Assembly: GCA_043228905.1 (NCBI GenBank)
Contig: JBHGNT010000016.1
Span: 6,262,001 to 6,326,000 of the forward strand
From: Azolla caroliniana
Lineage: Eukaryota; Plantae; Polypodiophyta
Length of the DNA: 64,000 bases
Direction: 5' to 3'
The position numbers and the translations under genes are program-made. Within the stretch, counting starts at the first letter, position 1. Each line of letters starts with the position of its first letter. Positions 1 to 64,000 of the stretch are shown one piece after another. The notes below the pieces were generated by a model. It ran no database searches. It was not told the origin of the DNA and saw nothing but the letters and a program-made list of their open reading frames with translations.

Positions 1-644
1 CAAGCTATTGGGCACTAGAAGAATATAAGATATGGAGAATTCACATACGGAGGGCAGAACATGAACCAAGATCGAGGATAAGTCAAACTAAAAGCAAGAA
101 ACATGGAGAAAAGTAAAAGAAGAAAAAAGTGGGTCACCAAAACACAGTCTGAAACGAACGCTCATAACTCTTTCGTTTAAAACCCAAATATAATGTGCAA
201 ATATGGGTCGTGAAGTCAGCTATGTTTAGAACTTTAGATGTCTAAATTTGGAGCTTTGGTGAGAGAGATATAACGAAACGAAGGTCGTTGTGTCATAGCA
301 AAAAATAGGAGATGAAAAACTTCTAAAAGAAGTGTGAAAAAGAAAGCAAGGGGAATTTATCTAATAGAGGAGACCTTTATATAAAGCAAGAAGAGTAAGG
401 TTGTGTGGTTTTTTTGTTCTTAGTCTATTTCTTGCGGTGTTTTCTTTTCAATTCATGTAGTGTGGTTGAGTTGTTATCAATATATATTTGTAGATTTGGA
501 TTTATGTATCTTCTTTCTCTCTTCCTTCCATCATGATCATTCATTATCAATAGATCTTTGTAGTTTTGGATTTATATATCTTCTTTATCTCTTTTTTCTA
601 TCATCACTCTTTCAACTGACACAACCTCTTTCTTGCCCATATGT

Positions 645-825
645 TGTTAGTCCTATGACACATAGTTACTTGGTAGTTAAGTCTCCACCTCCTCTCCAAG
701 AGGTGGTTGTAGTAAGAGAACATAGAGAGAAGGCGACTACATAAGCTCCTTCTCCTCTTCTTTGTAATGTGATGTTGTTGGTTTACCTTGTTAATACAGT
801 TTTCTTGTTTTCTATATACTTCGTG

Positions 826-918
<93 letters not shown>

Positions 919-950
919 CCGCTGCACAAAATCACACTCGATTCTTTACA
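645..950 (+). repeat. 5'-truncated 5' LTR of Copia family A (copy A1), with (CT)n(CA)n microsatellite
   Basis: Matches the reverse complement of the LTRs at 14278-14921 and 18959-19472 from about 647 onward; ends TTACA directly before the PBS. Confidence 0.8.
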
Positions 951-961
951 TGGTATCAGAG
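951..961 (+). promoter_or_regulatory. Primer binding site, tRNA-iMet
   Basis: TGGTATCAGAG immediately after the LTR-terminal CA. Confidence 0.85.
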
Positions 962-1098
962 TGATTGTGACTTGATCCAGGCCCATCCATGTGTGTTTTC
1001 CTTACGCCGACATTCACAAAGAATCGGTTGATCATTGTAGCAGCAACCCTGCACAGTTCGTATCACAGAGAAGAAGAAGAAATCACAAGTCGACCGTC

Positions 1099-1613
1099 AT
1101 GAACACTCTTATGGGTAGCTCTCTCCCTAATGAAAAGCTGGATAAAAACAACTTCACATATTGGGAGTACAAGATGCACCAATACCTTGTTGATGAAGGC
1201 TATTGGAGTTATATCGAAGGAGCACAAGAAACGCAACCCAACCCAACACGTGTCAACTCCCTAGCATGGGAGCAAGCGCCAAGCTGTTTGTTGTAGTGCC
1301 TTGCATCATGCATTCATGATCACATGCTTGGCTACATTCGACAGGCCAAAATGTTGAAGGAGGCGTGGGGGAACCTCTAAAAGATATTCGCAGCCAACAC
1401 AACCACACGAAACATCAACTCCGTCAAGAATTGAACAATATCCAACAGAGGGATATGTCAATTGGTAGCTACACCTTGAAGATCAAGGAGTTGTGTGACT
1501 CCCTCGGGGCGATCAATGTCAACATTGACGCTGACGAAATGGTGAAAATATGCCTCAGAGGCCTAGCACCTCGGTTCAACGCAATAAGGTATTGTCCTCA
1601 CAAGGGAGAATCT
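1099..1613 (+). pseudogene. gag: Copia A1 gag N-terminal part, interrupted at 1614
   Basis: KLDKNNFTYWEYKMHQYL and LRQELNNIQQRDMSIGSYTLKIKELCDSL; homologous to 17998-18800 (-); stops and frameshifts. Confidence 0.85.
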
Positions 1614-1946
1614 TGTTGGGAACTGGCATCGTCAGTGCGGAAACATCAACGACACTTTGAGATGAAGATCGTCGAGTGCACAGATGGAGGCAAAATCAAA
1701 GAACGGAAAGTGAGCGAGAGTGAGAAACAAAGAGGCACACAATATGTGATTGTATTATTCAAGCTCAGAGTTACAAATGAATGGCGGCATTAACCAAGAT
1801 GAACAATCCCACAAACTAGGTTAGATAGCCTGTTATATACTAACTAGGCTAGGGCAACTGCCCTTTGACATATTTACATAATTGTTCTAAATCTAGTTTG
1901 TCCAAGGGACAATGTGAATATGGCCATTATATACACATATTCGACA
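1614..1946 (-). repeat. 3' LTR of a Copia-type element B inserted in A1 gag, PPT at 1947-1953
   Basis: TGTTGG...TCGACA termini; followed by CTCCCCC (PPT GGGGGAG on -); partial copies at 2161-2400 and 12503-12740. Confidence 0.7.
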
Positions 1947-2600
1947 CTCCCCCGTTGTCGTGAAGATTTCCGACGATAGTGAGAAAACCACGTTGTCATG
2001 GAAATCGGCGAGTACGTGTTAGATTTGAGCGGCACCACCAGGGTCTTGGACCGGGGAGGAGCACGTTTCCGGAAGGCCGAGTTCTTTGGAGCCTGTCGTG
2101 TTGTCGAGACGTTGGTTGGATCGGTTCTGAATGCGACCTAGGAACAACCGAACCGGATGGCAAATGAGAGAGAGTGAGAGACAAAGAGGCACACAATATG
2201 TGATTGTATTATTCAAGCTCAGAGTTACAAATGAATGGCAGCATTAACCAAGATGAACAATCCCACAAACTAGGTTAGAAAGCCTGTTATATACTAACTA
2301 GGCTAGGGCAACTGCCCTTTGACATATTTACATAATTGTTCTAAATCTAGTTTGTCCAAGGGACAATGTGAATATGGCCATTATATACGCATATTCGACA
2401 CTCCCCCGTTGTCGTGAAGATTTTCGACGATAGTGAGAAAACCACGTTGTCGCAGAAATCCACAGGCAGCACCACCAGGGTCTTGGACCGGGGAGGAGCA
2501 CGTTTCCGGAAGGCCGAGTTCTTCGAAGCCTGTCGTGTTGTCGAGATGTTGGTTGAATCGGTTCCAGATGCGACCTAGGAACAACCGAACCGGACGGCTC
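1706..2600. repeat. Tandem duplication, period about 454 bp, spanning the LTR-B / PPT / gypsy-LTR junction
   Basis: CATATTCGACACTCCCCCGTTGTCGTGAAGAT recurs at about 1936 and 2390; gypsy LTR starts at 1956 and 2410. Confidence 0.85.
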
Positions 2601-3880
2601 TGGACATGTTCCGGAAGAGGGTCACAATGCATAGAGGGAGAGCCAGGCAGAGCTCACATGTACGCGTACCCGTAGTCCCTTGGTAGTCATATGTACAAAA
2701 GGCCCAATAGATGTAAGTAGATACATTCACATGCATGACGATAAGTACGTGGACAATGGCCCGGTTCGACGCGCTCGACACACGCACCCACACACACACA
2801 CACACACACTTGGAAGAACAAACCCCTAAGACCCTGAACCAGACGCATGCACAAAGGACTCTCGGGATGGCGTCCCGAGACCCGACACTTAAACACACCT
2901 GACACACGCACCCGTAGAGAAGAACAGAAACACCGACGCATTTACACAGAAACACACACACGTTCTTATATATATTTGTACAAGGGACAGATAGAGACAG
3001 AGAGGGCGCCTACAACCCAGAACCAGTCAGGGAGCACATGGGGCTCGCCAGAGTGAGTGGAGTCTGCCGCCAAACCGCCAGTTGGGGAGCACTCGGGCTC
3101 GTCTACACGAGTGGGGATCTTGCACGGGAGAGAGAGAACTAAGGTCAGGAGCCTCTAAGCAGTTGAGCTCAACAAAACCAAAAACCCTAAAAGAGAAAGA
3201 GAAGAGAAGGAAAGAACTCCCGCAAAGGAACGAAAAATGACCTGAGTGAAAAACCTAGTAAACAAAACTAGGAACCCAAGAGAGGGAACCCATTTACAAG
3301 GGACCCTCCCTTCCTTTTATAGCACAAGGAGGGAGTGGCGTTACAATTTGGGATAAATATCCCCCATTTCGAGGGATACTCTGCCCAATTTCTCTACGCT
3401 ACACATGCAAGTTAGTGCACTTAAATGCACCAACTAAATATGTACAATCTTTACAAGAGGGAGTGCACATGGTGCACTCTGCCGATTTCTCTATCTCACC
3501 CGGTTTTCTCAATGCAGTCGGGAATCTTCACAACATCGTGGAACAGGCGAAGTCGGCGATGTGCAACATGTGCACATGTACATTACGAAATGTGTATAGG
3601 AATAAGAAGGGGAAAGGTGAAGGGTGCAAAGGGCGCCGATCGAGTTAGTGAAGAATAAATGTGATGTGTACATTCGCACACATGCACACGTATAGGGTAG
3701 TGGGGGAGTGTGGGAGTAAGGGGGGTTTAAATGTACTTCACCCATCAACACTCCGGAAATCAAGGAAAATATCTCCTTTCAAAAGGAGAAATATTTGATT
3801 GTGCTTTGTAATGTCCCTCCCTCCTTGAGCTATAAAAGGAGGGAGGGGTCTCTTGTAAAGGGTAGGACACAAGCCGGCCA
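2410..3880 (+). repeat. Partial LTR (U3 to TATA region) of the Trp-gypsy superfamily, interrupted by a solo LTR
   Basis: Starts TGTCGTGAAGA; CCTCCCTCCTTGAGCTATAAAAG at about 3816 is shared with the E1 LTRs; U5 end and PBS are missing. Confidence 0.65.
2448..3535 (-). mobile_element. Solo LTR of the Trp-gypsy superfamily
   Basis: TGTCGC...TCTTCACAACA termini; internal blocks homologous to E2 LTRs; flanks ACGT / TCGT (4-bp TSD, 1 mismatch). Confidence 0.7.
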
Positions 3881-4059
3881 GGTGAAGGCTGCAGATCGGG
3901 AAGCTAGCGATCGAGGTTGCGGAGAGAGACCGACAGGTTTCAGACAACGCTGCCCGAAACTCCGGACATTGGAGAATCAAGTGCAGGCGGCACTTGATCG
4001 ATCGAAGTCCAGATGCTTCTCATCAAACGTGCTTGGGGAGCGGTACCCCGAACGAGCGT

Positions 4060-6200
4060 CCGCAAATCATTACGGAATGGAAACACCACGTCTTATCCAG
4101 AGACTCAGGCAGCCGGCAACGAGCGTCGGCGTGAGACCTGGAGAGATGGGAGATGGAGGCGGGTACGCGAGAAGGAGAGCAACGACGAGTTCGGGAGAAG
4201 TACAAAGGATGAAGAGGAGAACGAAGACTAGTCCTACGGAGATCCTCACACCGACACGGCTGTCGCCCCGAGTGCCGGCATGAGTCCTATAGGCGAGATC
4301 GGTGGCGACAGGAGAACGGGACCCGACAATCCAAAGAATGACGAACGAGAACCGGGCGGAGTGGACTTCCGGATAACCATTCCGGGAGGGAGGAAGAGGA
4401 GGCCTTCGAAGAGGCCAGGAACACGGTACGTCAGTACCATGGGAGAGGGTGTGGAGCAAGCCACCCTCTCGGCTTGCAATAGAAGGAAGACCCATGATAA
4501 GGGTCAACGATACGACGAGCCCAAGGAGGATCCTTCACACTGGTTCTAGAGACTCCGGCGGTTGGCCCGAGTGCCGGTGTGAGGCCTAGAGTGATGATCG
4601 GTGGCGGCGAGGGGACGAAGGCAAAGAACTGCGGATGGGCAGTTTGCGAAGATCCTCACATCGATCCGGTTGTCGGCCTGAGTGCCGTCATGAGTCCTAT
4701 AGGAAAGGACGGTGGCGGCAGGTGAACGCGACTAGCCGAAGAGGCCGATGCGGAGGACGGAGGAGACAAGCGGCGGTGCCGCGACCTTACACACACCAGT
4801 CCTAGAGGCTCCCGCGGTTGGCCCGAGTGCCGGCGTGAGGCCTAGAGCGACGGGCGGTGGCGGCGGCAAGGCGGGCAAACCGAGGTCCCACAAAGATCCT
4901 CACACCGATCCGGCGGTCGGCCCGAGAGCCGGCGTGAGTCCTATAGGAAAGGACAGTGGCAACAGGTGAACGTTATCGGACGACAAGAAGCAACGAACGA
5001 CAAGGAGGTATGAGGCTAGCGAGGCGGCTACAGACCATCTCAGATCTTCCGACAAGGTCAGTGGGCATAAGGAAGTCCGGTCCTACGACAGTTCGGCCAA
5101 CATGGCAACATGAGACCGAGAGAGAAGGTTGGTGGCGGCGGGAAATGGGACCCGGCAACACGAAGGTGGGACACAGCTACGCGGAAGACACGAGGAGAGT
5201 TGCGAAGGACTCCGATAAAAGACACCCGAATTTCGGTAAGCAGAGAAATGGAGCCCGGTCCTATGGGACCCTCACACCGATCCGGAGACTTCGGCAGCCG
5301 GCTAACGGGAGTCAGCGTGAGACCTAGGGAGAAGGACGGTGGCGGCAGGGAACGGGACCCGGCGACACGAGATAGCAGATCAGGAGTCGGTAAGACGGGG
5401 GCGGACGGAGTGCGAAACCCTTACTGGCCGGTTACAGTTTCGGAAGGAGCCGGTAGGGGCAAACACGAGGAGGTGTGTCGGGCCGGAAAGGCACACTTGG
5501 GGAGGAACAAGAGTCTCGCAAGTGGCCATCGCAGGCCAGATCGAAGCGTGACTAGGGGACGGTGTTCGGCACGGGTGGTGCCGAACAAAGGAAGCGGAAG
5601 ACGGCACAACGGAGTTGCCGGGAACGAGGTGACGAGTGCATAGTGGACTGCATAGGGTCGGAGTCAGGGGATGACAAGGGAGTCCAGAGGAGGATCCTCC
5701 ACACTCGCTTTGTAGATCTCAGCAGCTCAGTCAGAGTAGCGAAGATTGACACGGCAAGCCGGGATGACAAGTTGGTGGGGCGAGGGGACGACGGCAAGCG
5801 GAAGACTCAGGACCTGTTGCAGCAGAGCAAAACGGGAAGGGTCAAGCGGGATACTACGGGGTGTTCCTCGGATACGGAGGACACTGGTATGCGGATGAGT
5901 GGAAATGCACGATCTGGTCGGGAAAGGGGCCGACAAAGCGTGCAATGAACCGGAGTGCGGCACAGGCAGTGCCAAACAACAAACGAGGGTATGCGACACA
6001 TGGAGGTGCCGGAGCAGGAAGGTGAGCGCGAAGATGGGTTGCGCGGTTCGGAGGTAGCGCGTAGAAGGCCAGAGAAGGATCCTCCACACCGTTCCGGAGA
6101 CCATGGCGGTTCGAGTCGACATGGCGACGTAAGACCATGGAGAAGGAAGGTGGCGGCAAGAGGACGAAGGCAACGCGAAACAACGCGGAACGACGACCAG
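4060..6200 (+). repeat. Array of about 8-10 degenerate 70-130 bp GC-rich units
   Basis: GATCCT(C)ACACCG...GTGAG(T/A/G)CCTA...GGTGGCGGC recurs at about 4240, 4529, 4651, 4785, 4895, 5267, 5692, 6077. Confidence 0.75.
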
Positions 6201-6440
6201 GACCACGCGAATGGTCGACGGAGGCCAGGCGGGCCACTACGGGCGTTCCTCAAGCGGAGGACATCAGGCATATGGCGGAGAGCGGGGCGTGCATACAGCC
6301 GAACAAGGGCTAGCAGAAGTACGCGTACTACGGAGATCGCGGCGAAAGACCCATCGACGGGTCGAATGAGCCTAAGGGGAGGTAAGCGCGAAGGAAGAAT
6401 CGAGGCCGACGATTCAAACCGGCAGCAAGCCAGGATGCGG

Positions 6441-7431
6441 TGTCGTGAAGATTTTCGGCAATAGTGTGAAAATCCCATAAAACGTACGAAATCGAGTATG
6501 AATCACGTAATACAATAATTGTGAAGATAACATTTTTAATATCTAAGTACAAAATGATGGAGGTTTCGAATGCACTTTATTACACGAGAAATGGACAACT
6601 AAATGTCAAGATATGAGGGTATAAAGTTTGTGAAAAGAAAAGAGAAAATTGTGAGATATCCCACATAGGCACGACAAATACGGCTCTCATCATATATAAG
6701 GTGGAGCAAAAGATATTATCTTTGTGTCTATGTGTGGAGCATAGAGAGTTCAAGGTAACTTGAACTAAGAGTGGAGGTGGCTAGCTACTCGTAAAGGGTT
6801 TTGGCCAACCAAAACCGAACCAGCGATGGAGCCGGTGATCCGACCGCAATCCTGCGAGGCACCGGTATCCGGCGTCGGCATCCGGCGACGGTATCCGGCG
6901 AACCGGCGTCCGACGACTAGATAAAATAAATATATAAATATATATACATATTTACATATACAAGGAGAGCAAGTATGGATTCGAACCTTGCACCTCCAAG
7001 TTAGGAGTCAATTGACTTACCATTAAGCCATGCTATTTAATTGAAATTATATTTCTATCATTGTACTTTTACATGTAAATTCTCATACATGAGAGCTAAA
7101 ATGAGTGACACGGTTAGCATGCACCACATGTAATACTTAAGCGCCAAATGGCAAACATGGAATTTATGCATGTCTTGTACCCTCACATGCATCATATGCA
7201 TGAGAGCATCTATAAAAGAGGGAAGGGGAAGGAGAAAAAACACGGTTTTTTTTATGAAAATTAAGAGGAAGAAATTCGTTATCAAATTGATTGTGTAATC
7301 TCAACTTCTCTCTTTCCCAATCTATCTTAAGTACTTTCTCGCCAAAGCTTGTATCGACTCTAAATCCTTATGGTCCAGAACCCCAGCGGTTCCGCCTCAC
7401 GATCCGCGCGTAGTGACGGATCTTCACGACA
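6441..7431 (+). mobile_element. Solo LTR (991 bp, AT-rich interior) of the Trp-gypsy superfamily, TSD GCGG
   Basis: TGTCGTGAAGAT...ATCTTCACGACA 12-bp inverted ends; GCGG on both sides; TATAAAAG at 7211; U5 motif CCCCAGCGGTTCCGCCTC. Confidence 0.85.
6965..7035 (-). other. tRNA-derived Pol III module (SINE-like head) inside the solo LTR
   Basis: On -: TGGCTTAATGG (A box) ... GGTTCGAATCC (B box) at tRNA spacing, then a TA-rich tail; no clean cloverleaf. Confidence 0.55.
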
Positions 7432-7527
7432 GCGGATTACGGAAGACCGGTTTCTCACCGGCCGAAATCTCTCACCCTTCACCGGATTTGGCACGTACCG
7501 GTGGATGTGCGGTTTGGTGGGGGCGGA

Positions 7528-8391
7528 TGTCGTGAAGAATTTCGGCTAGAGGCGGAAACCGGGAAATATTGGCTACATCGACGGGGTGCAGCATGTCCGA
7601 TCACCCTTGTACATTTAGTGTGAATAGTAGGAGTCAAGATTGGGACAGAGAATCCCATGTAAGTTGGGATTTATCCCACATTGTAGCGCATCTCCCTCCT
7701 TGTTCTATAAAAGGAAGGGAGCGCCTCTTGTGAAAGGGTTGCCCATTTTGAGTTGCAAGGGTATACCATTTTGTGCTTCGATTTCTAAGGTTAGTGACAT
7801 TCCTTTTTTTTCTCTGCTCCTCCTTCTCGAGAACTCAAGAGGCAGCTATGGCGAGAAAGCTATTAGGTTAACTCTTCTTCTTTTATGCGTAGCCGGTTCG
7901 CGGCCGGGGTGGTGTCTCTCCCTGTTGTAGGTTGCTTCTGCTCAGCCTCCTGTGCAAGACCCCACTCGGTGCGATGAGCCCGAGAGCTCCCCGACGGCGG
8001 CTTGGCGGCAGATTGCCGTTGCGACCTAGCCTACCTTAGTCCGAGTCAGAGTAGGAGTTGTAACTCACTCTTGTAATCATATATATATATATATATATAT
8101 ATATACAGGGTTGTGCATATTTGTATCTTTGTCGGTGTTGGGTGCTTTCCCTTCCCTGTGTTTCCTGTACATAAGAGGTGTGCGTTGTGTCGGTGTTGTG
8201 CGCGTGTTCTCTCCCCCTCTTCCTCTCTCGCGTTTGGTAGCCACCGGTACGCGTCCGGAATCGCTCCGGTTCGTGCCACCACCAGTGCAGTCAAGACCGG
8301 AGAGAAGTCGGCTTCCTACGCTCCGTCACTCCCTAGTCCAAGACCCCCGTGGTCCCGGCCCTTCTATACGCACGCGCGTAACTTCGCAACA
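7528..8391 (+). repeat. 3' LTR of E0
   Basis: TGTCGTGAAGAATTTCGG...CGCGCGTAACTTCGCAACA; 5' part similar to E2 LTR. Confidence 0.85.
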
Positions 8392-9757
8392 CCGCTTCGA
8401 ATCAGTACCGTCAGTTTCCTTGTCTTTTCGGATGTGCCGACAATTCTTTTGGAAGTGTCTTGGCTTGCCGCAATAGAAGCAAGTATGCCTCCCTCTTGAC
8501 TTTGACCGTATCCCCGACTTTTCCCGGTTCTAGGGACTACGGTTCCTTTGTCTTCCGCGTTCCGATTCGGTAAGGAGCGCTTTGGAGTCGGAGATCGTAT
8601 CCTTGTCTTTCCGACGCGCCTCCTCATCTAGCAAGCTCGACTTGACTCTAGCTAGGGACAACTGCTTCCCTTCCTGCCTGGTATTGCCCAAAGTGACAAC
8701 CAACATCTTCCAGCTATTTGGGAGGGAACCGAGCAGGAGTAGTGCTAGTACCTCATCGGCAAGAGGTACTTCCAGTGACGTGGCTTGGTTTATAAGCCCC
8801 TGGAAGGCATTCATGTGCTCCACCATGCTGGAGCCATCTTGGTACTGGAACCTCACTAGCTTCCAGAATACTGAAACCCGATTAACGGCCTTTTTGTTCT
8901 GGAACATAATGCTGATCTTCTCCTAGAGCTCATGAGCCTTACTCTCCTCATTAAAATTGTTGTACAGGCTCATGTCGATGAAACATCGGATGTATGATGT
9001 TGTCTTCATGTGCATTACCTCCCACACCGTGGCGTCGATCTTATCTGGTCTCTTGTCCCTGAACTGAACCGGTAACCAAAGATCTTTAACCACAAGCATG
9101 TCCCTCATCTTTGACTTCCACACTGATTAGTTGGAGCCGGTGTGCTTGAACATGCCTTGCAACAAATCTTCCATTTTCTGTGTCATTTCGCTCTGATACT
9201 AGATTGATGCGAAATATGTGGAATATTACTCGGCCACAACCGAATCTCAGATCGTGTCGTTTCGAATCGAACACCGAGAATGGGAATGGAGGTGAATACA
9301 CGTACACACAGACAATATGAGAGAGGGTACACAATATGTTTATGTGGAAAACCCTAAATGGGAAAAACCACAGGAGTCCACAAACTCCAATTATCACTAT
9401 GTCGAGAGGAATACAACAAGTGAACACAGAGGCAACAACCTCTTGCTCATAATATTTGCCTAGCGGCGGTTACAACAGAGACTCGCTCTGTATCTCTCTC
9501 TCCCTCTCTCTTCCACTCTGTACAATAGTTACACTCAATAACTCTATACAACAAATAATGACAACACACCATATATCAAGAGTTTGCCCTAGGTTATATT
9601 TATACTAATATGACTTTCGGACTATTTACAAATATAGCCCCAATGGGCTCTCTGGAACATATTTACATATATGACTCGTCAACCGGTGAGGGGGTTCTCA
9701 CCGGGTCTTCCGTCGTCGGGTACTCATCTCCCATCCGGAGGGACCGAAATCCTAACA
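8392..9757 (-). mobile_element. gag: Copia family C (Tnt1/Tto1-like) 5' fragment: LTR 9205-9757, degenerate Met PBS, gag
   Basis: WKSKMRDMLVVKDLW and LALLLLGSLPNSW; zinc knuckle remnant; homologous to 60700-62163. Confidence 0.85.
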
Positions 9758-9894
9758 CCATCAACACTTGGCACGCCCTACAGCCTACCCTCCCTTGAGC
9801 AGAAGTCTCTCTCTCCCTCTCTGTTCCTCTATCCTCTATGTGTCTCTAGGTTTACATCTTTATGTTGTGTGTGTTTGTGCCACTCTCTTGCTTG

Positions 9895-10430
9895 TATGCA
9901 AGAGGAGGAAGAAGCAGATTCAGAAACTGATAAACTGCAAGGAACTAACAATCAAAAACCTTCTAAATCACTCCATCAAGAGATCCATGGCAGAGTTTGA
10001 AGCAAATGGCAACACTAGCCATAGCTAACCTATCCTAGAATAGTGTATAGTGATGAAGTCACTTATATATCCGGTTTAGTGCCAAGATCTGCAAATGATC
10101 CAAGTTTAGAGAAAAGAGGAATGCATGTCACGAGCATAAAGTTGCATATGATCGATGTATCGACAAAGTGCTTATGCTCCATTAATGGTCTCCTTTGATT
10201 CTCATGAAGTGTTTGTGGTGGAACAAAATAGTGCGATCAAGTATTTAACCATTGTAGCAGAGTATATAGGTGATGTAGATTATATTATAAGCAAACGAAA
10301 CAGAAACGATGGAGTTAGCATTATTATGGGTTTACTCCTTACAAATTATCTAGATAAGGAGCGGGTCATATGTCCTAATAAAAGAGGCCACATTGCTCGA
10401 TTTGTATCAAGTATCATTAACCATCCACGA
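9895..10430 (+). pseudogene. ATXR5/6: Decayed fragment of ATXR5/ATXR6-type H3K27 monomethyltransferase (pre-SET region and N-half of SET)
   Basis: Across frames: TPSRDPWQSLKQMATLA, YSDEVTYISGLVPRSANDPSLEKRGMHV, MYRQSAYAPLMVSFDSHE, IVAEYIGDVDY, VICPNKRGHIARFVSSIINH; collinear with ATXR5/6 motifs as recalled (AEYTGDVDY, LVICPDKRGNIARFINGINNH). Confidence 0.85.
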
Positions 10431-11222
10431 TAGGAGCCAAACGGACAGAGAGCCGGCCGAGAGTGCAGAACAACATGCAAACGTCTGACGCAGAAGCAAA
10501 GAAGAAATCAGAAGACAAGAAAGAAGAAGAGGAGGAGAAGAAGAAACGACGACGACGTCAACATGCATCAACAGAAAGAGGAAACACAGAGATGCGATGC
10601 ACGCAGAGATACCGCCAAAACAATGGAAGAAGGAGAAGTATAAGGAGAAAGGAGAAGGAAATGACAGACAAAGTTGAGAAGGAAGAAAGAAGAAAACAAA
10701 GCAGCGTTTCTGTGACAACAGAGATGGAAGAGATAGAGAAGGAGAAGAGAGAGAGAAGAGGCAAAAGAAGAAACAGAACCTAAGAAGGGCATCATCAAGA
10801 ATTCCAGAAGTTCGAGGGCATGGTGGAAATTTTCACAAAACTAGAGGGCAGTCGAAGAAATTTTTAAAACGTAAGGCTAGCTATTAAAATTTCAAAAAAG
10901 GGGTACGACATAGACTTTCAGAAACTCAATGGCACAAAAAACTCCTCACCACTCAACTAATGAAGAAATATATATATATGTATACACATACACCCACAAT
11001 CATTTTGAAACCCAAAAGACTTTACAACAGTGTACGAGCCGATTGGTGTGTGATCCAATCGTGCAATATGCTACCTGAACGAGAAGGTTCGTGTCAAGCT
11101 AGCTCTGATCGAAGTTATCGATCGTAGAGCAGTGTTCCGGTCGAGGGATTTCCAATCGTCCAGAGAAGACCGATGGAGTTTCCGGTCAACGAGCTTTTGG
11201 CATGGGCTTGTGGGTTCGATAT

Positions 11223-11650
11223 TGTCGCGGATTCGTGAGTACGTGTGGAAAAGGGACGGGACCACAGGGGTCTCGGACGAGGAAGAGATGGATGTCGGGA
11301 GACTAACTCTCTTCGGTCCCAGCTGCACCAGTTGTGGCGCAAACCGGAGCGATTCCGGACACATACCGGAGGCTACAAAACACGAAAGAGAGAGAGAGAG
11401 AGCATGTGCGCAACACCGACTCAACACACGCCTCTTATGTACAGGAAACAAAAAGAAAGAAATGCACCCGACACCAACAAAGACACAGATATGAACAACC
11501 TTTTATATGTGTATTTACAAGACAACATGATACATCTTCGGCTCCGAGCCAAACCTAGGTAGATCAGGTTACGGTAGTTGTCTGTTGCCAAGCCGCCGGT
11601 CAGGGAGCTCTTGGGCTCGTCTTGCACAGGAGACAGAGCATAAACAAAAC
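11223..11650 (-). repeat. Truncated Trp-gypsy LTR (U5/R part)
   Basis: Reverse complement aligns with 7930-8391; terminal TGTCGCGG at 11223. Confidence 0.7.
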
Positions 11651-11666
11651 CACTTGTACAAGTAGG

Positions 11667-12502
11667 CTCGTTCGAGTCAAGAATAAACATTCGACCTTCC
11701 CTTCGACCACGAGCGATAATTCGGCTTTCCTTTTAAATAAAGCAACCTCCATGATTGAACCGGACTTGCATGCCTTGCTCCACGATCTAGCCGACTGAGA
11801 CCAGATTCTTCATTATAGTTTGAACATGCAAGACGTTCTTGATGTACGTTTGTTCGTCATCTTTTCCGAATGGGAAATTGCTAGATGGGGTGGATTATGT
11901 CATCCCCTTTTTCCACATAGTCGAGTCATTCAGACTCTCCCAAGTCTTGAAACCATTCTTGGTGAGACGTCATATGGTTCGAGGCATCTGAGTTGACAAA
12001 CCATACGTCTTTTGTGTTGGATATACTAATCAGGCTTGGAGCTGTCATAAAATTAGTCCAATGCCACATCACAAACATTCTGCCACGATCATCATAGTCG
12101 GAATTCAAGGTGAAGTTAGTAAGTTGTCGGCTTGTGAAAGCCAACTCACTTTTCTTCTTCTGACACTCTGCCCTCGTAGTGGCATAATTTGCCACAATAT
12201 CCGCACTGGATGGAGTTGTTTTGTTGGCTTAGTTCAACATGATTACCCCCCCTTCTGCCAGATGCTCCTCCTCGCGTGCTTGAGACATCTTGTCAGTACT
12301 AGAAGTTGTGCTCATGGGATTGCCCTTGGTTGTGTTGGCCTTGGCCGAATCGGCCAAATCGGCCGAATCTTCCACGATCGTGTCCCCTCCCTCCATCCGA
12401 GTTCAAATAGAGCATTTGTCCTTCTTGTACATTGCCTCTCATTCAGACGTGATTTTCTTCGACCAGTAGCATCAACTAAAGGTCGAATAAGGAGGGTGGA
12501 TT
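11667..12502 (-). pseudogene. Continuation of Copia A gag-protease in inverted orientation
   Basis: Begins NPPSLFDL..MLLVEENHV, then knuckle remnant, WFVNSDASNHM protease motif, GRMFILDS. Confidence 0.8.
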
Positions 12503-12740
12503 TATCGAATATGGTTATATAATGGTCATATTCACATTGTCCCTTGGACAAACTAGATTTAGGACAATTCTGTAAATATGTCAAAGGGCAGTTGCCCTAG
12601 CCTAGTTAGTATATAACGGGCTTTGTAACATAGTTTGTGGGGTTGTTCATCTTGGTTAATGCTGCCATTCATTTGAAACACTGAGCTTGAATAATACGGG
12701 CACATATTGTGTGGCTCTCTCTCTCTCTCTCTCTCTCTCT
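12503..12740 (+). repeat. Partial LTR-B, inverted relative to 1614-1946, truncated at the (CT)n tract
   Basis: Reverse complement of about 1720-1946. Confidence 0.8.
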
Positions 12741-12989
12741 TTGGTGAAAACACACAATTATATTAATAAATGTGTGTAAAAAACACTACTTATAATGGGT
12801 GTGACCATGAAGTATGGTCACCCACTAACTACACTACACTACATGGGTAATGGAACATGTTGAATTGCCAATATGCAAGACGAACATTCCACCGAGGAAA
12901 GGATTTCCACTTGCTCCAATAAAGAAAATTACCACATTAGTACTCCCTTCAACTTTCGTAGATATGCTTTCACTCCATGTCTACCATCG

Positions 12990-13733
12990 AATACAAAAGC
13001 GTTGCGCATATTCCAATTATGACGCAATCCCCAATATCTCAAAAATAGAAAAACAATCTCCATCTCTGACTTTGGGTCCACCTGTGTAAATTGTGCAAAC
13101 ACCCACTTTCTAGGTGTCAAATAACACCGTCATAAAACTTGCCAAATTTGAGAAATGTAACTCCAAATCTGAGAAGCAATCGAGCATTGTATAAATCGAT
13201 GAGTACTATCTTCCATTTGAACAATGCAAAAAAAGCAATTACCCATTGCTAGTCCACGACTCTTTAGAGCTAATCCCAAAGACAATCCTCCAATCAAAAC
13301 TCTCCAAATGAAGACCTTTGTTACAAGTGGCAATTTAGAATGCCAACTACATTGTAAGATTTGCCACCACCCATGATCATATTTGTGTAATCTCCATTCT
13401 TCTTCCGCCTTAGATGATAACCATCCAAGAGACTCAACAGAGCAATGATACAAAATATTAGTAGTCACTTGTAACAACGATGTTTGACCCTTTAAACACC
13501 AATCAATCCACAGTTGTTCTCTTGTTTGTAGAGGTAAGGGACCTTGCATCAATGGAATATTTCGTAGTTGTTGCCAAATAAACCCATAATTAGGCGGAAT
13601 GCGTAAAATTGTCGTGCTTCAACAAACTCCAAAATTCTTTGAGATGGAGCCTCAACTATATCTCCCATCTCTTTGACCCCTAAACGAAACAAAGGATTAA
13701 ATTGAGAGCGTAATCTCTCATTTCCTGGCCAAC

Positions 13734-13740
<7 letters not shown>
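12990..13740 (-). pseudogene. L1-type LINE ORF2 C-terminal fragment (zf-RVT)
   Basis: WHSKLPLVTKVFIWRVL...CFFCIVQMEDSTHRFIQCSIASQIW. Confidence 0.8.
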
Positions 13741-13786
<46 letters not shown>

Positions 13787-14294
13787 TTTTATTCTTTGAT
13801 CTTGCCTCCATATGTGCACTCGATGATCTTCATCTCAAAGTGGTGTTGATGTTTCCGCACTGACGGTCCCAGTTCCCAACACTTAGGGGTATCCAAACAC
13901 ATCAACTAGTTTCACAACTAGCTTACACTCAAGCGGGAGGCGAGTGATGAGATAATGTGCATAAGATTCATCTTGTCAATGATGTGTTGGTTTAATGGTG
14001 CTAGAGGACATAAGAAGGCTATCAATAACAATATGCATGCTTCCACTAATATTATCAAAGAACCTTGACATGTTAGTGTTTAGGGAAATAATATCATATT
14101 CTTTAGTTTTAACAACCTTATAAGGTTTGGATATTTTCAATCTAAACCATAAATCAAATGTATGTAATAGACATGGTCATAATGTAATTTATGGGGAACT
14201 ACCCTTTATTAGGTACGAATAGTCAATGGCCAAGGATTATAACATGAAAGGAACCCTTTAGGGTTTCCAACTCGTATTGTAAAGAATCGTGTGT

Positions 14295-14312
14295 TATTTT
14301 GTGCAGCAGAAG

Positions 14313-14350
<38 letters not shown>

Positions 14351-14441
14351 GAAAATTATAGAGTAGACAGAAAAATAGAGAAAATTGTATTAACAATGGA
14401 AAACAACTAACAATGGAAAATTATTTTGTGCAGCAGAAGAG

Positions 14442-14487
<46 letters not shown>

Positions 14488-14572
14488 TATAGAGTAGATA
14501 GAAAAATAGAGAAAATTGTATTAACAATGGAAAACAACTAACAATGGAAAATTATTTTGTGCAGCAGAAGAG

Positions 14573-14630
<58 letters not shown>

Positions 14631-14690
14631 GAAAATTGCAGAGTAGACAGAAAAATAGAGAAAATTGTATTAACAATGGAAAACAACTAA
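14295..14690. repeat. Triplication of an approximately 125-140 bp unit containing (GT)n(GA)n inside the A2 3' LTR
   Basis: TTATTTTGTGCAGCAGAAGAGGTGTG...ATTAACAATGGAAAACAACTAACA occurs three times; once in the 5' LTR. Confidence 0.9.
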
Positions 14691-16019
14691 CAAAAACAAA
14701 GAAGGGGAGAAGGTTCTTATGTAGTGACCTTCTCTCTATGTTCTCTTACTACAACTACCTCCTAGGAAGGAGGTGGAGCCTTAACTACCTAGTAACTATG
14801 TGTCATATGACTTAACTTCTATGACACATTAGTTATGGTACAAAGTGGTGGTGGTGTGTCCACACACTAATGGTCTTAAGATGTGTTCACACCATAGGGA
14901 AGTTAAGTTTAATTCTCAACACGCCCCTTCAAACACAACTTCCAATCGATGGATAGTCTACTTGGGTCTCTGGGTCGGCTTAGGTATTCAGCTCCAATAG
15001 TCGACTCCGGCTTCAGCTGGTATAGCCCGCTCACTCGATTGGTGGCTTCTGACTCCCCCCTCAAGCTCGGTCGGTCAACAGTTGAGAGTCCTAGGTTCGT
15101 CATGAACTACCACAGCTTGTCGGCTCCTAGGGCCTTTGTGAAGATGTTGGTCATATGTAGGTTGGTGTTGATGTGTTGCAGGTCAACATCTCCAGTCAAG
15201 ACACGTTCTCGGATGAAGTGATATTGCACCTCAATGTGCTTAGTCTGAGCGTGGAAGACTGGGTTTCAAGCTAAGTGGATGTTGCTCATACTGTCGCAAT
15301 AAAGGAGAATAACATCCTTGATGGGAATGCCTTTTTAGCCAAATAATGTCACATGTTGCCACGGTTGCGCCCCTGTATTTGGTTTCTATGCTCGACAATT
15401 TTATTGTCAACTACTTTTTATTGCTCCATGATATGGCTCTGCTCCTTCGGGAGAAGACAAAACTAGAGGTTGATCTTTTGTCGGCCTTATAGCTGGCCCA
15501 ATCGGCATCGGTGTACCCGTTGAGTGAAATTGGTGTGGCCGATTTGTAGAGGATGTTGTAATTCATCGTCCCACTTACATATCTTAGTAATCGCTTAGCG
15601 CAATCCAGATAAATGTCACGAGGTTTCTACATAAACTGGCTAAGGAGGTGGACCGGGTAGCTGAGGTCAGGCTGAGTGGAACACAAGTACAACACGCTAG
15701 ATTACCCTACAAGAATGAATGATATATTAAGAATGCTCACAATTACAATATCGATCAATTGTCGGTATCATGCTCGCTTACCTCTCAATACAACCTTGCC
15801 TTCGAAAATAGTATATCTATTATTCCCTCTCTCTTTACTCTCTAAAACCACTCGGTATTTTTAGGTTTCCCTACTTATTTCTCAGAAGCATGGCGCATTT
15901 ACAGTCGTTTTCTTTGTTAGGTAGTTTTGCATCTTCTTTGTTTTTTGACTGATTCTACTTTTCCTGTGTTTGGTGTCTTGTTTCTTTTCACACTTCTAGT
16001 TTTCCTGACCGGCCAACAC

Positions 16020-16964
16020 TTGGCCGACAAGGTATCGGTTCATCTTGTACTCCCAATATGAGAAATTGCTTGAGTCTAGCTTTTCACTAGGGAGCAAGCT
16101 ACCCATTTGTGTGTTCATGTTGATGTAGTGTATTCTTTTTCGGCTTTTCCTTCTACGATCACATACACTTGCTACGTAGCAACACTACGGTAGCGGATAG
16201 CCAGAGTTGTCGTCGGCGTCTCGAACACACAAACACGAAGAGTCAGATGGGCTTTGTGGATATGCTAAACCACGCGCTCTAATACCATGTTAATAATTAG
16301 GTAATTAACTAAGGGTTAATTAGTGTCTAATTATGTGAGTAGTTAATCACGTATGTGATTGACAAACGGAAGACTATGTAGGAAGTTGAATGAGAGATAG
16401 AAAAGAAAATATACTTGTGAACAATAAGGCAAATGGGGGATGATTAACACAAGTCTAGCTATATTTATAAGCATCAAGCTACAAAAATACCCGCAATGAG
16501 GCATATATACATCTCAAGTGCAAGGGTGCACAGGTGTGAAGAGAATATAGGTAGAAGGATGTAAATTCTATATTTAATGAACTTGGGAGTCACAGAGGTA
16601 AGCATCAAGCTATAAAAATACCCACAATGAGGCATATATACATCTCAAGTGCAAGGGTGCACATGTGTGAAGAGAATATAGGTAGAAGGATGTAAATTCT
16701 ATATTTAATGAACTTGGGAGTCACGGAGGTAAGCATCAAGCTACAAAAATACCCACAATGAGGCATATATACATCTCAAGTGCAAGGGTGCACAGGTGTG
16801 AAGAGAATATAGGTAGAAGGATGTAAATTCTATATTTAATGAACTTGGGAGTCACGGAGGATCTAGAATGTATCCTTACTCAAGTACAAAGTCCTATTTA
16901 CGGCTTTAGGATCAACATACTAACTAGATTCTTTTTATATAACTACTAAGTTACATAATTAACA
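16020..16964 (-). mobile_element. Fragment of another Copia: 5' LTR 16288-16964, Met-type PBS, gag start
   Basis: TGTTAAT...ATTAACA termini; TGGTATTAGAGC on -; gag-like LDSSNFSYWEYKM. Confidence 0.7.
16469..16860. repeat. 3 x 131-bp near-perfect tandem repeat inside that LTR
   Basis: AAGCATCAAGCTA starts at 16469, 16600, 16731. Confidence 0.95.
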
Positions 16965-18996
16965 AACTTGTAACTAAACTTAGTTGAGCTTGATATCTCA
17001 ACAACTTTGAAGGCGTTAGAGAAGTACTCTTTGCCTCCGTCCGATCGAAGGCACCGTACATGTTGATCGATTGCTTTTCGACTTCATTTTTAAGTTTCTG
17101 GAAGTGTGTGAACACTTCACTCTTTTGTCGCATAAGAAAGATCCGGGCGTGCATGGAAAAGCCGTCGATGAACATCACATAATATCAGCATCCACTAAAT
17201 GTTGCCGTTTGGGCTAGTCCCCACACATATGAATGTATTACATCTAGGATCCCTTTGCTTAGTTTTTCACTTTTGGGAACAGTTGTTGATGTTGTTTGCC
17301 AAATTGGCAAGCTTAACATACACCTGCAATCTCCTTCTCAATAAATGTCAAGAGTCTGATGACGACTCCTTTCGATTGCATTCCTTTGAGCTTCTAGAGA
17401 TTGATATGGCTGATTCTTTTGTGCCATAGCTCTATGTCGGCGTCGGCGTCGGCTTTATGGCCCTTGGCAAACAACATTGATTTCATCTCGTGAGAATCAA
17501 GGATGAACATTCGGCCTTCTCTTCGTCCGCAAGCAATAATTCGGCCTTCCTTTTCGATGAAGCAACCCCCGTGATACCAGACTTGCATGCCTTATTCCAC
17601 GTTCTGGCCGATCGAGACCAGATTCTTCGTTATGGTTGGAACATGCAAGTCGTTGTTGATGTAAGTCTGATTGCCTTCTTCGCCGAAAGGGCCATTACCG
17701 ACATGTTAAAGGGGTTGAATTGTGTCATCCCCTATTTCCACGTAATCGGGTCGTTTAGGCTTTCGTAGTTCTCGAAACCAATCTTCATGAGACTTCATGT
17801 GATGGGATGCACCCGAGTCGACAAACCATACATTTTCTAAACTAGAGGTGTTGGTTGGGCATGATGTCGTCATCGAATTCGCTCTATGCTACATCATGAA
17901 CATTCTGCCACGATTGTCGTAGTCAGAGTTTGAGGTGAAGTTAGTAAGTTGTTTGCTTGCGAAAGCTGACTCACTTTTCTTCTTTCGACACTCTGCCTCA
18001 TAGTGGCCGAATTCGCCACAATATTTGCATTGACCGAAGTTGTTTTGTCAACTTGTTCTGGCATGATTGCTCCCCCTTCTGCCAGACGCTCCTCCTCACG
18101 TGTTCCTGGGGTTGTCCTTGGTTGTGTCGACCTTGGCCGAATCTGCCTCTTCTTCCATGGTCATACCCTCTTCCTCCATCCAAACTGGTATAGAGCATTT
18201 GTTTGTCTGATGTATTGCCTCTTGTTTGAACGTGATTTTCTTCAACCAGCAGCATTGACTGGAGATCAAAGAAGGAGGGAGGGTTCTCCCTTGCGAGGAC
18301 GACCGATCTTATTGCATCGAATCGGGGTGCTAGGTTGTCAAGGCATATCTGCACCATTTCATTGTTGTCAATGTTGACATTGATCGACCTGAGGGAGTCA
18401 CATAGCTCCTTGATCTTCAAGGTGTAGCTTCCGATTGACATATCCTTATGTTGGATACTATTCAACTTTTGTCGGAGTTGAAGTTTTTGTGCAGTTGTGT
18501 TCACCGCGAATATCTTTTTGAGGTTCCCTCATGCCTCCTTTGGCGTTTTGGTTTCTTGGATGTAGCCGAGCATGTGATCATGAACGCATGATGCAAGGTA
18601 GTACAATACATGGTTTGCCGCTTGCTCCCATGCGGAGTAGTCGGCATGTGTTGGGTTGGGCTGATTTTCCTAAGCTCCTTCGATGTAACCCCAATACCCT
18701 TGGCCGACAAGGTATTTGTGCATCTTGTACTCCCAAGATGCGAAGTTGTTTCTATCAAGTTTCTTGATAGGAATAACACTTCCCATCTGAGCATTCATGA
18801 TGGTTGACTTGTTTGGAGCTAGTTTTCTTCTTCTTCTTCTCTGAGATACGAACTGTGCAGATTGTTGCTACAATTATCGGTTGATTCTTTGTGAACGTCG
18901 ACGTAGGCACAACACATGCAGATGGGCTTGGATCAAGCTACCAATCGCTTTGATACCATGTAAAGAATCAGTGTGACTTTGTGCAGCGGAAGAGAT

Positions 18997-19038
<42 letters not shown>

Positions 19039-19262
19039 GACATGCCCAGATGGATGTAGCTTAAATGGTAAGGTTGCCCAATGGAGACCAGGCGGTCATG
19101 GGTTCAACCCCTACATTCCACAGTGGCATCTAGTGAATTAAGATATATGTATGGAGTATATAACAGAGAGGTGAGTAAAATTGGGTTTCGAACCCAAGGC
19201 ATAATGACTTGTACTGTAACACTTTACCAATAGGGTAAGCTAATTACAATAATAATATAAAA
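19039..19262 (+). mobile_element. Approximately 220-bp SINE-like insertion with two convergent tRNA-like modules, in the (GA)n tract of the A2 5' LTR
   Basis: +: TAGCTTAAATGG...GGTTCAACCCC; -: TACCCTATTGGT...GGTTCGAAACC; AAT-rich end; absent from the sister LTR. Confidence 0.6.
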
Positions 19263-21199
19263 GAGAGAGATCGGGAAAAATACATAGTAGACAAAAAAAT
19301 AGAGAAAACTATATTAACAATGGAAAACAACTAACAACAACAAAGAAGTGGAGAAGGTGCTTATGTAGTCATCTTCTCTCTATGTTCTCTTACTACTGAT
19401 GGTGGTGTGTCCACACACTAGTGGTCTTAGGATGTGTTCACACCATAGGGAAGTTGAGTTTCATTTGCAACACGTATAATTGAGCAAGGTCTCCCATGTA
19501 AAATGCACCTTTGGGTGCCACAACTATGGGTCTACCTTTTGGTCCTCATTCTCTCCTCTTTGCATCCACTAAGAGATGCTTTCCTCCATGTGACTTTGTC
19601 ACATTCATTAATCGTGATACAAATGTTTTTATAATTAGTAATTATCTACTTAATTGAGATACCTAGTAATATTCTTATGTATTGATTATCCATTTAATTA
19701 ATGCTAATATATTTCTTAAATAGCAAAGTGATTGCATGTGTGTTAATTTTAGATTCACTTAAGAAGCTTTTAAGGTTTCCACAATTGTGTGAAGTGGAGA
19801 GGTAAATTGTTCTATGTGTTGACATATGTTATGATCTTTGTCATTGGGTAGTGACGTCTCCCAATCCTTCAATTAGCCCACTGTGAGGAAGGCGACTCCT
19901 TAGTATTCAATAGTGACCCTTTGAAAGTGCAACACACTTAAGGCATGACTTGTGTCGTCTCCTTAGGGAAAACAAATAATAGAGCAATGCATGCAGGTCT
20001 CCTCTAACAATCATGGGCATAGTATGAACCATACATACCATACGTGCATTCGCATATGAGAATGTTTCAATCATTCGAGTACGATAAACACCCTCGAAGT
20101 ATGGTAAATACCATACTTTTGTATTCATTATTTATTATAAAATAAATTTTTTTAAGGTAAAAAATGTTAAAAAAAACATAAGAATGATTTGATAACATAC
20201 ACATTTATATGAAAAAGAATGTTTGCCAATGCATTCGAGTATATTAAGTACTATGATCACAGGAGCTTCACCATAGAGCTCAAGGATAGGGGCAATTTGG
20301 CTTTTGTAGAAGAAGCGAAGGGTGGACTTCATTGTTGATGACAAACATGGTGAAATCCACGATGTTTGTCTGAGGGATTGTTGTTCAAATGATGTTACGA
20401 CACAAGAATATTGTCTAATGCATAAGTCAACTATCTTTTGTATTCAAAGATGTTTTCCATATGAAAACACACTATTATAATCTCTCACCCATAAATAAAA
20501 TAGAAATTAAATTTTAAGGTTTGTATTCATCATCGCTTTCGTCGCAACTACTCTTGTATATATTGATAGTATTTGTGAACATGTTTATGGTTCCTCGCTA
20601 AACGGTGTCGTGAAGAAAACCGTCCCTAGGCGGAATCCGAGTTTAGCATGTGTAAACTTGCTCTTACACGCGAGCACACTTTTCGTTGTATGGTAAGTAG
20701 GTAGGTACAAGTCGGCTGAGGTGAAATCCTAGGTAGCACGCATTCAATAGGGAGAGAATCGAGGTGTATCTCTGTCCGAATGGACAGAGAATTAATGTGA
20801 TGTAACGGATGATAACGGCCTCCCTCCTTGAGCTATAAAAGAGATGGAGAGGAATGAAAAAGGGATCACGCATAAGGGAGGAGGAAGTGTTGCAGGACCG
20901 GGTGCCGAGCTCTCTCATCTCCTCTGATCGTCGGACTCTGTGGGGTCGGGAGTTCGCTGCCTCTGCTTCGTGGACAGCCCATGCGCTTCCAGCAGAGGCT
21001 CTCCCCTTTTTTTTTTTGTTTCTTTGAGTCGGGTGTGTTCTGTCGGTGTGCGTGAGTAGGATCCCCGTGTCGGGTCCATCGCCGCCTTGCCGGTTGTAAT
21101 CGTCAAAGTTTGCAATCTCTGAATATTGTAATCTACTGTTACTGTAATTAAGTGTGTTGTTGGTCTCTCTTTCCTTCTCCCAGTTGCGTGTCTACAAGA

Positions 21200-21256
<57 letters not shown>

Positions 21257-21357
21257 GGTTCAAGGCCCCCGTGGTCCCGCCTCTTTCTACACGCACGCGC
21301 GTAACAACGCGACAAATTTGGTGAACCCGACATGAAAAGGCGGCAAAGGAGTCAAAG

Positions 21358-23493
21358 ATGAGGGGATTAGAGCTAGCGGAGGCAATGGCGGTAGCCGTCA
21401 ACCGGCTGGTAAGCGCTTGTGAGGGGACGGGTACCCTCGACAGAACCGTTGAATCGATCGGCGGCACTATAGGCCGGTTCGGAGGGAAAGACGCCACAAG
21501 TTATTTGGAGGCATACCGGGCTGAAATGATCATGAGGGATATCCCGGTGGACATGCGGTTGTCCGGATTCCCTCGGGTGGTGATGTCGAGCATCCATGCG
21601 GAGGTGCTCGAGGTGTTGGCCGGATGCCAGACTTGGGAGGAGTTCGAGTTGCAGCTCCTCGAGAAGTACGGGTTTGACGACTCGCTTCGGCTGTCGAGGC
21701 GGGACTTCATGGCGTGGGTGGAAAGCCCCGGAAAATGGAGGAACACGTTGGCGCTCCTCCAGGAATTCAAAAAACGGTTTGCGCAGCTATCGACGCTGGA
21801 CCGGACCGTGCTCGAAACAAGTCGAGTACTACTGTTTGTCAAGTTGGTGGACACGCTCGACAAGGAAAAGGTGGGTCCCCTATTGGAAACAGATGAAGGG
21901 CTCACGGTAGACTAGGCCGTGGTAAGATGGATATGCAGCCGTTTCGACAAACGGCGCGATTGGAGCGACGAAAGCTCGTCGGGGTCAGGGCCGGTCCCAG
22001 CGAGGAGGCTCGAGGAGCCGGTATCGGTGCCGAGTGGTTGGAAGGAAGAGACCCGAATCTGGCTAGAGTCGGGGTCGGCATCAAATGACGTGGTCAAAGG
22101 CCCATCCGGAGGAGCGGCTCTGGAGGAGCTAACACAAATGGTGCGCGACCTGTAGATCGCACAGGCCCGGAGAGACAGCGGCGAACAACCTCGCGACCGG
22201 AGGCCACCGGCTGGGCAGTGGTGCATGTGGTGTGACGCGATCGGTCACATTCGGAAGGATTGCGCGGATTTCGCCGACGCACTTAGGGCCAACGTGGTGT
22301 ACCCCTGGAACGGGCGGGTGCACGCGAGCGAGACCCGGAGAGCCCTAGAACTGAATACGGGGCGCAACGAAATGAAGAGGTTGATGGAAGAGGCCGCGGC
22401 ACGGCATGTAGAAGCCGTTACCTACTCAGTGTCAGCGGGAATTCGGCTCGGGGGTGACGAGTCCCGAAAGGTGAAGGACTCCAGATTCTGGCCGCTAGTG
22501 CTAGAAGGCTTCTCCGGATTTCGGCTGAAGAAGGAAGAGGCGAACCGCGCGGAACAGCGGGTCCAGGAGGTCACCGAATGGGACGATCCGGTCGAAGAGA
22601 AAACGGGCTTCGTAGAAGCCGCTTGCCAGAATTACAAGGTTCTGGTGGAAGACAAACGAGCAGGAAAGGTCGGGGGGGTGGGTCCCCCGCAGAGGTATGA
22701 GACCCAGTTCGGACCGAAACCGACCGGTGCCGGCAACCCAAGCGCGCCGGACGGAAAGAAGCAGGCGGGGTTTCGGTTGAGCACCGAAATCAAGAGAGCA
22801 ACGGACCTACGAAAGGTCCTTGAAGAGCGGATCCTCAACAGTAAAGTGGAGCTGTCGTTGCGGGAGGTGCTGGGAATCGCCAAGAGGGAGTTCCACGACT
22901 CCATTGTAGACTTGGTGAAGCGGAAGAGGCTCTCGACGGAGCCAGAACCGGAGAAGCCGGTCGAGGTGCGGACTACGCACTTAGAAGACGCGACCCTAGA
23001 AGATGAGTTGGCGGAAAGCCACTACGCGAACCCGCATTGGGCCAGGGCAACTACGGAAACCCCTGTACGGATCGGCGACGTTCCGGAACCGGTGATGGCC
23101 TTGGTAGACCATGGATCCGAAATCAACCTGATGTCCATGGATTTCTACAAGGGGGGTAAATGGCCGATCAACACCAAGCACGGGTGGAAGATACGCGCAG
23201 CGACACGTGCTACGGAGGAGCTGCATGGGGCGTGGCTGTATATACGCATAAAGGTCGGTGACTTCAAGATAGATCAACATTTCTTCGTGTAGGAAACATC
23301 CTCGCAGCCAGTGATTCTCGGTGAACCATACATTACGGCAGCGCGCATGGAGACGAAAGTGTTGGACAACGGTTCGGCGTACGCACGCGTTAAGAGCTAG
23401 GACGGTCGGCATTCTGTCCAATTCATGATCGTACGACCGAACCATGAGAGGAATCGTGAGACCCTCGGCGGCGGCGGCTGAGGGGATTTTTAG
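21358..23493 (+). pseudogene. gag: E1 gag-protease with in-frame stops
   Basis: Collinear with E4 gag; CMWCDAIGHIRKDC knuckle; ALVDHGSEINLM protease; ends GATTTTTAG. Confidence 0.9.
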
Positions 23494-23982
23494 AGAGGGC
23501 TATCAAGGCATGGGGCCACGGTAGTCCAGACGTACCAGAAGAACCCCACATCTGTACCATAGGTAGGAAATTTTGGTTCTCCGACAACGGAGGTTGTACT
23601 ATGGCCGGCGTCAACGGCCGGGAAAGGAAGCGAGCGGAGGAGCGGCTCAGGGGATGCGGAGTCCTCTCCCCCGACGAAGAGATCAGCGAAGCCGTGGAGG
23701 CGGTCTCTTTTGACGACACCTTGGGCGAGTTGCGAAAGGTGATCGGTGAAGACCTTAGAGAACCGGACCGTTCCGGTAGGATCAATGGGAATGTAGGAAG
23801 TCATCACGGACTTCGGGGAAAGGATTGGGTTGGATCGGACGGCCCGCGTCAGTACAAAGTACAAGACTATGGACCGGAAGGTAAGGCCGGTCGCGGCACC
23901 CTTGCCGAAGGGCAACGAGGAGCGAATAAAAGGGGTTGCGTCGGACCCAAGTTTACGGAATCCGGCTGGCATAGGGCACCGG
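23494..23982 (+). pseudogene. pol: E1 pol, 5' part up to the E2 insertion
   Basis: TKYKTMDRKVRPVAAPLP...AGIGHR; resumes at 42513 (RFTDITLRELKVGG). Confidence 0.9.
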
Positions 23983-25273
23983 TGTCGCGTTATTACGCGC
24001 GTGCGTGGAGAAAGCCGGGACCACGGGGGTCTTGGACTAGGGAGTGATGGAGTGTAGGAAGTCGTGCTTCACCGTCTCCGGGGCATCCCAGAAGCACAGC
24101 GGAAGCAACCGAAGAGAGAGAGAGAGAGAGAGAGAGAGACAGTTTAACACCGACTCACGCACACACACTCACACACACACACACAGGCCAACCCGACTCA
24201 CACCCTTAAGTACAGGAAATGCAGGAAGGGGGAAGCACCCGACACCAACGAAGACGCAAATATACACAGACAGACGCAAACGTATATATATATATATATA
24301 AAGAAGAATACATTCCCGGCGTCGAGCCGGCCCGAGGTAGGTTACAGTAGTCGTCAGCTGCCAAGCCGCCGGTCGGGGAGCTCACGGGCTCGTCGCGCTG
24401 TCGAGATATTACGCAAGTGCGTGTGGAATCGAGGCGGGACCGCGGGGGTCTCGAACCAAAGAGCAAGCGAGGGAGGAGAAAGAGAGAGAACCGGCTACGC
24501 AGGACCGGGGATACACAGGGACACGGCCCTTCAACACGGAGAACGCGAACAGACACCGACACAGACAGATGCGAATGACTAAATATGTATATTAACAAAA
24601 TGGCTAACACGACTACAACCCTCGATGGGGCACAGGTTGGTTACAACCGAACAGGCCGGCGAACAGATGCCGATGCCTGTTCGCTTCGACGCACAAAAGG
24701 GGGGGGGGGGGGGTAGCAGGTCGGAGGTGCTGCCGGAAGCACTCGGGCGTTCCTCGAAACAGCGCGAGCCTCCTCGGAACCCTGCACAGAAAGCTATGGA
24801 GCTCAAGAAGGAAGGAGACAGAGGGAGGAGCGTCCAGAAACGGTCCGACAGCACTTCGTCCTCTCAGCCCGGGGATCCCTGCAACAGCTCTTTCCTGCTC
24901 CTTATATAGGCCGACGAGCAGGCCGTCATGTAAGCTTTATTCCCTGTCCCTTTCGAACAGGGATCCGCTCCGTTCTTCGCGCATCCGCGTAGTTACGCCG
25001 TCGATTCGTACAGTTCCTTAGCTCGCGCGCGCGACCGAAAAGACTGTTCGCGCAGTCTTTGTCTCCACTTGTGTTAGGGCCCGTTCCCACCGATTATCCT
25101 CCTAATTCGCTTCTATGTACAACTTGGAGCGCGTGCGCGTGAAGAACCGGTTCCCACGCCTTGGTGCGCCGATTCCGCTTATGGACGGTTTTCTTCACGA
25201 CATCCGCCCCCGCCTAACCGCGCATCCTCCGGTATGCGCCAAGAGAGTTGGGACGGAGAAAACCGGCCCGTCT

Positions 25274-28200
25274 TCATTCCTCGCCCGTCGGTTCTTCCTC
25301 CTTTTCGGATCGTTCGTCACTGCTGACTAGGAGAGCCGGGTCTGGCTCGTCGTCGTGTCGCTTCTTGAACGCTTTGATCCGCTTCCCTGCAACCGGTATC
25401 GCCATTCTCGTGCCGTCGAGTTCCGCCAGGTGATATGTCCCGTTGTCATTGGCGCTCCGTACCACGTAAGGCCCGAACCACCTTCGTGCGAACTTCCGTG
25501 TAGCTCGGTGCTGGTTGTCGAGGCTGCTGTCGTAGACGAGCACCCAGTCACCTTCTTCGATTTTCTTCGGTCGGAGCCGGTGCGTTCGGTCGAACCTGGC
25601 TTTGTTCTTTGTCCTCGCCACCCGGAGCTTCTCCGCAGCCAGTTCCACGTCCTCCGGTCTCCGCTCGAGCTGTCGTATACGCGCGGCCAACAACTCCTCC
25701 CGGCTCATCTCGTCCCTCCAGTCGACCGTTGCCCATGAGGAGATCGTCCGTTCCATCGGCATGATCGGCTTCTGGCCGAACATGAGCTCCGTCGGCATGT
25801 ACCCGGTTACCGAACTGTGCGTAGTCCGGTCTGCCCACAAAGCATAAGGTAGCAGCCGCGGCCAGTCACCGACTCGGCCTCCGCATGCCCGAACCAACGC
25901 CTTGACGATCGGTCCGTGTCCGCACTCCACCTTTCCATTCGCCTCCGGATTGTACGCAGTGGTGAGCGAGAGCTTGACTCCCAACCGGTCGAACAGCTCC
26001 GCGGCTTCTTCGGCGTCCAACTCCCCTCGGTCAGCCACGATCTTCCCGATGCACCCGTACCGGCATATCACGTCCTCGATTACGAACCGACATACGGCCG
26101 CGGTCGTTTTGTTCGGAAGGGCCCGGCCTTCCACCTGGTTCGTCAGATCCTCCCGCGCTAGGACCAGGTACCGCATCTGTCCTACTCCCATTGGCATCGT
26201 TACCAGATCTACCATCCATTTGAAATGGATGGCCGGAGGGTACGTAGGGTGAAGGTCGTCTCGATGTCGGACTATGGAGTGCATCTAACAGCTCTCGCAA
26301 GTTGTCACGAACCGATGCACGTCCCGGTACTGCCCCGGCCACCAATACTTCCCCTTCAGTTTCTCAAACGTAGCCCATGTTCCACGGTGTCCAGCCCAAG
26401 GGCTGTCGTGGTAGGCTGCTAGCAGCTCCTCCTGATCTTCCTTCATTGCCACCACCCGGAGTGGGACGTCGTTCCTCTTCTTCGGGTGCTTCCACAAGTA
26501 TCCATCCCGGAGAAAGAACCGGTACGCTTTCTTCCGGATCCGGTTGGCCTCGTCCTTCGTCCATGACGCATCGGGCGTCATTGTCTTCAAAAACCCACCG
26601 ATCTGCAGCCACTCCCCGTCGTACTTGCTCGCGTCGAAGTCGTTAAGCGCCGGAGTGCTTGTTCCGTCGGTTGTTACATACGCAGTTTCGAAGAAGTCCA
26701 CGCCGACCTCTTCGTCCTCCGAAACCATGCCGCCCTCGTCATCGAATCTCGCCCTTGAAAGCATGTCGGCCATGGCGTTGTCTTTCCCGGAAATGTGTCG
26801 TATTTCCGGGTCTAGGAACTTGATGTACGCTATCCACCTGAGCATTGCCAGGTCCGGCGTCGCGCATCCGGAAACCATGCCGAGAATCGGCATGCAATCC
26901 GTCTCTATGATTACCTCTGTCCCGATCAGATAGTCCTTGTAGGCCTTCACCGCCGAAACGATACCCCAGAGTTCGCGTTTAACCTGGGCGTATCCTCGCT
27001 GCCGCTCACTGAGGACCTTCGCGCCGAATCGGATCGGAAACCGATTGCCGTCCTCGTCTTCTTGGTTGACGACCCACCCGATTCCGGTCGGACTCGTGTC
27101 AACCGTTATGTACACTGGGGTGCCCTTCCTGTAGACGGCCTTTCGGAGCGCCGGTGCTGCCGAAAGAGCCTCCTTCAGCTTCCGGACCGACTCCGTGTGC
27201 TTGTCAAGCCATTCGAATCTTCGCCCTTTCTTCAACAATCCGTACAGCGGCTCCGCGACGTGCGCGTAATGCGGGATCCATATGTGGTAGAAGGCGCATG
27301 CTCCCAAGAATCTTCCTACTTCCGTGACCGAGCTGCAATCAGGCTTCATCGCGGAGATGGCTTCTACCTTTGCCGGAGACGGTTTCCGGCCATATGGTCC
27401 ACATAAATGTCCGACCACCATGATTTCCGACTGCCCGAAGGCTGACTTCTCCCCTGAGAAGGTGAGCCTCGCATCCTCCAGCCTTTGCAGCACCTTCTCG
27501 CAGTCGTCGATGTGCGTCATCACGAACCGCCGGCATCCACCCGGCCCGATCATCTCGTCCTTCTCTTCTACCGGGCATCCCTTGATCAGGATGTCGTCTA
27601 GAAACGGCATGGTGATGTCCGGGATGCAGTCCCTCAGCACCTTGTTCATTGCATTCACCATGTGGGCCACCGAGTTGGTCCCTCCTTGCGGCAGCGTACA
27701 CATCCGCACTAGGCCGAGGGGAGTTCGCATCGTCGTAATGTCTCTGCTCTCCACGGCTAGCTGGAACTGGTCGTACCCTGAGTATAGATCACCGACCGAG
27801 TAAATCGACCTTCCGGCGAAGGCCTCCGCGAACTCGTCTATGGTCGGTCCGATCCCTGCGTTCCGAATGGTCACTCTGTTGACCGGCTGCAGGTCCTGAA
27901 TGAAGCGCAATGATCCGTTTTTCTTTGGTACGGTAAACCATCGGTTTGAATACGGGGCGCTCGACGGCTCGAGAATGCCCATATCAACTTTCTGCTTCAA
28001 CAGCTCCATCAACTTCGGGATGTGAGCTCTCGGAACCGGAATTGGCTTGAGATTCCACGGTACATGCGGTACCGTGAATATCACCATCGGTTCTACTATC
28101 GTCGGGTCTACGCACCCGATTTCCTCCGGTGAGAATGCGAAGGCTTTCCCGTGCCTTCCGAGCATTCTCCGAAACCGGTCTTCCTCCGCCGGTAGTAGGA

Positions 28201-28760
28201 GCCCGCCCCCACCGATTTTGAGCTCCCGGAGCGTCTCGTTGGTGAAGGTGTGTCCTATGCAGGCCGGATCTCGTAAGCTGGGGTCCGATGCAACCCCTTT
28301 GATTCGCGACTCGCTGCCCTCCGGTAAGGGCGCCGCAACTGGCCTCACCTTCCGGTCCACAGTCTTGTACTTGGTGCTAACTCGGGCCGTCCGTTCCGAC
28401 TCGAGCCCTCGACCGAAGTCCGCGATGACTTCGTACATTTCTTCGGAACATACCGGTATCGTCCGGTCTTCGTTAAGGTCTTCTTCGACTACCTTCCCCA
28501 GCATTCCCAAGGTGTCGTCGAAGGAGACTGCCTCCACGGCTCCGTTGATTTCTTCGTCAGGGCCGAGAACTCCGCACGCCCGAAGTCTCCCCTCCGTCTT
28601 TGTTTTCTCTCGGCCGGCGATGCCGACCATCGTACATGCTCCGCTGTCGGAGAAGCAAAATTTCCTACCTATTGTACACGGTTTTATCGTGCAGATGTGG
28701 GATTTTCCCGGAGCATCCGGACTGTCGCGGCCTCACGCCTTGGCAGTCCTCTCTAAAAAT
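25274..28760 (-). pseudogene. pol: E3 pol (RT-RNaseH-IN), one nonsense codon at 26285
   Basis: ORFs 26285-28630 and 25274-26284 are in frame and nearly identical to E4 Pol; CAG>TAG. Confidence 0.92.
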
Positions 28761-30501
28761 CCTCTCAGTTTTCGGAACCGAGGGAGTCGCGGTTACGTTC
28801 GTGGTTCGGCCGTACCGTCAGAAACTGGACCGAATGGCGCCCGTCTTGGCTTTTGACCCTCGCGTAGGCCGAACCATTGTCCAGCACCTTGGTCTCCATT
28901 CGCGTCGCTGTGATGTACGGCTCTCCCAGTATGACCGGATGCGAAGACGTCTCCTACACGAAGAAGTGTTGGTCAATCTCGACGTCGTCGATCTTAACTC
29001 GCACATTCGGACAGGCCCCGTGCAGTTCCTCGGTGGCGCGCGTTGCTGCCCTTATTTTCCACCCGTGCTTGGTGTTGATCGGCCATTTGCCCTTCTTATA
29101 GAAGTCCATGGACATCAAATTGATCTCCGATCCATGGTCCACCAAAGCTATCGCCGGTTCCTGGACATCGCCGATCGTCCTGGGCCCGGTCGTCCCGGGT
29201 TTCCCCACCCGCTTCTCTTCTACCAGGGCCTCGTAGTTCTGGCAAGCGGCTTCCACGAAGCCCGTCTTTTCCTCGACAGGGTCGCTCCACCCGGTCATCT
29301 CCCGTACCCGTTTCTCCGCACGGTCCGATTCCTCCCTTTTAAGCCTTGCACCGGCAAGGCCTTCCAGCATCGTCGGCCAGAATCCGGCTTTGCTTTCCCT
29401 TCGGGCCTCGCCGCCCCCGACTCGAATGCCGGCCGACGCCGAGTAGTGGACGGTTTCCGCGTGTCGGGCCGCCACCTCTTCCATCAACCTTTTCATACCA
29501 CCTCGCCCGTCGTTTCGGCTCAGGGCCCTTCGGGTGTCGCTGGCATGAACCCGTCCTTCCCACAGGTACACCACCCTGTTCCTCAGCGCCTCCGCGAAGT
29601 CGCCGCAGTCCTTCCGAATGTGGCCGACTTCATCGCACCACATGCACTTGTTTCCTGCCGCCGGCCGTCGGTCACGAGCCGGTTCGCCACCTTCCCTTCG
29701 GGCTTGCGCGATTTGGAGGTCCTTTATCGCCCTCGTCAATTCCTCCAGCGCCGCTCCTCCGGTTGAGCCTCTGACTACGCCGGTCGAAGCCGAACCGGTT
29801 TCCAACCACTCTCGGGTCTCTTCCTTTCGCACCTGTGGCGCTGGTTCGAGCTTCCTTGCCGCGACCGAGCCCGACCCGGCTGCCCCGTTATCCGCCCATT
29901 CTCGCCGTTTGTCGAAACGACCACAGACTTTCTTGACAGCCACCTAGTCGGTAGTGAGCCCGTCTTCGGTTTCCAGCAAGAGGCCCACGTGCTCCCGATC
30001 CCGCTCGTCGACCGACTTGACAAACAGCAAGACCCGGCTCGTGTCCAGGATGGTTCGGTCGAGCGCCGAAAGGCGCGCAAAGTTTTCCTCGAACTCCCGG
30101 AGGAGTGCCGACGCGTTTCTTCCCTTCCCCGTGGACTCCACCCATTCCATGAACCTTCGCTTCGAAAGCCGGAGCGCGTCGTCCAGCCCGTATTTCTCTA
30201 GGAGCCGACCTTCGAACTCCTCCCAAGTACGGCTCTCCGCCCGCACCTCGAGCACCTCCGCATGGATGCTCGGCATCGCCACTCGGGGAAATCCGCCAAG
30301 ACGCCTTTCTTCCGGAATGTCCCGCATCAGCATCTCTGCACCGTAGGACGCCAAATACTTCGTGGCATCCTTCCCATCGAACCAGCCGATCGTGCCGACG
30401 ACCGCCTCAATAGCTCTGTCGAGGGCACCGGTGCCCTCGCGCGCGTTTACAATCCGATCCACGGCCGAAGCCATGGCCTCTGCAAGATCCGACCCCCTCA
30501 T
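28753..30501 (-). pseudogene. gag: E3 gag-protease, two nonsense codons and an in-frame internal deletion
   Basis: Stops at 29944 and 28954; TTGP joined to IGDVQEP. Confidence 0.92.
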
Positions 30502-32089
30502 CTTCTGCTCTTCTGCCGCCTCCTTCACGTCGGGTTCACCAAAGATGTCGAGATATTACGCAAGTGCGTGTGGAATCGAGGCGGGACCGCGGGGGTCTCG
30601 AACCAAAGAGCAAGCGAGGGAGGAGAAAGAGAGACAACCGGCTACGCAGGACCGGGGATACACAGGGACACGGCCCTTCAGCACGGAGAACGCGAACAGA
30701 CACCGACACAGACAGATGCGAATGACTAAATATGTATATTAACAAAATGGCTAACACGACTACAACCCTCGATGGGGCACAGGTTGGTTACAACCGAACA
30801 GGCCGGCGAACAGATGCCGATGCCTGTTCGCTTCGACGCACAAAAGGGGGGGGGGGGGGGGTAGCAGGTCGGAGGTGCTGCCGGAAGCACTCGGGCGTTC
30901 CTCGAAACAGCGCGAGCCTCCTCGGAACCCTGCACAGAAAGCTATGGAGCTCAAGAAGGAAGGAGACAGAGGGAGGAGCGTCCAGAAACGGTCCGACAGC
31001 ACTTCGTCCTCTCAGCCCGGGGATCCCTGCAACAGCTCTTTCCTGCTCCTTATATAGGCCGATGAGCAGGCCGTCATGTCAGCTTTATTCCCTGTCCCTT
31101 TCGAACAGGGATCCGCTCCGTTCTTCGCGCATCCGCGTAGTTACGCCGCCGATTCGTACAGTTCCTTAGCTCGCGCGCGCGACCGACAAGACTGTTCGCG
31201 CAGTCTTTGTCTCCACTTGTGTTAGGGCCCGTTCCCGCCGATTATCCTCCTAATTCGCTTCTATGTACAACTTGGAGCGCGCGCGCGTTGTCTAGATATT
31301 ACGCAAGTGCGTGTGGAAACGAGGCGGGACCGCGGGGGTCTCGAACCAAAGAGCAAGCGAGGGAGGATAAAGAGGGAGAACCGGCTACGCAGGACCGGGG
31401 TTTCACAGGGACACGGCCCTTCAGCACGGAGAACGCGAACGGACACCGACACAGATAGATGCGAATGACTAAATATGTATATTAAAAAAAAAAATGGCTA
31501 GCACGACTACAACCCCCGGTGGGGCACAGGTTGGTTACAACCGAACAGGCCGGCGAACAGATGCCGATGCATGTTCGCTTCAACGCACAAAGGGGAGGTA
31601 GCAGGTCGGAGGTGCTGCCGGAAGCACTCGGGCGTTCCTCGAAACAGCGCGAGCCTCCTCGGAACCCTGCACAGAGAAGCTATGGAGCTCAAGAAGGAAG
31701 GAAACAGAGAGAGAAGCCTCCAGAAACGGTCCGACAGCACTTCCTCCTCTCTGCGCGATCCCCCCCTCAAACAGCTCTTTCCTGCTCCTTATATATCTCG
31801 ACGAGCAGGCCGTCATGTCAGCTTTATCCCCTGTCCCTTTCGAACAGGGATCCGCTCCGTTCTTCACGCATACGCGTAGTTACGCCGCCGACTCGTGCCG
31901 TCCCTTAGCTCGCGCGCGCGACCGAAAAGACTGTTCGCGCTGTCTTTGTCTCCACTCGTGTTAGGGCCCGTTCCTGCCGATTACCCTCCTAACTCGCTTC
32001 TATGTTCGACTTGGAGCGTGCGGGCGTGAGGAACCGGTTCCCACGCCTCGGTCTGCCGATTCCGCTTATGGACGGTTTTCTTCACGACA

Positions 32090-32108
32090 TCCGCCCCCAC
32101 CTAACCGC
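32090..32108 (-). promoter_or_regulatory. E4 polypurine tract
   Basis: GCGGTTAGGTGGGGGCGGA abutting the 3' LTR; near-identical tracts in E0, E1, E2, E3. Confidence 0.85.
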
Positions 32109-32160
32109 GCATCCTCCGGTATGCGCCAAGAGAGTTGGGACGGAGAAAACCGGCACGTCT

Positions 32161-35100
32161 TCATTCCTCGCCTGTCGGTTCTTCCTCGTTTTCGGATCGT
32201 TCGTCACTGCTGACCAGGAGAGCCAGGTCTGGCTCGTCGTCGTGTCGCTTCTTGAACGCTTTGATCCGCTTCCCTGCAACCGGTATCGCCATTCTCGTGC
32301 CGTCGAGTTCCGCCAGGTGATATGTCCCGTTGTCATTGGCGCTCCGTACCACGTAAGGCCCGAACCACCTTCGTGCGAACTTCCGTGTAGCTCGGTGCTG
32401 GTTGTCGAGGCTGCTGTCGTAGACGAGCACCCAGTCACCTTCTTCGATTTTCTTCGGTCGGAGCCGGTGCGTTCGGTCGAACCTGGCTTTGTTCTTTTTC
32501 CTCGCCACCCGGAGCTTCTCCGCAGCCAGTTCCACGTCCTCCGGTCTCCGCTCGAGCTGTCGTATGCGCGCGGCCAACAACTCCTCCCGGCTCATCTCGT
32601 CCCTCCAGTCGACCGTTGCCCACGAGGAGATCGTCCGTTCCATCGGCATGATCGGCTTCTGGCCGAACATGAGCTCCGTCGGCATGTACCCGGTTACCGA
32701 ACTGTGCGTGGTCCGGTCTGCCCACAAAGCATAAGGTAGCAGCCGCGGCCAGTCACCGACTCGGCCTCCGCATGCCCGAACCAACGCCTTGACGATCGGT
32801 CCGTGTCCGCACTCCACCTTTCCATTCGCCTCCGGATTGTACGCAGTGGTGAGCGAGAGCTTGACTCCCAGCCGGTCGAACAGCTCCGCGGCTTCTTCGG
32901 CGTCCAACTCCCCTCGGTCAGCCACGATCTTCCCGACGCACCCGTACCGGCATATCACGTCCTCGATTAGGAACCGGCATACGGCCGCGGTCGTTTTGTT
33001 CGGAAGGGCCCGGCCATCCACCTGGTTCGTCAGATCCTCCCGCGCTAGGACCAGGTACCGCATCTGTCCTACCCCCATTGGCATCGTCACCAGATCTACC
33101 ATCCATTTGAAGTGGATGGTCGGAGGGTACGTGGGGTGAAGCTCGTCCCGATGTCGGACTATGGAGTGCATCTGACAGCTCTCGCAAGTTGTCACGAACC
33201 GATGCACGTCCCGGTACTGCCCCGGCCACCAATACTTCCCCTTCAGTTTCTCAAACGTAGCCCATGTTCCACGGTGTCCAGCCCAAGGGCTGTCGTGGTA
33301 GGCCGTCAGCAGCTCCTCCTGTTCTTCCTTCATCGCCACCACCCGGAGCGGAGCGCCGTCCCTCTTCTTCGGGTGCTTCCATAGATAGCCATCCCGGAGA
33401 AAGAACCGGTACGCTTTCTTCCGGATCCGGTTGGCCTCGTCCTTCGTCCATGACGCATCGGGCGTCATTGTCTTCAAAAACCCACCGATCTGCAGCCACT
33501 CCCCGTCGTACTTGCTCGCGTCGAAGTCGTTAAGCGCCGGAGTGCTTGTTCCGTCGGTTGTTACATACGCAGTCTCGAAGAAGTCCACGCCGACCTCTTC
33601 GTCCTCCGAAACCATGCCGCCCTCGTCATCGAATCTCGCCCTTGAAAGCATGTCGGCCATGGCGTTGTCTTTCCCGGAAATGTGTCGTATTTCCGGGTCC
33701 AGGGACTTGATGTACGCTATCCACCTGAGCATTGCCAGGTCCGGCGTCGCGCATCCGGAAATCATGCCGAGAATCGGCATGCAATCCGTCTCTATGATTA
33801 CCTCTGTCCCGATCAGATAGTCCTTGTCGGCCTTCACCGCCGAAACGATACCCCAGAGTTCGCGTTTAACCTGGGCGTATCCTCGCTGCCGTTCGCTGAG
33901 GACCTTCGCGCCGAATCGGATCGGAAACCGATTGCCATCCCCGTCTTCTTGGTTGACGACCCACCCGATTCCGGTCGGACTCGTGTCAACCGTTATGTAC
34001 ATTGGGGTGCCCTTCCCGGAGACGGCCTTTCGGAGCGCCGGTGCTGCCGAAAGAGCCTCCTTCAGCTTCCGGACCGACTCCGTGTGCTTGTCAAGCCATT
34101 CGAATCTTCGCCCTTTCTTCAATAATCCGTACAGCGGCTCCGCGACGTGCGCGTAATGCGGGATCCATATGTGGTAGAAGGCGCATGCCCCCAAGAATCT
34201 TCGTACTTCCGTGACCGAGCTGCAATCAAGCTTCATCGCGGAGATGGCTTCTATCTTTGCCGGAGACGGTCTCCGGCCATATGGTCCACATAAATGTCCG
34301 ACCACCATGATTTCCGACTGCCCGAAGGCTGACTTCTCCCCCGAGAAGGTGAGCCTCGCATCCTCTAGCCTTTGTAGCACCTTCTCGCAGTCGTCGATGT
34401 GCGTTACCACGAATCGCCGGCATCCGTCCGGCCCGATCGTCTCGTCCTTCTCTTCTTCCGGGCATCCCTTGATCGGGATGTCGTCTAGAAACGGCATGGT
34501 GATGTCCGGGATGCAGTCCCTCAGCACCTTGTTCATTGCATTCACCATGTGGGCCACCGAGTTGGTCCCTCCTTGCGGCAGCGTACACATCCGCACTAGG
34601 CCGAGGGGAGTTCGCATCGTCGTAATGTCTCTGCTCTCCACGGCTAGCTGGAACTGGTCGTACCCTGAATATAGATCACCGACCGAGTAAATCGACCTTC
34701 CGGCGAAGGCCTCCGCGAACTCGTCTATGGTCGGTCCGATCCCTGCATTCCGAATGGTCACCCTATTGACCGGTTGCAGGTCCTGAATGAAGCGCAATGA
34801 TCCGTTTTTCTTTGGTACGGTAAACCACCGGTTCGAGTACGGGGCGCTCGACGGCTCGAGAATGCCCATATCAACTTTCTGCTTCAACAGCTCCATCAAC
34901 TTCGGGATGTGAGCTCTCGGAACCGGAATTGGCTTGAGATTCCACGGTACATGCGGTACCGTGAATATCACCATCGGCTCTACGATCGTCGGGTCTACGC
35001 ACCCGATTTCCTCCGGTGAGAATGTGAAGGCTTTCCCGTGCCTTCCGAGCATCCTCCGAAACCGGTCTTCCTCCACCGGCAGTAGGAACCCGCCCCCACC

Positions 35101-35649
35101 GATCTTCAGCTCGCGGAGCGTCTCGTTGGTGAAGGTGTGTCCTATGCAGGCCGGATCCCGTAAGCTGGGGTCCGATGCAACCCCTTTGATTCGGGATTCG
35201 CTGCCCTCCGGTAAGGGCGCCGCAACTGGCCTCACCTTCCGGTCCACAGTCTTGTACTTGGTGCTAACTCGGGCCGTCCGTTCCGACTCGAGCCCTCGAC
35301 CGAAGTCCGCGATGACTTCGTACATTTCTTCGGAACATACCGGTATCGTCCGGTCCTCGATAAGGTCTTCTTCGACTACCCTCCCCAGCATTCCCAAGGT
35401 GTCGTCGAAGGAGACTGCTTCCACGGCTCCGTTGATTTCTTCGTCAGGGCCGAGAACTCCGCACGCCCGAAGTCTCCCCTCCGTCTTTGTTTTCTCTCGG
35501 CCGGTGATGCCGACCAACGTACATGCTCCGCTGTCGGAGAAGCAAAATTTCCTACCTATTGTACACGGTTTTATCGTACTGATGTGGGGTTTTCCCGGAG
35601 CATCCGGACTGTCGCGGCCCCACGCCTTGGCAGTCCTCTCTAAAAATCC
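32161..35649 (-). CDS. pol: E4 Pol (RT-RNaseH-integrase, no chromodomain), entered by predicted -1 frameshift
   Basis: Frame open from 35679 to 32161; LPQG/FLDD RT, TVDTS RNaseH, HHCC + DDE + GPY integrase. Confidence 0.95.
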   Translation of the reverse strand, partial: GFLERTAKAWGRDSPDAPGKPHISTIKPCTIGRKFCFSDSGACTLVGITGREKTKTEGRLRACGVLGPDEEINGAVEAVSFDDTLGMLGRVVEEDLIEDRTIPVCSEEMYEVIADFGRGLESERTARVSTKYKTVDRKVRPVAAPLPEGSESRIKGVASDPSLRDPACIGHTFTNETLRELKIGGGGFLLPVEEDRFRRMLGRHGKAFTFSPEEIGCVDPTIVEPMVIFTVPHVPWNLKPIPVPRAHIPKLMELLKQKVDMGILEPSSAPYSNRWFTVPKKNGSLRFIQDLQPVNRVTIRNAGIGPTIDEFAEAFAGRSIYSVGDLYSGYDQFQLAVESRDITTMRTPLGLVRMCTLPQGGTNSVAHMVNAMNKVLRDCIPDITMPFLDDIPIKGCPEEEKDETIGPDGCRRFVVTHIDDCEKVLQRLEDARLTFSGEKSAFGQSEIMVVGHLCGPYGRRPSPAKIEAISAMKLDCSSVTEVRRFLGACAFYHIWIPHYAHVAEPLYGLLKKGRRFEWLDKHTESVRKLKEALSAAPALRKAVSGKGTPMYITVDTSPTGIGWVVNQEDGDGNRFPIRFGAKVLSERQRGYAQVKRELWGIVSAVKADKDYLIGTEVIIETDCMPILGMISGCATPDLAMLRWIAYIKSLDPEIRHISGKDNAMADMLSRARFDDEGGMVSEDEEVGVDFFETAYVTTDGTSTPALNDFDASKYDGEWLQIGGFLKTMTPDASWTKDEANRIRKKAYRFFLRDGYLWKHPKKRDGAPLRVVAMKEEQEELLTAYHDSPWAGHRGTWATFEKLKGKYWWPGQYRDVHRFVTTCESCQMHSIVRHRDELHPTYPPTIHFKWMVDLVTMPMGVGQMRYLVLAREDLTNQVDGRALPNKTTAAVCRFLIEDVICRYGCVGKIVADRGELDAEEAAELFDRLGVKLSLTTAYNPEANGKVECGHGPIVKALVRACGGRVGDWPRLLPYALWADRTTHSSVTGYMPTELMFGQKPIMPMERTISSWATVDWRDEMSREELLAARIRQLERRPEDVELAAEKLRVARKKNKARFDRTHRLRPKKIEEGDWVLVYDSSLDNQHRATRKFARRWFGPYVVRSANDNGTYHLAELDGTRMAIPVAGKRIKAFKKRHDDEPDLALLVSSDERSENEEEPTGEE
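35584..35649 (-). promoter_or_regulatory. Predicted -1 ribosomal frameshift signal: G_GAU_UUU, 6-nt spacer, H-type pseudoknot
   Basis: GGATTTT-TAGAGA-GGACTG..GTGGGG..CAGTCC..CCCCAC; equivalent at E1 23484-23548 and E3 about 28697-28762. Confidence 0.8.
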
Positions 35650-37766
35650 TCTCGGTTTTCGGAACCGAGGGAGTCGCGGTTACGTTCGTGGTTCGGCCGT
35701 ACCGTCAGAAACTGGACCGAATGGCGCCCGTCTTGGCTTTTGACCCTCGCGTAGGCCGAACCGTTGTCCAGCACCTTGGTCTCCATCCGCGCCGCCGTGA
35801 TGTACAGCTCTCCCAGTATGACCGGATGCGAAGACGTCTCCTGCACGAAGAAGTGCTGGTCAATCTCGACGTCGCCGATCTTGACTCGCACATTCGGACA
35901 GGCCCCGTGCAGCTCCTCGGTGGCGCGCGTTGCCGCCCTTAGTTTCCACCCGTGCTTGGTGTTGATCGGCCATTTGCCCTTCTTATAGAAGTCCATGGAC
36001 ATCAAGTTGATCTCCGATCCGTGGTCCACCAAAGCTATCACCGGTTCCTGGACATCGCCGATCTTCACCGGGGTTTCCGTGGTCGCTCGGGCCCAGTGTG
36101 GTCTCGAATAGTGGCTTTCCGCCCACTCGTCTCCCAGCGCCATGTCGTCTAGGTGCGTCGTCCGCACTTCCACCGGTCTTTCCGGTTCTGTCTCTGTTGA
36201 CAGCCTCTTCCGTTTCACCAAGTCCACGATGGAGTCGTGGAACTCCTTCTTGGCGATTCCCAGCACCTCTCGTAACGACAGCTCCACCCTGATGTCGAGG
36301 ATCCGTTCCTCCAGGACCTTTCGTAAGTCCGTGGTCCTTTCTATCTCCGTCCCCAGACGGTACCCGCCCTTCTGGGGTTTATCTTTCGTACCGGCCCCGC
36401 CGGCTTCGTCCCGTCGTGGCCCGGACCGGTTCTCGTATCGTTGTGAGGGCCCGGTCGTCCCGGGTTTCCCCACCCGCTTCTCTTCTACCAGAGCCTCGTA
36501 GTTCTGGCAAGCGGCTTCCACGAAGCCCGTCCTCTCCTCGACCGGGTCGCTCCACCCGGTTATCTCCCGTACCCGTTTCTCCGCGCGGTCCGATTCCTCC
36601 CCTTTAAGCCTTGCACCGGCAAGGCCTCCCAGCATCGTCGGCCAGAATCCGGCTTTGCTTTCCCTTCGGGCCTCGCCGCCCCCGACTCGAATGCCGGCCG
36701 ACGCCGAGTAGTGGACGGTTTCCGCGTGTCGGGCCGCCGCCTCTTCCATCAACCTTTTCATACCGCCTCGCCCGTCGTTTCGGCTCAAGGCCCTTCGGGT
36801 GTCGCTGGCATGCACCCGCCCTTCCCACAGGTACACCACCCTGTCCCTTAGCGCCTCCGCGAAGTCGCCGCAGTCCTTCCGAATGTGGCCGACTTCATCG
36901 CACCACATGCACCTGTTTCCTGCCGCCGGCCGTCGGTCACGAGCCGGTTCGGCACCTTCCCTTCGGGCTTGCGCGATTTGGAGGTCCTTTACCGCCCTCG
37001 TCAATTCCTCCAGCGCCGCTCCTCCGGTTGAGCCTCTGACTACGCCGGTCGAAGCCGAACCGGTTTCCAACCACTCTCGGGTCTCTTCCTTTCGCACCTG
37101 TGGCGCTGGTTCGAACTTCCTTGCTGCGACCGAGCCCGACCCGGTTACCCCGTTATCCGCCCATTCTCGCCGTTTGTCGAAACGGCCACAGACCTTCTTG
37201 ACAGCCGCCCAGTCGGTAGTGAGCCCGTCTTCGGTTTCCAGCAAGAGGCCCACTTGCTCCCGATCCCGCTCGTCGACCGACTTGACAAACAGCAAGACCC
37301 GGCTCGTGTCCAGGATGGTTCGGTCGAGCGCCGAAAGGCGCGCAAAGTTTTCCTCGAACTCCCGGAGGAGTGCCGACGCGTTTCTTCCCTTCCCCGGGGA
37401 CTCCACCCATTCCATGAACCTTCGCTTCGAAAGCCGGAGCGCGTCATCCAGCCCGTATTTCTCTAGGAGCCGACCTTCGAACTCCTCCCAGGTACGGCTC
37501 TCCGCCCGCACCTCGAGCACCTCCGCATGGATGCTCGGCATTGCCACTCGGGGAAATCCGCCAAGACGCCTTTCTTCCGGAATGTCCCGCATCAACATTT
37601 CTGCACCGTAGGACGCCAGATACTTCGTGGCATCCCTCCCATCGAACCGGCCGATCGTGCCGACGACCGCCTCAATAGCTCTGTCGAGGGCACCGGTGCC
37701 CTCGCGCGCGTTTACAATCCGATCCACGGCCGAAGCCATGGCCTCTGCAAGATCCGACCCCCTCAT
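35640..37766 (-). CDS. gag: E4 Gag-protease polyprotein (first ATG at 37766; an in-frame GTG lies inside the PBS)
   Basis: Uninterrupted ORF; CX2CX4HX4C knuckle; ALVDHGSEINLM...VILGE aspartic protease. Confidence 0.95.
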   Translation of the reverse strand: MRGSDLAEAMASAVDRIVNAREGTGALDRAIEAVVGTIGRFDGRDATKYLASYGAEMLMRDIPEERRLGGFPRVAMPSIHAEVLEVRAESRTWEEFEGRLLEKYGLDDALRLSKRRFMEWVESPGKGRNASALLREFEENFARLSALDRTILDTSRVLLFVKSVDERDREQVGLLLETEDGLTTDWAAVKKVCGRFDKRREWADNGVTGSGSVAARKFEPAPQVRKEETREWLETGSASTGVVRGSTGGAALEELTRAVKDLQIAQARREGAEPARDRRPAAGNRCMWCDEVGHIRKDCGDFAEALRDRVVYLWEGRVHASDTRRALSRNDGRGGMKRLMEEAAARHAETVHYSASAGIRVGGGEARRESKAGFWPTMLGGLAGARLKGEESDRAEKRVREITGWSDPVEERTGFVEAACQNYEALVEEKRVGKPGTTGPSQRYENRSGPRRDEAGGAGTKDKPQKGGYRLGTEIERTTDLRKVLEERILDIRVELSLREVLGIAKKEFHDSIVDLVKRKRLSTETEPERPVEVRTTHLDDMALGDEWAESHYSRPHWARATTETPVKIGDVQEPVIALVDHGSEINLMSMDFYKKGKWPINTKHGWKLRAATRATEELHGACPNVRVKIGDVEIDQHFFVQETSSHPVILGELYITAARMETKVLDNGSAYARVKSQDGRHSVQFLTVRPNHERNRDSLGSENREDF

Positions 37767-37788
37767 CTTCTGCTCTTCTGCCGCCTCT

Positions 37789-37806
37789 TTCACGTCGGGT
37801 TCACCA
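37789..37806 (-). promoter_or_regulatory. Primer binding site complementary to tRNA-Trp(CCA)
   Basis: TGGTGAACCCGACGTGAA, 4 nt from the LTR; complementary to the plant cytosolic tRNA-Trp 3' end TTCACGTCGGGTTCACCA as recalled. Confidence 0.8.
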
Positions 37807-39259
37807 AAGATGTCTAGATATTACGCAAGTGCGTGTGGAAACGAGGCGGGACCGCGGGGGTCTCGAACCAAAGAGCAAGCGAGGGAGGATAAAGAGGGAG
37901 AACCGGCTACGCAGGACCGGGGTTTCACAGGGACACGGCCCTTCAGCACGGAGAACGCGAACGGACACCGACACAGACAGATGCGAATGACTAAATATGT
38001 ATATTAAAAAAAAAAATGGCTAGCACGACTACAACCCCCGGTGGGGCACAGGTTGGTTACAACCGAACAGGCCGGCGAACAGATGCCGATGCCTATTCGC
38101 TTCAACGCACAAAGGGGGGGTAGCAGGTCGGAGGTGCTGCCGGAAGCACTCGGGCGTTCCTCGAAACAGCGCGAGCCTCCTCGGAACCCTGCACAGAGAA
38201 GCGATGGAGCTCAAGAAGGAAGGAAACAGAGAGAGAAGCCTCCAGAAACGGTCCGACAGCACTTCCTCCTCTCTGCGCGATCCCCCCCTCAAACAGCTCT
38301 TTCCTGCTCCTTATATATCTCGACGAGCAGGCCGTCATGTCAGCTTTATCCCCTGTCCCTTTCGAACAGGGATCCGCTCCGTTCTTCACGCATACGCGTA
38401 GTTACGCCGCCGACTCGTGCTGTCCCTTAGCTCGCGCGCGCGACCGAAAAGACTGTTCGCGCGGTCTTTGTCTCCACTCGTGTTAGGGCCCGTTCCTGCC
38501 GATTACCCTCCTAACTCGCTTCTATGTTCGACTTGGAGCGTGCGGGCGTGAGGAACCGGTTCCCACGCCTCGGTCTGCCGATTCCGCTTATGGACGGTTT
38601 TCTTCACGACAGCGTGAAGAACCGGTTCCCACGCCTTGGTGCGCCGATTCCGCTTATGGACGGTTTTCTTCACGACAGCGCCGAGCGGGGTCTTGCGCAG
38701 GAGATGAGCTGAAGCAAACCCTAAGCGAACACAAAGGGGGAGAAGAAGAAGAAACTAACTCTAAACCTAACGGTATACCCTCTAATGCAAAATGGGCAAC
38801 CCTTTCACAAAGGGCATTCCCTTCCTTTTATAGAACAAGGACAGGGATGCGTTACAATGTGGGATAAACCCCCACTTACATGGGACCGTCTGTCCCGACT
38901 TGACTACTCTTCGGCGCCATAAAGGTGCCCTCGTTATTCACACTAAATGTACATGGGTGCTTACACACGCTGCACCCCGCCGATGTAGCCAATTTTTCCC
39001 GGTTTCCGCCTCTGGCCGAAATTCTTCACGACATCCGCCCCCACCTAACCGCACATCCACCGGTATGTGCCAAGTCCGGTTGAAGGGTGAGAGATTTCGG
39101 CTGGTGAGAAACCGGTCTTCCATGATCCGCATCCCGGCTCGCTACCGGTTTGACCCGTCGGCTTCGATTCTTCCTTCGCGCTTACCTCCCCGTAGGCTCG
39201 TTCGACCCGTCGATGGGTCCTCTATCACGATCTCCGTAGTACGCGTACTTCCGTTGGCC

Positions 39260-40170
39260 CTTGCTCGGCCGTATGAACGCCCCGCTCCCGTCGTATGCCC
39301 TTGTCGGCTCCTTCCGAAACCTCGTGTCGTCGGGTCCCGTTCCCTGCCACCACCAACCTTCTCTCTCGGTCTCATGTTGCCACATTGGCCGAACTGCCGG
39401 AGTCTCCGGATCGGTGTGAGGGTCCCATAGGACCGGACTCCGTTTCTATGCTTGCCGAAATTCAGGTGCCTTTTGTTTGAGTCCCTCCCGGACTCTCCTC
39501 GTGTCTTCCGCATAGCCAGGTCCCGTTTCCCGCCGCCACCTTCCTTCTCCCTCGGTCTTACGTTGCCACGTTGGCTGAACAACCGGGGTCTCCAGTTCGG
39601 TGTGGGGATCCCGTAGGACCGGACTTCCTTACGCCCTTCGGCCTTCGTCACCTCACCGCCACCGTCAGTATCTTGGTCTTACGTCAACCGTGTTGCCGAC
39701 TGCCGAAGTCTCTAGAACCGGTGTGAAGGATCCTCCGTAGACCGCCCACCCGTAGCCCCTTTGCCTTCGTCACCTCGCCGCCACCGTCAGTATCTTGGTC
39801 TTACGTCGACCGCGTTGCCGACTGCCGAAGTCTCTAGAACCGGTGTGAAGGATCCTCCGTGGGCCTCTGATTTGTCTTCTCGACCTTGTCCCGGGTCGTC
39901 CTTTTCCGCATGCCGAGAGGGTGTTTTGTTCCGCACCCTCTCCCGTGGTACCGACGTACCGTGTCCTCAGCCTCTTCGTAGGCCAGCTCTCTTCCTCCCT
40001 CCCGGAATGGTCATCCGGGAGTCCGCTCCGCCCGGTTCTCGCTCGGGTCCGTTCGTCATTCTCCGGATTGCCGAGTCCCGTTCTCCTGTCGCCACCGATC
40101 TCTCTTATAGGACTCACGCCGGCACTCGGGCCGGCAGCCGGATCGGTGTAAGGAACTCCATAGGACCGGC
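39260..40170 (-). repeat. E2 3' internal array of degenerate GC-rich units, including a near-exact 122-bp tandem pair
   Basis: CCTTCGTCACCTC(A/G)CCGCCACCGTCAGTATCTTGG at 39642 and 39764; same unit family as 4060-6200. Confidence 0.75.
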
Positions 40171-40268
40171 TTTCATTCTCCTTCCAACTCTCGACCTTCG
40201 CCCGGTCGGTCTTTCTCCCCATGTAAAAGAGGGCAACTCGTCCCGCACCCCCTTCCGTATCATCACTT

Positions 40269-41681
40269 TCACGCCGAATCCGGCCCCGATCGAACGATCC
40301 ACGACCGAATCACGTTCCACTCGTATCGGAATGCCGATCTCCTCGTGCCGCGTCCGTTCTCGGCCTCCTCACAAGCCATTTCCCATCCATCTTCGCTGGC
40401 ATCGTGCCAGGACTCCTCGGTATCGCCATCCATCTCCTCGGTCTTACATGGGCATACAGGCCCGAATGCCGAGTTCTCCGGAATCGGGTCCGTGGGCTTT
40501 CGTCCGTTCCTTCCCCGTATCCTCTCGTCGGTGATTCTTGGCCTTTCGCCGCCGCCTTCCTCCGCTTGGGACTCACGTGGGCACTCGGGCCCGACTGCCA
40601 TCGTCTCGGGAGCAAGTGTGGGAAGACACAAAGAATCGCCCGTCCGTTTTACGCCCTTGTCCATAGCCACCGACTCTTCGTGTTCGGCGGTCGTCTTCTT
40701 ACCGATCGCGCAAGCCCCGTCTGGGCTTGCTTCTCCAATGACCGGGATCTCGGGCTGACACGCCCGAAACCGCCGGTCCCAACGTTCCAGTTCCGCGATC
40801 TGTACCTCGGCCTCGTCCTTGGCCGTTCTATCTCCGCAAGTCGAGAGGGCGTTTCGTTCCGCACCCTCTCCCGTGGTACCGTCGTACCGATCTTCCGCCG
40901 TCGCGTGGGGCAAGTCCGTCTTCTCAATCTCGGCTTGTGGCCTCCGTCTTTCCTCTTCCTCGAGCATCGCCTTGAGAGCTGCGTACGCCTCCGCAATCCT
41001 GGCCCCAACGCCGACCCTTGCCGACTCTCTTTGTCGTTCGGCCTCTTTCCGCTGTGATGGCACGCTGTCGCGCCCCTTTCTCTTAGCCTTCTCGGCTCGC
41101 TCATCATCTAGCCGTTGGCACACCCTTCCGACCTTCGACCAGTCCTCCGTAAGCCCATTCGCTCCATCATCTTCTTCGAGCTCAATCCCGATGGCCTCTC
41201 GTTCCGCTCGGTCGATCGACCTGACGAACAATAGGACCTTGTCCGCCCCCACCAAACCTTGTTCCCGCTCCGGGAGCCGAGCAAGCCGCCGCTCGAACTC
41301 TCGAAACGCCTTGGCAGCGCCTCGGTGGGTCTTCGACGATGCTACCCACTGGTCGAAGTCGTGCCATCCCCAGCTCTTCCACCGTCCTCCATATGCCTTC
41401 AGGAGCACCTCTTCGAAGGCCTCCCACAAACTATGAGCCTCAAGGAGCTCCTTTATTTCCGCATGCATCCGGACAGCCACGACCCGACAGAAGAACTCCA
41501 GCCTTAATGCCTCGTCTACGCCACGCTCCTCCATTTCCGCGTTGTCCCCGTTGAAACGGCCGACTCTTTCGACCACTCGCTCAGCCACTTGTTGCGCTGC
41601 TTCTCGCCTCATCACCACTCGTGCCGACTCCAACACCACTTCAGTCACCATCTCCGCAAGGTCGTCGTCTTCCAACTCCAT
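40269..41681 (-). CDS. gag: E2 Gag-like protein (470 aa): N-half homologous to E4 Gag, unrelated charged C-half, no knuckle or protease
   Basis: VGRFNGDNA, FREFERRLARL, KVLLFVRSID, GLTEDWSKVGRVC align with E4 IGRFDGRDA, LREFEENFARL, RVLLFVKSVD, GLTTDWAAVKKVC. Confidence 0.75.
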   Translation of the reverse strand: MELEDDDLAEMVTEVVLESARVVMRREAAQQVAERVVERVGRFNGDNAEMEERGVDEALRLEFFCRVVAVRMHAEIKELLEAHSLWEAFEEVLLKAYGGRWKSWGWHDFDQWVASSKTHRGAAKAFREFERRLARLPEREQGLVGADKVLLFVRSIDRAEREAIGIELEEDDGANGLTEDWSKVGRVCQRLDDERAEKAKRKGRDSVPSQRKEAERQRESARVGVGARIAEAYAALKAMLEEEERRRPQAEIEKTDLPHATAEDRYDGTTGEGAERNALSTCGDRTAKDEAEVQIAELERWDRRFRACQPEIPVIGEASPDGACAIGKKTTAEHEESVAMDKGVKRTGDSLCLPTLAPETMAVGPECPRESQAEEGGGERPRITDERIRGRNGRKPTDPIPENSAFGPVCPCKTEEMDGDTEESWHDASEDGWEMACEEAENGRGTRRSAFRYEWNVIRSWIVRSGPDSA

Positions 41682-41845
41682 CCTCCCTTTCCGCCTTTCA
41701 TGTCGGGTTCATCAAAGATGTCGCGTTGTTACGCGCGTGCGTGGAGAAAGGCGGGACCATGGGGGTCTTGGACTAGGGAGTAATGGAGCGTAGGAAGTCG
41801 TGCTTCACCGTCTCCGGGGCATCCCAGAAGCACACCGGAAGCAAC

Positions 41846-41884
<39 letters not shown>

Positions 41885-42029
41885 TTTAACACCGACTCAC
41901 GCACACACACTCACACACACACACACACACACAGGCCAACCCGACTCACACCCTTAAGTACAGGAAATGCAGGAAGGGGGAAGCACCCGACACCAACGAA
42001 GACGCGAATATACACAGATAGACGCAAAC

Positions 42030-42065
<36 letters not shown>

Positions 42066-42512
42066 AAGAATACATTCCCGGCGTCGAGCCGACCCGAGGT
42101 AGGTTACAGTAGTCGTCAGCTGCCAAGCCGCCGGTCGGGGAGCTCACGGGCTCGTCGCGTCGAGCGGGGTCTTGCGCAGGAGATGAGTTGAAGCAAACCC
42201 TAAGCGAACACGAAGGGGGAGAAGAAGAAGAAACTAACTCTAAACCTAATGGTATACCCTCTAATGCAAAATGGGCAACCCTTTCACAAAGGGCGTTCCC
42301 TTCCTTTTATAGAACAAGGACAGGGATGCGTTACAATGTGGGATAAACCCCCACTTACATGGGACCGTCTGTCCCGACTTGACTACTCTTCAGCGCCATA
42401 AAGGCGCCCTCGTTATTCACACTAAATGTACATGGGTGCTTACACACGTTGCACCCCGCCGATGTAGCCAATTTTTCCCGGTTTCCGCCTCTGGCCGAAA
42501 TTCTTCACGACA

Positions 42513-45474
42513 CCGGTTCACCGACATAACGCTACGAGAGCTCAAGGTCGGTGGGGATGGCTTTCTACTGCCGGCGGAGGAGAACAGGTTTCGGAGAATG
42601 CTCGGAAGGCATGGGAAAGCCTTCGCGTTCTCGCCGGAGGTGATCGGGTGCGTGGACCTGACGATCGTCGAACCGATGGTGATCTTCACGGTATCGCATA
42701 TACCGTGGAATCTCAAACCGATTCCGGTGCCAAGAGCTCACATCCCGAAGTTGATGGAGCTTCTGAAGCAAAAGGTGGAGATGGGCATCCTCGAACCGTC
42801 GAGTGCCCCGTATTCGAATCGGTGGTTTACGGTGCCGAAGAAGAACGACACGTTGCGCTTCATTCAGGACCTGCAACCAGTCAACAAGGTGACCATCCGT
42901 AACACAGGAATCGAACCAACCATAGACGAGTTCGCGGAGGCCTTCGCTGGAAGGTCGATTTACTCTATCGGTGATCTGTACTCGAGGTACGATCAGTTCC
43001 AACTAGCCGTGGAGAGCAGAGACATTACGACAATGCGGACTCCTCTCGGCCTAGTGTGGATGTGTACCCTACCACAAGGAGGGACAAACTCGGTGGCTAA
43101 TATGGTGAACGCGATGAACAAAGTGCTCAGGGATTGTATCCCGGACATCACCATGCCATTCTTAGACGACATCCCGATCAGGGGATGCCCAGTGGAGGAA
43201 AAGGACGAGACAATGAGACCGGACGAATGTCGGAATTTCGTGGTGACTCGCATCGATGACTGCGAGAAGGTGCTGCAGAGACTAGAAGGCGCGAGGCTCA
43301 CCTTCTCCGGGGAAAAATTGGCCTTCAGGCAATCAGAGATCATGGTTGTCGGGCACCTATGCGGACCATACGGTCGGAAACCGTCTCCGGCCAAGGTGGA
43401 AGCCGTCTTCGCGATGAAGCATGACTGCAATTCGGTTACGGAGGTTCGGAGATTCTTGGGAGCATGCGCGTTCTACCATATCTGGATCCCGCATTACGCC
43501 CACGTCGCGGAGCCGCTGTATGGGTTGCTGAAGAAAGGGCGTAAATTCGAGGGGGGAGACGAGCATACGAAGTCAGTCCGAAAGATGAAGGAAGCACTTG
43601 CCACGGCACCGGCGCTCCGAAAGGCTGCCTACGGCAAAGACACTCCAATTTACGTAACCGTCGACACGAATCCGACCGGGATCGAATGGGTGATCAACCA
43701 AGAGGATGACGTTGGCACGAGGTTCCCCATGCGGTTCGGCGCAAAGGTCCTCAGTAAGCGAAAGCGAGGATACGCCCAGGTTAAACGCGAACTCTGGGGT
43801 ATTGTTTCGGCGGTGAAGGCCGATAAAGACTATTTTATCAGGACAGAGGCAATAATCAAGATGGACTACTTGCTGATTCTCGGCATGGTTTCCGGATGCG
43901 CGACGCCGGACCTAGCAATGCTCCGGTGGATAGCGTACATTAAGTCCTTGAACCCGGAGATATGGCACATCTCCGGAAAGGATAACGCCATGGCCAACAT
44001 GCTTCCGAGAGCGAGGTTCAACGACGAAGACGGCATAGTTTCGGATGACGAAGAAGTCGGCGAGGACTTCTTCAGGTCGGCTAACGTAACGACGAGGAAA
44101 AGGGACACTCTGGCGCTTAACGAATTTAAACGGGGAATGGCTCCAAATCGAGAGGTTCCTATGGACGATGACGCCAGACGCAACATGGACGAGAGAAGAG
44201 GCGAGCCGGGTACGGAAGAAGGCGTACCGATTCTTCCTGCGGGACTGGTGCATATGGAGGCACCCAAAGAAGAGAAACGGCATCCCGCTCCAAGTAGTGG
44301 CAAAGAAAGAAGAACATGAGGAACTACTGGCGGCATTTCACGAGAGTCCCTAGGCCGGGCACCGTGGAACATGGGCCACGTTCGAGAAACTGAAGGAGAA
44401 GTACTGGTGGCCGGGGTTGTACCAGGATGTGCATCGGTTCGTAACAACTTGTGAAAGTTGTCAGATGCACTCCGTACTCCGACATCGGGACGAGCTACAC
44501 CCGACTTACCTGCCTGCGGTCCATTTCAAGTGGATGGTGGACTTGGTGACGATGTCGATGTGAATAGGACAGATGCGATACCTGGTGCTTGCGCGGGAAG
44601 ACTTAACGAACCAGGTGGAAGGTCATGCACTGCAAAACAAGACAACCGCGGCGGTATGCCGGTTCCTGATCGAAGAGGTAGTGTGTCGGTACGGGTGCAT
44701 CAGGAGGATCGTGGCGGACCGAGGAGAGTTGGATGAGCGGGAAGCTGAGGAGTTGTTCGACCGGCTAGGCGTCAAACTCTCCCTCACTACGGAGTACAAT
44801 CCGGAGGCGAACGGGAAGGTAGAACGTGGGCACGGGCCGATAGTAAAGGCGTTGGTGCGTGCATGCAGAGGGCAGGTCGGGAATTGGCCGCGGCTCCTTC
44901 CTTACGCACTATGGGCGGACCGAACTACGCACAGTTCGGTGACCGGGTTCATGTCGGCAGAGCTTATGTACGGACAGAGGCCGATCATGCCAATGGAGCG
45001 AACCATCTCCTCATGGACCACGGTGGACTGGAGAGATGAGATGAGCCGGGAGAAGCTGCTAGCGGGACGGATTCGACAGCTTGAGCAAAGGCCGGAGGAT
45101 GTGGAACAAGCCACGGAGAAGCTTCGGTTGGCAAGGTTGAGGAACAAAGGGTGGTTTGACCGGACTCACCGGGTGTGACCGAAGAAAATCAAGGAAGGCG
45201 ATTGGGTCCTAGTGTATGACAGCAACCTCGCAACCAACACAAGGCAACTCGGAAGTTTGCAAGGAGGTGGTTCGGGCCTTACATGGTGACAGGCGCCAAC
45301 GAAAATGGGACCTACCATCTTGCGGAGCTCGACGGTGCGAGGATGGCAATACCGGTAGTAGGGAAGAGGGTCAAAGTGTTTAAGAAACGACACGAGTGCG
45401 AGCCGGATCTGGAAAGCATGGACGGCGACGACAGACGGTCCGAGGCGGATGACGATCCGGAAGACGAGGAGTAA
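42513..45474 (+). pseudogene. pol: E1 pol RT-RNaseH-integrase, frameshifted
   Basis: LPQGGTNS, PFLDDIPI, TVDTNPTGI, HHCC remnant, VADRGE, GKVERGHGPI, WFGPY. Confidence 0.9.
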
Positions 45475-46129
45475 AGCATGGACCGGTTTTCTCCACCAAG
45501 AGCCCAATTTTGGCGCATACGCGATTAGGTGGGCGCGGATGTCGTGAAGAAAACCGTCCCTAGGCGGAATCCGAGTTTAGCGTGTGTAAACTGGCTCTTA
45601 CACGCGAGCACACTTTTCGTTGTATGGTAAGTAGGTAGGTACAAGTCGGCTGAGGTGAAATCCTAGGTAGCACGCATTCAATAGGGAGAGAATCGAGGTG
45701 TATCTCTGTCCGAATGGACAGAGAATTAATGTGATGTAACGGATGATAACGGCCTCCCTCCTTGAGCTATAAAAGAGAAGGAGAGGAATGAAAAAGGGAT
45801 AGTGCGTAAGGGAGGAGGAAGTGTTGCAGGACTGGGTGTCGAGCTCTCTCTTCTCCTCCGATCGTCGGTCTCTATGGGGTCGGGAGTTCGCTGCCTCTGC
45901 TTCGTGGACAGCCCGTGTGCTTCCAGCAGAGGCTCTCCCCTTTTTTTTTTGTTTCTTTGAGTCGGGTGTGTTCTGTCGGTGTGCGTGAGTAGGATCCCCG
46001 TGTCGGGTCCATCGCCGCTTGCCGGTTGTAATCGTCAGAGTTTGCAATCTCTGAATATTGTAATCTATTGTTACTGTAATTAAGTGTGTCGTTGGTCTCT
46101 CTTTCCTTCTCCCTGTTGCGTGTCTGCAT

Positions 46130-46199
<70 letters not shown>

Positions 46200-47811
46200 A
46201 GTTCAAGGCCCCTGTGGTCCCGCCTCTTTCTGCACGCACGCGCGTAACAACGCGACAACGGAAACAACATCATCTCCAATGCTATCAAGCACCCATGTTA
46301 CACTTTTACCCAATATGGGAAGTAAGTCAATCAAGAATACATATTGTTCGCCCGACAGTCGATTATTGTGCGTAACCGACCAATACGTCGAACGTTCCGA
46401 TCCGAACGTTCTATCAAGATGATTGTGGTAGAAGGATGGATAGTTGTACTAATCACTAATTAAGACTTGATATCTGCTTAACTATGATAGACTACTATAT
46501 CTTAATATAATAACTTAGTAGGCATAGCAATTTGGAATCGACATTGAGAACAGTACTACACAGAGAGACCGTTGACACAAAATAGTATCAGTTCGATTTT
46601 CATTGACGATTTTTCTCAAGATCATTTGTAGTGTTTTGTTTGTCGATTATGCCAACCCATTGGCCTGTGGGTAGTATGGAGTACTTCGTTTGTGTACTAC
46701 TACATAATAAGTAGATAATTCATGTACAATTTTATTTGTAAAATGTGTACCCTAATCACTTACTAATTCGATTGGACAACCAAATCAACACCATATGTAC
46801 TCATAAAGGAATTTGGCTTTCGACGTTTCCGTGTTATCCCAAAGAGATTTTGCTTCTACCCATTTAGTACAGTAGTCGGAAGCCACTATAATATAACGAC
46901 TTCCAGTTTGCGCAAATGCGGGTTTGAATGGTCCAACAAAGTCGAGACCCCATTTCTGAAATGGTTCAAAAGGCAACACCGGCTGATGAGGCATTCTATC
47001 CTTTTCAGTTGGTTGAACGGTCCGCTGACACAGATCACATTGTCGACAATATTTGGTCGCATCCTTTGATGTAGTTGGCCACCACAGCCCGCTACTCCAT
47101 ATTTTCCTTGTTGTCGTTTCTCCGGCATAATAACCGCCAACAATACCGCAATGGGCTTCTCGCAAAACTACTTCCTTCTCATATTGCCGAACCGTGTGCC
47201 ATCATATGTCATCGGCTCCCTTATGGTATAACGTCTCGTTGAGGAATAAAAAAATTTGACTTCTTACCACGAGCCTTTTTCTTTCATCCAGTGGCATGCC
47301 TTCTCATGGCAATCTCATACTTAAGAAGATCATCATTTCTGAGATCCATAAATCTGCCTGATCATCTTCCATCTCGGTTGTGGCCATTGTGTCTACTCTA
47401 AAAAGTTGAGCGTCTGGAAAATCATCTTGTACTCCTATACCCAACTCCCCTGATTCTAGGTGACTTAGATAATCAGCGACCACATGCTGCACCCCTGGTC
47501 GAAGCATTATGTCAAATTCAAACTATTGCAGTAATAATGTCCATCTGGCTAATTTTCCTATCAATTCCTACTTAGACACTAAATACAATAATGTCGAATG
47601 GTGAACATGAAATGTGAATCTCCGACCCAATAGGTACTGTCAGAATTTGTTGATGTTGTAAATCATCCCGAGAGCCTCGCGTTCAGTTGTTGAGTAATTT
47701 CTTTCAGCCGTTGATAGTTTTCGACCCACGTAGTAAACTGGATTGTACCATTTAGGGTTCGACAATTGCATTAGTGAACTTCTGATTGTCACCTCAGGCG
47801 CATCGACGAAG

Positions 47812-50800
47812 ACAAAACCCCGTGAAGACACAAAGACACCGATATTTTACGTGGGAAAACCCGAAATGGGAAAAAACCACGGGGGTCCACAAACCCCGAG
47901 AAAACATATCCCTATAGTAGAGAGGAAGTACAAATACGGAACTTGGAGGCAACGACCTCGAGTTCTCCTTCGTCTAATAGAAGACCACAGAGTTACACTC
48001 TCACTCTCTCACTCACGGTTATAGAGGCAACTACCTCATTCTGACTTTTCAATAATGATCAACTACACTTTACTAAAGATTGCCCTAGTTGCTTATCAAC
48101 AAAAGCAACTTTCTGGCTATTTACAAGTATGGCCCACAAGGGACAGTTTAGACTATTTACAATTATAGTCTTTCGAAACAATTTCGATTTTTTATTTTGA
48201 TTTTGATTTCGACATACTCACCAACAAGATACTTCTCTTCCCATCCAGAGGGACATGTTTCCCAACAAACTCCCCCTTCACTCCGGTATGGGGTACTTCA
48301 CCAAACCGACTCTCTATCGGCACGCATTTAGCTTTTCGGCTGACAACACCTTCGTCAACATATCCGATCCATTTTCGATCGTGTGGATCTTTACTAGAGC
48401 AAACTCCATTTCTTCTACTCGCTCTTGGAGCCAATGATATTTTCTCTGTATGTGTTTGGTCCTCGAATGGTACGTGGCATTTTTCGCAAGGTGGATGGCA
48501 CTCTGGTTATCGCGATGGAGTTGGACTTTCTCCTGCCGAATTCCCATCTCACCGATAAACTCCTTCATCCATATGATTTCCTTGTCGGCTTTCGTTGCAG
48601 CCACGAAACGGCTCCCCCTACATAAGTCATTACGTACCCGGACGTGGATCGAATGGTATCCACATCAGCTGACATGTCTGAGTCAATATAACCTTCCAAT
48701 GTGGGGTTACCTGAACCGAAACGAAGACACACGTTCGAGGTACCTTTTAGGTACCGAAGTATCCACTTCACGACAGCCCAATGCTCTCTTCCAAGGTTGC
48801 TCATGTATCGGCTAACCACGCCAACTGCGTATCCTATGTTCGGCCTAGTACATACCATCGCATACATCAGGCTTCCAACCGCCGAGGCATAAGGAACTTT
48901 TGACATCTCGGCCTTCTTGGTTTTCGATTACGGACATTGTTCTTTGCTTAGCTTGCAATTCATCGGCAATGTTGAGCCAATCGGTTTCTCGTTTTCCATG
49001 TGGAATCTTTGGATCACCTTTGTCACATATTATTCTTGTGATAGCCACAACAATTTCTTTGTTCGATCCTAAACAATGTGCATCCCCAGGATTTGCTTTG
49101 TCAGACCTACATTCTTCATTGAGAAAGATATGCTCAAGGCTTTCTTCAGCACTCGGATCTTCGTATGGTCCCGTCCGACAATTAGCATGTCGTCCAGGTA
49201 CAACAAAGGATGAGGAAATCTCCTCCATCGAATTTCTTCACAAATACGTAGTGATCGACCTGCATTTTGTGGTACCCGTTGTCGATCGTGAAGGATTCAA
49301 ATTTTCAGTACCATTGCCAAGGAGCTTGCTTCAACCCATACAAGCTCTTCCTTAATCGGCATACCAGATTTTCTTTACCTTATTCCACGAATCCTTCTAG
49401 TTGGTGCATTTATATCTCTTCCTCCAAATCTCCATGGAGGAAGGCAGTCTTGACGTCCAATTGTTCGACTTCGAGGTCCATGTTGGCCGCGATGCTCAGC
49501 ACAGTTCGGATTGACGTCATCTTTACGACCGGAGCAAATATTTCGTCAAAATCGACACCCTTCTTCTGCTGAAAGCCTTTCACGACAATTCGTGCTTTGT
49601 ACCTGGGTGGATTCCTGTCATCTCCCGGTTTAAACTTGTATACCCATTTATTCCGAAGTGCATTCTTTCCTCTCGACAATTCAATCAGTTCATATGTGTG
49701 GTTCTCATGCAAGGAATCCATCTCCTCAACCCTAAACCCTAAACCACTTTCTATTGTGGGTATCTTCCTTAGCTTCTTCAAAGCTTTCTGGCTCCCCCTC
49801 ATTGGTTTGCAATACATGTTCTTCAGCCGATTCGAATTCGGTTCCTTGTTCGGCCGTTTTCCCTCACTCTTCAGTCATTTCTTGATTTTGCCGAGTATTA
49901 CCTCGGCCGACTGGCTCAAATTCGATTTCGATCAATTCAGCTTCTACTCGATTTGGCCGAGCGTTGATTCGGTAGTTGGAGACTTATTCTCAATCTCCCA
50001 GTTGACTATTGTCTTTTCCTCCATGAAGACAATGTAGTGCTCCTAATCACTTTCTTCTCGGCTAAGTCCCATAGCCGATAGCCAAATTCATCATTGTCGT
50101 AGCCAACAAATATGCATGGCTGAGATTTCAGGTCCAACTTCCCCCTCTGGTCCTTTGTCACATGCACATAAGCAAGACAGTTGAACACCCTCAAATGTCG
50201 GTAAGATACGTCTTTGCCACTCCACACCCTTTGTGGAATATCACCATCCAAGGGTACTAAGGGTGATCGGTTTATCACATACGTTGTCGTCATCAATGCC
50301 TCAGCTCAGAACTTCTTTGGTAACTTAGCATGTGCAAGCATACTTCGGACCCTTTCCATTATGGTTCGGTTCATTCTCTCACCCAACCCATTAAGCTCTA
50401 GCGTCTTCGGCACGGTATACTCGAGCTAGATTCCTTGATTTCGGCAATATTCCTCAAACGGTCCAAGATACTCTCTGCCATTGTCTGCTCGAACTGCCTT
50501 CAGTTTTCAGTCGGTTTCTCTCTCAACTCTCTCTTGGAACTCTTTAAAGACGGATAACACTGGATCCTTCGTCTTTAGCACAGAAGCCCACAACTTCCTG
50601 CTACAGTCATCAATGAAGGTCACGAAATACTGTGAACTACCATGCAACTTCATGTCCCCATAGCATACGTCTGTATGCATGAGCTCCAACGACATTTTCT
50701 TCCTCATCGGGGGCCTCATTCGGAAAGATGTTCGATTCAATCAGGGCACTTCTCAAATTGCATATTCTTCACCTCCGGAATGAGGTTGTCCTCGGCAAGC

Positions 50801-52718
50801 TTTCACATCCCCTTCTGGCTCATATAGCACAACCTCCTACGCCACAGTTCACCGACTGTGTCAGCTGCCACGTTCCGTTCCCCTTGGCATATTCGAGCAT
50901 TCATTATCTATAGTGTGTTGGTTTCCCGGGCTCAAGCCACGATCAAACTTCCCTTGCAGAACTTCATGACACCGTTCCAGATGCTACCCGTGTAGCCTTC
51001 ATCATCTAGCCGACCAGCTGATATTAGGTTCAATCGAACCTCTGGAACGTGTCGTACATTTCTCAACACGAGTTTGCACTCGGTTGATGTTTCCAAACAC
51101 ACATCTCCAATGCCGATGATTCGGCATGCTCCTTCATTTCCCATCTTTACGGATCCAAGATCTCCGACTCTATAGGATGAGAAGCACTTTCAGTCAGGGG
51201 TTAGGTAGAATGACGCACCCAAATCGACCACCCATGTCGATTCTTCGCCGTCGAGATTCACTTCGTTTTGCTCACTAATGAGCAAAAATTCCTCTTCACT
51301 CGCAGCAATTGTTGAGGTGCTCTTTCTATCCGGGATTTTCTTAGGCTCTAGACCATCAGCTCCCCCTTTTTCCTTACGAAAATGTCAGCAGTTTTTCTAG
51401 AAGTGCCCCGGCTTCCCACAATAGAAGCACGTGGGCCTCCCCCTCAACTTCGATCTGGTCCCTGACTTATCTCGGTTATGGGGACTTTGATTTCGGCCTC
51501 TTCCCCGAATCGTGTCACCTTCCATGACTAAGGCCTTCTGGTCGGTATTGGACACACGGTTCTTCCAGCGAACCTCTTCATTCAGCAAGCTTGACTTCAC
51601 CTACTCTAGGGATATATGATTCCCTTCCGGCCCGACGTTGCCCAAAATGACAATGAGCGTCTCCCAGCTGTCCGAAAGGGATCCCAACAACAATAATGCT
51701 AATACCTCGTCGGCCAGAGGTACTTCTAGAGAGCTGGTTTGGTTCATCAATCCTTGGAAGGCATTGATGTGCTCTGCCATATTGGAGCCATCCTTATACC
51801 GGAGCCTCACGATTTTTCAAAATTCTAAGACTCGGTTCACGACATTCTTGTTTTCAAACATAACGTTGATCTTCTTCCATAGGCCGTCTGCTTCTGTTTC
51901 TTCACCGAAGTTGTTGTATAGACTCATGTCTATAAAACACCTTGTATATGCGGTTGCCTTCAGATGCAACACTTCCCAAGTCGCTGCATCGATCTTGTTT
52001 GGTCTTTTATCTTCGAACTACACCAGCAACCAGAGGTCTTTGCACATGAGCATGTCTCTCATCGTCGACTTCCATATTGAGTAGTTGGAGGCGGTTAGCT
52101 TAAACATGTCACCAAACGAGTCTTCCATCGCTCTGATACCACTTTGTTAGGACTCGACCGGCCACAACCGGTTACACGTTCGTGTTCGTGTGCAAACGCA
52201 AGAACTAGTACACAGACAAACCCCCGTGAAGACACAGAGACACTGATATTTTACGTGGAAAACCCCGAAATGGGAAAAAACCACGGGGGTCCACAAACCC
52301 AGAGAAAACATATCACTATAGTAGAGAGGAAGTACAAATACGGAACTCGGAGGCAACGACCTCAAGTTCTCCTTCACCTGACAGACGGCTATAGAGTTAC
52401 ACTCTCACACTCCCACTCACGGTTATAGAGGCAACTACCTTGTTCTGACTTTTCAATAATGATCAACTACACTTTACTAAAGTTTGCCCTAGTTGCTTAT
52501 AAACAAAAGCAACTTTCTGGCTATTTACAAGTACAACCCACAAGGGGCATTTTAGACTATTTACAATTATAGTCTTCTGAAACAATTTCGGTTTTTTATT
52601 TTGATTTTGATTTTGGTTTTGGTTTTCGATTTTGGTTTCGGTTTCGGTTTCGGCCTCAACTGAGATAATCACCAACATGGTACTTCTCTTCCCATCCAGA
52701 GGGACATGTTTCCCAACA
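47812..52718 (-). mobile_element. Copia family C copy (Tnt1/Tto1-like), near full length, decayed
   Basis: 5' LTR 52145-52718; PBS TGGTATCAGAGC; gag-PR-IN-RT-RH order; PPT 48268-48277; 3' LTR truncated at about 47812. Confidence 0.9.
49728..49745 (+). repeat. Short interstitial plant telomeric repeat (CCCTAAA x2.5)
   Basis: AACCCTAAACCCTAAACC replacing coding sequence present in the paralog at about 58968-58990. Confidence 0.7.
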
Positions 52719-55700
52719 GAATGCACATTTCGCCGGATTGAGGCTAAGTCGACCTTGTCGAAACCGTTCCAGACACAGTCGTAAATGTTCGAAATGATCC
52801 CCTTTTTTACTATATACAACATAATCATCCAAAAATACTTGCATAAATGCAAGAATATAATCATTGAAAATTTCCTGAATCACTCACTGGAATGTTGTTG
52901 GAGCGGTTTTCAATCCAAATATCATAACGACAGCAACAAACACTTCCCATTCAGTTACAAAGGTTGTTTTTTCCTGATCATCAGGATGCATTCAAACTTC
53001 ATTATAGCCACTAAAACCGTCAAGAAAGCTGTAAATTTCGTGGCCTGCTATTGCATCCAACACACCATCTGTAAATGGTAACGGAAATGCATATGTTATT
53101 GTAGCAGCATTAAGCTTCATGTAGTCGACACACACCCTAATTTTTCCATTCTTCTTGGGCACAACGACAATCAGGCTTAACCAAGTTGCCTTTTTAACTA
53201 GTCAAATAAATGCGAATCAGAGTAGTTTGTCGATTTCTTCCTTGACTTTGACAACATAGTTTGGATTCAATCGATATCGACGTTGTTGCACTAGTTTTGC
53301 ATCATTGTGCAAATTTATCTTATGCTGACAGAATGTTGGATCTAATCCCTTCATATCTTCAAACAACCAACGGAACACATCTTTATATTGACACAATAGA
53401 CCAGTCATCTTTGCTTTATCTTCCACCACCATATCTTTGGCTATTAGAATGGTCTTTGGTTCCGCGTCGGCGTCGACTAAATTTAATTCTTCGAATGTCG
53501 ATGCCTGAACTCTTTGGGACACCTGCATCTCCCTTTCCGTAGCTTCCTATTGCAGTCATAAATCCTTCAATGTTTTGTCATCCACATACACTTTTTCTTC
53601 TTTAACTTCTTCCCCCATATAAGGAGTAAGTGTTTGTAGGATGTCTACTTCGAATAGTGGAATGATCTTTGGGTTATCTTCAAAGTATTGGTCTTCTTCA
53701 ACCTCATCCAAACCTTCCATCATATTTACTGCTTCTGCATGAATTGGAAAATAGTGTTGAGTAGTGTGGACCTTTTCTTGTGTTGATACCCAAATTTTAT
53801 TCTTTCCCTTTCGGAATGTTAAAGTGTTCTTGTTCCAATTTTGTTTAATATTTGTTGGTTTAAGCGGAGGTCTACCCAATAATAATGGATATGCACCTGG
53901 TGCCTCCAAGTCAAGTATGACTGCCAAGATTTGAAAAGTGTGACCGGCTATAATGACATCTAATTGATGAATAATTCTCAGCGGTCAAACTGTACTTGTG
54001 TCAGCCATTCTTAACCGGAAAGGACATGCATCCCATTTGGTAATTCCGAGGCGATCATGTGTGATCTTATTAATCACATTTACTCCTAATCCTCCATCAA
54101 CAATAGTTTCGGTGACTTCTTGGCCCCGAATTATGACTTTGATTGATGGACTTTGTTCATCCATTATGGTCGTCCGGAAATCGGATTGCTATAATTTACC
54201 GACACCTTTTCGGTTCCATTCTTCGCAATGATCGTCACAACCTTTTCACTGAACCTGAGCACTAATTTTAACAATCCGGCCAACGGTAGTGACACTTAGG
54301 AATCTGCAAAGATTTTCCATGTCTATTCATCGTCAAGTTGTGTATTTAGTGCAGTTTGATCGACTGTCTGAACATCGACTGACACCACACTCTCCTGCAA
54401 CATTCGGGTAACATTATTATTATTAGCTTCCTCAACCCATTCCTTAGCCACCTTTCACACTGCTTCCTGGACTTCCAACTCCAATTGTTTTCCTTTGCTA
54501 CGAGTGGTTACCTGTTGAATCTCGGGCATGGCCATATTTATTGTCGGTTCCTTGCCTTTTCTTTTGTGGGGCATTGATTTGCATAGTGTCCATCGCTTTT
54601 GCGTATTAGCAATTTGGAACTGAAGAGCCACTAGTTTCTCCGGGTTCATATTGAGGTCGACGAGCATCTTGAGTTTTAGGATTATCCATGTCCCTGGAAT
54701 CATGTTGAAATTGCCAAGACCCTTTCGGCTTTTGATTGTCAATAAAATGACAATTCGGTGGTGGATTATCGTCATTTCTTTTATAGTAAGTGAACCTGTG
54801 GTCATCCTGATTCCGACTTCCCTTGTAGGGTTGTAGGTTATTGTTATCTCATCGGGGAGAATAGTTCCGATCATAATCATTTTGACTATCCCATTGGTAG
54901 TCATCTTGACGATCCTCATCATATCGGTCAACACATCGATAGTCACCATGCCGATAATGTCCCTCCGATTATCCTCTCGTCGGGTATCATTCCACCGATT
55001 ATCATCTTGCCGCTCTAATTGATACTAGTTATCATATTTTGGTCGATCATCATCATTCGACCAATTCCAATTATTTTCTGGATAAATTTGCCGAACTGGT
55101 GCGGCTATTTTATTGAGCAAATTATACTCACATTGCTTGACTGAATGAGCTTTGGAATGGGAAACCGTACAATGGATGCGGAAACTACACTGTATTGTCG
55201 AATGTCTTGTGTTGAGACAAGTCGTACATTGAACGGCTTGCTGAATTGGAGCTCGTCTAATGTAGGTAAGTTGTGATGTAATGCAGACATGCTCATATTG
55301 TTATGATTCTACGTCCGATCCACTGCCAGAGCTTTATCTACCACTTGCTCCAGTGATTGATTCTAGAAATCGAACACTGCTAAAGTTGTTCGAAGAGGCT
55401 CACATATAGCCTCAAGAAAAAAATCTTTCAATTCCTCTTCTGGAATTGGTCGCGAAATCTGAAGTTGCAAATTTTGAAATTGGATCACAAATTGTGATAC
55501 CATTTCATGTGACTCTTGATAGGCCGTATAGGACTGACCTATTAGATCCTTCTAGGGAATCTTGCGATGAAACAATTGTGTGAATTTCGCCGCTAATTGT
55601 TTGAACGAGTCGAATGCTTTCAACCCATTCTGAGCATACCAATTCGCCGATGAACCGTCCAATGAGAGGACGAACTCTGTGATTTTTTATTTTACCTCAG

Positions 55701-57499
55701 ATGTTGTCGATAGTTGTTGTGCTACGTGGTTCACTTCCCATGTGGTCAGAAAATCACTTATATGCACTTTCGCATCAACGCCCTCTCTATATTTCGAGTA
55801 AGGGTACGACATAATGTCGTCTACCCAAATGTCGAAAAAAGAACCTTGCTCAGATTGCTCCTCTTCTGAATGATTATTTGTCAAATCTGGGATTCTATTC
55901 CACTCCTGATCAGCTTGTTCGAAATTGTCCGCACTACCTTATGCTACACATTGAGTCTCTGCTCGTGTGTGAGGATGTTTCCGACCGATAGGTGGTTGCG
56001 GACTAGACGACATCCATTCCACCTTGTTCTCTACCTATTGCAAATGTAGCCGAACGTGCCAAAATTATTGTGTTGTTCGGCCGACAGTCGATTACTGTAT
56101 GTAGCCAACACAATACGTCGAACGTTCTATCAAGATGATTGTGGTAGAAGGATGGATACATGTACTAATCACTAATTAAGACTTGATATCTTCTTAACTA
56201 TGATAGACTATTAGATCTTAATATAATAACTTAGTAGGCATAGCAATTCGGAATCAACATTGAGAATAGTACTACACAGAGAGACCGTCGACACCGAGAT
56301 ATCCTAACCACTAACTTATATTAATACCAAAGTAGAACAATAGAAATACAATGCTCTCTGTCCCTTTTTATTGGTAAACCGAGAGTCTTTTATCAAGAAT
56401 ACACTTGCCTTTGTTTGGCAATAACTGTCACAAAATTGTCTAACTAATTCTAATATATCTAGTTTTATCTACTTGGCAAAATGTTAACTCATCGATCCGC
56501 GTTGCCAATCCAACTCTGACTCCCTCGTATTTCCAAACATTGTTGACTCCGACGCTTTCAGACTTGTTCGACTCCGACCCTCCGACCCTGTAGCCGACCG
56601 AGTAACAAATTTCCATTACATATTATATCATTTATCACATCCAAATCCCAAGCTCGATTTGTTCCTTGGAAATTTCTTCATCATTTGCTTTTGCTTGCTT
56701 GATTGAATCCATCAATTATCTATTTGAGGAATGAAGGTGCCTTTCTTTCTAGCCCTGACATTTCTTCTTCATGTAACATTCAAATAATTGTCTTCGAAAT
56801 TTAGAACAAATGCAATTATGCATTTGGAATTATTTAAATACATGTTGTCACATTCTCTTGTTCATCTTGTGAAAGTCAAAACAATGTCCCTTTGCCACAA
56901 AGTAGTTATTTTGACATTATATTTTGCCTCATCAAGAGCTAGGCGTCCAAGTAAGGGATTTGTATTCATGTACATTTGGCAAATATTCGAAGAGGTGGTA
57001 CATGCATTCTCCAAGTTTTAAGTGCATGAATGTTTTTTTCTCTTGAAGTGGCATTGTCATTGAGTAGAATCCTTTTTCTTACTTTCAAAAGCAATAGATT
57101 TTTTGTTTTACGACTATAATTCACACTCCTTTGTGAATCTAGTGTTTTAATAGCTAATTAATTGGCACTTGATGAGCTCATCCAACAATAATCAACAACT
57201 TTAATCTACATTCAAAGTTTGGGAAAAAAACTACGAATAACATAAGTGGCATAAATTGGCAAAAATAACTAATATTGTTTCCCCCTTTACCTATACATGA
57301 CATACTAGATTTTCATTTTCAAGTGGCATACCTAAACGGTCGTATAGTCATTAATTAAGTTTTTCCAATTTCAAATTATGTCTTTCATAGAAATATCATA
57401 ATTTGAAATTTATGCAAGTTATATGAGATTCAATGCAAAATATCAAATTTGATACATTCCATTTCTAATCAATCTACGTCCACTTCTTCATTTTCATAC

Positions 57500-58287
57500 A
57501 AATCACCATGATCTTCATGTCCATAATTAGTAAGGCAATTAGTGAATTGTCAATCGTTGGCCGCATTAGTCTTTTTCTTATCAAAATTTGTCATGATGCG
57601 GGGAAGCGTTTTGTAATACCATCATATCATGTTGTTTTGGCATGCTCTCTATCATCAAATTTGCCGCTCCCAATGAAGTTCTACTATCCTTGACGACATT
57701 CTATGTCTTTCCCACCAATTTATCAATTGTAAAGTACACAAAAAAACCCTTTCCTTTGACATGCCCAATGTTATAGCTTCTTCATCCGTGATATCCAACC
57801 TAATGCGAGTAAAGCATTTGGCTCTTTGTAGTTCAGCTCCTAATGGCGCCATGGTTTTTTTCAACCAATAATGTTGATTGGAGTTGGATGGTGACTGTGA
57901 GTTGAACTATTGTGATCATAGGACACAAAGAAATATTGGCACCATCAAATCCTCATCGATCAATCTTCGGATTGATGGATGCATGGAACTAATTGCATAA
58001 GCTCTTAATCCTCAACGTATACCCGTTTACATGAATATCCCTTTGTTTCATGTCATCATGGTCTTGTTATCGTTAGCACTTGCAAGTGGCAAACATGTTC
58101 TTCAAGTTGTTATATATGTCCTTTCGCCTCTTTGCATGTTGCACATAGCCGAAGATGGGGCGATGCATGCATGTCACTAGAATACATCATGGGGATCAGC
58201 CCTTAGTTCTAACTCAGGGTAGCCAACATGTGCTTCATTTAGTATTGTTTCCAAATAACCTTCAATGTAGCCCCAATGGAATTGTTT
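57500..58287 (-). pseudogene. Unidentified decayed reading frame, possibly TE-derived
   Basis: One protein-like frame over about 200 codons broken only by point stops; no recognisable motif. Confidence 0.3.
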
Positions 58288-61200
58288 GCCACAATTGCTT
58301 CTTTGACCGGTTCCGGAAGATATGCATCCCCAGTATCTGTCTTGCCAGACCCAAGTCTTTCATTGAGAAAGTCCAGTTCAGAGCCTTCTTCAGCGTCTGT
58401 ATCTTGACTTGGTCACGTCTGACGATCAACATGTCGTCCACGTACAAGAGGAGTATCAGGAAGTCTCCACCTTCAAACTTCTTCACAAATACACAATGAT
58501 CGGCCTGCGTCTTGTGGTGCCCTTGATCGGTCATGAAGGAGTCGAACTTCCAGTACCATTGCCGAGGAGCCTGCTTCAAACCATAGAGGCTCTTCTTCAA
58601 CCGGCAAACCAGGTGATCCTTCCCTTTCTTCACAAATGCCTCCGGTTGCTGCATGTAGATCTCCTCTTCGAGGTCGTCGTGGAGGAACATCATCTTCATG
58701 TCTAACTGCTCTACCTCGAGGTCCATGCTTGCCGCTATACTCAGCACCGTCCGGATGGAAGTCATCTTTACTACCGGGGCAAATATCTCGTCGAAGTCCA
58801 CGCCCTTCTTCTGCTGGAACCCCTTCACCACAATCCTGGCTTTGTATCTCGGGGGTTTGCCGACATCTCTCGGTTTCAGCTTGTACACCCACTTGTTCCG
58901 GAGTGCCCTCTTTCCTTTCGGCAACTCCACCAATTCATATGTGTGGTTCTCATGCAGGGAATCCATCTCGTTCTGCATGGCACTCAACCACTTGCGGCTA
59001 TGGGTGTCATCCTTCGCTTCTTCGAAGCTTTCCGGCTCCCCCTCATCAATCAACAACACATTCTCTACATCCGAAAATCTCTGGGGGGCTCTTCTTTCTC
59101 TGAGAGGGTATCTCTGTCTTTGGCTTTCTGCAACCGGCTCCTCTATTCGTTCTTCATCCGAATTCGATTCGGGGTCTTGGTTGATTCTGGTTTCAGCTTC
59201 CTCTTCTTCTTCTTCTGCCGGTTAAGTATCCTCATCGTAACCGGCCGGTTCCTCAAGTGTCAACCGGCTCTTAACCGGGTAGGTCTGAATCTCATCGAAC
59301 CGATCCTTACCAATTGACTCAGAGTTCATTATCTTCTTCTCTGACTCCCGGTCGGGAAGGGTCTTGTCCTCCATGAAGATAATATCTCGAGTCCGGAAAA
59401 CTTTATTGTCGACCGGATCCCACACTCAGTAGCCGAACTCATCATCGTCGTATCCGAGGAATATACAAGGTCGGGACTTTGGATCCAACTTTGCTCTCTG
59501 GTCCTTTGCAACATGCACGTAAGCGAGACACCCGAACACCTTCAGGTGCCGGTAAGACACTTCCTTACCGGTCCACACTCTCTGTGGCGTGTCTTCGTCC
59601 AAGGGCACTGAGGGTGATCTGTTTATCACATACGTCGTTGTCGACAGCGCTTCAGCCCAAAACGTCTTGGGTAGCTTAGCATGTGCTAACATACTCCGGA
59701 CCCTCTCCATTATGGTCCAGTTCATCCTCTCGGCCAGCCCGTTTAGTTCCGGCGTCTTTGGCATAGTAAATTCGAGCTGGATTCCCTTCGAGCGGCATTA
59801 CTCCTAGAACTGCCCCCGGTATTCTCCTCCGTTATATGCTCAAACCGCCTTCAGCTTCCGGTCGGTTTCTCTTTCCACTCTCGCGTGGAGCTCCTTGAAG
59901 ATAGATAACACTTGATCCTTCGTCTTCAACGGTGTGGCCCACAACTTTCGGCTGTGGTCTTCTATGAACGTCACGAAGTACTGGGATCCGGCATGTGACT
60001 TTGTGTCCACTTGACACACATCGGTATGCACCAGCTCCAGTGGTGCATTACGTCTCATCGGTGGCCTTGATCAGAAGGAGGTCTGGTTTTGCTTGCCGGC
60101 CAGACAGTCGGTGCACCTCTCAAGATGCACGTCCTTCACCGGAATGAGGTTGTCATCGACAAGCCTCCTCATCCCCTCTTGCTCGTGTGACATAGTCTCT
60201 TGTGCCACAACTCATCGACAATGTCGGATACCATGTTCACTTCTTCCGGGCATAATCGGGCATTCATTAGGTACAATGTGTTGACTTTCCGGGCCCGAGC
60301 CACTATTAGGCTCCCTTTGCTGAACTTCATGACTCCGTTCTGGATGCTACCCATGTTGCATTCATCGTCTAGCTGACCGGCTGATATTAGGTTCAGTCGA
60401 ACCTCTGAAACATGTCGGACATCCTTCAGCATCAGCTTGCATCCGGTTGGTGTTGTCAGCCACATGTCTCCTATGCCGACAATTCAGCATGTACCTTCAT
60501 TCCCCATCTGGACACAACTGTGATCACCAGTTGTGTAGGATGAGAAACATTTCCGATCCGGGGTTAGGTGGAACGACACTCCGGAATCAACAACCCACGT
60601 TGTCTCGTCGTCGACAAGGTTCAACTCACTCTCCTCGGTGATGAGCATCAACTCCTCTTCACTTTCCATGATTGTCGTCGTTCCCTTCTAGTCCGGTTCC
60701 CTCCAGTCTTTACCATTCCGGTCCAGTGACCACTTCGAATCGGTATTGTCGGTTTCCTTCTCTTTCCGAAAATGCTAACAGTTCTTTTGGAAGTGCCCCG
60801 GCTTCCCACAATAGACGCAAATGGGCCTTCCCCTTGACTTTGACCGTGTCCCCGACTTTTCCCGGTTATGGGGACTCTAGTACCTTTGTCTTCCGCATTC
60901 TGATTCGGTAAGGAGCGTTTTGGTGTCGGAGCTCATATCCTTGTCTTTCCGATGCGCCTCTTTATCTAGCAAGCTCGACTTGACTCTTGCTAGGGATAAT
61001 TGTTTCCCTTCCGGTCCGGCGTTGCCCAAAGTGACAACTAACGTCTCCTAGCTATCTGGGAGGGAACCGGGCAAGAGTAGTGCTAGTACCTCATCGGCGA
61101 GAGGTACTTCCAATGATGTTGCCTAGTGAATCAGCCCCTGGAAGACATTCATGTGCTCCGCAATACTGGAGCCATCTTGGTACCGGAGTCTTACTAGCTT

Positions 61201-62163
61201 CTGAAATACTGAAACCCGATTAACAACATTTTTGTTCTGAAACATAATGTCGATCTTCTCCCATAGCTCATGAGCCTTGCTCTCTTCATTGAAGTTGTTG
61301 TACATGCTCATGTTGATGAAGCACCGTATGTACGTCGTTGTCTTCATATGCATCACCTCCCATATCGTGGCATCGATCTTGTCCGGTCTCTTGTCCTCAA
61401 ACTGAATCGGCAACCAAAGATCTTTAACCACAAGCATGTCCCTCATCTTCCACACTGAGTAGTTGGAGCCAGTGAGCTTGAACATGCCTCCCAACGAATC
61501 TTCCATTTTTTTGTGTCGTTTAGCTCTGATACCAGTTTGTAGAGAATATGTGGAATAATCTTCGGCCACAACCGAGACTTAGATCACTTAAGGATAATCA
61601 AACACAGAAGAAATGAGAAATGGAAGTGATTACACAAATAGAAGAGAATGCACAGGATGTTAACGTGGAAAACCCTAAGAGGGAAAAACTACGAGAGCCC
61701 ACAAACTCCGAACTATCACTATGTAGAGAGGAATACAACAGGTAAACACCGAGGCAACGACCTCGTGCTCACAATCTTCACCTGGTGGCAGTTACAACAG
61801 AGACTCTCTCTCTCTCTCTCTCTCTCTCTATACAACAGTTACACCAATACCTCTATACAAAATAATGGCAACAACGCCCACTTGGTTTGCCCTAGGTCAT
61901 ATTTATACTAATATGAAATTAGGACTATTTACAGATGTAGCCCCAATGGGCTCTCAGAAACATATTTCCATATATGTCCCTTCAGCCAGTGAGAGGTTCT
62001 CACCGGGCCTGCGTCATCCAGTTCTCACCGGGTCTTCCTTGCCGGGTACTCTACATCTGGTTCTCACCAGGTCTTCCGTTGCCAAGTACTCCTCATCCGG
62101 TTCTCATCAGGTTTTCCGTTGCCAGGTACTCATATCCCATCCGGAGGGACCGAAATCCTAACA
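58288..62163 (-). mobile_element. Copia family C copy, 3'-truncated within RT
   Basis: 5' LTR 61538-62163; PBS 61523-61534; WVVDSG protease; integrase; LYGLKQAPRQW and YVDDML RT. Confidence 0.9.
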
Positions 62164-62299
62164 CTTCGAACTATGAACATCTCTTCTTAGGAAGGAGACA
62201 CACATCAAGAAAACTTATCTACTCATGTCCCATTGGTCAATATTGGTCTCTCTACAAACACTAAAAAACATCTAATCTCATGTCGTTTTCTTTACATTG

Positions 62300-63280
62300 A
62301 TTCTAAACATATATAACTTTTCTAATCAACTTGAAGCCCAAACTCAATGCATATAACTCTATTTATTTGTGGTGGTACATCAATACCAAGATACTTGAAG
62401 CTTCACACATATTCTACATGTATGATTTTCTTCCTATTTGTAAGTGTAGAGTATTGTCAATATTGAATAGCACTACACAATTTTGTTTTATCCACATTCA
62501 CACTTAGTCCATTGTGAAGGCTACATTATTCTAATGCTCCAAGTAAATGTTACATACCATCAACATCAATATGATAAGAAGAGAACCACATCATCCGCGT
62601 ATTTAAATATAATAAGAATATAACTTGTTGCGTAACGTTTTGAGCATCCAATTCTTCTTCTTTTGCAACACTTCTTCCAAGTTACAACGCATGAGCCAAA
62701 TAGTGTAGGTGATAATGGACATATTTGCTTAACCCCCATGCTCCTTAAAAAGGTATTTTGAAAATCCATAGATATTTTTTAGTTGGCATCTAAATTGCTC
62801 ATATTATCATGCAATTGAAACTCAATACTCTAATGACATGCCAATTTCCACTATTCTATTCCAATCTCGCTTTGTGATACTATATCACAAACCTTTTTGG
62901 GATGAAGAAAACAGTGATTGAGTGTTTTCCCTTGCAGACAACTTTTTTATGTAAATACACTTAATGTAACCAAATGATCCACCATGAAGTGTTTTTCTAT
63001 ATAACATACTTGCCTAACTGCCCATTTATTTTTGCTTTTGGCTCATGATAGTGCTATACACTTCACCGCTAGTTGATCTCAACATGATTGTGGCTAATTT
63101 GATATGTAATTCTTATATCATGCATTGAATATTGACGTAGTCTAATTCATGAGCCAATCATTTGGAAAACCTTGTTTAATAGCTTGACAATAATAGTCAT
63201 TATCAAGTGATAAGTATTTGGCCTTATCCATTTTAAGATCTCACTCTACTAAGAGTTACCTTTGTTACTTTGCCATTGAC
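62300..63280 (-). pseudogene. Highly decayed non-LTR (LINE) reverse transcriptase fragment
   Basis: GVKQICPLSPTLFG...YADDVVL; DHLVTL upstream. Confidence 0.7.
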
Positions 63281-64000
63281 CATATTTTTTTCGTTCCCTT
63301 ACTGACACCCTCATAATCAATGCATGTATTACAAGGTGTTTCGTTGTCCTCAATAGGAGTCACTCCCTCACGCATATATAGCCTTTATATATATTCTAGC
63401 ATCTCTTCCATATATTGGCATGGAAACCTACACCCCTTTCTTATGTGTACAACAAAATATGTTGATAAACAAAGCTTCGTGGTGGTAAGAATGTTTATGT
63501 GCCAACTTCAGTGATAAAAGAAGGAATGTAAACTCATTGAGATCATAAGAATATATGTTTGCTCAACATGATCAAGGTGTAGGCCCCTATCTTGTCGATA
63601 TCACGATGTCCTTCCAAATTCATGAAATGAAAATCACTTGTTTTAGTTCACGACAATAAGAAAGTTGGATTGTGAATGAGGGTTTGAATCTTGCTCTGCG
63701 ACTTTTGGAGGGCTCGCTTGAGCAAGGCATGTTGAAGAAGAGAGTGCAACTATAAAATTTGAAACCAAGAAAGGGGGAAGGGGACTCATTGAAAAAACTA
63801 ATTTGTTCAAAATCTCCACACCTTGTGCATCTATGCCAGAGAAAAAGTTGAGTAGAAAACTATGTAAGGTAAAACCGAAAGACAATCGATCAGAACGATG
63901 TAACCCTTGCACATTGGATGTTGAGAAGGGGCCAATAACGTGCCAACATATATGTTAATTTACTAACACTCAAATGCAACTTTGTCTCACGACAAGAACT

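What the first reader, a model, noticed from the sequence alone, without database searches (positions are those of the whole stretch)
1952..46261. A gypsy superfamily that inserts at CpG: all readable 4-bp target sites are N-CG-N
Seen: two-sided TSDs ACGG (E1), CCGG (E2), GCGC (E3), GCGT (E4), GCGG (solo LTR 6441) and ACGT/TCGT (solo LTR 2448); one-sided flanks CCGT (1952, duplicated at 2406) and CCGC (8392). All 8 have CG in the centre, including E1, which landed in AT-rich DNA. One further LTR end (11223) is flanked by ATAT but may face its own internal region. Known: most plant LTR elements make 5-bp TSDs with weak preference (Copia A2 here has CGTAT); CG-type 4-bp targeting is described for Drosophila ZAM and Tirant. 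Inference: a chromodomain-less integrase reads CpG, possibly methylated, which steers insertions into earlier CpG-rich copies.
Basis: partly seen in the sequence, partly recalled or inferred. Interest (0 to 1): 0.85.

Follow-up and report, generated by a model that had tools for sequence, protein, structure and literature searches.

The report
Phygy-type retrotransposons insert at CpG
Thousands of copies of these jumping genes, in what is likely a fern genome, sit in four-base target sites centred on CG, a habit already reported for the moss Phygy lineage to which they likely belong; their integrase likely reads the CG sequence itself, and a need for methylation is untested.

Summary
All six two-sided target-site duplications (TSDs) in the window are 4 bp with a central CG. 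Genome-wide, 1357 of 1539 host-facing LTR starts of the E1/E3/E4 family and 1881 of 2295 of two sister families follow CG-N, against 3.4% background. All 36 perfect duplications among 46 paired elements are NCGN; none is 5 bp. Most resolved CA/TG exceptions keep CG at the other end, so they are likely later decay. Neumann et al. 2019 list this for the moss Phygy clade: 4-bp NCGN, tRNA-Trp primer, no extra domain. The window's elements match on each point; a tree with Phygy references could not be built. Ginger1 transposons target CCGG/CCGT. This scan earlier noted NCGN sites in a likely fungal genome and Phygy in this one. New here: a likely fern host, an extended palindromic preference (C, A>C>G, CG, T>G>C, G), and candidate integrase contacts. 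Targets lie in repeats no more often than random CpGs (29 of 44 against 270 of 400), so CpG density may be enough to explain the nesting. Methylation sensing is unsupported, not excluded. New member of a known kind.

The parts
20606..46257 (+). E1, outermost gypsy element (LTRs 20606-21314 and 45540-46257, 3.5% apart); TSD ACGG at 20602-20605 and 46258-46261; flanks 35% GC
23983..42512 (-). E2, nested in E1's pol; gag-like ORF only (40269-41708), likely non-autonomous; TSD CCGG at 23979-23982 and 42513-42516; LTRs 2.3% apart
24399..38677 (-). E3, nested in E2's 3' LTR; TSD GCGC at 24395-24398 and 38678-38681; LTRs 1.0% apart
31289..38611 (-). E4, nested in E3's 5' LTR; LTRs 37811-38611 and 31289-32089, 0.9% apart; TSD GCGT at 31285-31288 and 38612-38615
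35640..37820 (-). E4 gag-protease ORF (726 aa stop to stop; DUF4100 hit below its curated cut-off E but at 29 bits)
32161..35679 (-). E4 pol ORF in an overlapping frame: RT, RNase H, integrase; no chromodomain and no second RNase H hit
32164..33354 (-). E4 integrase: H2C2 zinc finger, D87/D146/E181 catalytic triad, invariant Glu149 at the site of PFV Ala188, SH3-like C-terminal domain with GPY motif, acidic tail
37789..37806 (-). E4 primer-binding site of the tRNA-Trp(CCA) type (coordinates approximate)
32090..32106 (-). E4 polypurine tract, ending GGA next to the 3' LTR
6441..7431 (+). Solo LTR of a sister family whose LTR ends form a 12-bp inverted repeat; TSD GCGG at 6437-6440 and 7432-7435; inserted just upstream of an older element's polypurine tract
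2448..3535 (-). Solo LTR with TSD ACGT (2444-2447) / TCGT (3536-3539), inserted 38 bp inside the LTR that starts at 2410
1952..2409 (+). One-sided flank CCGT at 1952-1955 and 2406-2409 before LTR starts 1956 and 2410; the two are one event copied in a 454-bp tandem duplication
7528..8395 (+). 3' LTR (7528-8391) of an older E2-like element with one-sided flank CCGC at 8392-8395
11219..11660 (-). Truncated LTR end at 11223 flanked by ATAT; target or primer-site origin unresolved
14278..19472 (.). Copia control element with 5-bp TSD CGTAT

Best explanation
These are Ty3/gypsy LTR retrotransposons, likely of the Phygy lineage, whose copies sit in 4-bp target duplications centred on CG, likely because the integrase itself selects that CG. 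Shown: the 4-bp NCGN duplication in thousands of copies of three families, a symmetric extended preference (C, then A>C>G, CG, T>G>C, then G; T nearly excluded at the first TSD base), a tRNA-Trp primer site, and no chromodomain. Inferred: a two-fold symmetric intasome cuts with a 4-bp stagger and kinks the target at the central step, as PFV does. That favours pyrimidine-purine steps, and base contacts then narrow the choice to CG. Candidates are the invariant Glu149 at the PFV Ala188 site and a conserved loop before the GPY motif; neither is tested. Nesting likely follows without a targeting domain, because the elements are CpG-rich and hold about twice their share of targets. After insertion the duplicated CG likely becomes methylated and decays to TG or CA.
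For: Genome-wide 1357 of 1539 and 1881 of 2295 host-facing LTR starts have CG at the TSD centre; background is 3.4%. 36 of 36 perfect TSDs are NCGN and 0 of 46 are 5 bp. 97 of the 182 exceptions are CA (50) or TG (47); of 40 fetched, 17 could be resolved and 14 keep CG at the other end. TA, the most flexible step by established knowledge, did not occur in 87 half-sites. First TSD base A45/C24/G16/T3 against 24/26/17/33% background, P=5e-11. Phygy table: 4 bp 100% NCGN, tRNA-Trp 81%, no extra domain. PBS is a perfect 18-nt match in 38 of 46 elements. PFV integrase is the closest solved relative; 4-bp retroviral sites favour a central YR step (PMC4422553). Glu149 is invariant in 62 of 62 aligned relatives. 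Targets are in detectable repeats 29 of 44 against 270 of 400 random CpGs. LTR-to-LTR transitions: CG 3.8%, CHG 4.8%, CHH 1.0%.
Against: No Phygy reference sequence could be obtained (the paper's FASTA is too large to read), so membership rests on features and on kinship with Riccia elements, not on a tree with Phygy. Elements are shorter (median 7.0 kb, 4.2-8.4) than the Phygy range of 7.7-10.0 kb. 17 of 44 targets lie inside the family against 21.5% expected from CpG share (P about 0.055), which leaves room for extra targeting. Two resolved sites have an identical TG-centred TSD (L142, L144). 23 of 40 exception loci and 34 of 80 sampled loci could not be resolved. The residue assignments come from alignment and a monomer model (pTM 0.58), without DNA. 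The repeat test uses a library of about 0.3% of the genome and sees only insertions that survived selection.
Confidence: 0.78

Rival explanations
1. The integrase reads methylated CpG, directly or through the altered bendability of 5mCpG, and so steers new copies into silenced DNA without a chromodomain.
For: The host appears to methylate CG and CHG in these elements. TSD CGs decay symmetrically, CA 50 and TG 47. There is a modest excess of targets inside the family (17 of 44 against 21.5%). Two identical TG-centred TSDs would fit thymine mimicking 5mC. A 1992 title on CpG methylation and retroviral integration was seen in a reference list only.
Against: Targets are in repeats no more often than random CpGs (29/44 against 270/400). 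Local CpG density around targets matches CpG-weighted background (35 against 32 per 600 bp, P=0.23). Decay shows methylation after insertion, not before. ZAM integrase binds CGCGCG oligonucleotides in vitro, in a fly that lacks CpG methylation (recalled). No methyl-binding domain hit in Pfam.
Confidence: 0.14
2. A host protein bound to CpG or to G-box-like CACGTG sites tethers the intasome, perhaps through the acidic C-terminal tail, and sets the position.
For: The extended preference resembles CACGTG (C at -1 in 45 of 88 symmetrised sites). An acidic tail is conserved across relatives. Ty3, a tethered integrase, is among the closest solved structures.
Against: Only 2 of 44 sites are CACGTG, and 31 different hexamers occur. 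A bound factor would cover its site rather than centre the cut on it (inference). The symmetric motif fits readout by a dimeric intasome.
Confidence: 0.05
3. Artefact: misplaced LTR boundaries, or insertion into CpG-rich neighbourhoods.
For: The LTR ends themselves contain CG (TGTCG...CGACA). Flanks average 49% GC.
Against: 5' and 3' LTR ends are fixed by the PBS and PPT. First and last TSD bases vary between copies and match across each element. Local CG is only 5.8%. AT-rich sites also have CG (E1). The Copia control has a 5-bp TSD.
Confidence: 0.01

Closest known systems
Phygy clade, non-chromovirus Ty3/gypsy (Neumann et al. 2019, PMC6317226; seen: passages and the supplementary lineage table)
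   Same: 4-bp NCGN TSD, tRNA-Trp PBS, no chromodomain or extra domain, coding sequence fills the internal region.
   Different: Described from the moss Physcomitrella patens (186 elements); the label is also used in a liverwort genome paper (PMC12885004, passages). Here the host is likely a fern, the copies number in the thousands and are shorter (median 7.0 kb), and the motif is resolved beyond NCGN.
Ginger1 DNA transposons (Bao et al. 2010, PMC2836005; seen: passages)
   Same: Gypsy-like integrase with GPY/F motif, TGT termini, 4-bp TSD CCGG (75%) or CCGT/ACGG (24%).
   Different: DNA transposons with terminal inverted repeats and no RT, in animals. Here ACGT is the commonest site and the elements are LTR retrotransposons.
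Prototype foamy virus and other 4-bp-TSD retroviral intasomes (Serrao et al. 2015, PMC4422553; seen: passages)
   Same: 4-bp stagger, palindromic preference, central YR step, T disfavoured at the first TSD base; closest solved integrase.
   Different: Their YR preference is weak (about 63% above random). Here it is near-absolute for CG, and the Ala188 site holds an invariant Glu.
Drosophila ZAM and Tirant (PMC2527525, PMC5408687, PMC3276498; seen: passages)
   Same: Sequence-specific gypsy integration at CG-containing palindromes; ZAM integrase binds its target in vitro.
   Different: Target is given as CGCG or CGCGCg, an alternating repeat, not NCGN with free outer bases; a different clade.
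TatI clade (same REXdb table)
   Same: 4-bp TSD and tRNA-Trp PBS.
   Different: TatI always carries an additional RNase H, not found here; no NCGN preference is listed.

Membership tests
Ty3/gypsy LTR retrotransposon | LTRs TG...CA, PBS, PPT, domain order RT-RH-INT | tested here: met
Phygy | 4-bp TSD | tested here: met
   36 identical and 8 near-identical of 46; 0 of 46 at 3, 5 or 6 bp
Phygy | NCGN target preference | tested here: met
   36 of 36 perfect TSDs; 1357/1539 and 1881/2295 genome-wide
Phygy | tRNA-Trp primer-binding site | tested here: met
   38 of 46 perfect 18-nt matches, 8 with one change; host tRNA-Trp(CCA) called at 3 of 3 loci
Phygy | No chromodomain, no additional RNase H, no extra ORF; coding region fills the internal part | tested here: met
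   Pfam on E4 pol; acidic tails in relatives; 5660 bp coding span against 5721 bp internal
Phygy | Length 7.7-10.0 kb (mean 8.6 kb), descriptive | tested here: inconclusive
   median 7.0 kb, range 4.2-8.4 kb in 46 elements; the fetch window excluded longer ones, and the paper calls size a weak criterion
Phygy | Monophyly with P. patens Phygy in RT/RH/INT trees (the primary criterion) | not testable with these tools
   Reference FASTA unreadable. The RT tree groups the window's elements with Riccia proteins (70-73% identity) apart from 11 other own-genome RT rows (21-30%), support 100/100, but holds no Phygy row
Chromovirus (Tcn1, Galadriel and others) | Chromodomain at the integrase C-terminus | tested here: not met
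Tat (TatI) | Additional RNase H domain | tested here: not met
   only the RT-linked RNase H hits at residues 528-657
Ginger1 | Terminal inverted repeats around a transposase, no RT | tested here: not met
   RT present; the 6441 unit with inverted ends is an LTR, seen 6 times before a PBS and 12 times after a PPT among 25 loci

The most novel reading that the evidence does not exclude
This integrase lineage reads 5-methyl-CpG directly at the centre of its target, a chromodomain-free way to aim at silenced DNA, shared from mosses and liverworts to ferns and perhaps with fungal relatives.
Probability: 0.14. Interest if true: 0.8.

Novelty: new member of a known kind. Interest (0 to 1): 0.3.

Why it matters
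NCGN targeting by Phygy is recorded in one sentence and one table row of Neumann et al. 2019. In the searches made here I found no mechanistic follow-up; the library lacks most subscription papers. This genome offers more than 3,800 readable half-sites, a defined extended motif and candidate contact residues, so the question of how a gypsy integrase reaches near-absolute dinucleotide specificity becomes easy to test. It extends the lineage to a likely fern. It also shows that heavy self-nesting can arise from CpG density with no targeting domain. If methylation were read, it would be a new link between DNA methylation and insertion choice.

Tried and rejected
5-bp TSD after boundary correction: rejected, 0 of 46. 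Local composition: rejected, 5.8% local and 3.4% background CG. The 6441-7431 unit as a MITE or Ginger-like DNA transposon because of its inverted ends: rejected, it occurs as 5' LTR, 3' LTR and solo LTR (6, 12 and 7 of 25). CA/TG as regular second-choice targets: mostly rejected, 14 of 17 resolved have CG at the other end. Strict G-box targeting: rejected, 2 of 44. Horizontal transfer from liverworts: considered because the named pol relatives were all Riccia, but not needed, since Ceratopteris integrases at 55-56% appear. Cluster look-up for species names gave none. Metagenome relatives (80 loci kept, 65 examined) are mostly collapsed contigs; only 2 secure host flanks could be read, both NCGN. 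The P. patens RLG paper did not link RLG families to Phygy or give TSDs in the passages seen. GingerRoot (6-bp TSD) and the truffle paper were not relevant. The integrase model and fold search confirmed a PFV/Ty3-like fold but cannot show DNA contacts. No bisulfite or read data were used. No complex prediction was run.
Full report
Observation. The window holds a four-deep nest of gypsy elements: E1 contains E2, E2's 3' LTR contains E3, and E3's 5' LTR contains E4. Older LTR pieces lie at 1956-11660. None of E1-E4 extends to 5 bp. The flanks at 1952 and 2406 are one event in a 454-bp tandem duplication. LTR divergence falls from outside to inside, 3.5, 2.3, 1.0 and 0.9%, as nesting predicts. 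A Copia element at 14278-19472 has a 5-bp TSD. The ATAT beside 11223 could not be assigned.

Genome-wide test. The exact 20-nt start of the E1/E3/E4 LTR occurs 2701 times in the 523-Mb genome. Of these, 1162 follow GGA, the end of the polypurine tract, and are 3' LTRs. Of the other 1539, 1357 (88%) follow CG-N, 50 follow CA-N and 47 follow TG-N; 85 were not examined and probably include mutated tracts. A second pattern covering the E2-type and 6441-type LTRs gives 3447 starts, 1152 after GGA and 1881 of the remaining 2295 (82%) after CG-N. CG is 3.4% of dinucleotides in 40 evenly spaced 10-kb stretches of contig C1.

Paired elements. I fetched the first 80 of the 100 listed tract-flanked LTRs (of 1162), a choice blind to the TSD. 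Fifty paired with a 5' LTR; 4 were dropped for unresolved ends. Of 46, 36 have an identical 4-bp TSD, all NCGN; 8 differ by one base; 2 do not match; none matches at 3, 5 or 6 bp. CG is 5.8% of flank dinucleotides. The motif is symmetric. Over 44 sites read on both strands, the first TSD base is A45, C24, G16, T3 (background 24, 26, 17, 33%; P=5e-11). Position -1 is C in 45 of 88 (background 22%) and position -2 is C in 5 of 88 (background 24%). Among 25 loci of the 6441 family, 5 of 7 solo LTRs have identical NCGN TSDs and the other 2 keep CG on one side; 11 of 12 3' flanks and 5 of 6 5' flanks have CG.

Exceptions. I fetched 20 of the 50 CA loci (one early row skipped) and 20 of the 47 TG loci (three TGA rows skipped as likely mutated tracts). 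Seventeen could be resolved: 14 have CG at the other end, one has TG on one side and CA on the other, and two have identical TG-centred TSDs. Most resolved exceptions are therefore likely C-to-T decay after insertion. This fits LTR-to-LTR transition rates of 3.8% at CG, 4.8% at CHG and 1.0% at CHH, which indicate CG and CHG methylation of the copies (inference; the count assigns each transition to the C or G allele).

What the elements are. E4 has gag-protease and an overlapping pol with RT, RNase H and integrase, and no chromodomain or second RNase H. The primer site matches the host tRNA-Trp(CCA) over 18 nt in 38 of 46 elements. Neumann et al. 2019 (PMC6317226; passages and supplementary table seen) state that Phygy elements alone among plant lineages prefer NCGN, and tabulate 186 elements with 4-bp TSDs (100%), tRNA-Trp primers (81%) and no extra domain. 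Their per-element table and protein FASTA could not be read and bear on membership. Named pol relatives are Riccia proteins at 48-64% identity; two Ceratopteris integrases at 55-56% appear among 120 listed hits. An RT tree of 53 rows puts the window's elements and the Riccia rows in one clade, apart from 11 other own-genome RT rows; it holds no Phygy reference. The best named hits of one host PPR gene are mostly from ferns, at 30-50% identity, so the host is likely a fern; this is weak, single-gene evidence. Metagenome relatives with 60-95% integrase identity share the primer site, tract and termini, and the two secure host flanks are NCGN.

Mechanism. PFV and Ty3 integrases are the closest solved relatives by sequence and fold. 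Retroviral intasomes with 4-bp TSDs kink the target at its central step, prefer YR there and avoid T at the first base; PFV Ala188 and Arg329 touch target bases (PMC4422553, passages). The same geometry likely applies here, but flexibility alone does not explain CG over CA, TG and TA, so base readout is inferred. The PFV Ala188 position aligns with Glu149, invariant in 62 of 62 relatives, in a D-R-G-E motif; a conserved loop (about residues 314-324) precedes the GPY motif. That this loop corresponds to PFV's Arg329 loop is recalled, not from a call. The model (pLDDT 80, pTM 0.58) has no DNA. Ginger1 transposons, with a gypsy-like integrase, target CCGG, CCGT and ACGG (PMC2836005, passages), which shows that this enzyme class can do it.

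Methylation and nesting. The family covers 10% of background bases but 21.5% of CpGs (bootstrap 8-36%). Seventeen of 44 targets lie inside it, P about 0.055. Targets lie in any detectable repeat in 29 of 44 cases against 270 of 400 random CpGs. Local CpG count is 35 against 32 for CpG-weighted and 20 for base-weighted background. Insertion in proportion to CpG density is therefore enough to give most of the nesting. A methylation requirement would predict more repeat targets than seen. The test is limited by a small repeat library, by selection on surviving copies and by possible gene-body methylation, so the question stays open.

Earlier notes of this scan. One note on this genome also names Phygy and a likely fern (e1-10618240). 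One on a likely fungal genome reports NCGN TSDs and pointed me to Ginger1 (e1-10582392); I checked the paper, not that genome.

Verdict. The feature is real, strong and genome-wide, and it matches a published property of the Phygy clade. It adds a likely new host group, a larger sample, an extended motif and testable contacts. Interest 0.3; new member of a known kind. Papers: PMC6317226 passages and supplements; PMC2836005, PMC4422553, PMC2527525, PMC5408687, PMC3276498, PMC6911290, PMC12885004, PMC7466625, PMC6839031 and PMC12581995 passages only; all others search listings only.

Noticed in passing
window 6441-7431; L196-L220: This family's LTR ends form a 12-bp perfect inverted repeat, so a solo LTR looks like a MITE. 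Its primer site lies 8 nt from the LTR, against 3-5 nt in the sister families.
   Followed up: yes
window 39034-41718 (E2 internal): E2 carries only a diverged gag-like ORF (479 aa, 31-37% to E1/E3/E4 gag) and no pol, yet has the same NCGN TSD: likely a non-autonomous partner moved in trans. Many sister-family LTR pairs are only 4-5 kb apart.
   Followed up: partly
window 35640-35679: gag-protease and pol of E4 overlap by about 40 nt in different frames, which suggests a translational frameshift after the protease.
   Followed up: no
G000:C8:17801960-17818962 and C16:4997139-5087205: tRNA-Trp-like 3' halves occur in a tandem array of 14 at about 1.2-kb spacing on C8 and a cluster of 10 on C16; 42 matches genome-wide, only 3 checked with ARAGORN.
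   Followed up: no
window 1705-2598: 454-bp tandem duplication that spans a host flank, an LTR start and the start of a nested LTR.
   Followed up: partly
P0120 (distant relative): A relative at 41% pol identity carries a PHD finger after the integrase where the window's lineage has an acidic tail.
   Followed up: no
L139 (G000:C2:19425760-19435500): TSD reads ATGT on one side and ACAT on the other: opposite-strand decay of one ACGT target.
   Followed up: yes
window 14294-14725 and 16468-16860: 131-bp tandem repeats inside the Copia element.
   Followed up: no
window 47810-61506: Two degenerate Copia-type elements on the minus strand, 71-76% alike, with a related Copia piece at 8391-9726.
   Followed up: no

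Follow-up and report, generated by a model that had tools for sequence, protein, structure and literature searches.

A predicted −1 frameshift downstream of the protease in a plant Ty3/gypsy retrotransposon family, and a candidate −2 derivative

The focal element of this study is a young Ty3/gypsy LTR retrotransposon, which encodes Gag and the protease (PR) in one reading frame and reverse transcriptase (RT), RNase H (RH) and integrase (IN) in the −1 frame. Very probably, a −1 frameshift at the heptamer G_GAU_UUU, with a predicted H-type pseudoknot downstream, yields a Gag-PR-RT-RH-IN fusion. The two frames, their domains and the conserved heptamer, spacer and stem 1 are directly apparent, and the main mechanism is of a known kind. 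Production of the protease at the Gag level has a precedent in Rous sarcoma virus, where the protease belongs to the Gag frame (PMC12789967). What is new is a sister clade with a 5-nt spacer, a candidate for a natural pseudoknot-driven −2 frameshift.

In the proposed mechanism, the predicted pseudoknot, 6 nt downstream of G_GAU_UUU, would stall ribosomes on the heptamer, and a fraction of them, probably a minority, would slip back by one base. We infer a tandem slippage, in which GAU UUU would become GGA UUU, followed by UUA GAG. The layout suggests that the protease would be made at the level of Gag, and that RT-RH-IN alone would be rationed.

Architecture and lineage of the focal element

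The element lies on the minus strand of the window, i.e. the whole stretch of 64,000 nucleotides analyzed here, and is 7323 bp long. It has LTRs with TG...CA ends, a primer binding site and the domain order PR-RT-RH-IN, as expected for Ty3/gypsy. The 5' LTR (37811–38611, 801 bp) is identical to the 3' LTR (31289–32089) at 794 of 801 positions, and both are flanked by GCGT, a 4-bp target duplication of the form NCGN. The primer binding site (37790–37806) is a 17-nt match to the 3' end of tRNA-Trp(CCA); all four matches to it that were fetched from the genome are tRNA-Trp(CCA) genes. A G-rich tract adjoining the 3' LTR (32090–32101) is the likely polypurine tract.

ORF1 (35640–37820) spans 726 codons from stop to stop, with its first ATG at 37766. 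It encodes a CCHC knuckle (residue 304), a DUF4100 domain and a protease with a D-H-G motif at 36026–36018, and it ends in GAG GAT TTT TAG, with the stop at 35642–35640. While a sequence search of the protease against the PDB gave no match, a fold search identified a retropepsin fold in the domain preceding the shift site, which bears out the claim of the initial annotation that the shift falls after the protease. ORF2 (32161–35679, 1172 codons) lies in the −1 frame, overlaps ORF1 by 40 nt and comprises a linker, RT (residues 288–462), RNase H (528–657) and integrase (784–949); its first methionine is residue 97. These coordinates agree with the two-frame layout described initially, including the terminal codons, an overlap of about 40 nt and the absence of a nearby ATG. 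ORF2 has no Pfam match to a chromodomain and a single RNase H region, thus lacking a second one of the archaeal type, there is no extra ORF, and 71 nt separate the end of ORF2 from the 3' LTR.

Two decayed relatives in the window carry the same cassette: the diverged element E1 (20606–46257, target duplication ACGG; cassette at 23484–23549 on the plus strand), which is split by nested insertions, and the sister element E2 (24399–38677, target duplication GCGC; cassette at 28697–28762 on the minus strand), whose LTR harbours the focal element. Both have a TGA at most two codons before the Asp codon of the heptamer, and E2 also has a changed loop base. A tandem arrangement with a common LTR was considered for the two elements on the minus strand but rejected, as the target duplications show nesting.

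The focal element has features of Phygy, a non-chromovirus lineage of Ty3/gypsy. All four nested elements in the window have 4-bp NCGN duplications (GCGT, GCGC, CCGG and ACGG), and NCGN duplications, a tRNA-Trp primer site, the lack of a chromodomain or extra ORF, an internal part filled by the coding region and close Physcomitrium homologs are all shared with Phygy as characterized in REXdb (PMC6317226). The closest named protease matches are Physcomitrium proteins with 60–70% identity. At 7323 bp, the element falls slightly below the Phygy size range of 7656–9968 bp, which is given for Physcomitrella alone, and the REXdb entry for the Phygy ORF layout is ‘ND’ (PMC6317226). Homologs are moreover present in a liverwort and a fern, whereas viral contigs contained no relatives.

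The slippery heptamer and its reading frame

The heptamer (GGATTTT at 35649–35643) covers the last two codons of Gag-PR, Asp-Phe, and is followed by the 6-nt spacer UAGAGA (35642–35637), which begins with the Gag-PR stop. All 30 close copies compared retain it, as do 28 of 30 copies of the E1 family. The genome contains 1554 exact matches to a 32-nt cassette pattern, compared with none for the reversed control, and the signal persists in relatives whose protease identity is as low as about 60%; the cassette is therefore not a product of chance.

Among 120 homologous Gag-PR proteins, including moss, liverwort and fern sequences, 93 end at or just past DF, GF, NF or VF (61 with DF, 25 with DF or GF plus 4–5 residues, 5 with GF or NF, and 2 with VF and a final D or Y), although the length of the tail behind the protease varies. 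Another 20 continue past the site; these are mostly Physcomitrium gene models with several different joins to Pol. A listed heptamer with a hairpin was present in 75 of 80 fetched loci, most of them from one series of related assemblies; the five other loci dropped out. The loci were selected with a heptamer list of our own and the requirement that 6 of 8 positions pair, which inflates the apparent conservation. At the nucleotide level, the 75 loci represent 42 non-redundant junctions, 40 of which have the heptamer in the phase of the 0 frame: 35 with G_GAU_UUY, 2 with G_GGU_UUU and 3 with G_GUU_UUY. The spacer measures 6 nt in 38 of these 40, within the 5–9 nt of canonical −1 signals, and Pol opens in the −1 frame in 33 of the 35 junctions that are readable in this respect. 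Thus, the −1 frame, the in-phase heptamer, the spacer and a stem-loop with a downstream loop partner, initially noted in a single window, recur across the family. Two loci considered as +1 junctions (L098 and L131) were rejected as decayed −1 types.

In three lineages, the −1 frame of Pol is open for just one codon ahead of the P site, which places the shift at the heptamer itself. Silent positions are fixed: the Asp codon is GAT in 35 of 35 cases at the site and in 211 of 354 upstream, the preceding base is always G (39 of 39), while G occupies 1731 of 5811 third positions, and the Phe codon is TTT in 36 of 39 cases compared with 82 of 193. G_GA at the P site is an exception to the X_XXY_YYZ rule that is recorded for umbra- and dianthoviruses, in agreement with the virus groups named in the initial annotation, and G_GGU_UUU and G_GUU_UUC are recognized slippery types as well (PMC5009743).

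The predicted pseudoknot

Six nucleotides past the heptamer, GGACTG pairs with CAGTCC, and the loop GTGGGG matches the downstream CCCCAC, just as proposed at the outset. The 6-bp stem drawn at that time is, by contrast, actually just the outer portion of a hairpin that spans 31 nt (35636–35606) and has 8–12 pairs, whose outer arms (35636–35629 and 35613–35606) enclose inner GGC/GCC pairs (35626–35624 with 35618–35616). The putative stem 2 would join the loop GUGGGG (35623–35618) to CCCCAC (35589–35584), after a loop 3 of 16 nt (35605–35590). The focal copy is a weak version of this hairpin, with a folding z-score of −0.74 (E1, −0.64) compared with −2.0 to −4.2 in four relatives, and its cassette folds no better than shuffles when considered as a single sequence. 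A scan of 35400–35900 against Rfam found nothing, even with E values as high as 5 admitted.

In the comparison of stem 1 across lineages, 83% of its cells are paired, against 25–39% in slid controls, and 10 of 12 pairs have changes on both sides. In a tree-based null, which relied on a quick LG+G4 tree, three stem-1 pairs are among the top 7 of 703 (hypergeometric p = 1.3e-4). Still, none of the pairs individually fell below E = 0.05 in this test, the best pairs of stem 1 having 0.07, 0.13 and 0.22, and the top-ranked pair is not a predicted one. A sister-pair test of stem 1, with few informative pairs, was not significant (4 for, 3 against).

It is conceivable, though unlikely, that the frameshift is real but stimulated by the stem-loop alone or by the adjacent stop, with stem 2 unformed. 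No stem-2 pair stood out in the tree-based test, because the sequence-only alignment slips out of register on the C run; the sister-pair test, again with few informative pairs, gave 7 for and 2 against among 21 (p = 0.18); and the length of loop 3 differs among lineages, between about 11 and 17 nt, with stem 2 reduced to just 4 pairs in some. Against a stem-loop acting by itself, the loop and its partner change jointly in distant lineages (GCGAGA/UCUCGC, UGAGGGU/ACCCUCA, ACAGGG/CCCUGU and GCAGGGA/UCCUUGC), and loops score 15.4 with their own partners compared with 13.4 ± 0.33 with swapped ones (0 of 20000 permutations; p = 1.5e-4 across 15 deep lineages). As to the stop, its proximity to G_GAU_UUU is reported to be important in pea enation mosaic virus (PMC5009743), but several lineages have a sense codon after the heptamer. 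The covariation of stem 2 is hence supported in aggregate, not pair by pair. Of the initial claim of a covarying pseudoknot, the compensatory changes in stem 1 and the aggregate signal of stem 2 stand, while no individual pair is significant in the tree-based test. The example originally adduced, E1 (heptamer at 23484–23490), does have GGGCTATC/GGTAGTCC and TGGGG/CCCCA with one G-C to A-U change, but such a change between two copies proves little by itself.

Splicing, separate initiation and decay

Splicing was the alternative that the initial annotation had singled out. An Ogre-like intron could join Gag-PR to RT-RH-IN, with UUUUUAG as its 3' splice site or a nearby GU as its donor, but we regard this as very improbable. 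An AG is present at that position in just 18 of 40 junctions, the frames overlap without any gap, compared with an average gap of 274 bp in Ogre, the joins in the gene models differ among themselves, and splicing needs neither a fixed spacer nor a fixed −1 phase. Moreover, 1271 polyA reads from three runs of a related organism, compared with the internal region, contain no splice joint; these reads are mostly 90–95% alike, shallow and from both strands, and the contigs of runs X6 and X7 bear on presence only.

An equally improbable scenario for the main family is the separate production of Pol, from an AUG of its own or by termination and reinitiation. In both members of the 5-nt-spacer clade, an in-frame AUG precedes the Gag-PR stop, by 26 nt in one and 17 nt in the other, and there the scenario is a live option; however, the best frames of the 38 other junctions all lack such an AUG, and the position of the first downstream AUG is scattered, 8 to 332 nt away.

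Least credible of all is a frame break that arose by decay or as a polymerase-slippage indel and was then copied by a non-autonomous family, or one that is bridged by stop-codon readthrough. Many copies do carry random stops, and the run of five Ts could slip during transcription or reverse transcription. Yet lineages separated by as much as about 0.8 substitutions per site share the identical break, the length across the T run is equal in 83 of 83 copies of the 5-nt-spacer clade, and the RNA reads of the related organism contain no indel at the junction. Readthrough was rejected, as the 0 frame closes 23 codons on and never reaches Pol.

A sister clade with a 5-nt spacer

Two families (L107 and L120) form a clade that is absent from the initial annotation. 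They have AG_GUU_UUU, a 5-nt spacer and the predicted pseudoknot, with 95 exact copies in this genome. Their Pol lies in the +1/−2 frame, which is open for 984 and 986 codons, whereas the −1 frame closes after 2 and 7 codons. The A-site codon would re-pair two bases back, as GUU UUU gives UUU at −2, and the products of a −2 and a +1 shift would differ by one residue.

Judging from sequence, we rank a −2 slip first, albeit tentatively. Reinitiation at the upstream AUG is a doubtful alternative: its position differs between the two families and derives from Asp-rich codons, and the U run, the spacer and both stems are retained. A +1 slip appears somewhat more doubtful still, and any other explanation rather improbable. 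A switch to −2 would have involved replacing the P-site codon GAU by GUU and losing one spacer base, with the pseudoknot unchanged. This fits an engineered spacer series, in which spacers 1–2 nt below the −1 optimum favour −2, as outlined by Lin et al. 2012 (PMC3458567). The reporters described there carry U6A, whereas the 5-nt-spacer clade is a candidate for a natural site that acts in cis through a pseudoknot and descends from a −1 site.

Other −2 systems offer further comparisons. The nsp2TF site of the arterivirus PRRSV is similar in having G_GUU_UUU with a −1-frame stop just behind, but it differs in that, in the account consulted, a protein complex bound 10 nt downstream takes the place of an RNA structure (bioRxiv 2021.11.17.468997). 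Trichomonas vaginalis virus 1 (CC_CUU_UUU) and phage Mu likewise have −2 frameshifts.

Comparison with known systems and implications

Among −1 systems, the closest layout is that of Rous sarcoma virus and its relatives (ASLV), where pol is reached by way of a pseudoknot-associated −1 shift close to the end of gag, as summarized in PMC5009743. The focal element differs from these alpharetroviruses as a plant LTR retrotransposon without env, and its protease has D-H-G where that of Rous sarcoma virus has D-S-G. The slippery site of the latter is A_AAU_UUA, in place of G_GAU_UUU. We consider the likeness in layout likely to be convergent. PEMV-2 and RCNMV share the heptamer G_GAU_UUU with a stop close behind, but in these umbra- and dianthoviruses a bulged stem-loop interacts over long range with a partner that lies kilobases away (PMC5009743), unlike the compact H-type fold predicted here, with its partner 11–17 nt downstream.

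In the table of REXdb Additional file 5, Ogre and Retand likewise have a break between PROT and RT, but it consists of a gap with splicing in Ogre and of a single stop codon in Retand; Tcn1 and Selgy have overlapping frames, but the overlap precedes the protease. That table lists no lineage in which GAG-PROT overlaps RT-RH-INT.

It is possible, though we say so with some reserve, that Phygy-type elements are a plant lineage with an alpharetrovirus-like −1 shift after the protease, one clade of which switched to a pseudoknot-driven −2 shift. The family provides a compact, abundant plant −1 cassette with some 40 natural variants for structure-function work, and the shift site accounts for the introns that gene predictors invent there. 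The 5-nt-spacer clade provides a matched natural pair for the question whether slip direction depends on spacer length alone, an effect so far demonstrated in engineered reporters of the kind presented in PMC3458567. If the −2 reading is true, it would be the natural counterpart of the experiment on spacer length that underlies the mRNA-tension model, and −1 and −2 states would coexist at high copy number in one genome.

Frame break downstream of the protease

The focal element, a Ty3/gypsy retrotransposon on the minus strand (31289-38611), is bounded by 801-bp LTRs that are identical at 794 of 801 positions. Its ORF1 (37820..35640, minus strand), with a DUF4100 match in Pfam, ends in GAG GAT TTT TAG and shares 40 nt with ORF2 (35679..32161, minus strand), which lies in the -1 frame and in which Pfam recognizes RT, RNase H and integrase. 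Pfam found no protease in the whole ORF1. Asp_protease_2 was matched weakly in 18 of 43 aligned ORF1 homologs. When the C-terminal 170 residues were modelled (mean pLDDT 80.7), a fold search with that model retrieved Ddi1 and retroviral proteases, with E-values down to 6e-7. The frame break therefore comes after the protease, where the initial annotation had placed it; the heptamer, spacer, stems and comparison with E1, a diverged related element in the window, were likewise all found as it had described them. The protease motif (36026-36018, minus strand) reads D-H-G instead of D-T/S-G within a retropepsin fold, as in 110 of 120 homologs, and a literature search on this motif found nothing. 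Some 125 poorly conserved codons (35640-35260, minus strand) separate the shift site from the conserved KYKTVDRKV motif upstream of RT.

Conservation of the junction

A scan of metagenome contigs yielded 80 loci with a protease identity of 58-96%. In 75 of these, a heptamer from a short list precedes a hairpin in which 6 or more of 8 pairs form, a filter that favours the frameshift reading; the other five were truncated or rearranged. Collapsing at 93% identity left 42 loci, 40 of them in frame, with the heptamers G_GAU_UUU (32), G_GAU_UUC (3), G_GGU_UUU (2), G_GUU_UUU (2) and G_GUU_UUC (1), and with a spacer of 6 nt in 38 junctions and 5 nt in two. The silent positions of the heptamer are constrained beyond codon usage: Asp is encoded by GAT in 35/35 junctions (background 211/354), Phe by TTT in 36/39 (82/193), and the base preceding the P-site codon is G in 39/39 (1731/5811). 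Pol lies in the -1 frame in 33 of the 35 junctions with at least 100 open downstream codons. In three lineages this frame opens just one codon ahead of the P site, so that the heptamer is the sole possible place for a shift there. We predict, with high confidence, that Pol is reached by -1 frameshifting after the protease.

Translation of Pol from an internal start would need an AUG in its frame, but none lies upstream in 38 of 40 junctions, and the first one downstream is found at 8-332 nt. Stop readthrough, in turn, would enter a frame that closes after 23 codons. Lastly, splicing might join the Gag-PR frame to that of Pol, but an AG follows the U run in just 18 of 40 junctions, and the joint that the initial annotation had named as counter-evidence did not appear: 1271 polyA reads (three runs of one study) showed no joint or indel across 32120-37790, which is weak evidence because the reads come from a related organism, are shallow and lie on both strands.

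At the protein level, the tail from protease to stop varies in length and sequence among the 120 homologs listed, while the final dipeptide is constant. Sixty-one end in DF, 25 in DF or GF plus 4-5 residues, five in GF or NF and two in VF[DY]; four have other short ends, three lack the search anchor and 20 run on past the site. The latter are mainly Physcomitrium gene models, joined to Pol in several ways. In the public models (P0030-P0035, P0042, P0052 and others), Gag-PR is connected to Pol via differing predicted introns at the junction, which are likely annotation artefacts of the frameshift. The signal is weaker in more distant proteins with short tails (n=69), of which 25 end in DF and five in GF or NF, 10 carry the dipeptide 4-5 residues earlier and 29, many of them fragments, lack it.

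Stem 1 and stem 2

The 31-nt hairpin has no internal gaps in a 43-row alignment. Across its 12 pairs, 83% of cells are paired, compared with 25-39% in slid controls, and 10 pairs show changes on both sides; the outer eight are almost always formed and the inner four are looser. The covariation expected from the initial reading was recovered for stem 1 as a whole, but not for any single pair: under a tree-based null, stem 1 pairs are enriched among the top ranks (p = 1.3e-4), with pairs 5-27, 2-30 and 8-24 at ranks 2, 3 and 7 of 703 (E = 0.07, 0.13 and 0.22), but none reached E < 0.05, and the top-ranked pair was not a predicted one. Each of these three pairs joins a third to a first codon position of the Pol frame, so that its retention costs an amino-acid change. 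Stem 1 is well supported. In the focal element itself, the hairpin is one of the weaker examples (fold z = -0.74). Rfam had no match to the cassette.

In stem 2, 4-8 bp join the loop to a segment that in most cases lies 11-17 nt downstream. Pairing scores are higher with the own partner (15.4) than with swapped partners (13.4 +/- 0.33) or shuffles (11.3). Own partners surpass swapped ones across 15 deep lineages (p = 1.5e-4); among 21 sister pairs, seven spoke for and two against (p = 0.18). The predicted stem 2 likely forms, but is not proven.

A clade with a 5-nt spacer

The two junctions with shorter spacers belong to the metagenome loci L107 (cassette at 2836-2909) and L120 (2498-2571), which are 86% identical over 696 columns and form one strongly supported clade among the -1 lineages in a quick, midpoint-rooted tree. 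Both read CAG GTT TTT [G/T]AC TAG and keep both stems. The -1 frame runs for just 2 and 7 codons before it closes; it is the +1/-2 frame that encodes Pol, with about 985 open codons. The clade does not reflect a single indel, since its cassette has 95 exact matches in the Azolla genome (e.g. contig C1:909507), its length is identical in 83 of 83 anchored copies, and, of six whole copies fetched, both ORFs are uninterrupted in one and nearly so in another. Copies with both LTR ends in view share the same primer site.

A -2 slip at AG_GUU_UUU is a tentative candidate here. The change from GAU to GUU would allow the A-site Phe tRNA to re-pair two bases back, G_GUU_UUU is given as the -2 site of PRRSV (bioRxiv 2021.11.17.468997), and -2 slippage is described as favoured by spacers 1-2 nt below the -1 optimum (PMC3458567). 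By contrast, poor re-pairing of the P-site tRNA is expected on AGG, a +1 slip yields the same frame, an in-frame AUG precedes the stop by 26 and 17 nt in the two families, and one clade represents one event.

Lineage, genomic setting and known systems

All four nested elements in the window have 4-bp NCGN target duplications (GCGT, GCGC, CCGG, ACGG), and the primer site of the focal element matches the 3' end of tRNA-Trp(CCA). Both are marks of the Phygy lineage in REXdb, where its ORF layout is given as not determined (PMC6317226). Named Gag-PR homologs occur in Physcomitrium patens, Riccia sorocarpa and Adiantum nelumboides, which by themselves suggest a likely host among mosses or other non-seed plants. 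Clusters of tRNA-Trp 3'-end matches, spaced by about 1.2 kb, on contigs C8 (17.80-17.82 Mb) and C16 (4.99-5.11 Mb) are possibly tRNA gene arrays.

The nest (20606-46257) is four deep, consists of related elements at NCGN sites, and has two of them within another's LTR. In the third (23983-42512) the LTRs are related, but its own internal sequence amounts to just some 2.7 kb (39034-41718) with one 479-codon ORF, and it may be non-autonomous; similar sequence recurs at about 4200-8400. Short arrays of 131-nt repeats lie at 14315-14725 and 16468-16860.

The family is large in this genome: there are 2720 candidate junctions, and a 32-nt pattern from the cassette recurs exactly at 1554 places (control: 0). 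A full-text literature search on frameshifting and on the lineages concerned, in which few subscription papers were covered, returned no account of such a signal and none of a retrotransposon with a -2 shift, and the passages of PMC7466625 that were covered do not contain the word 'frameshift'. No plant lineage in the REXdb table is given with GAG-PROT overlapping RT-RH-INT (PMC6317226). The heptamer is the same as in umbra- and dianthoviruses (PMC5009743), confirming the likeness suggested initially, and the layout is that of Rous sarcoma virus, with the protease in the Gag frame and a -1 shift into pol (PMC12789967, PMC5009743).
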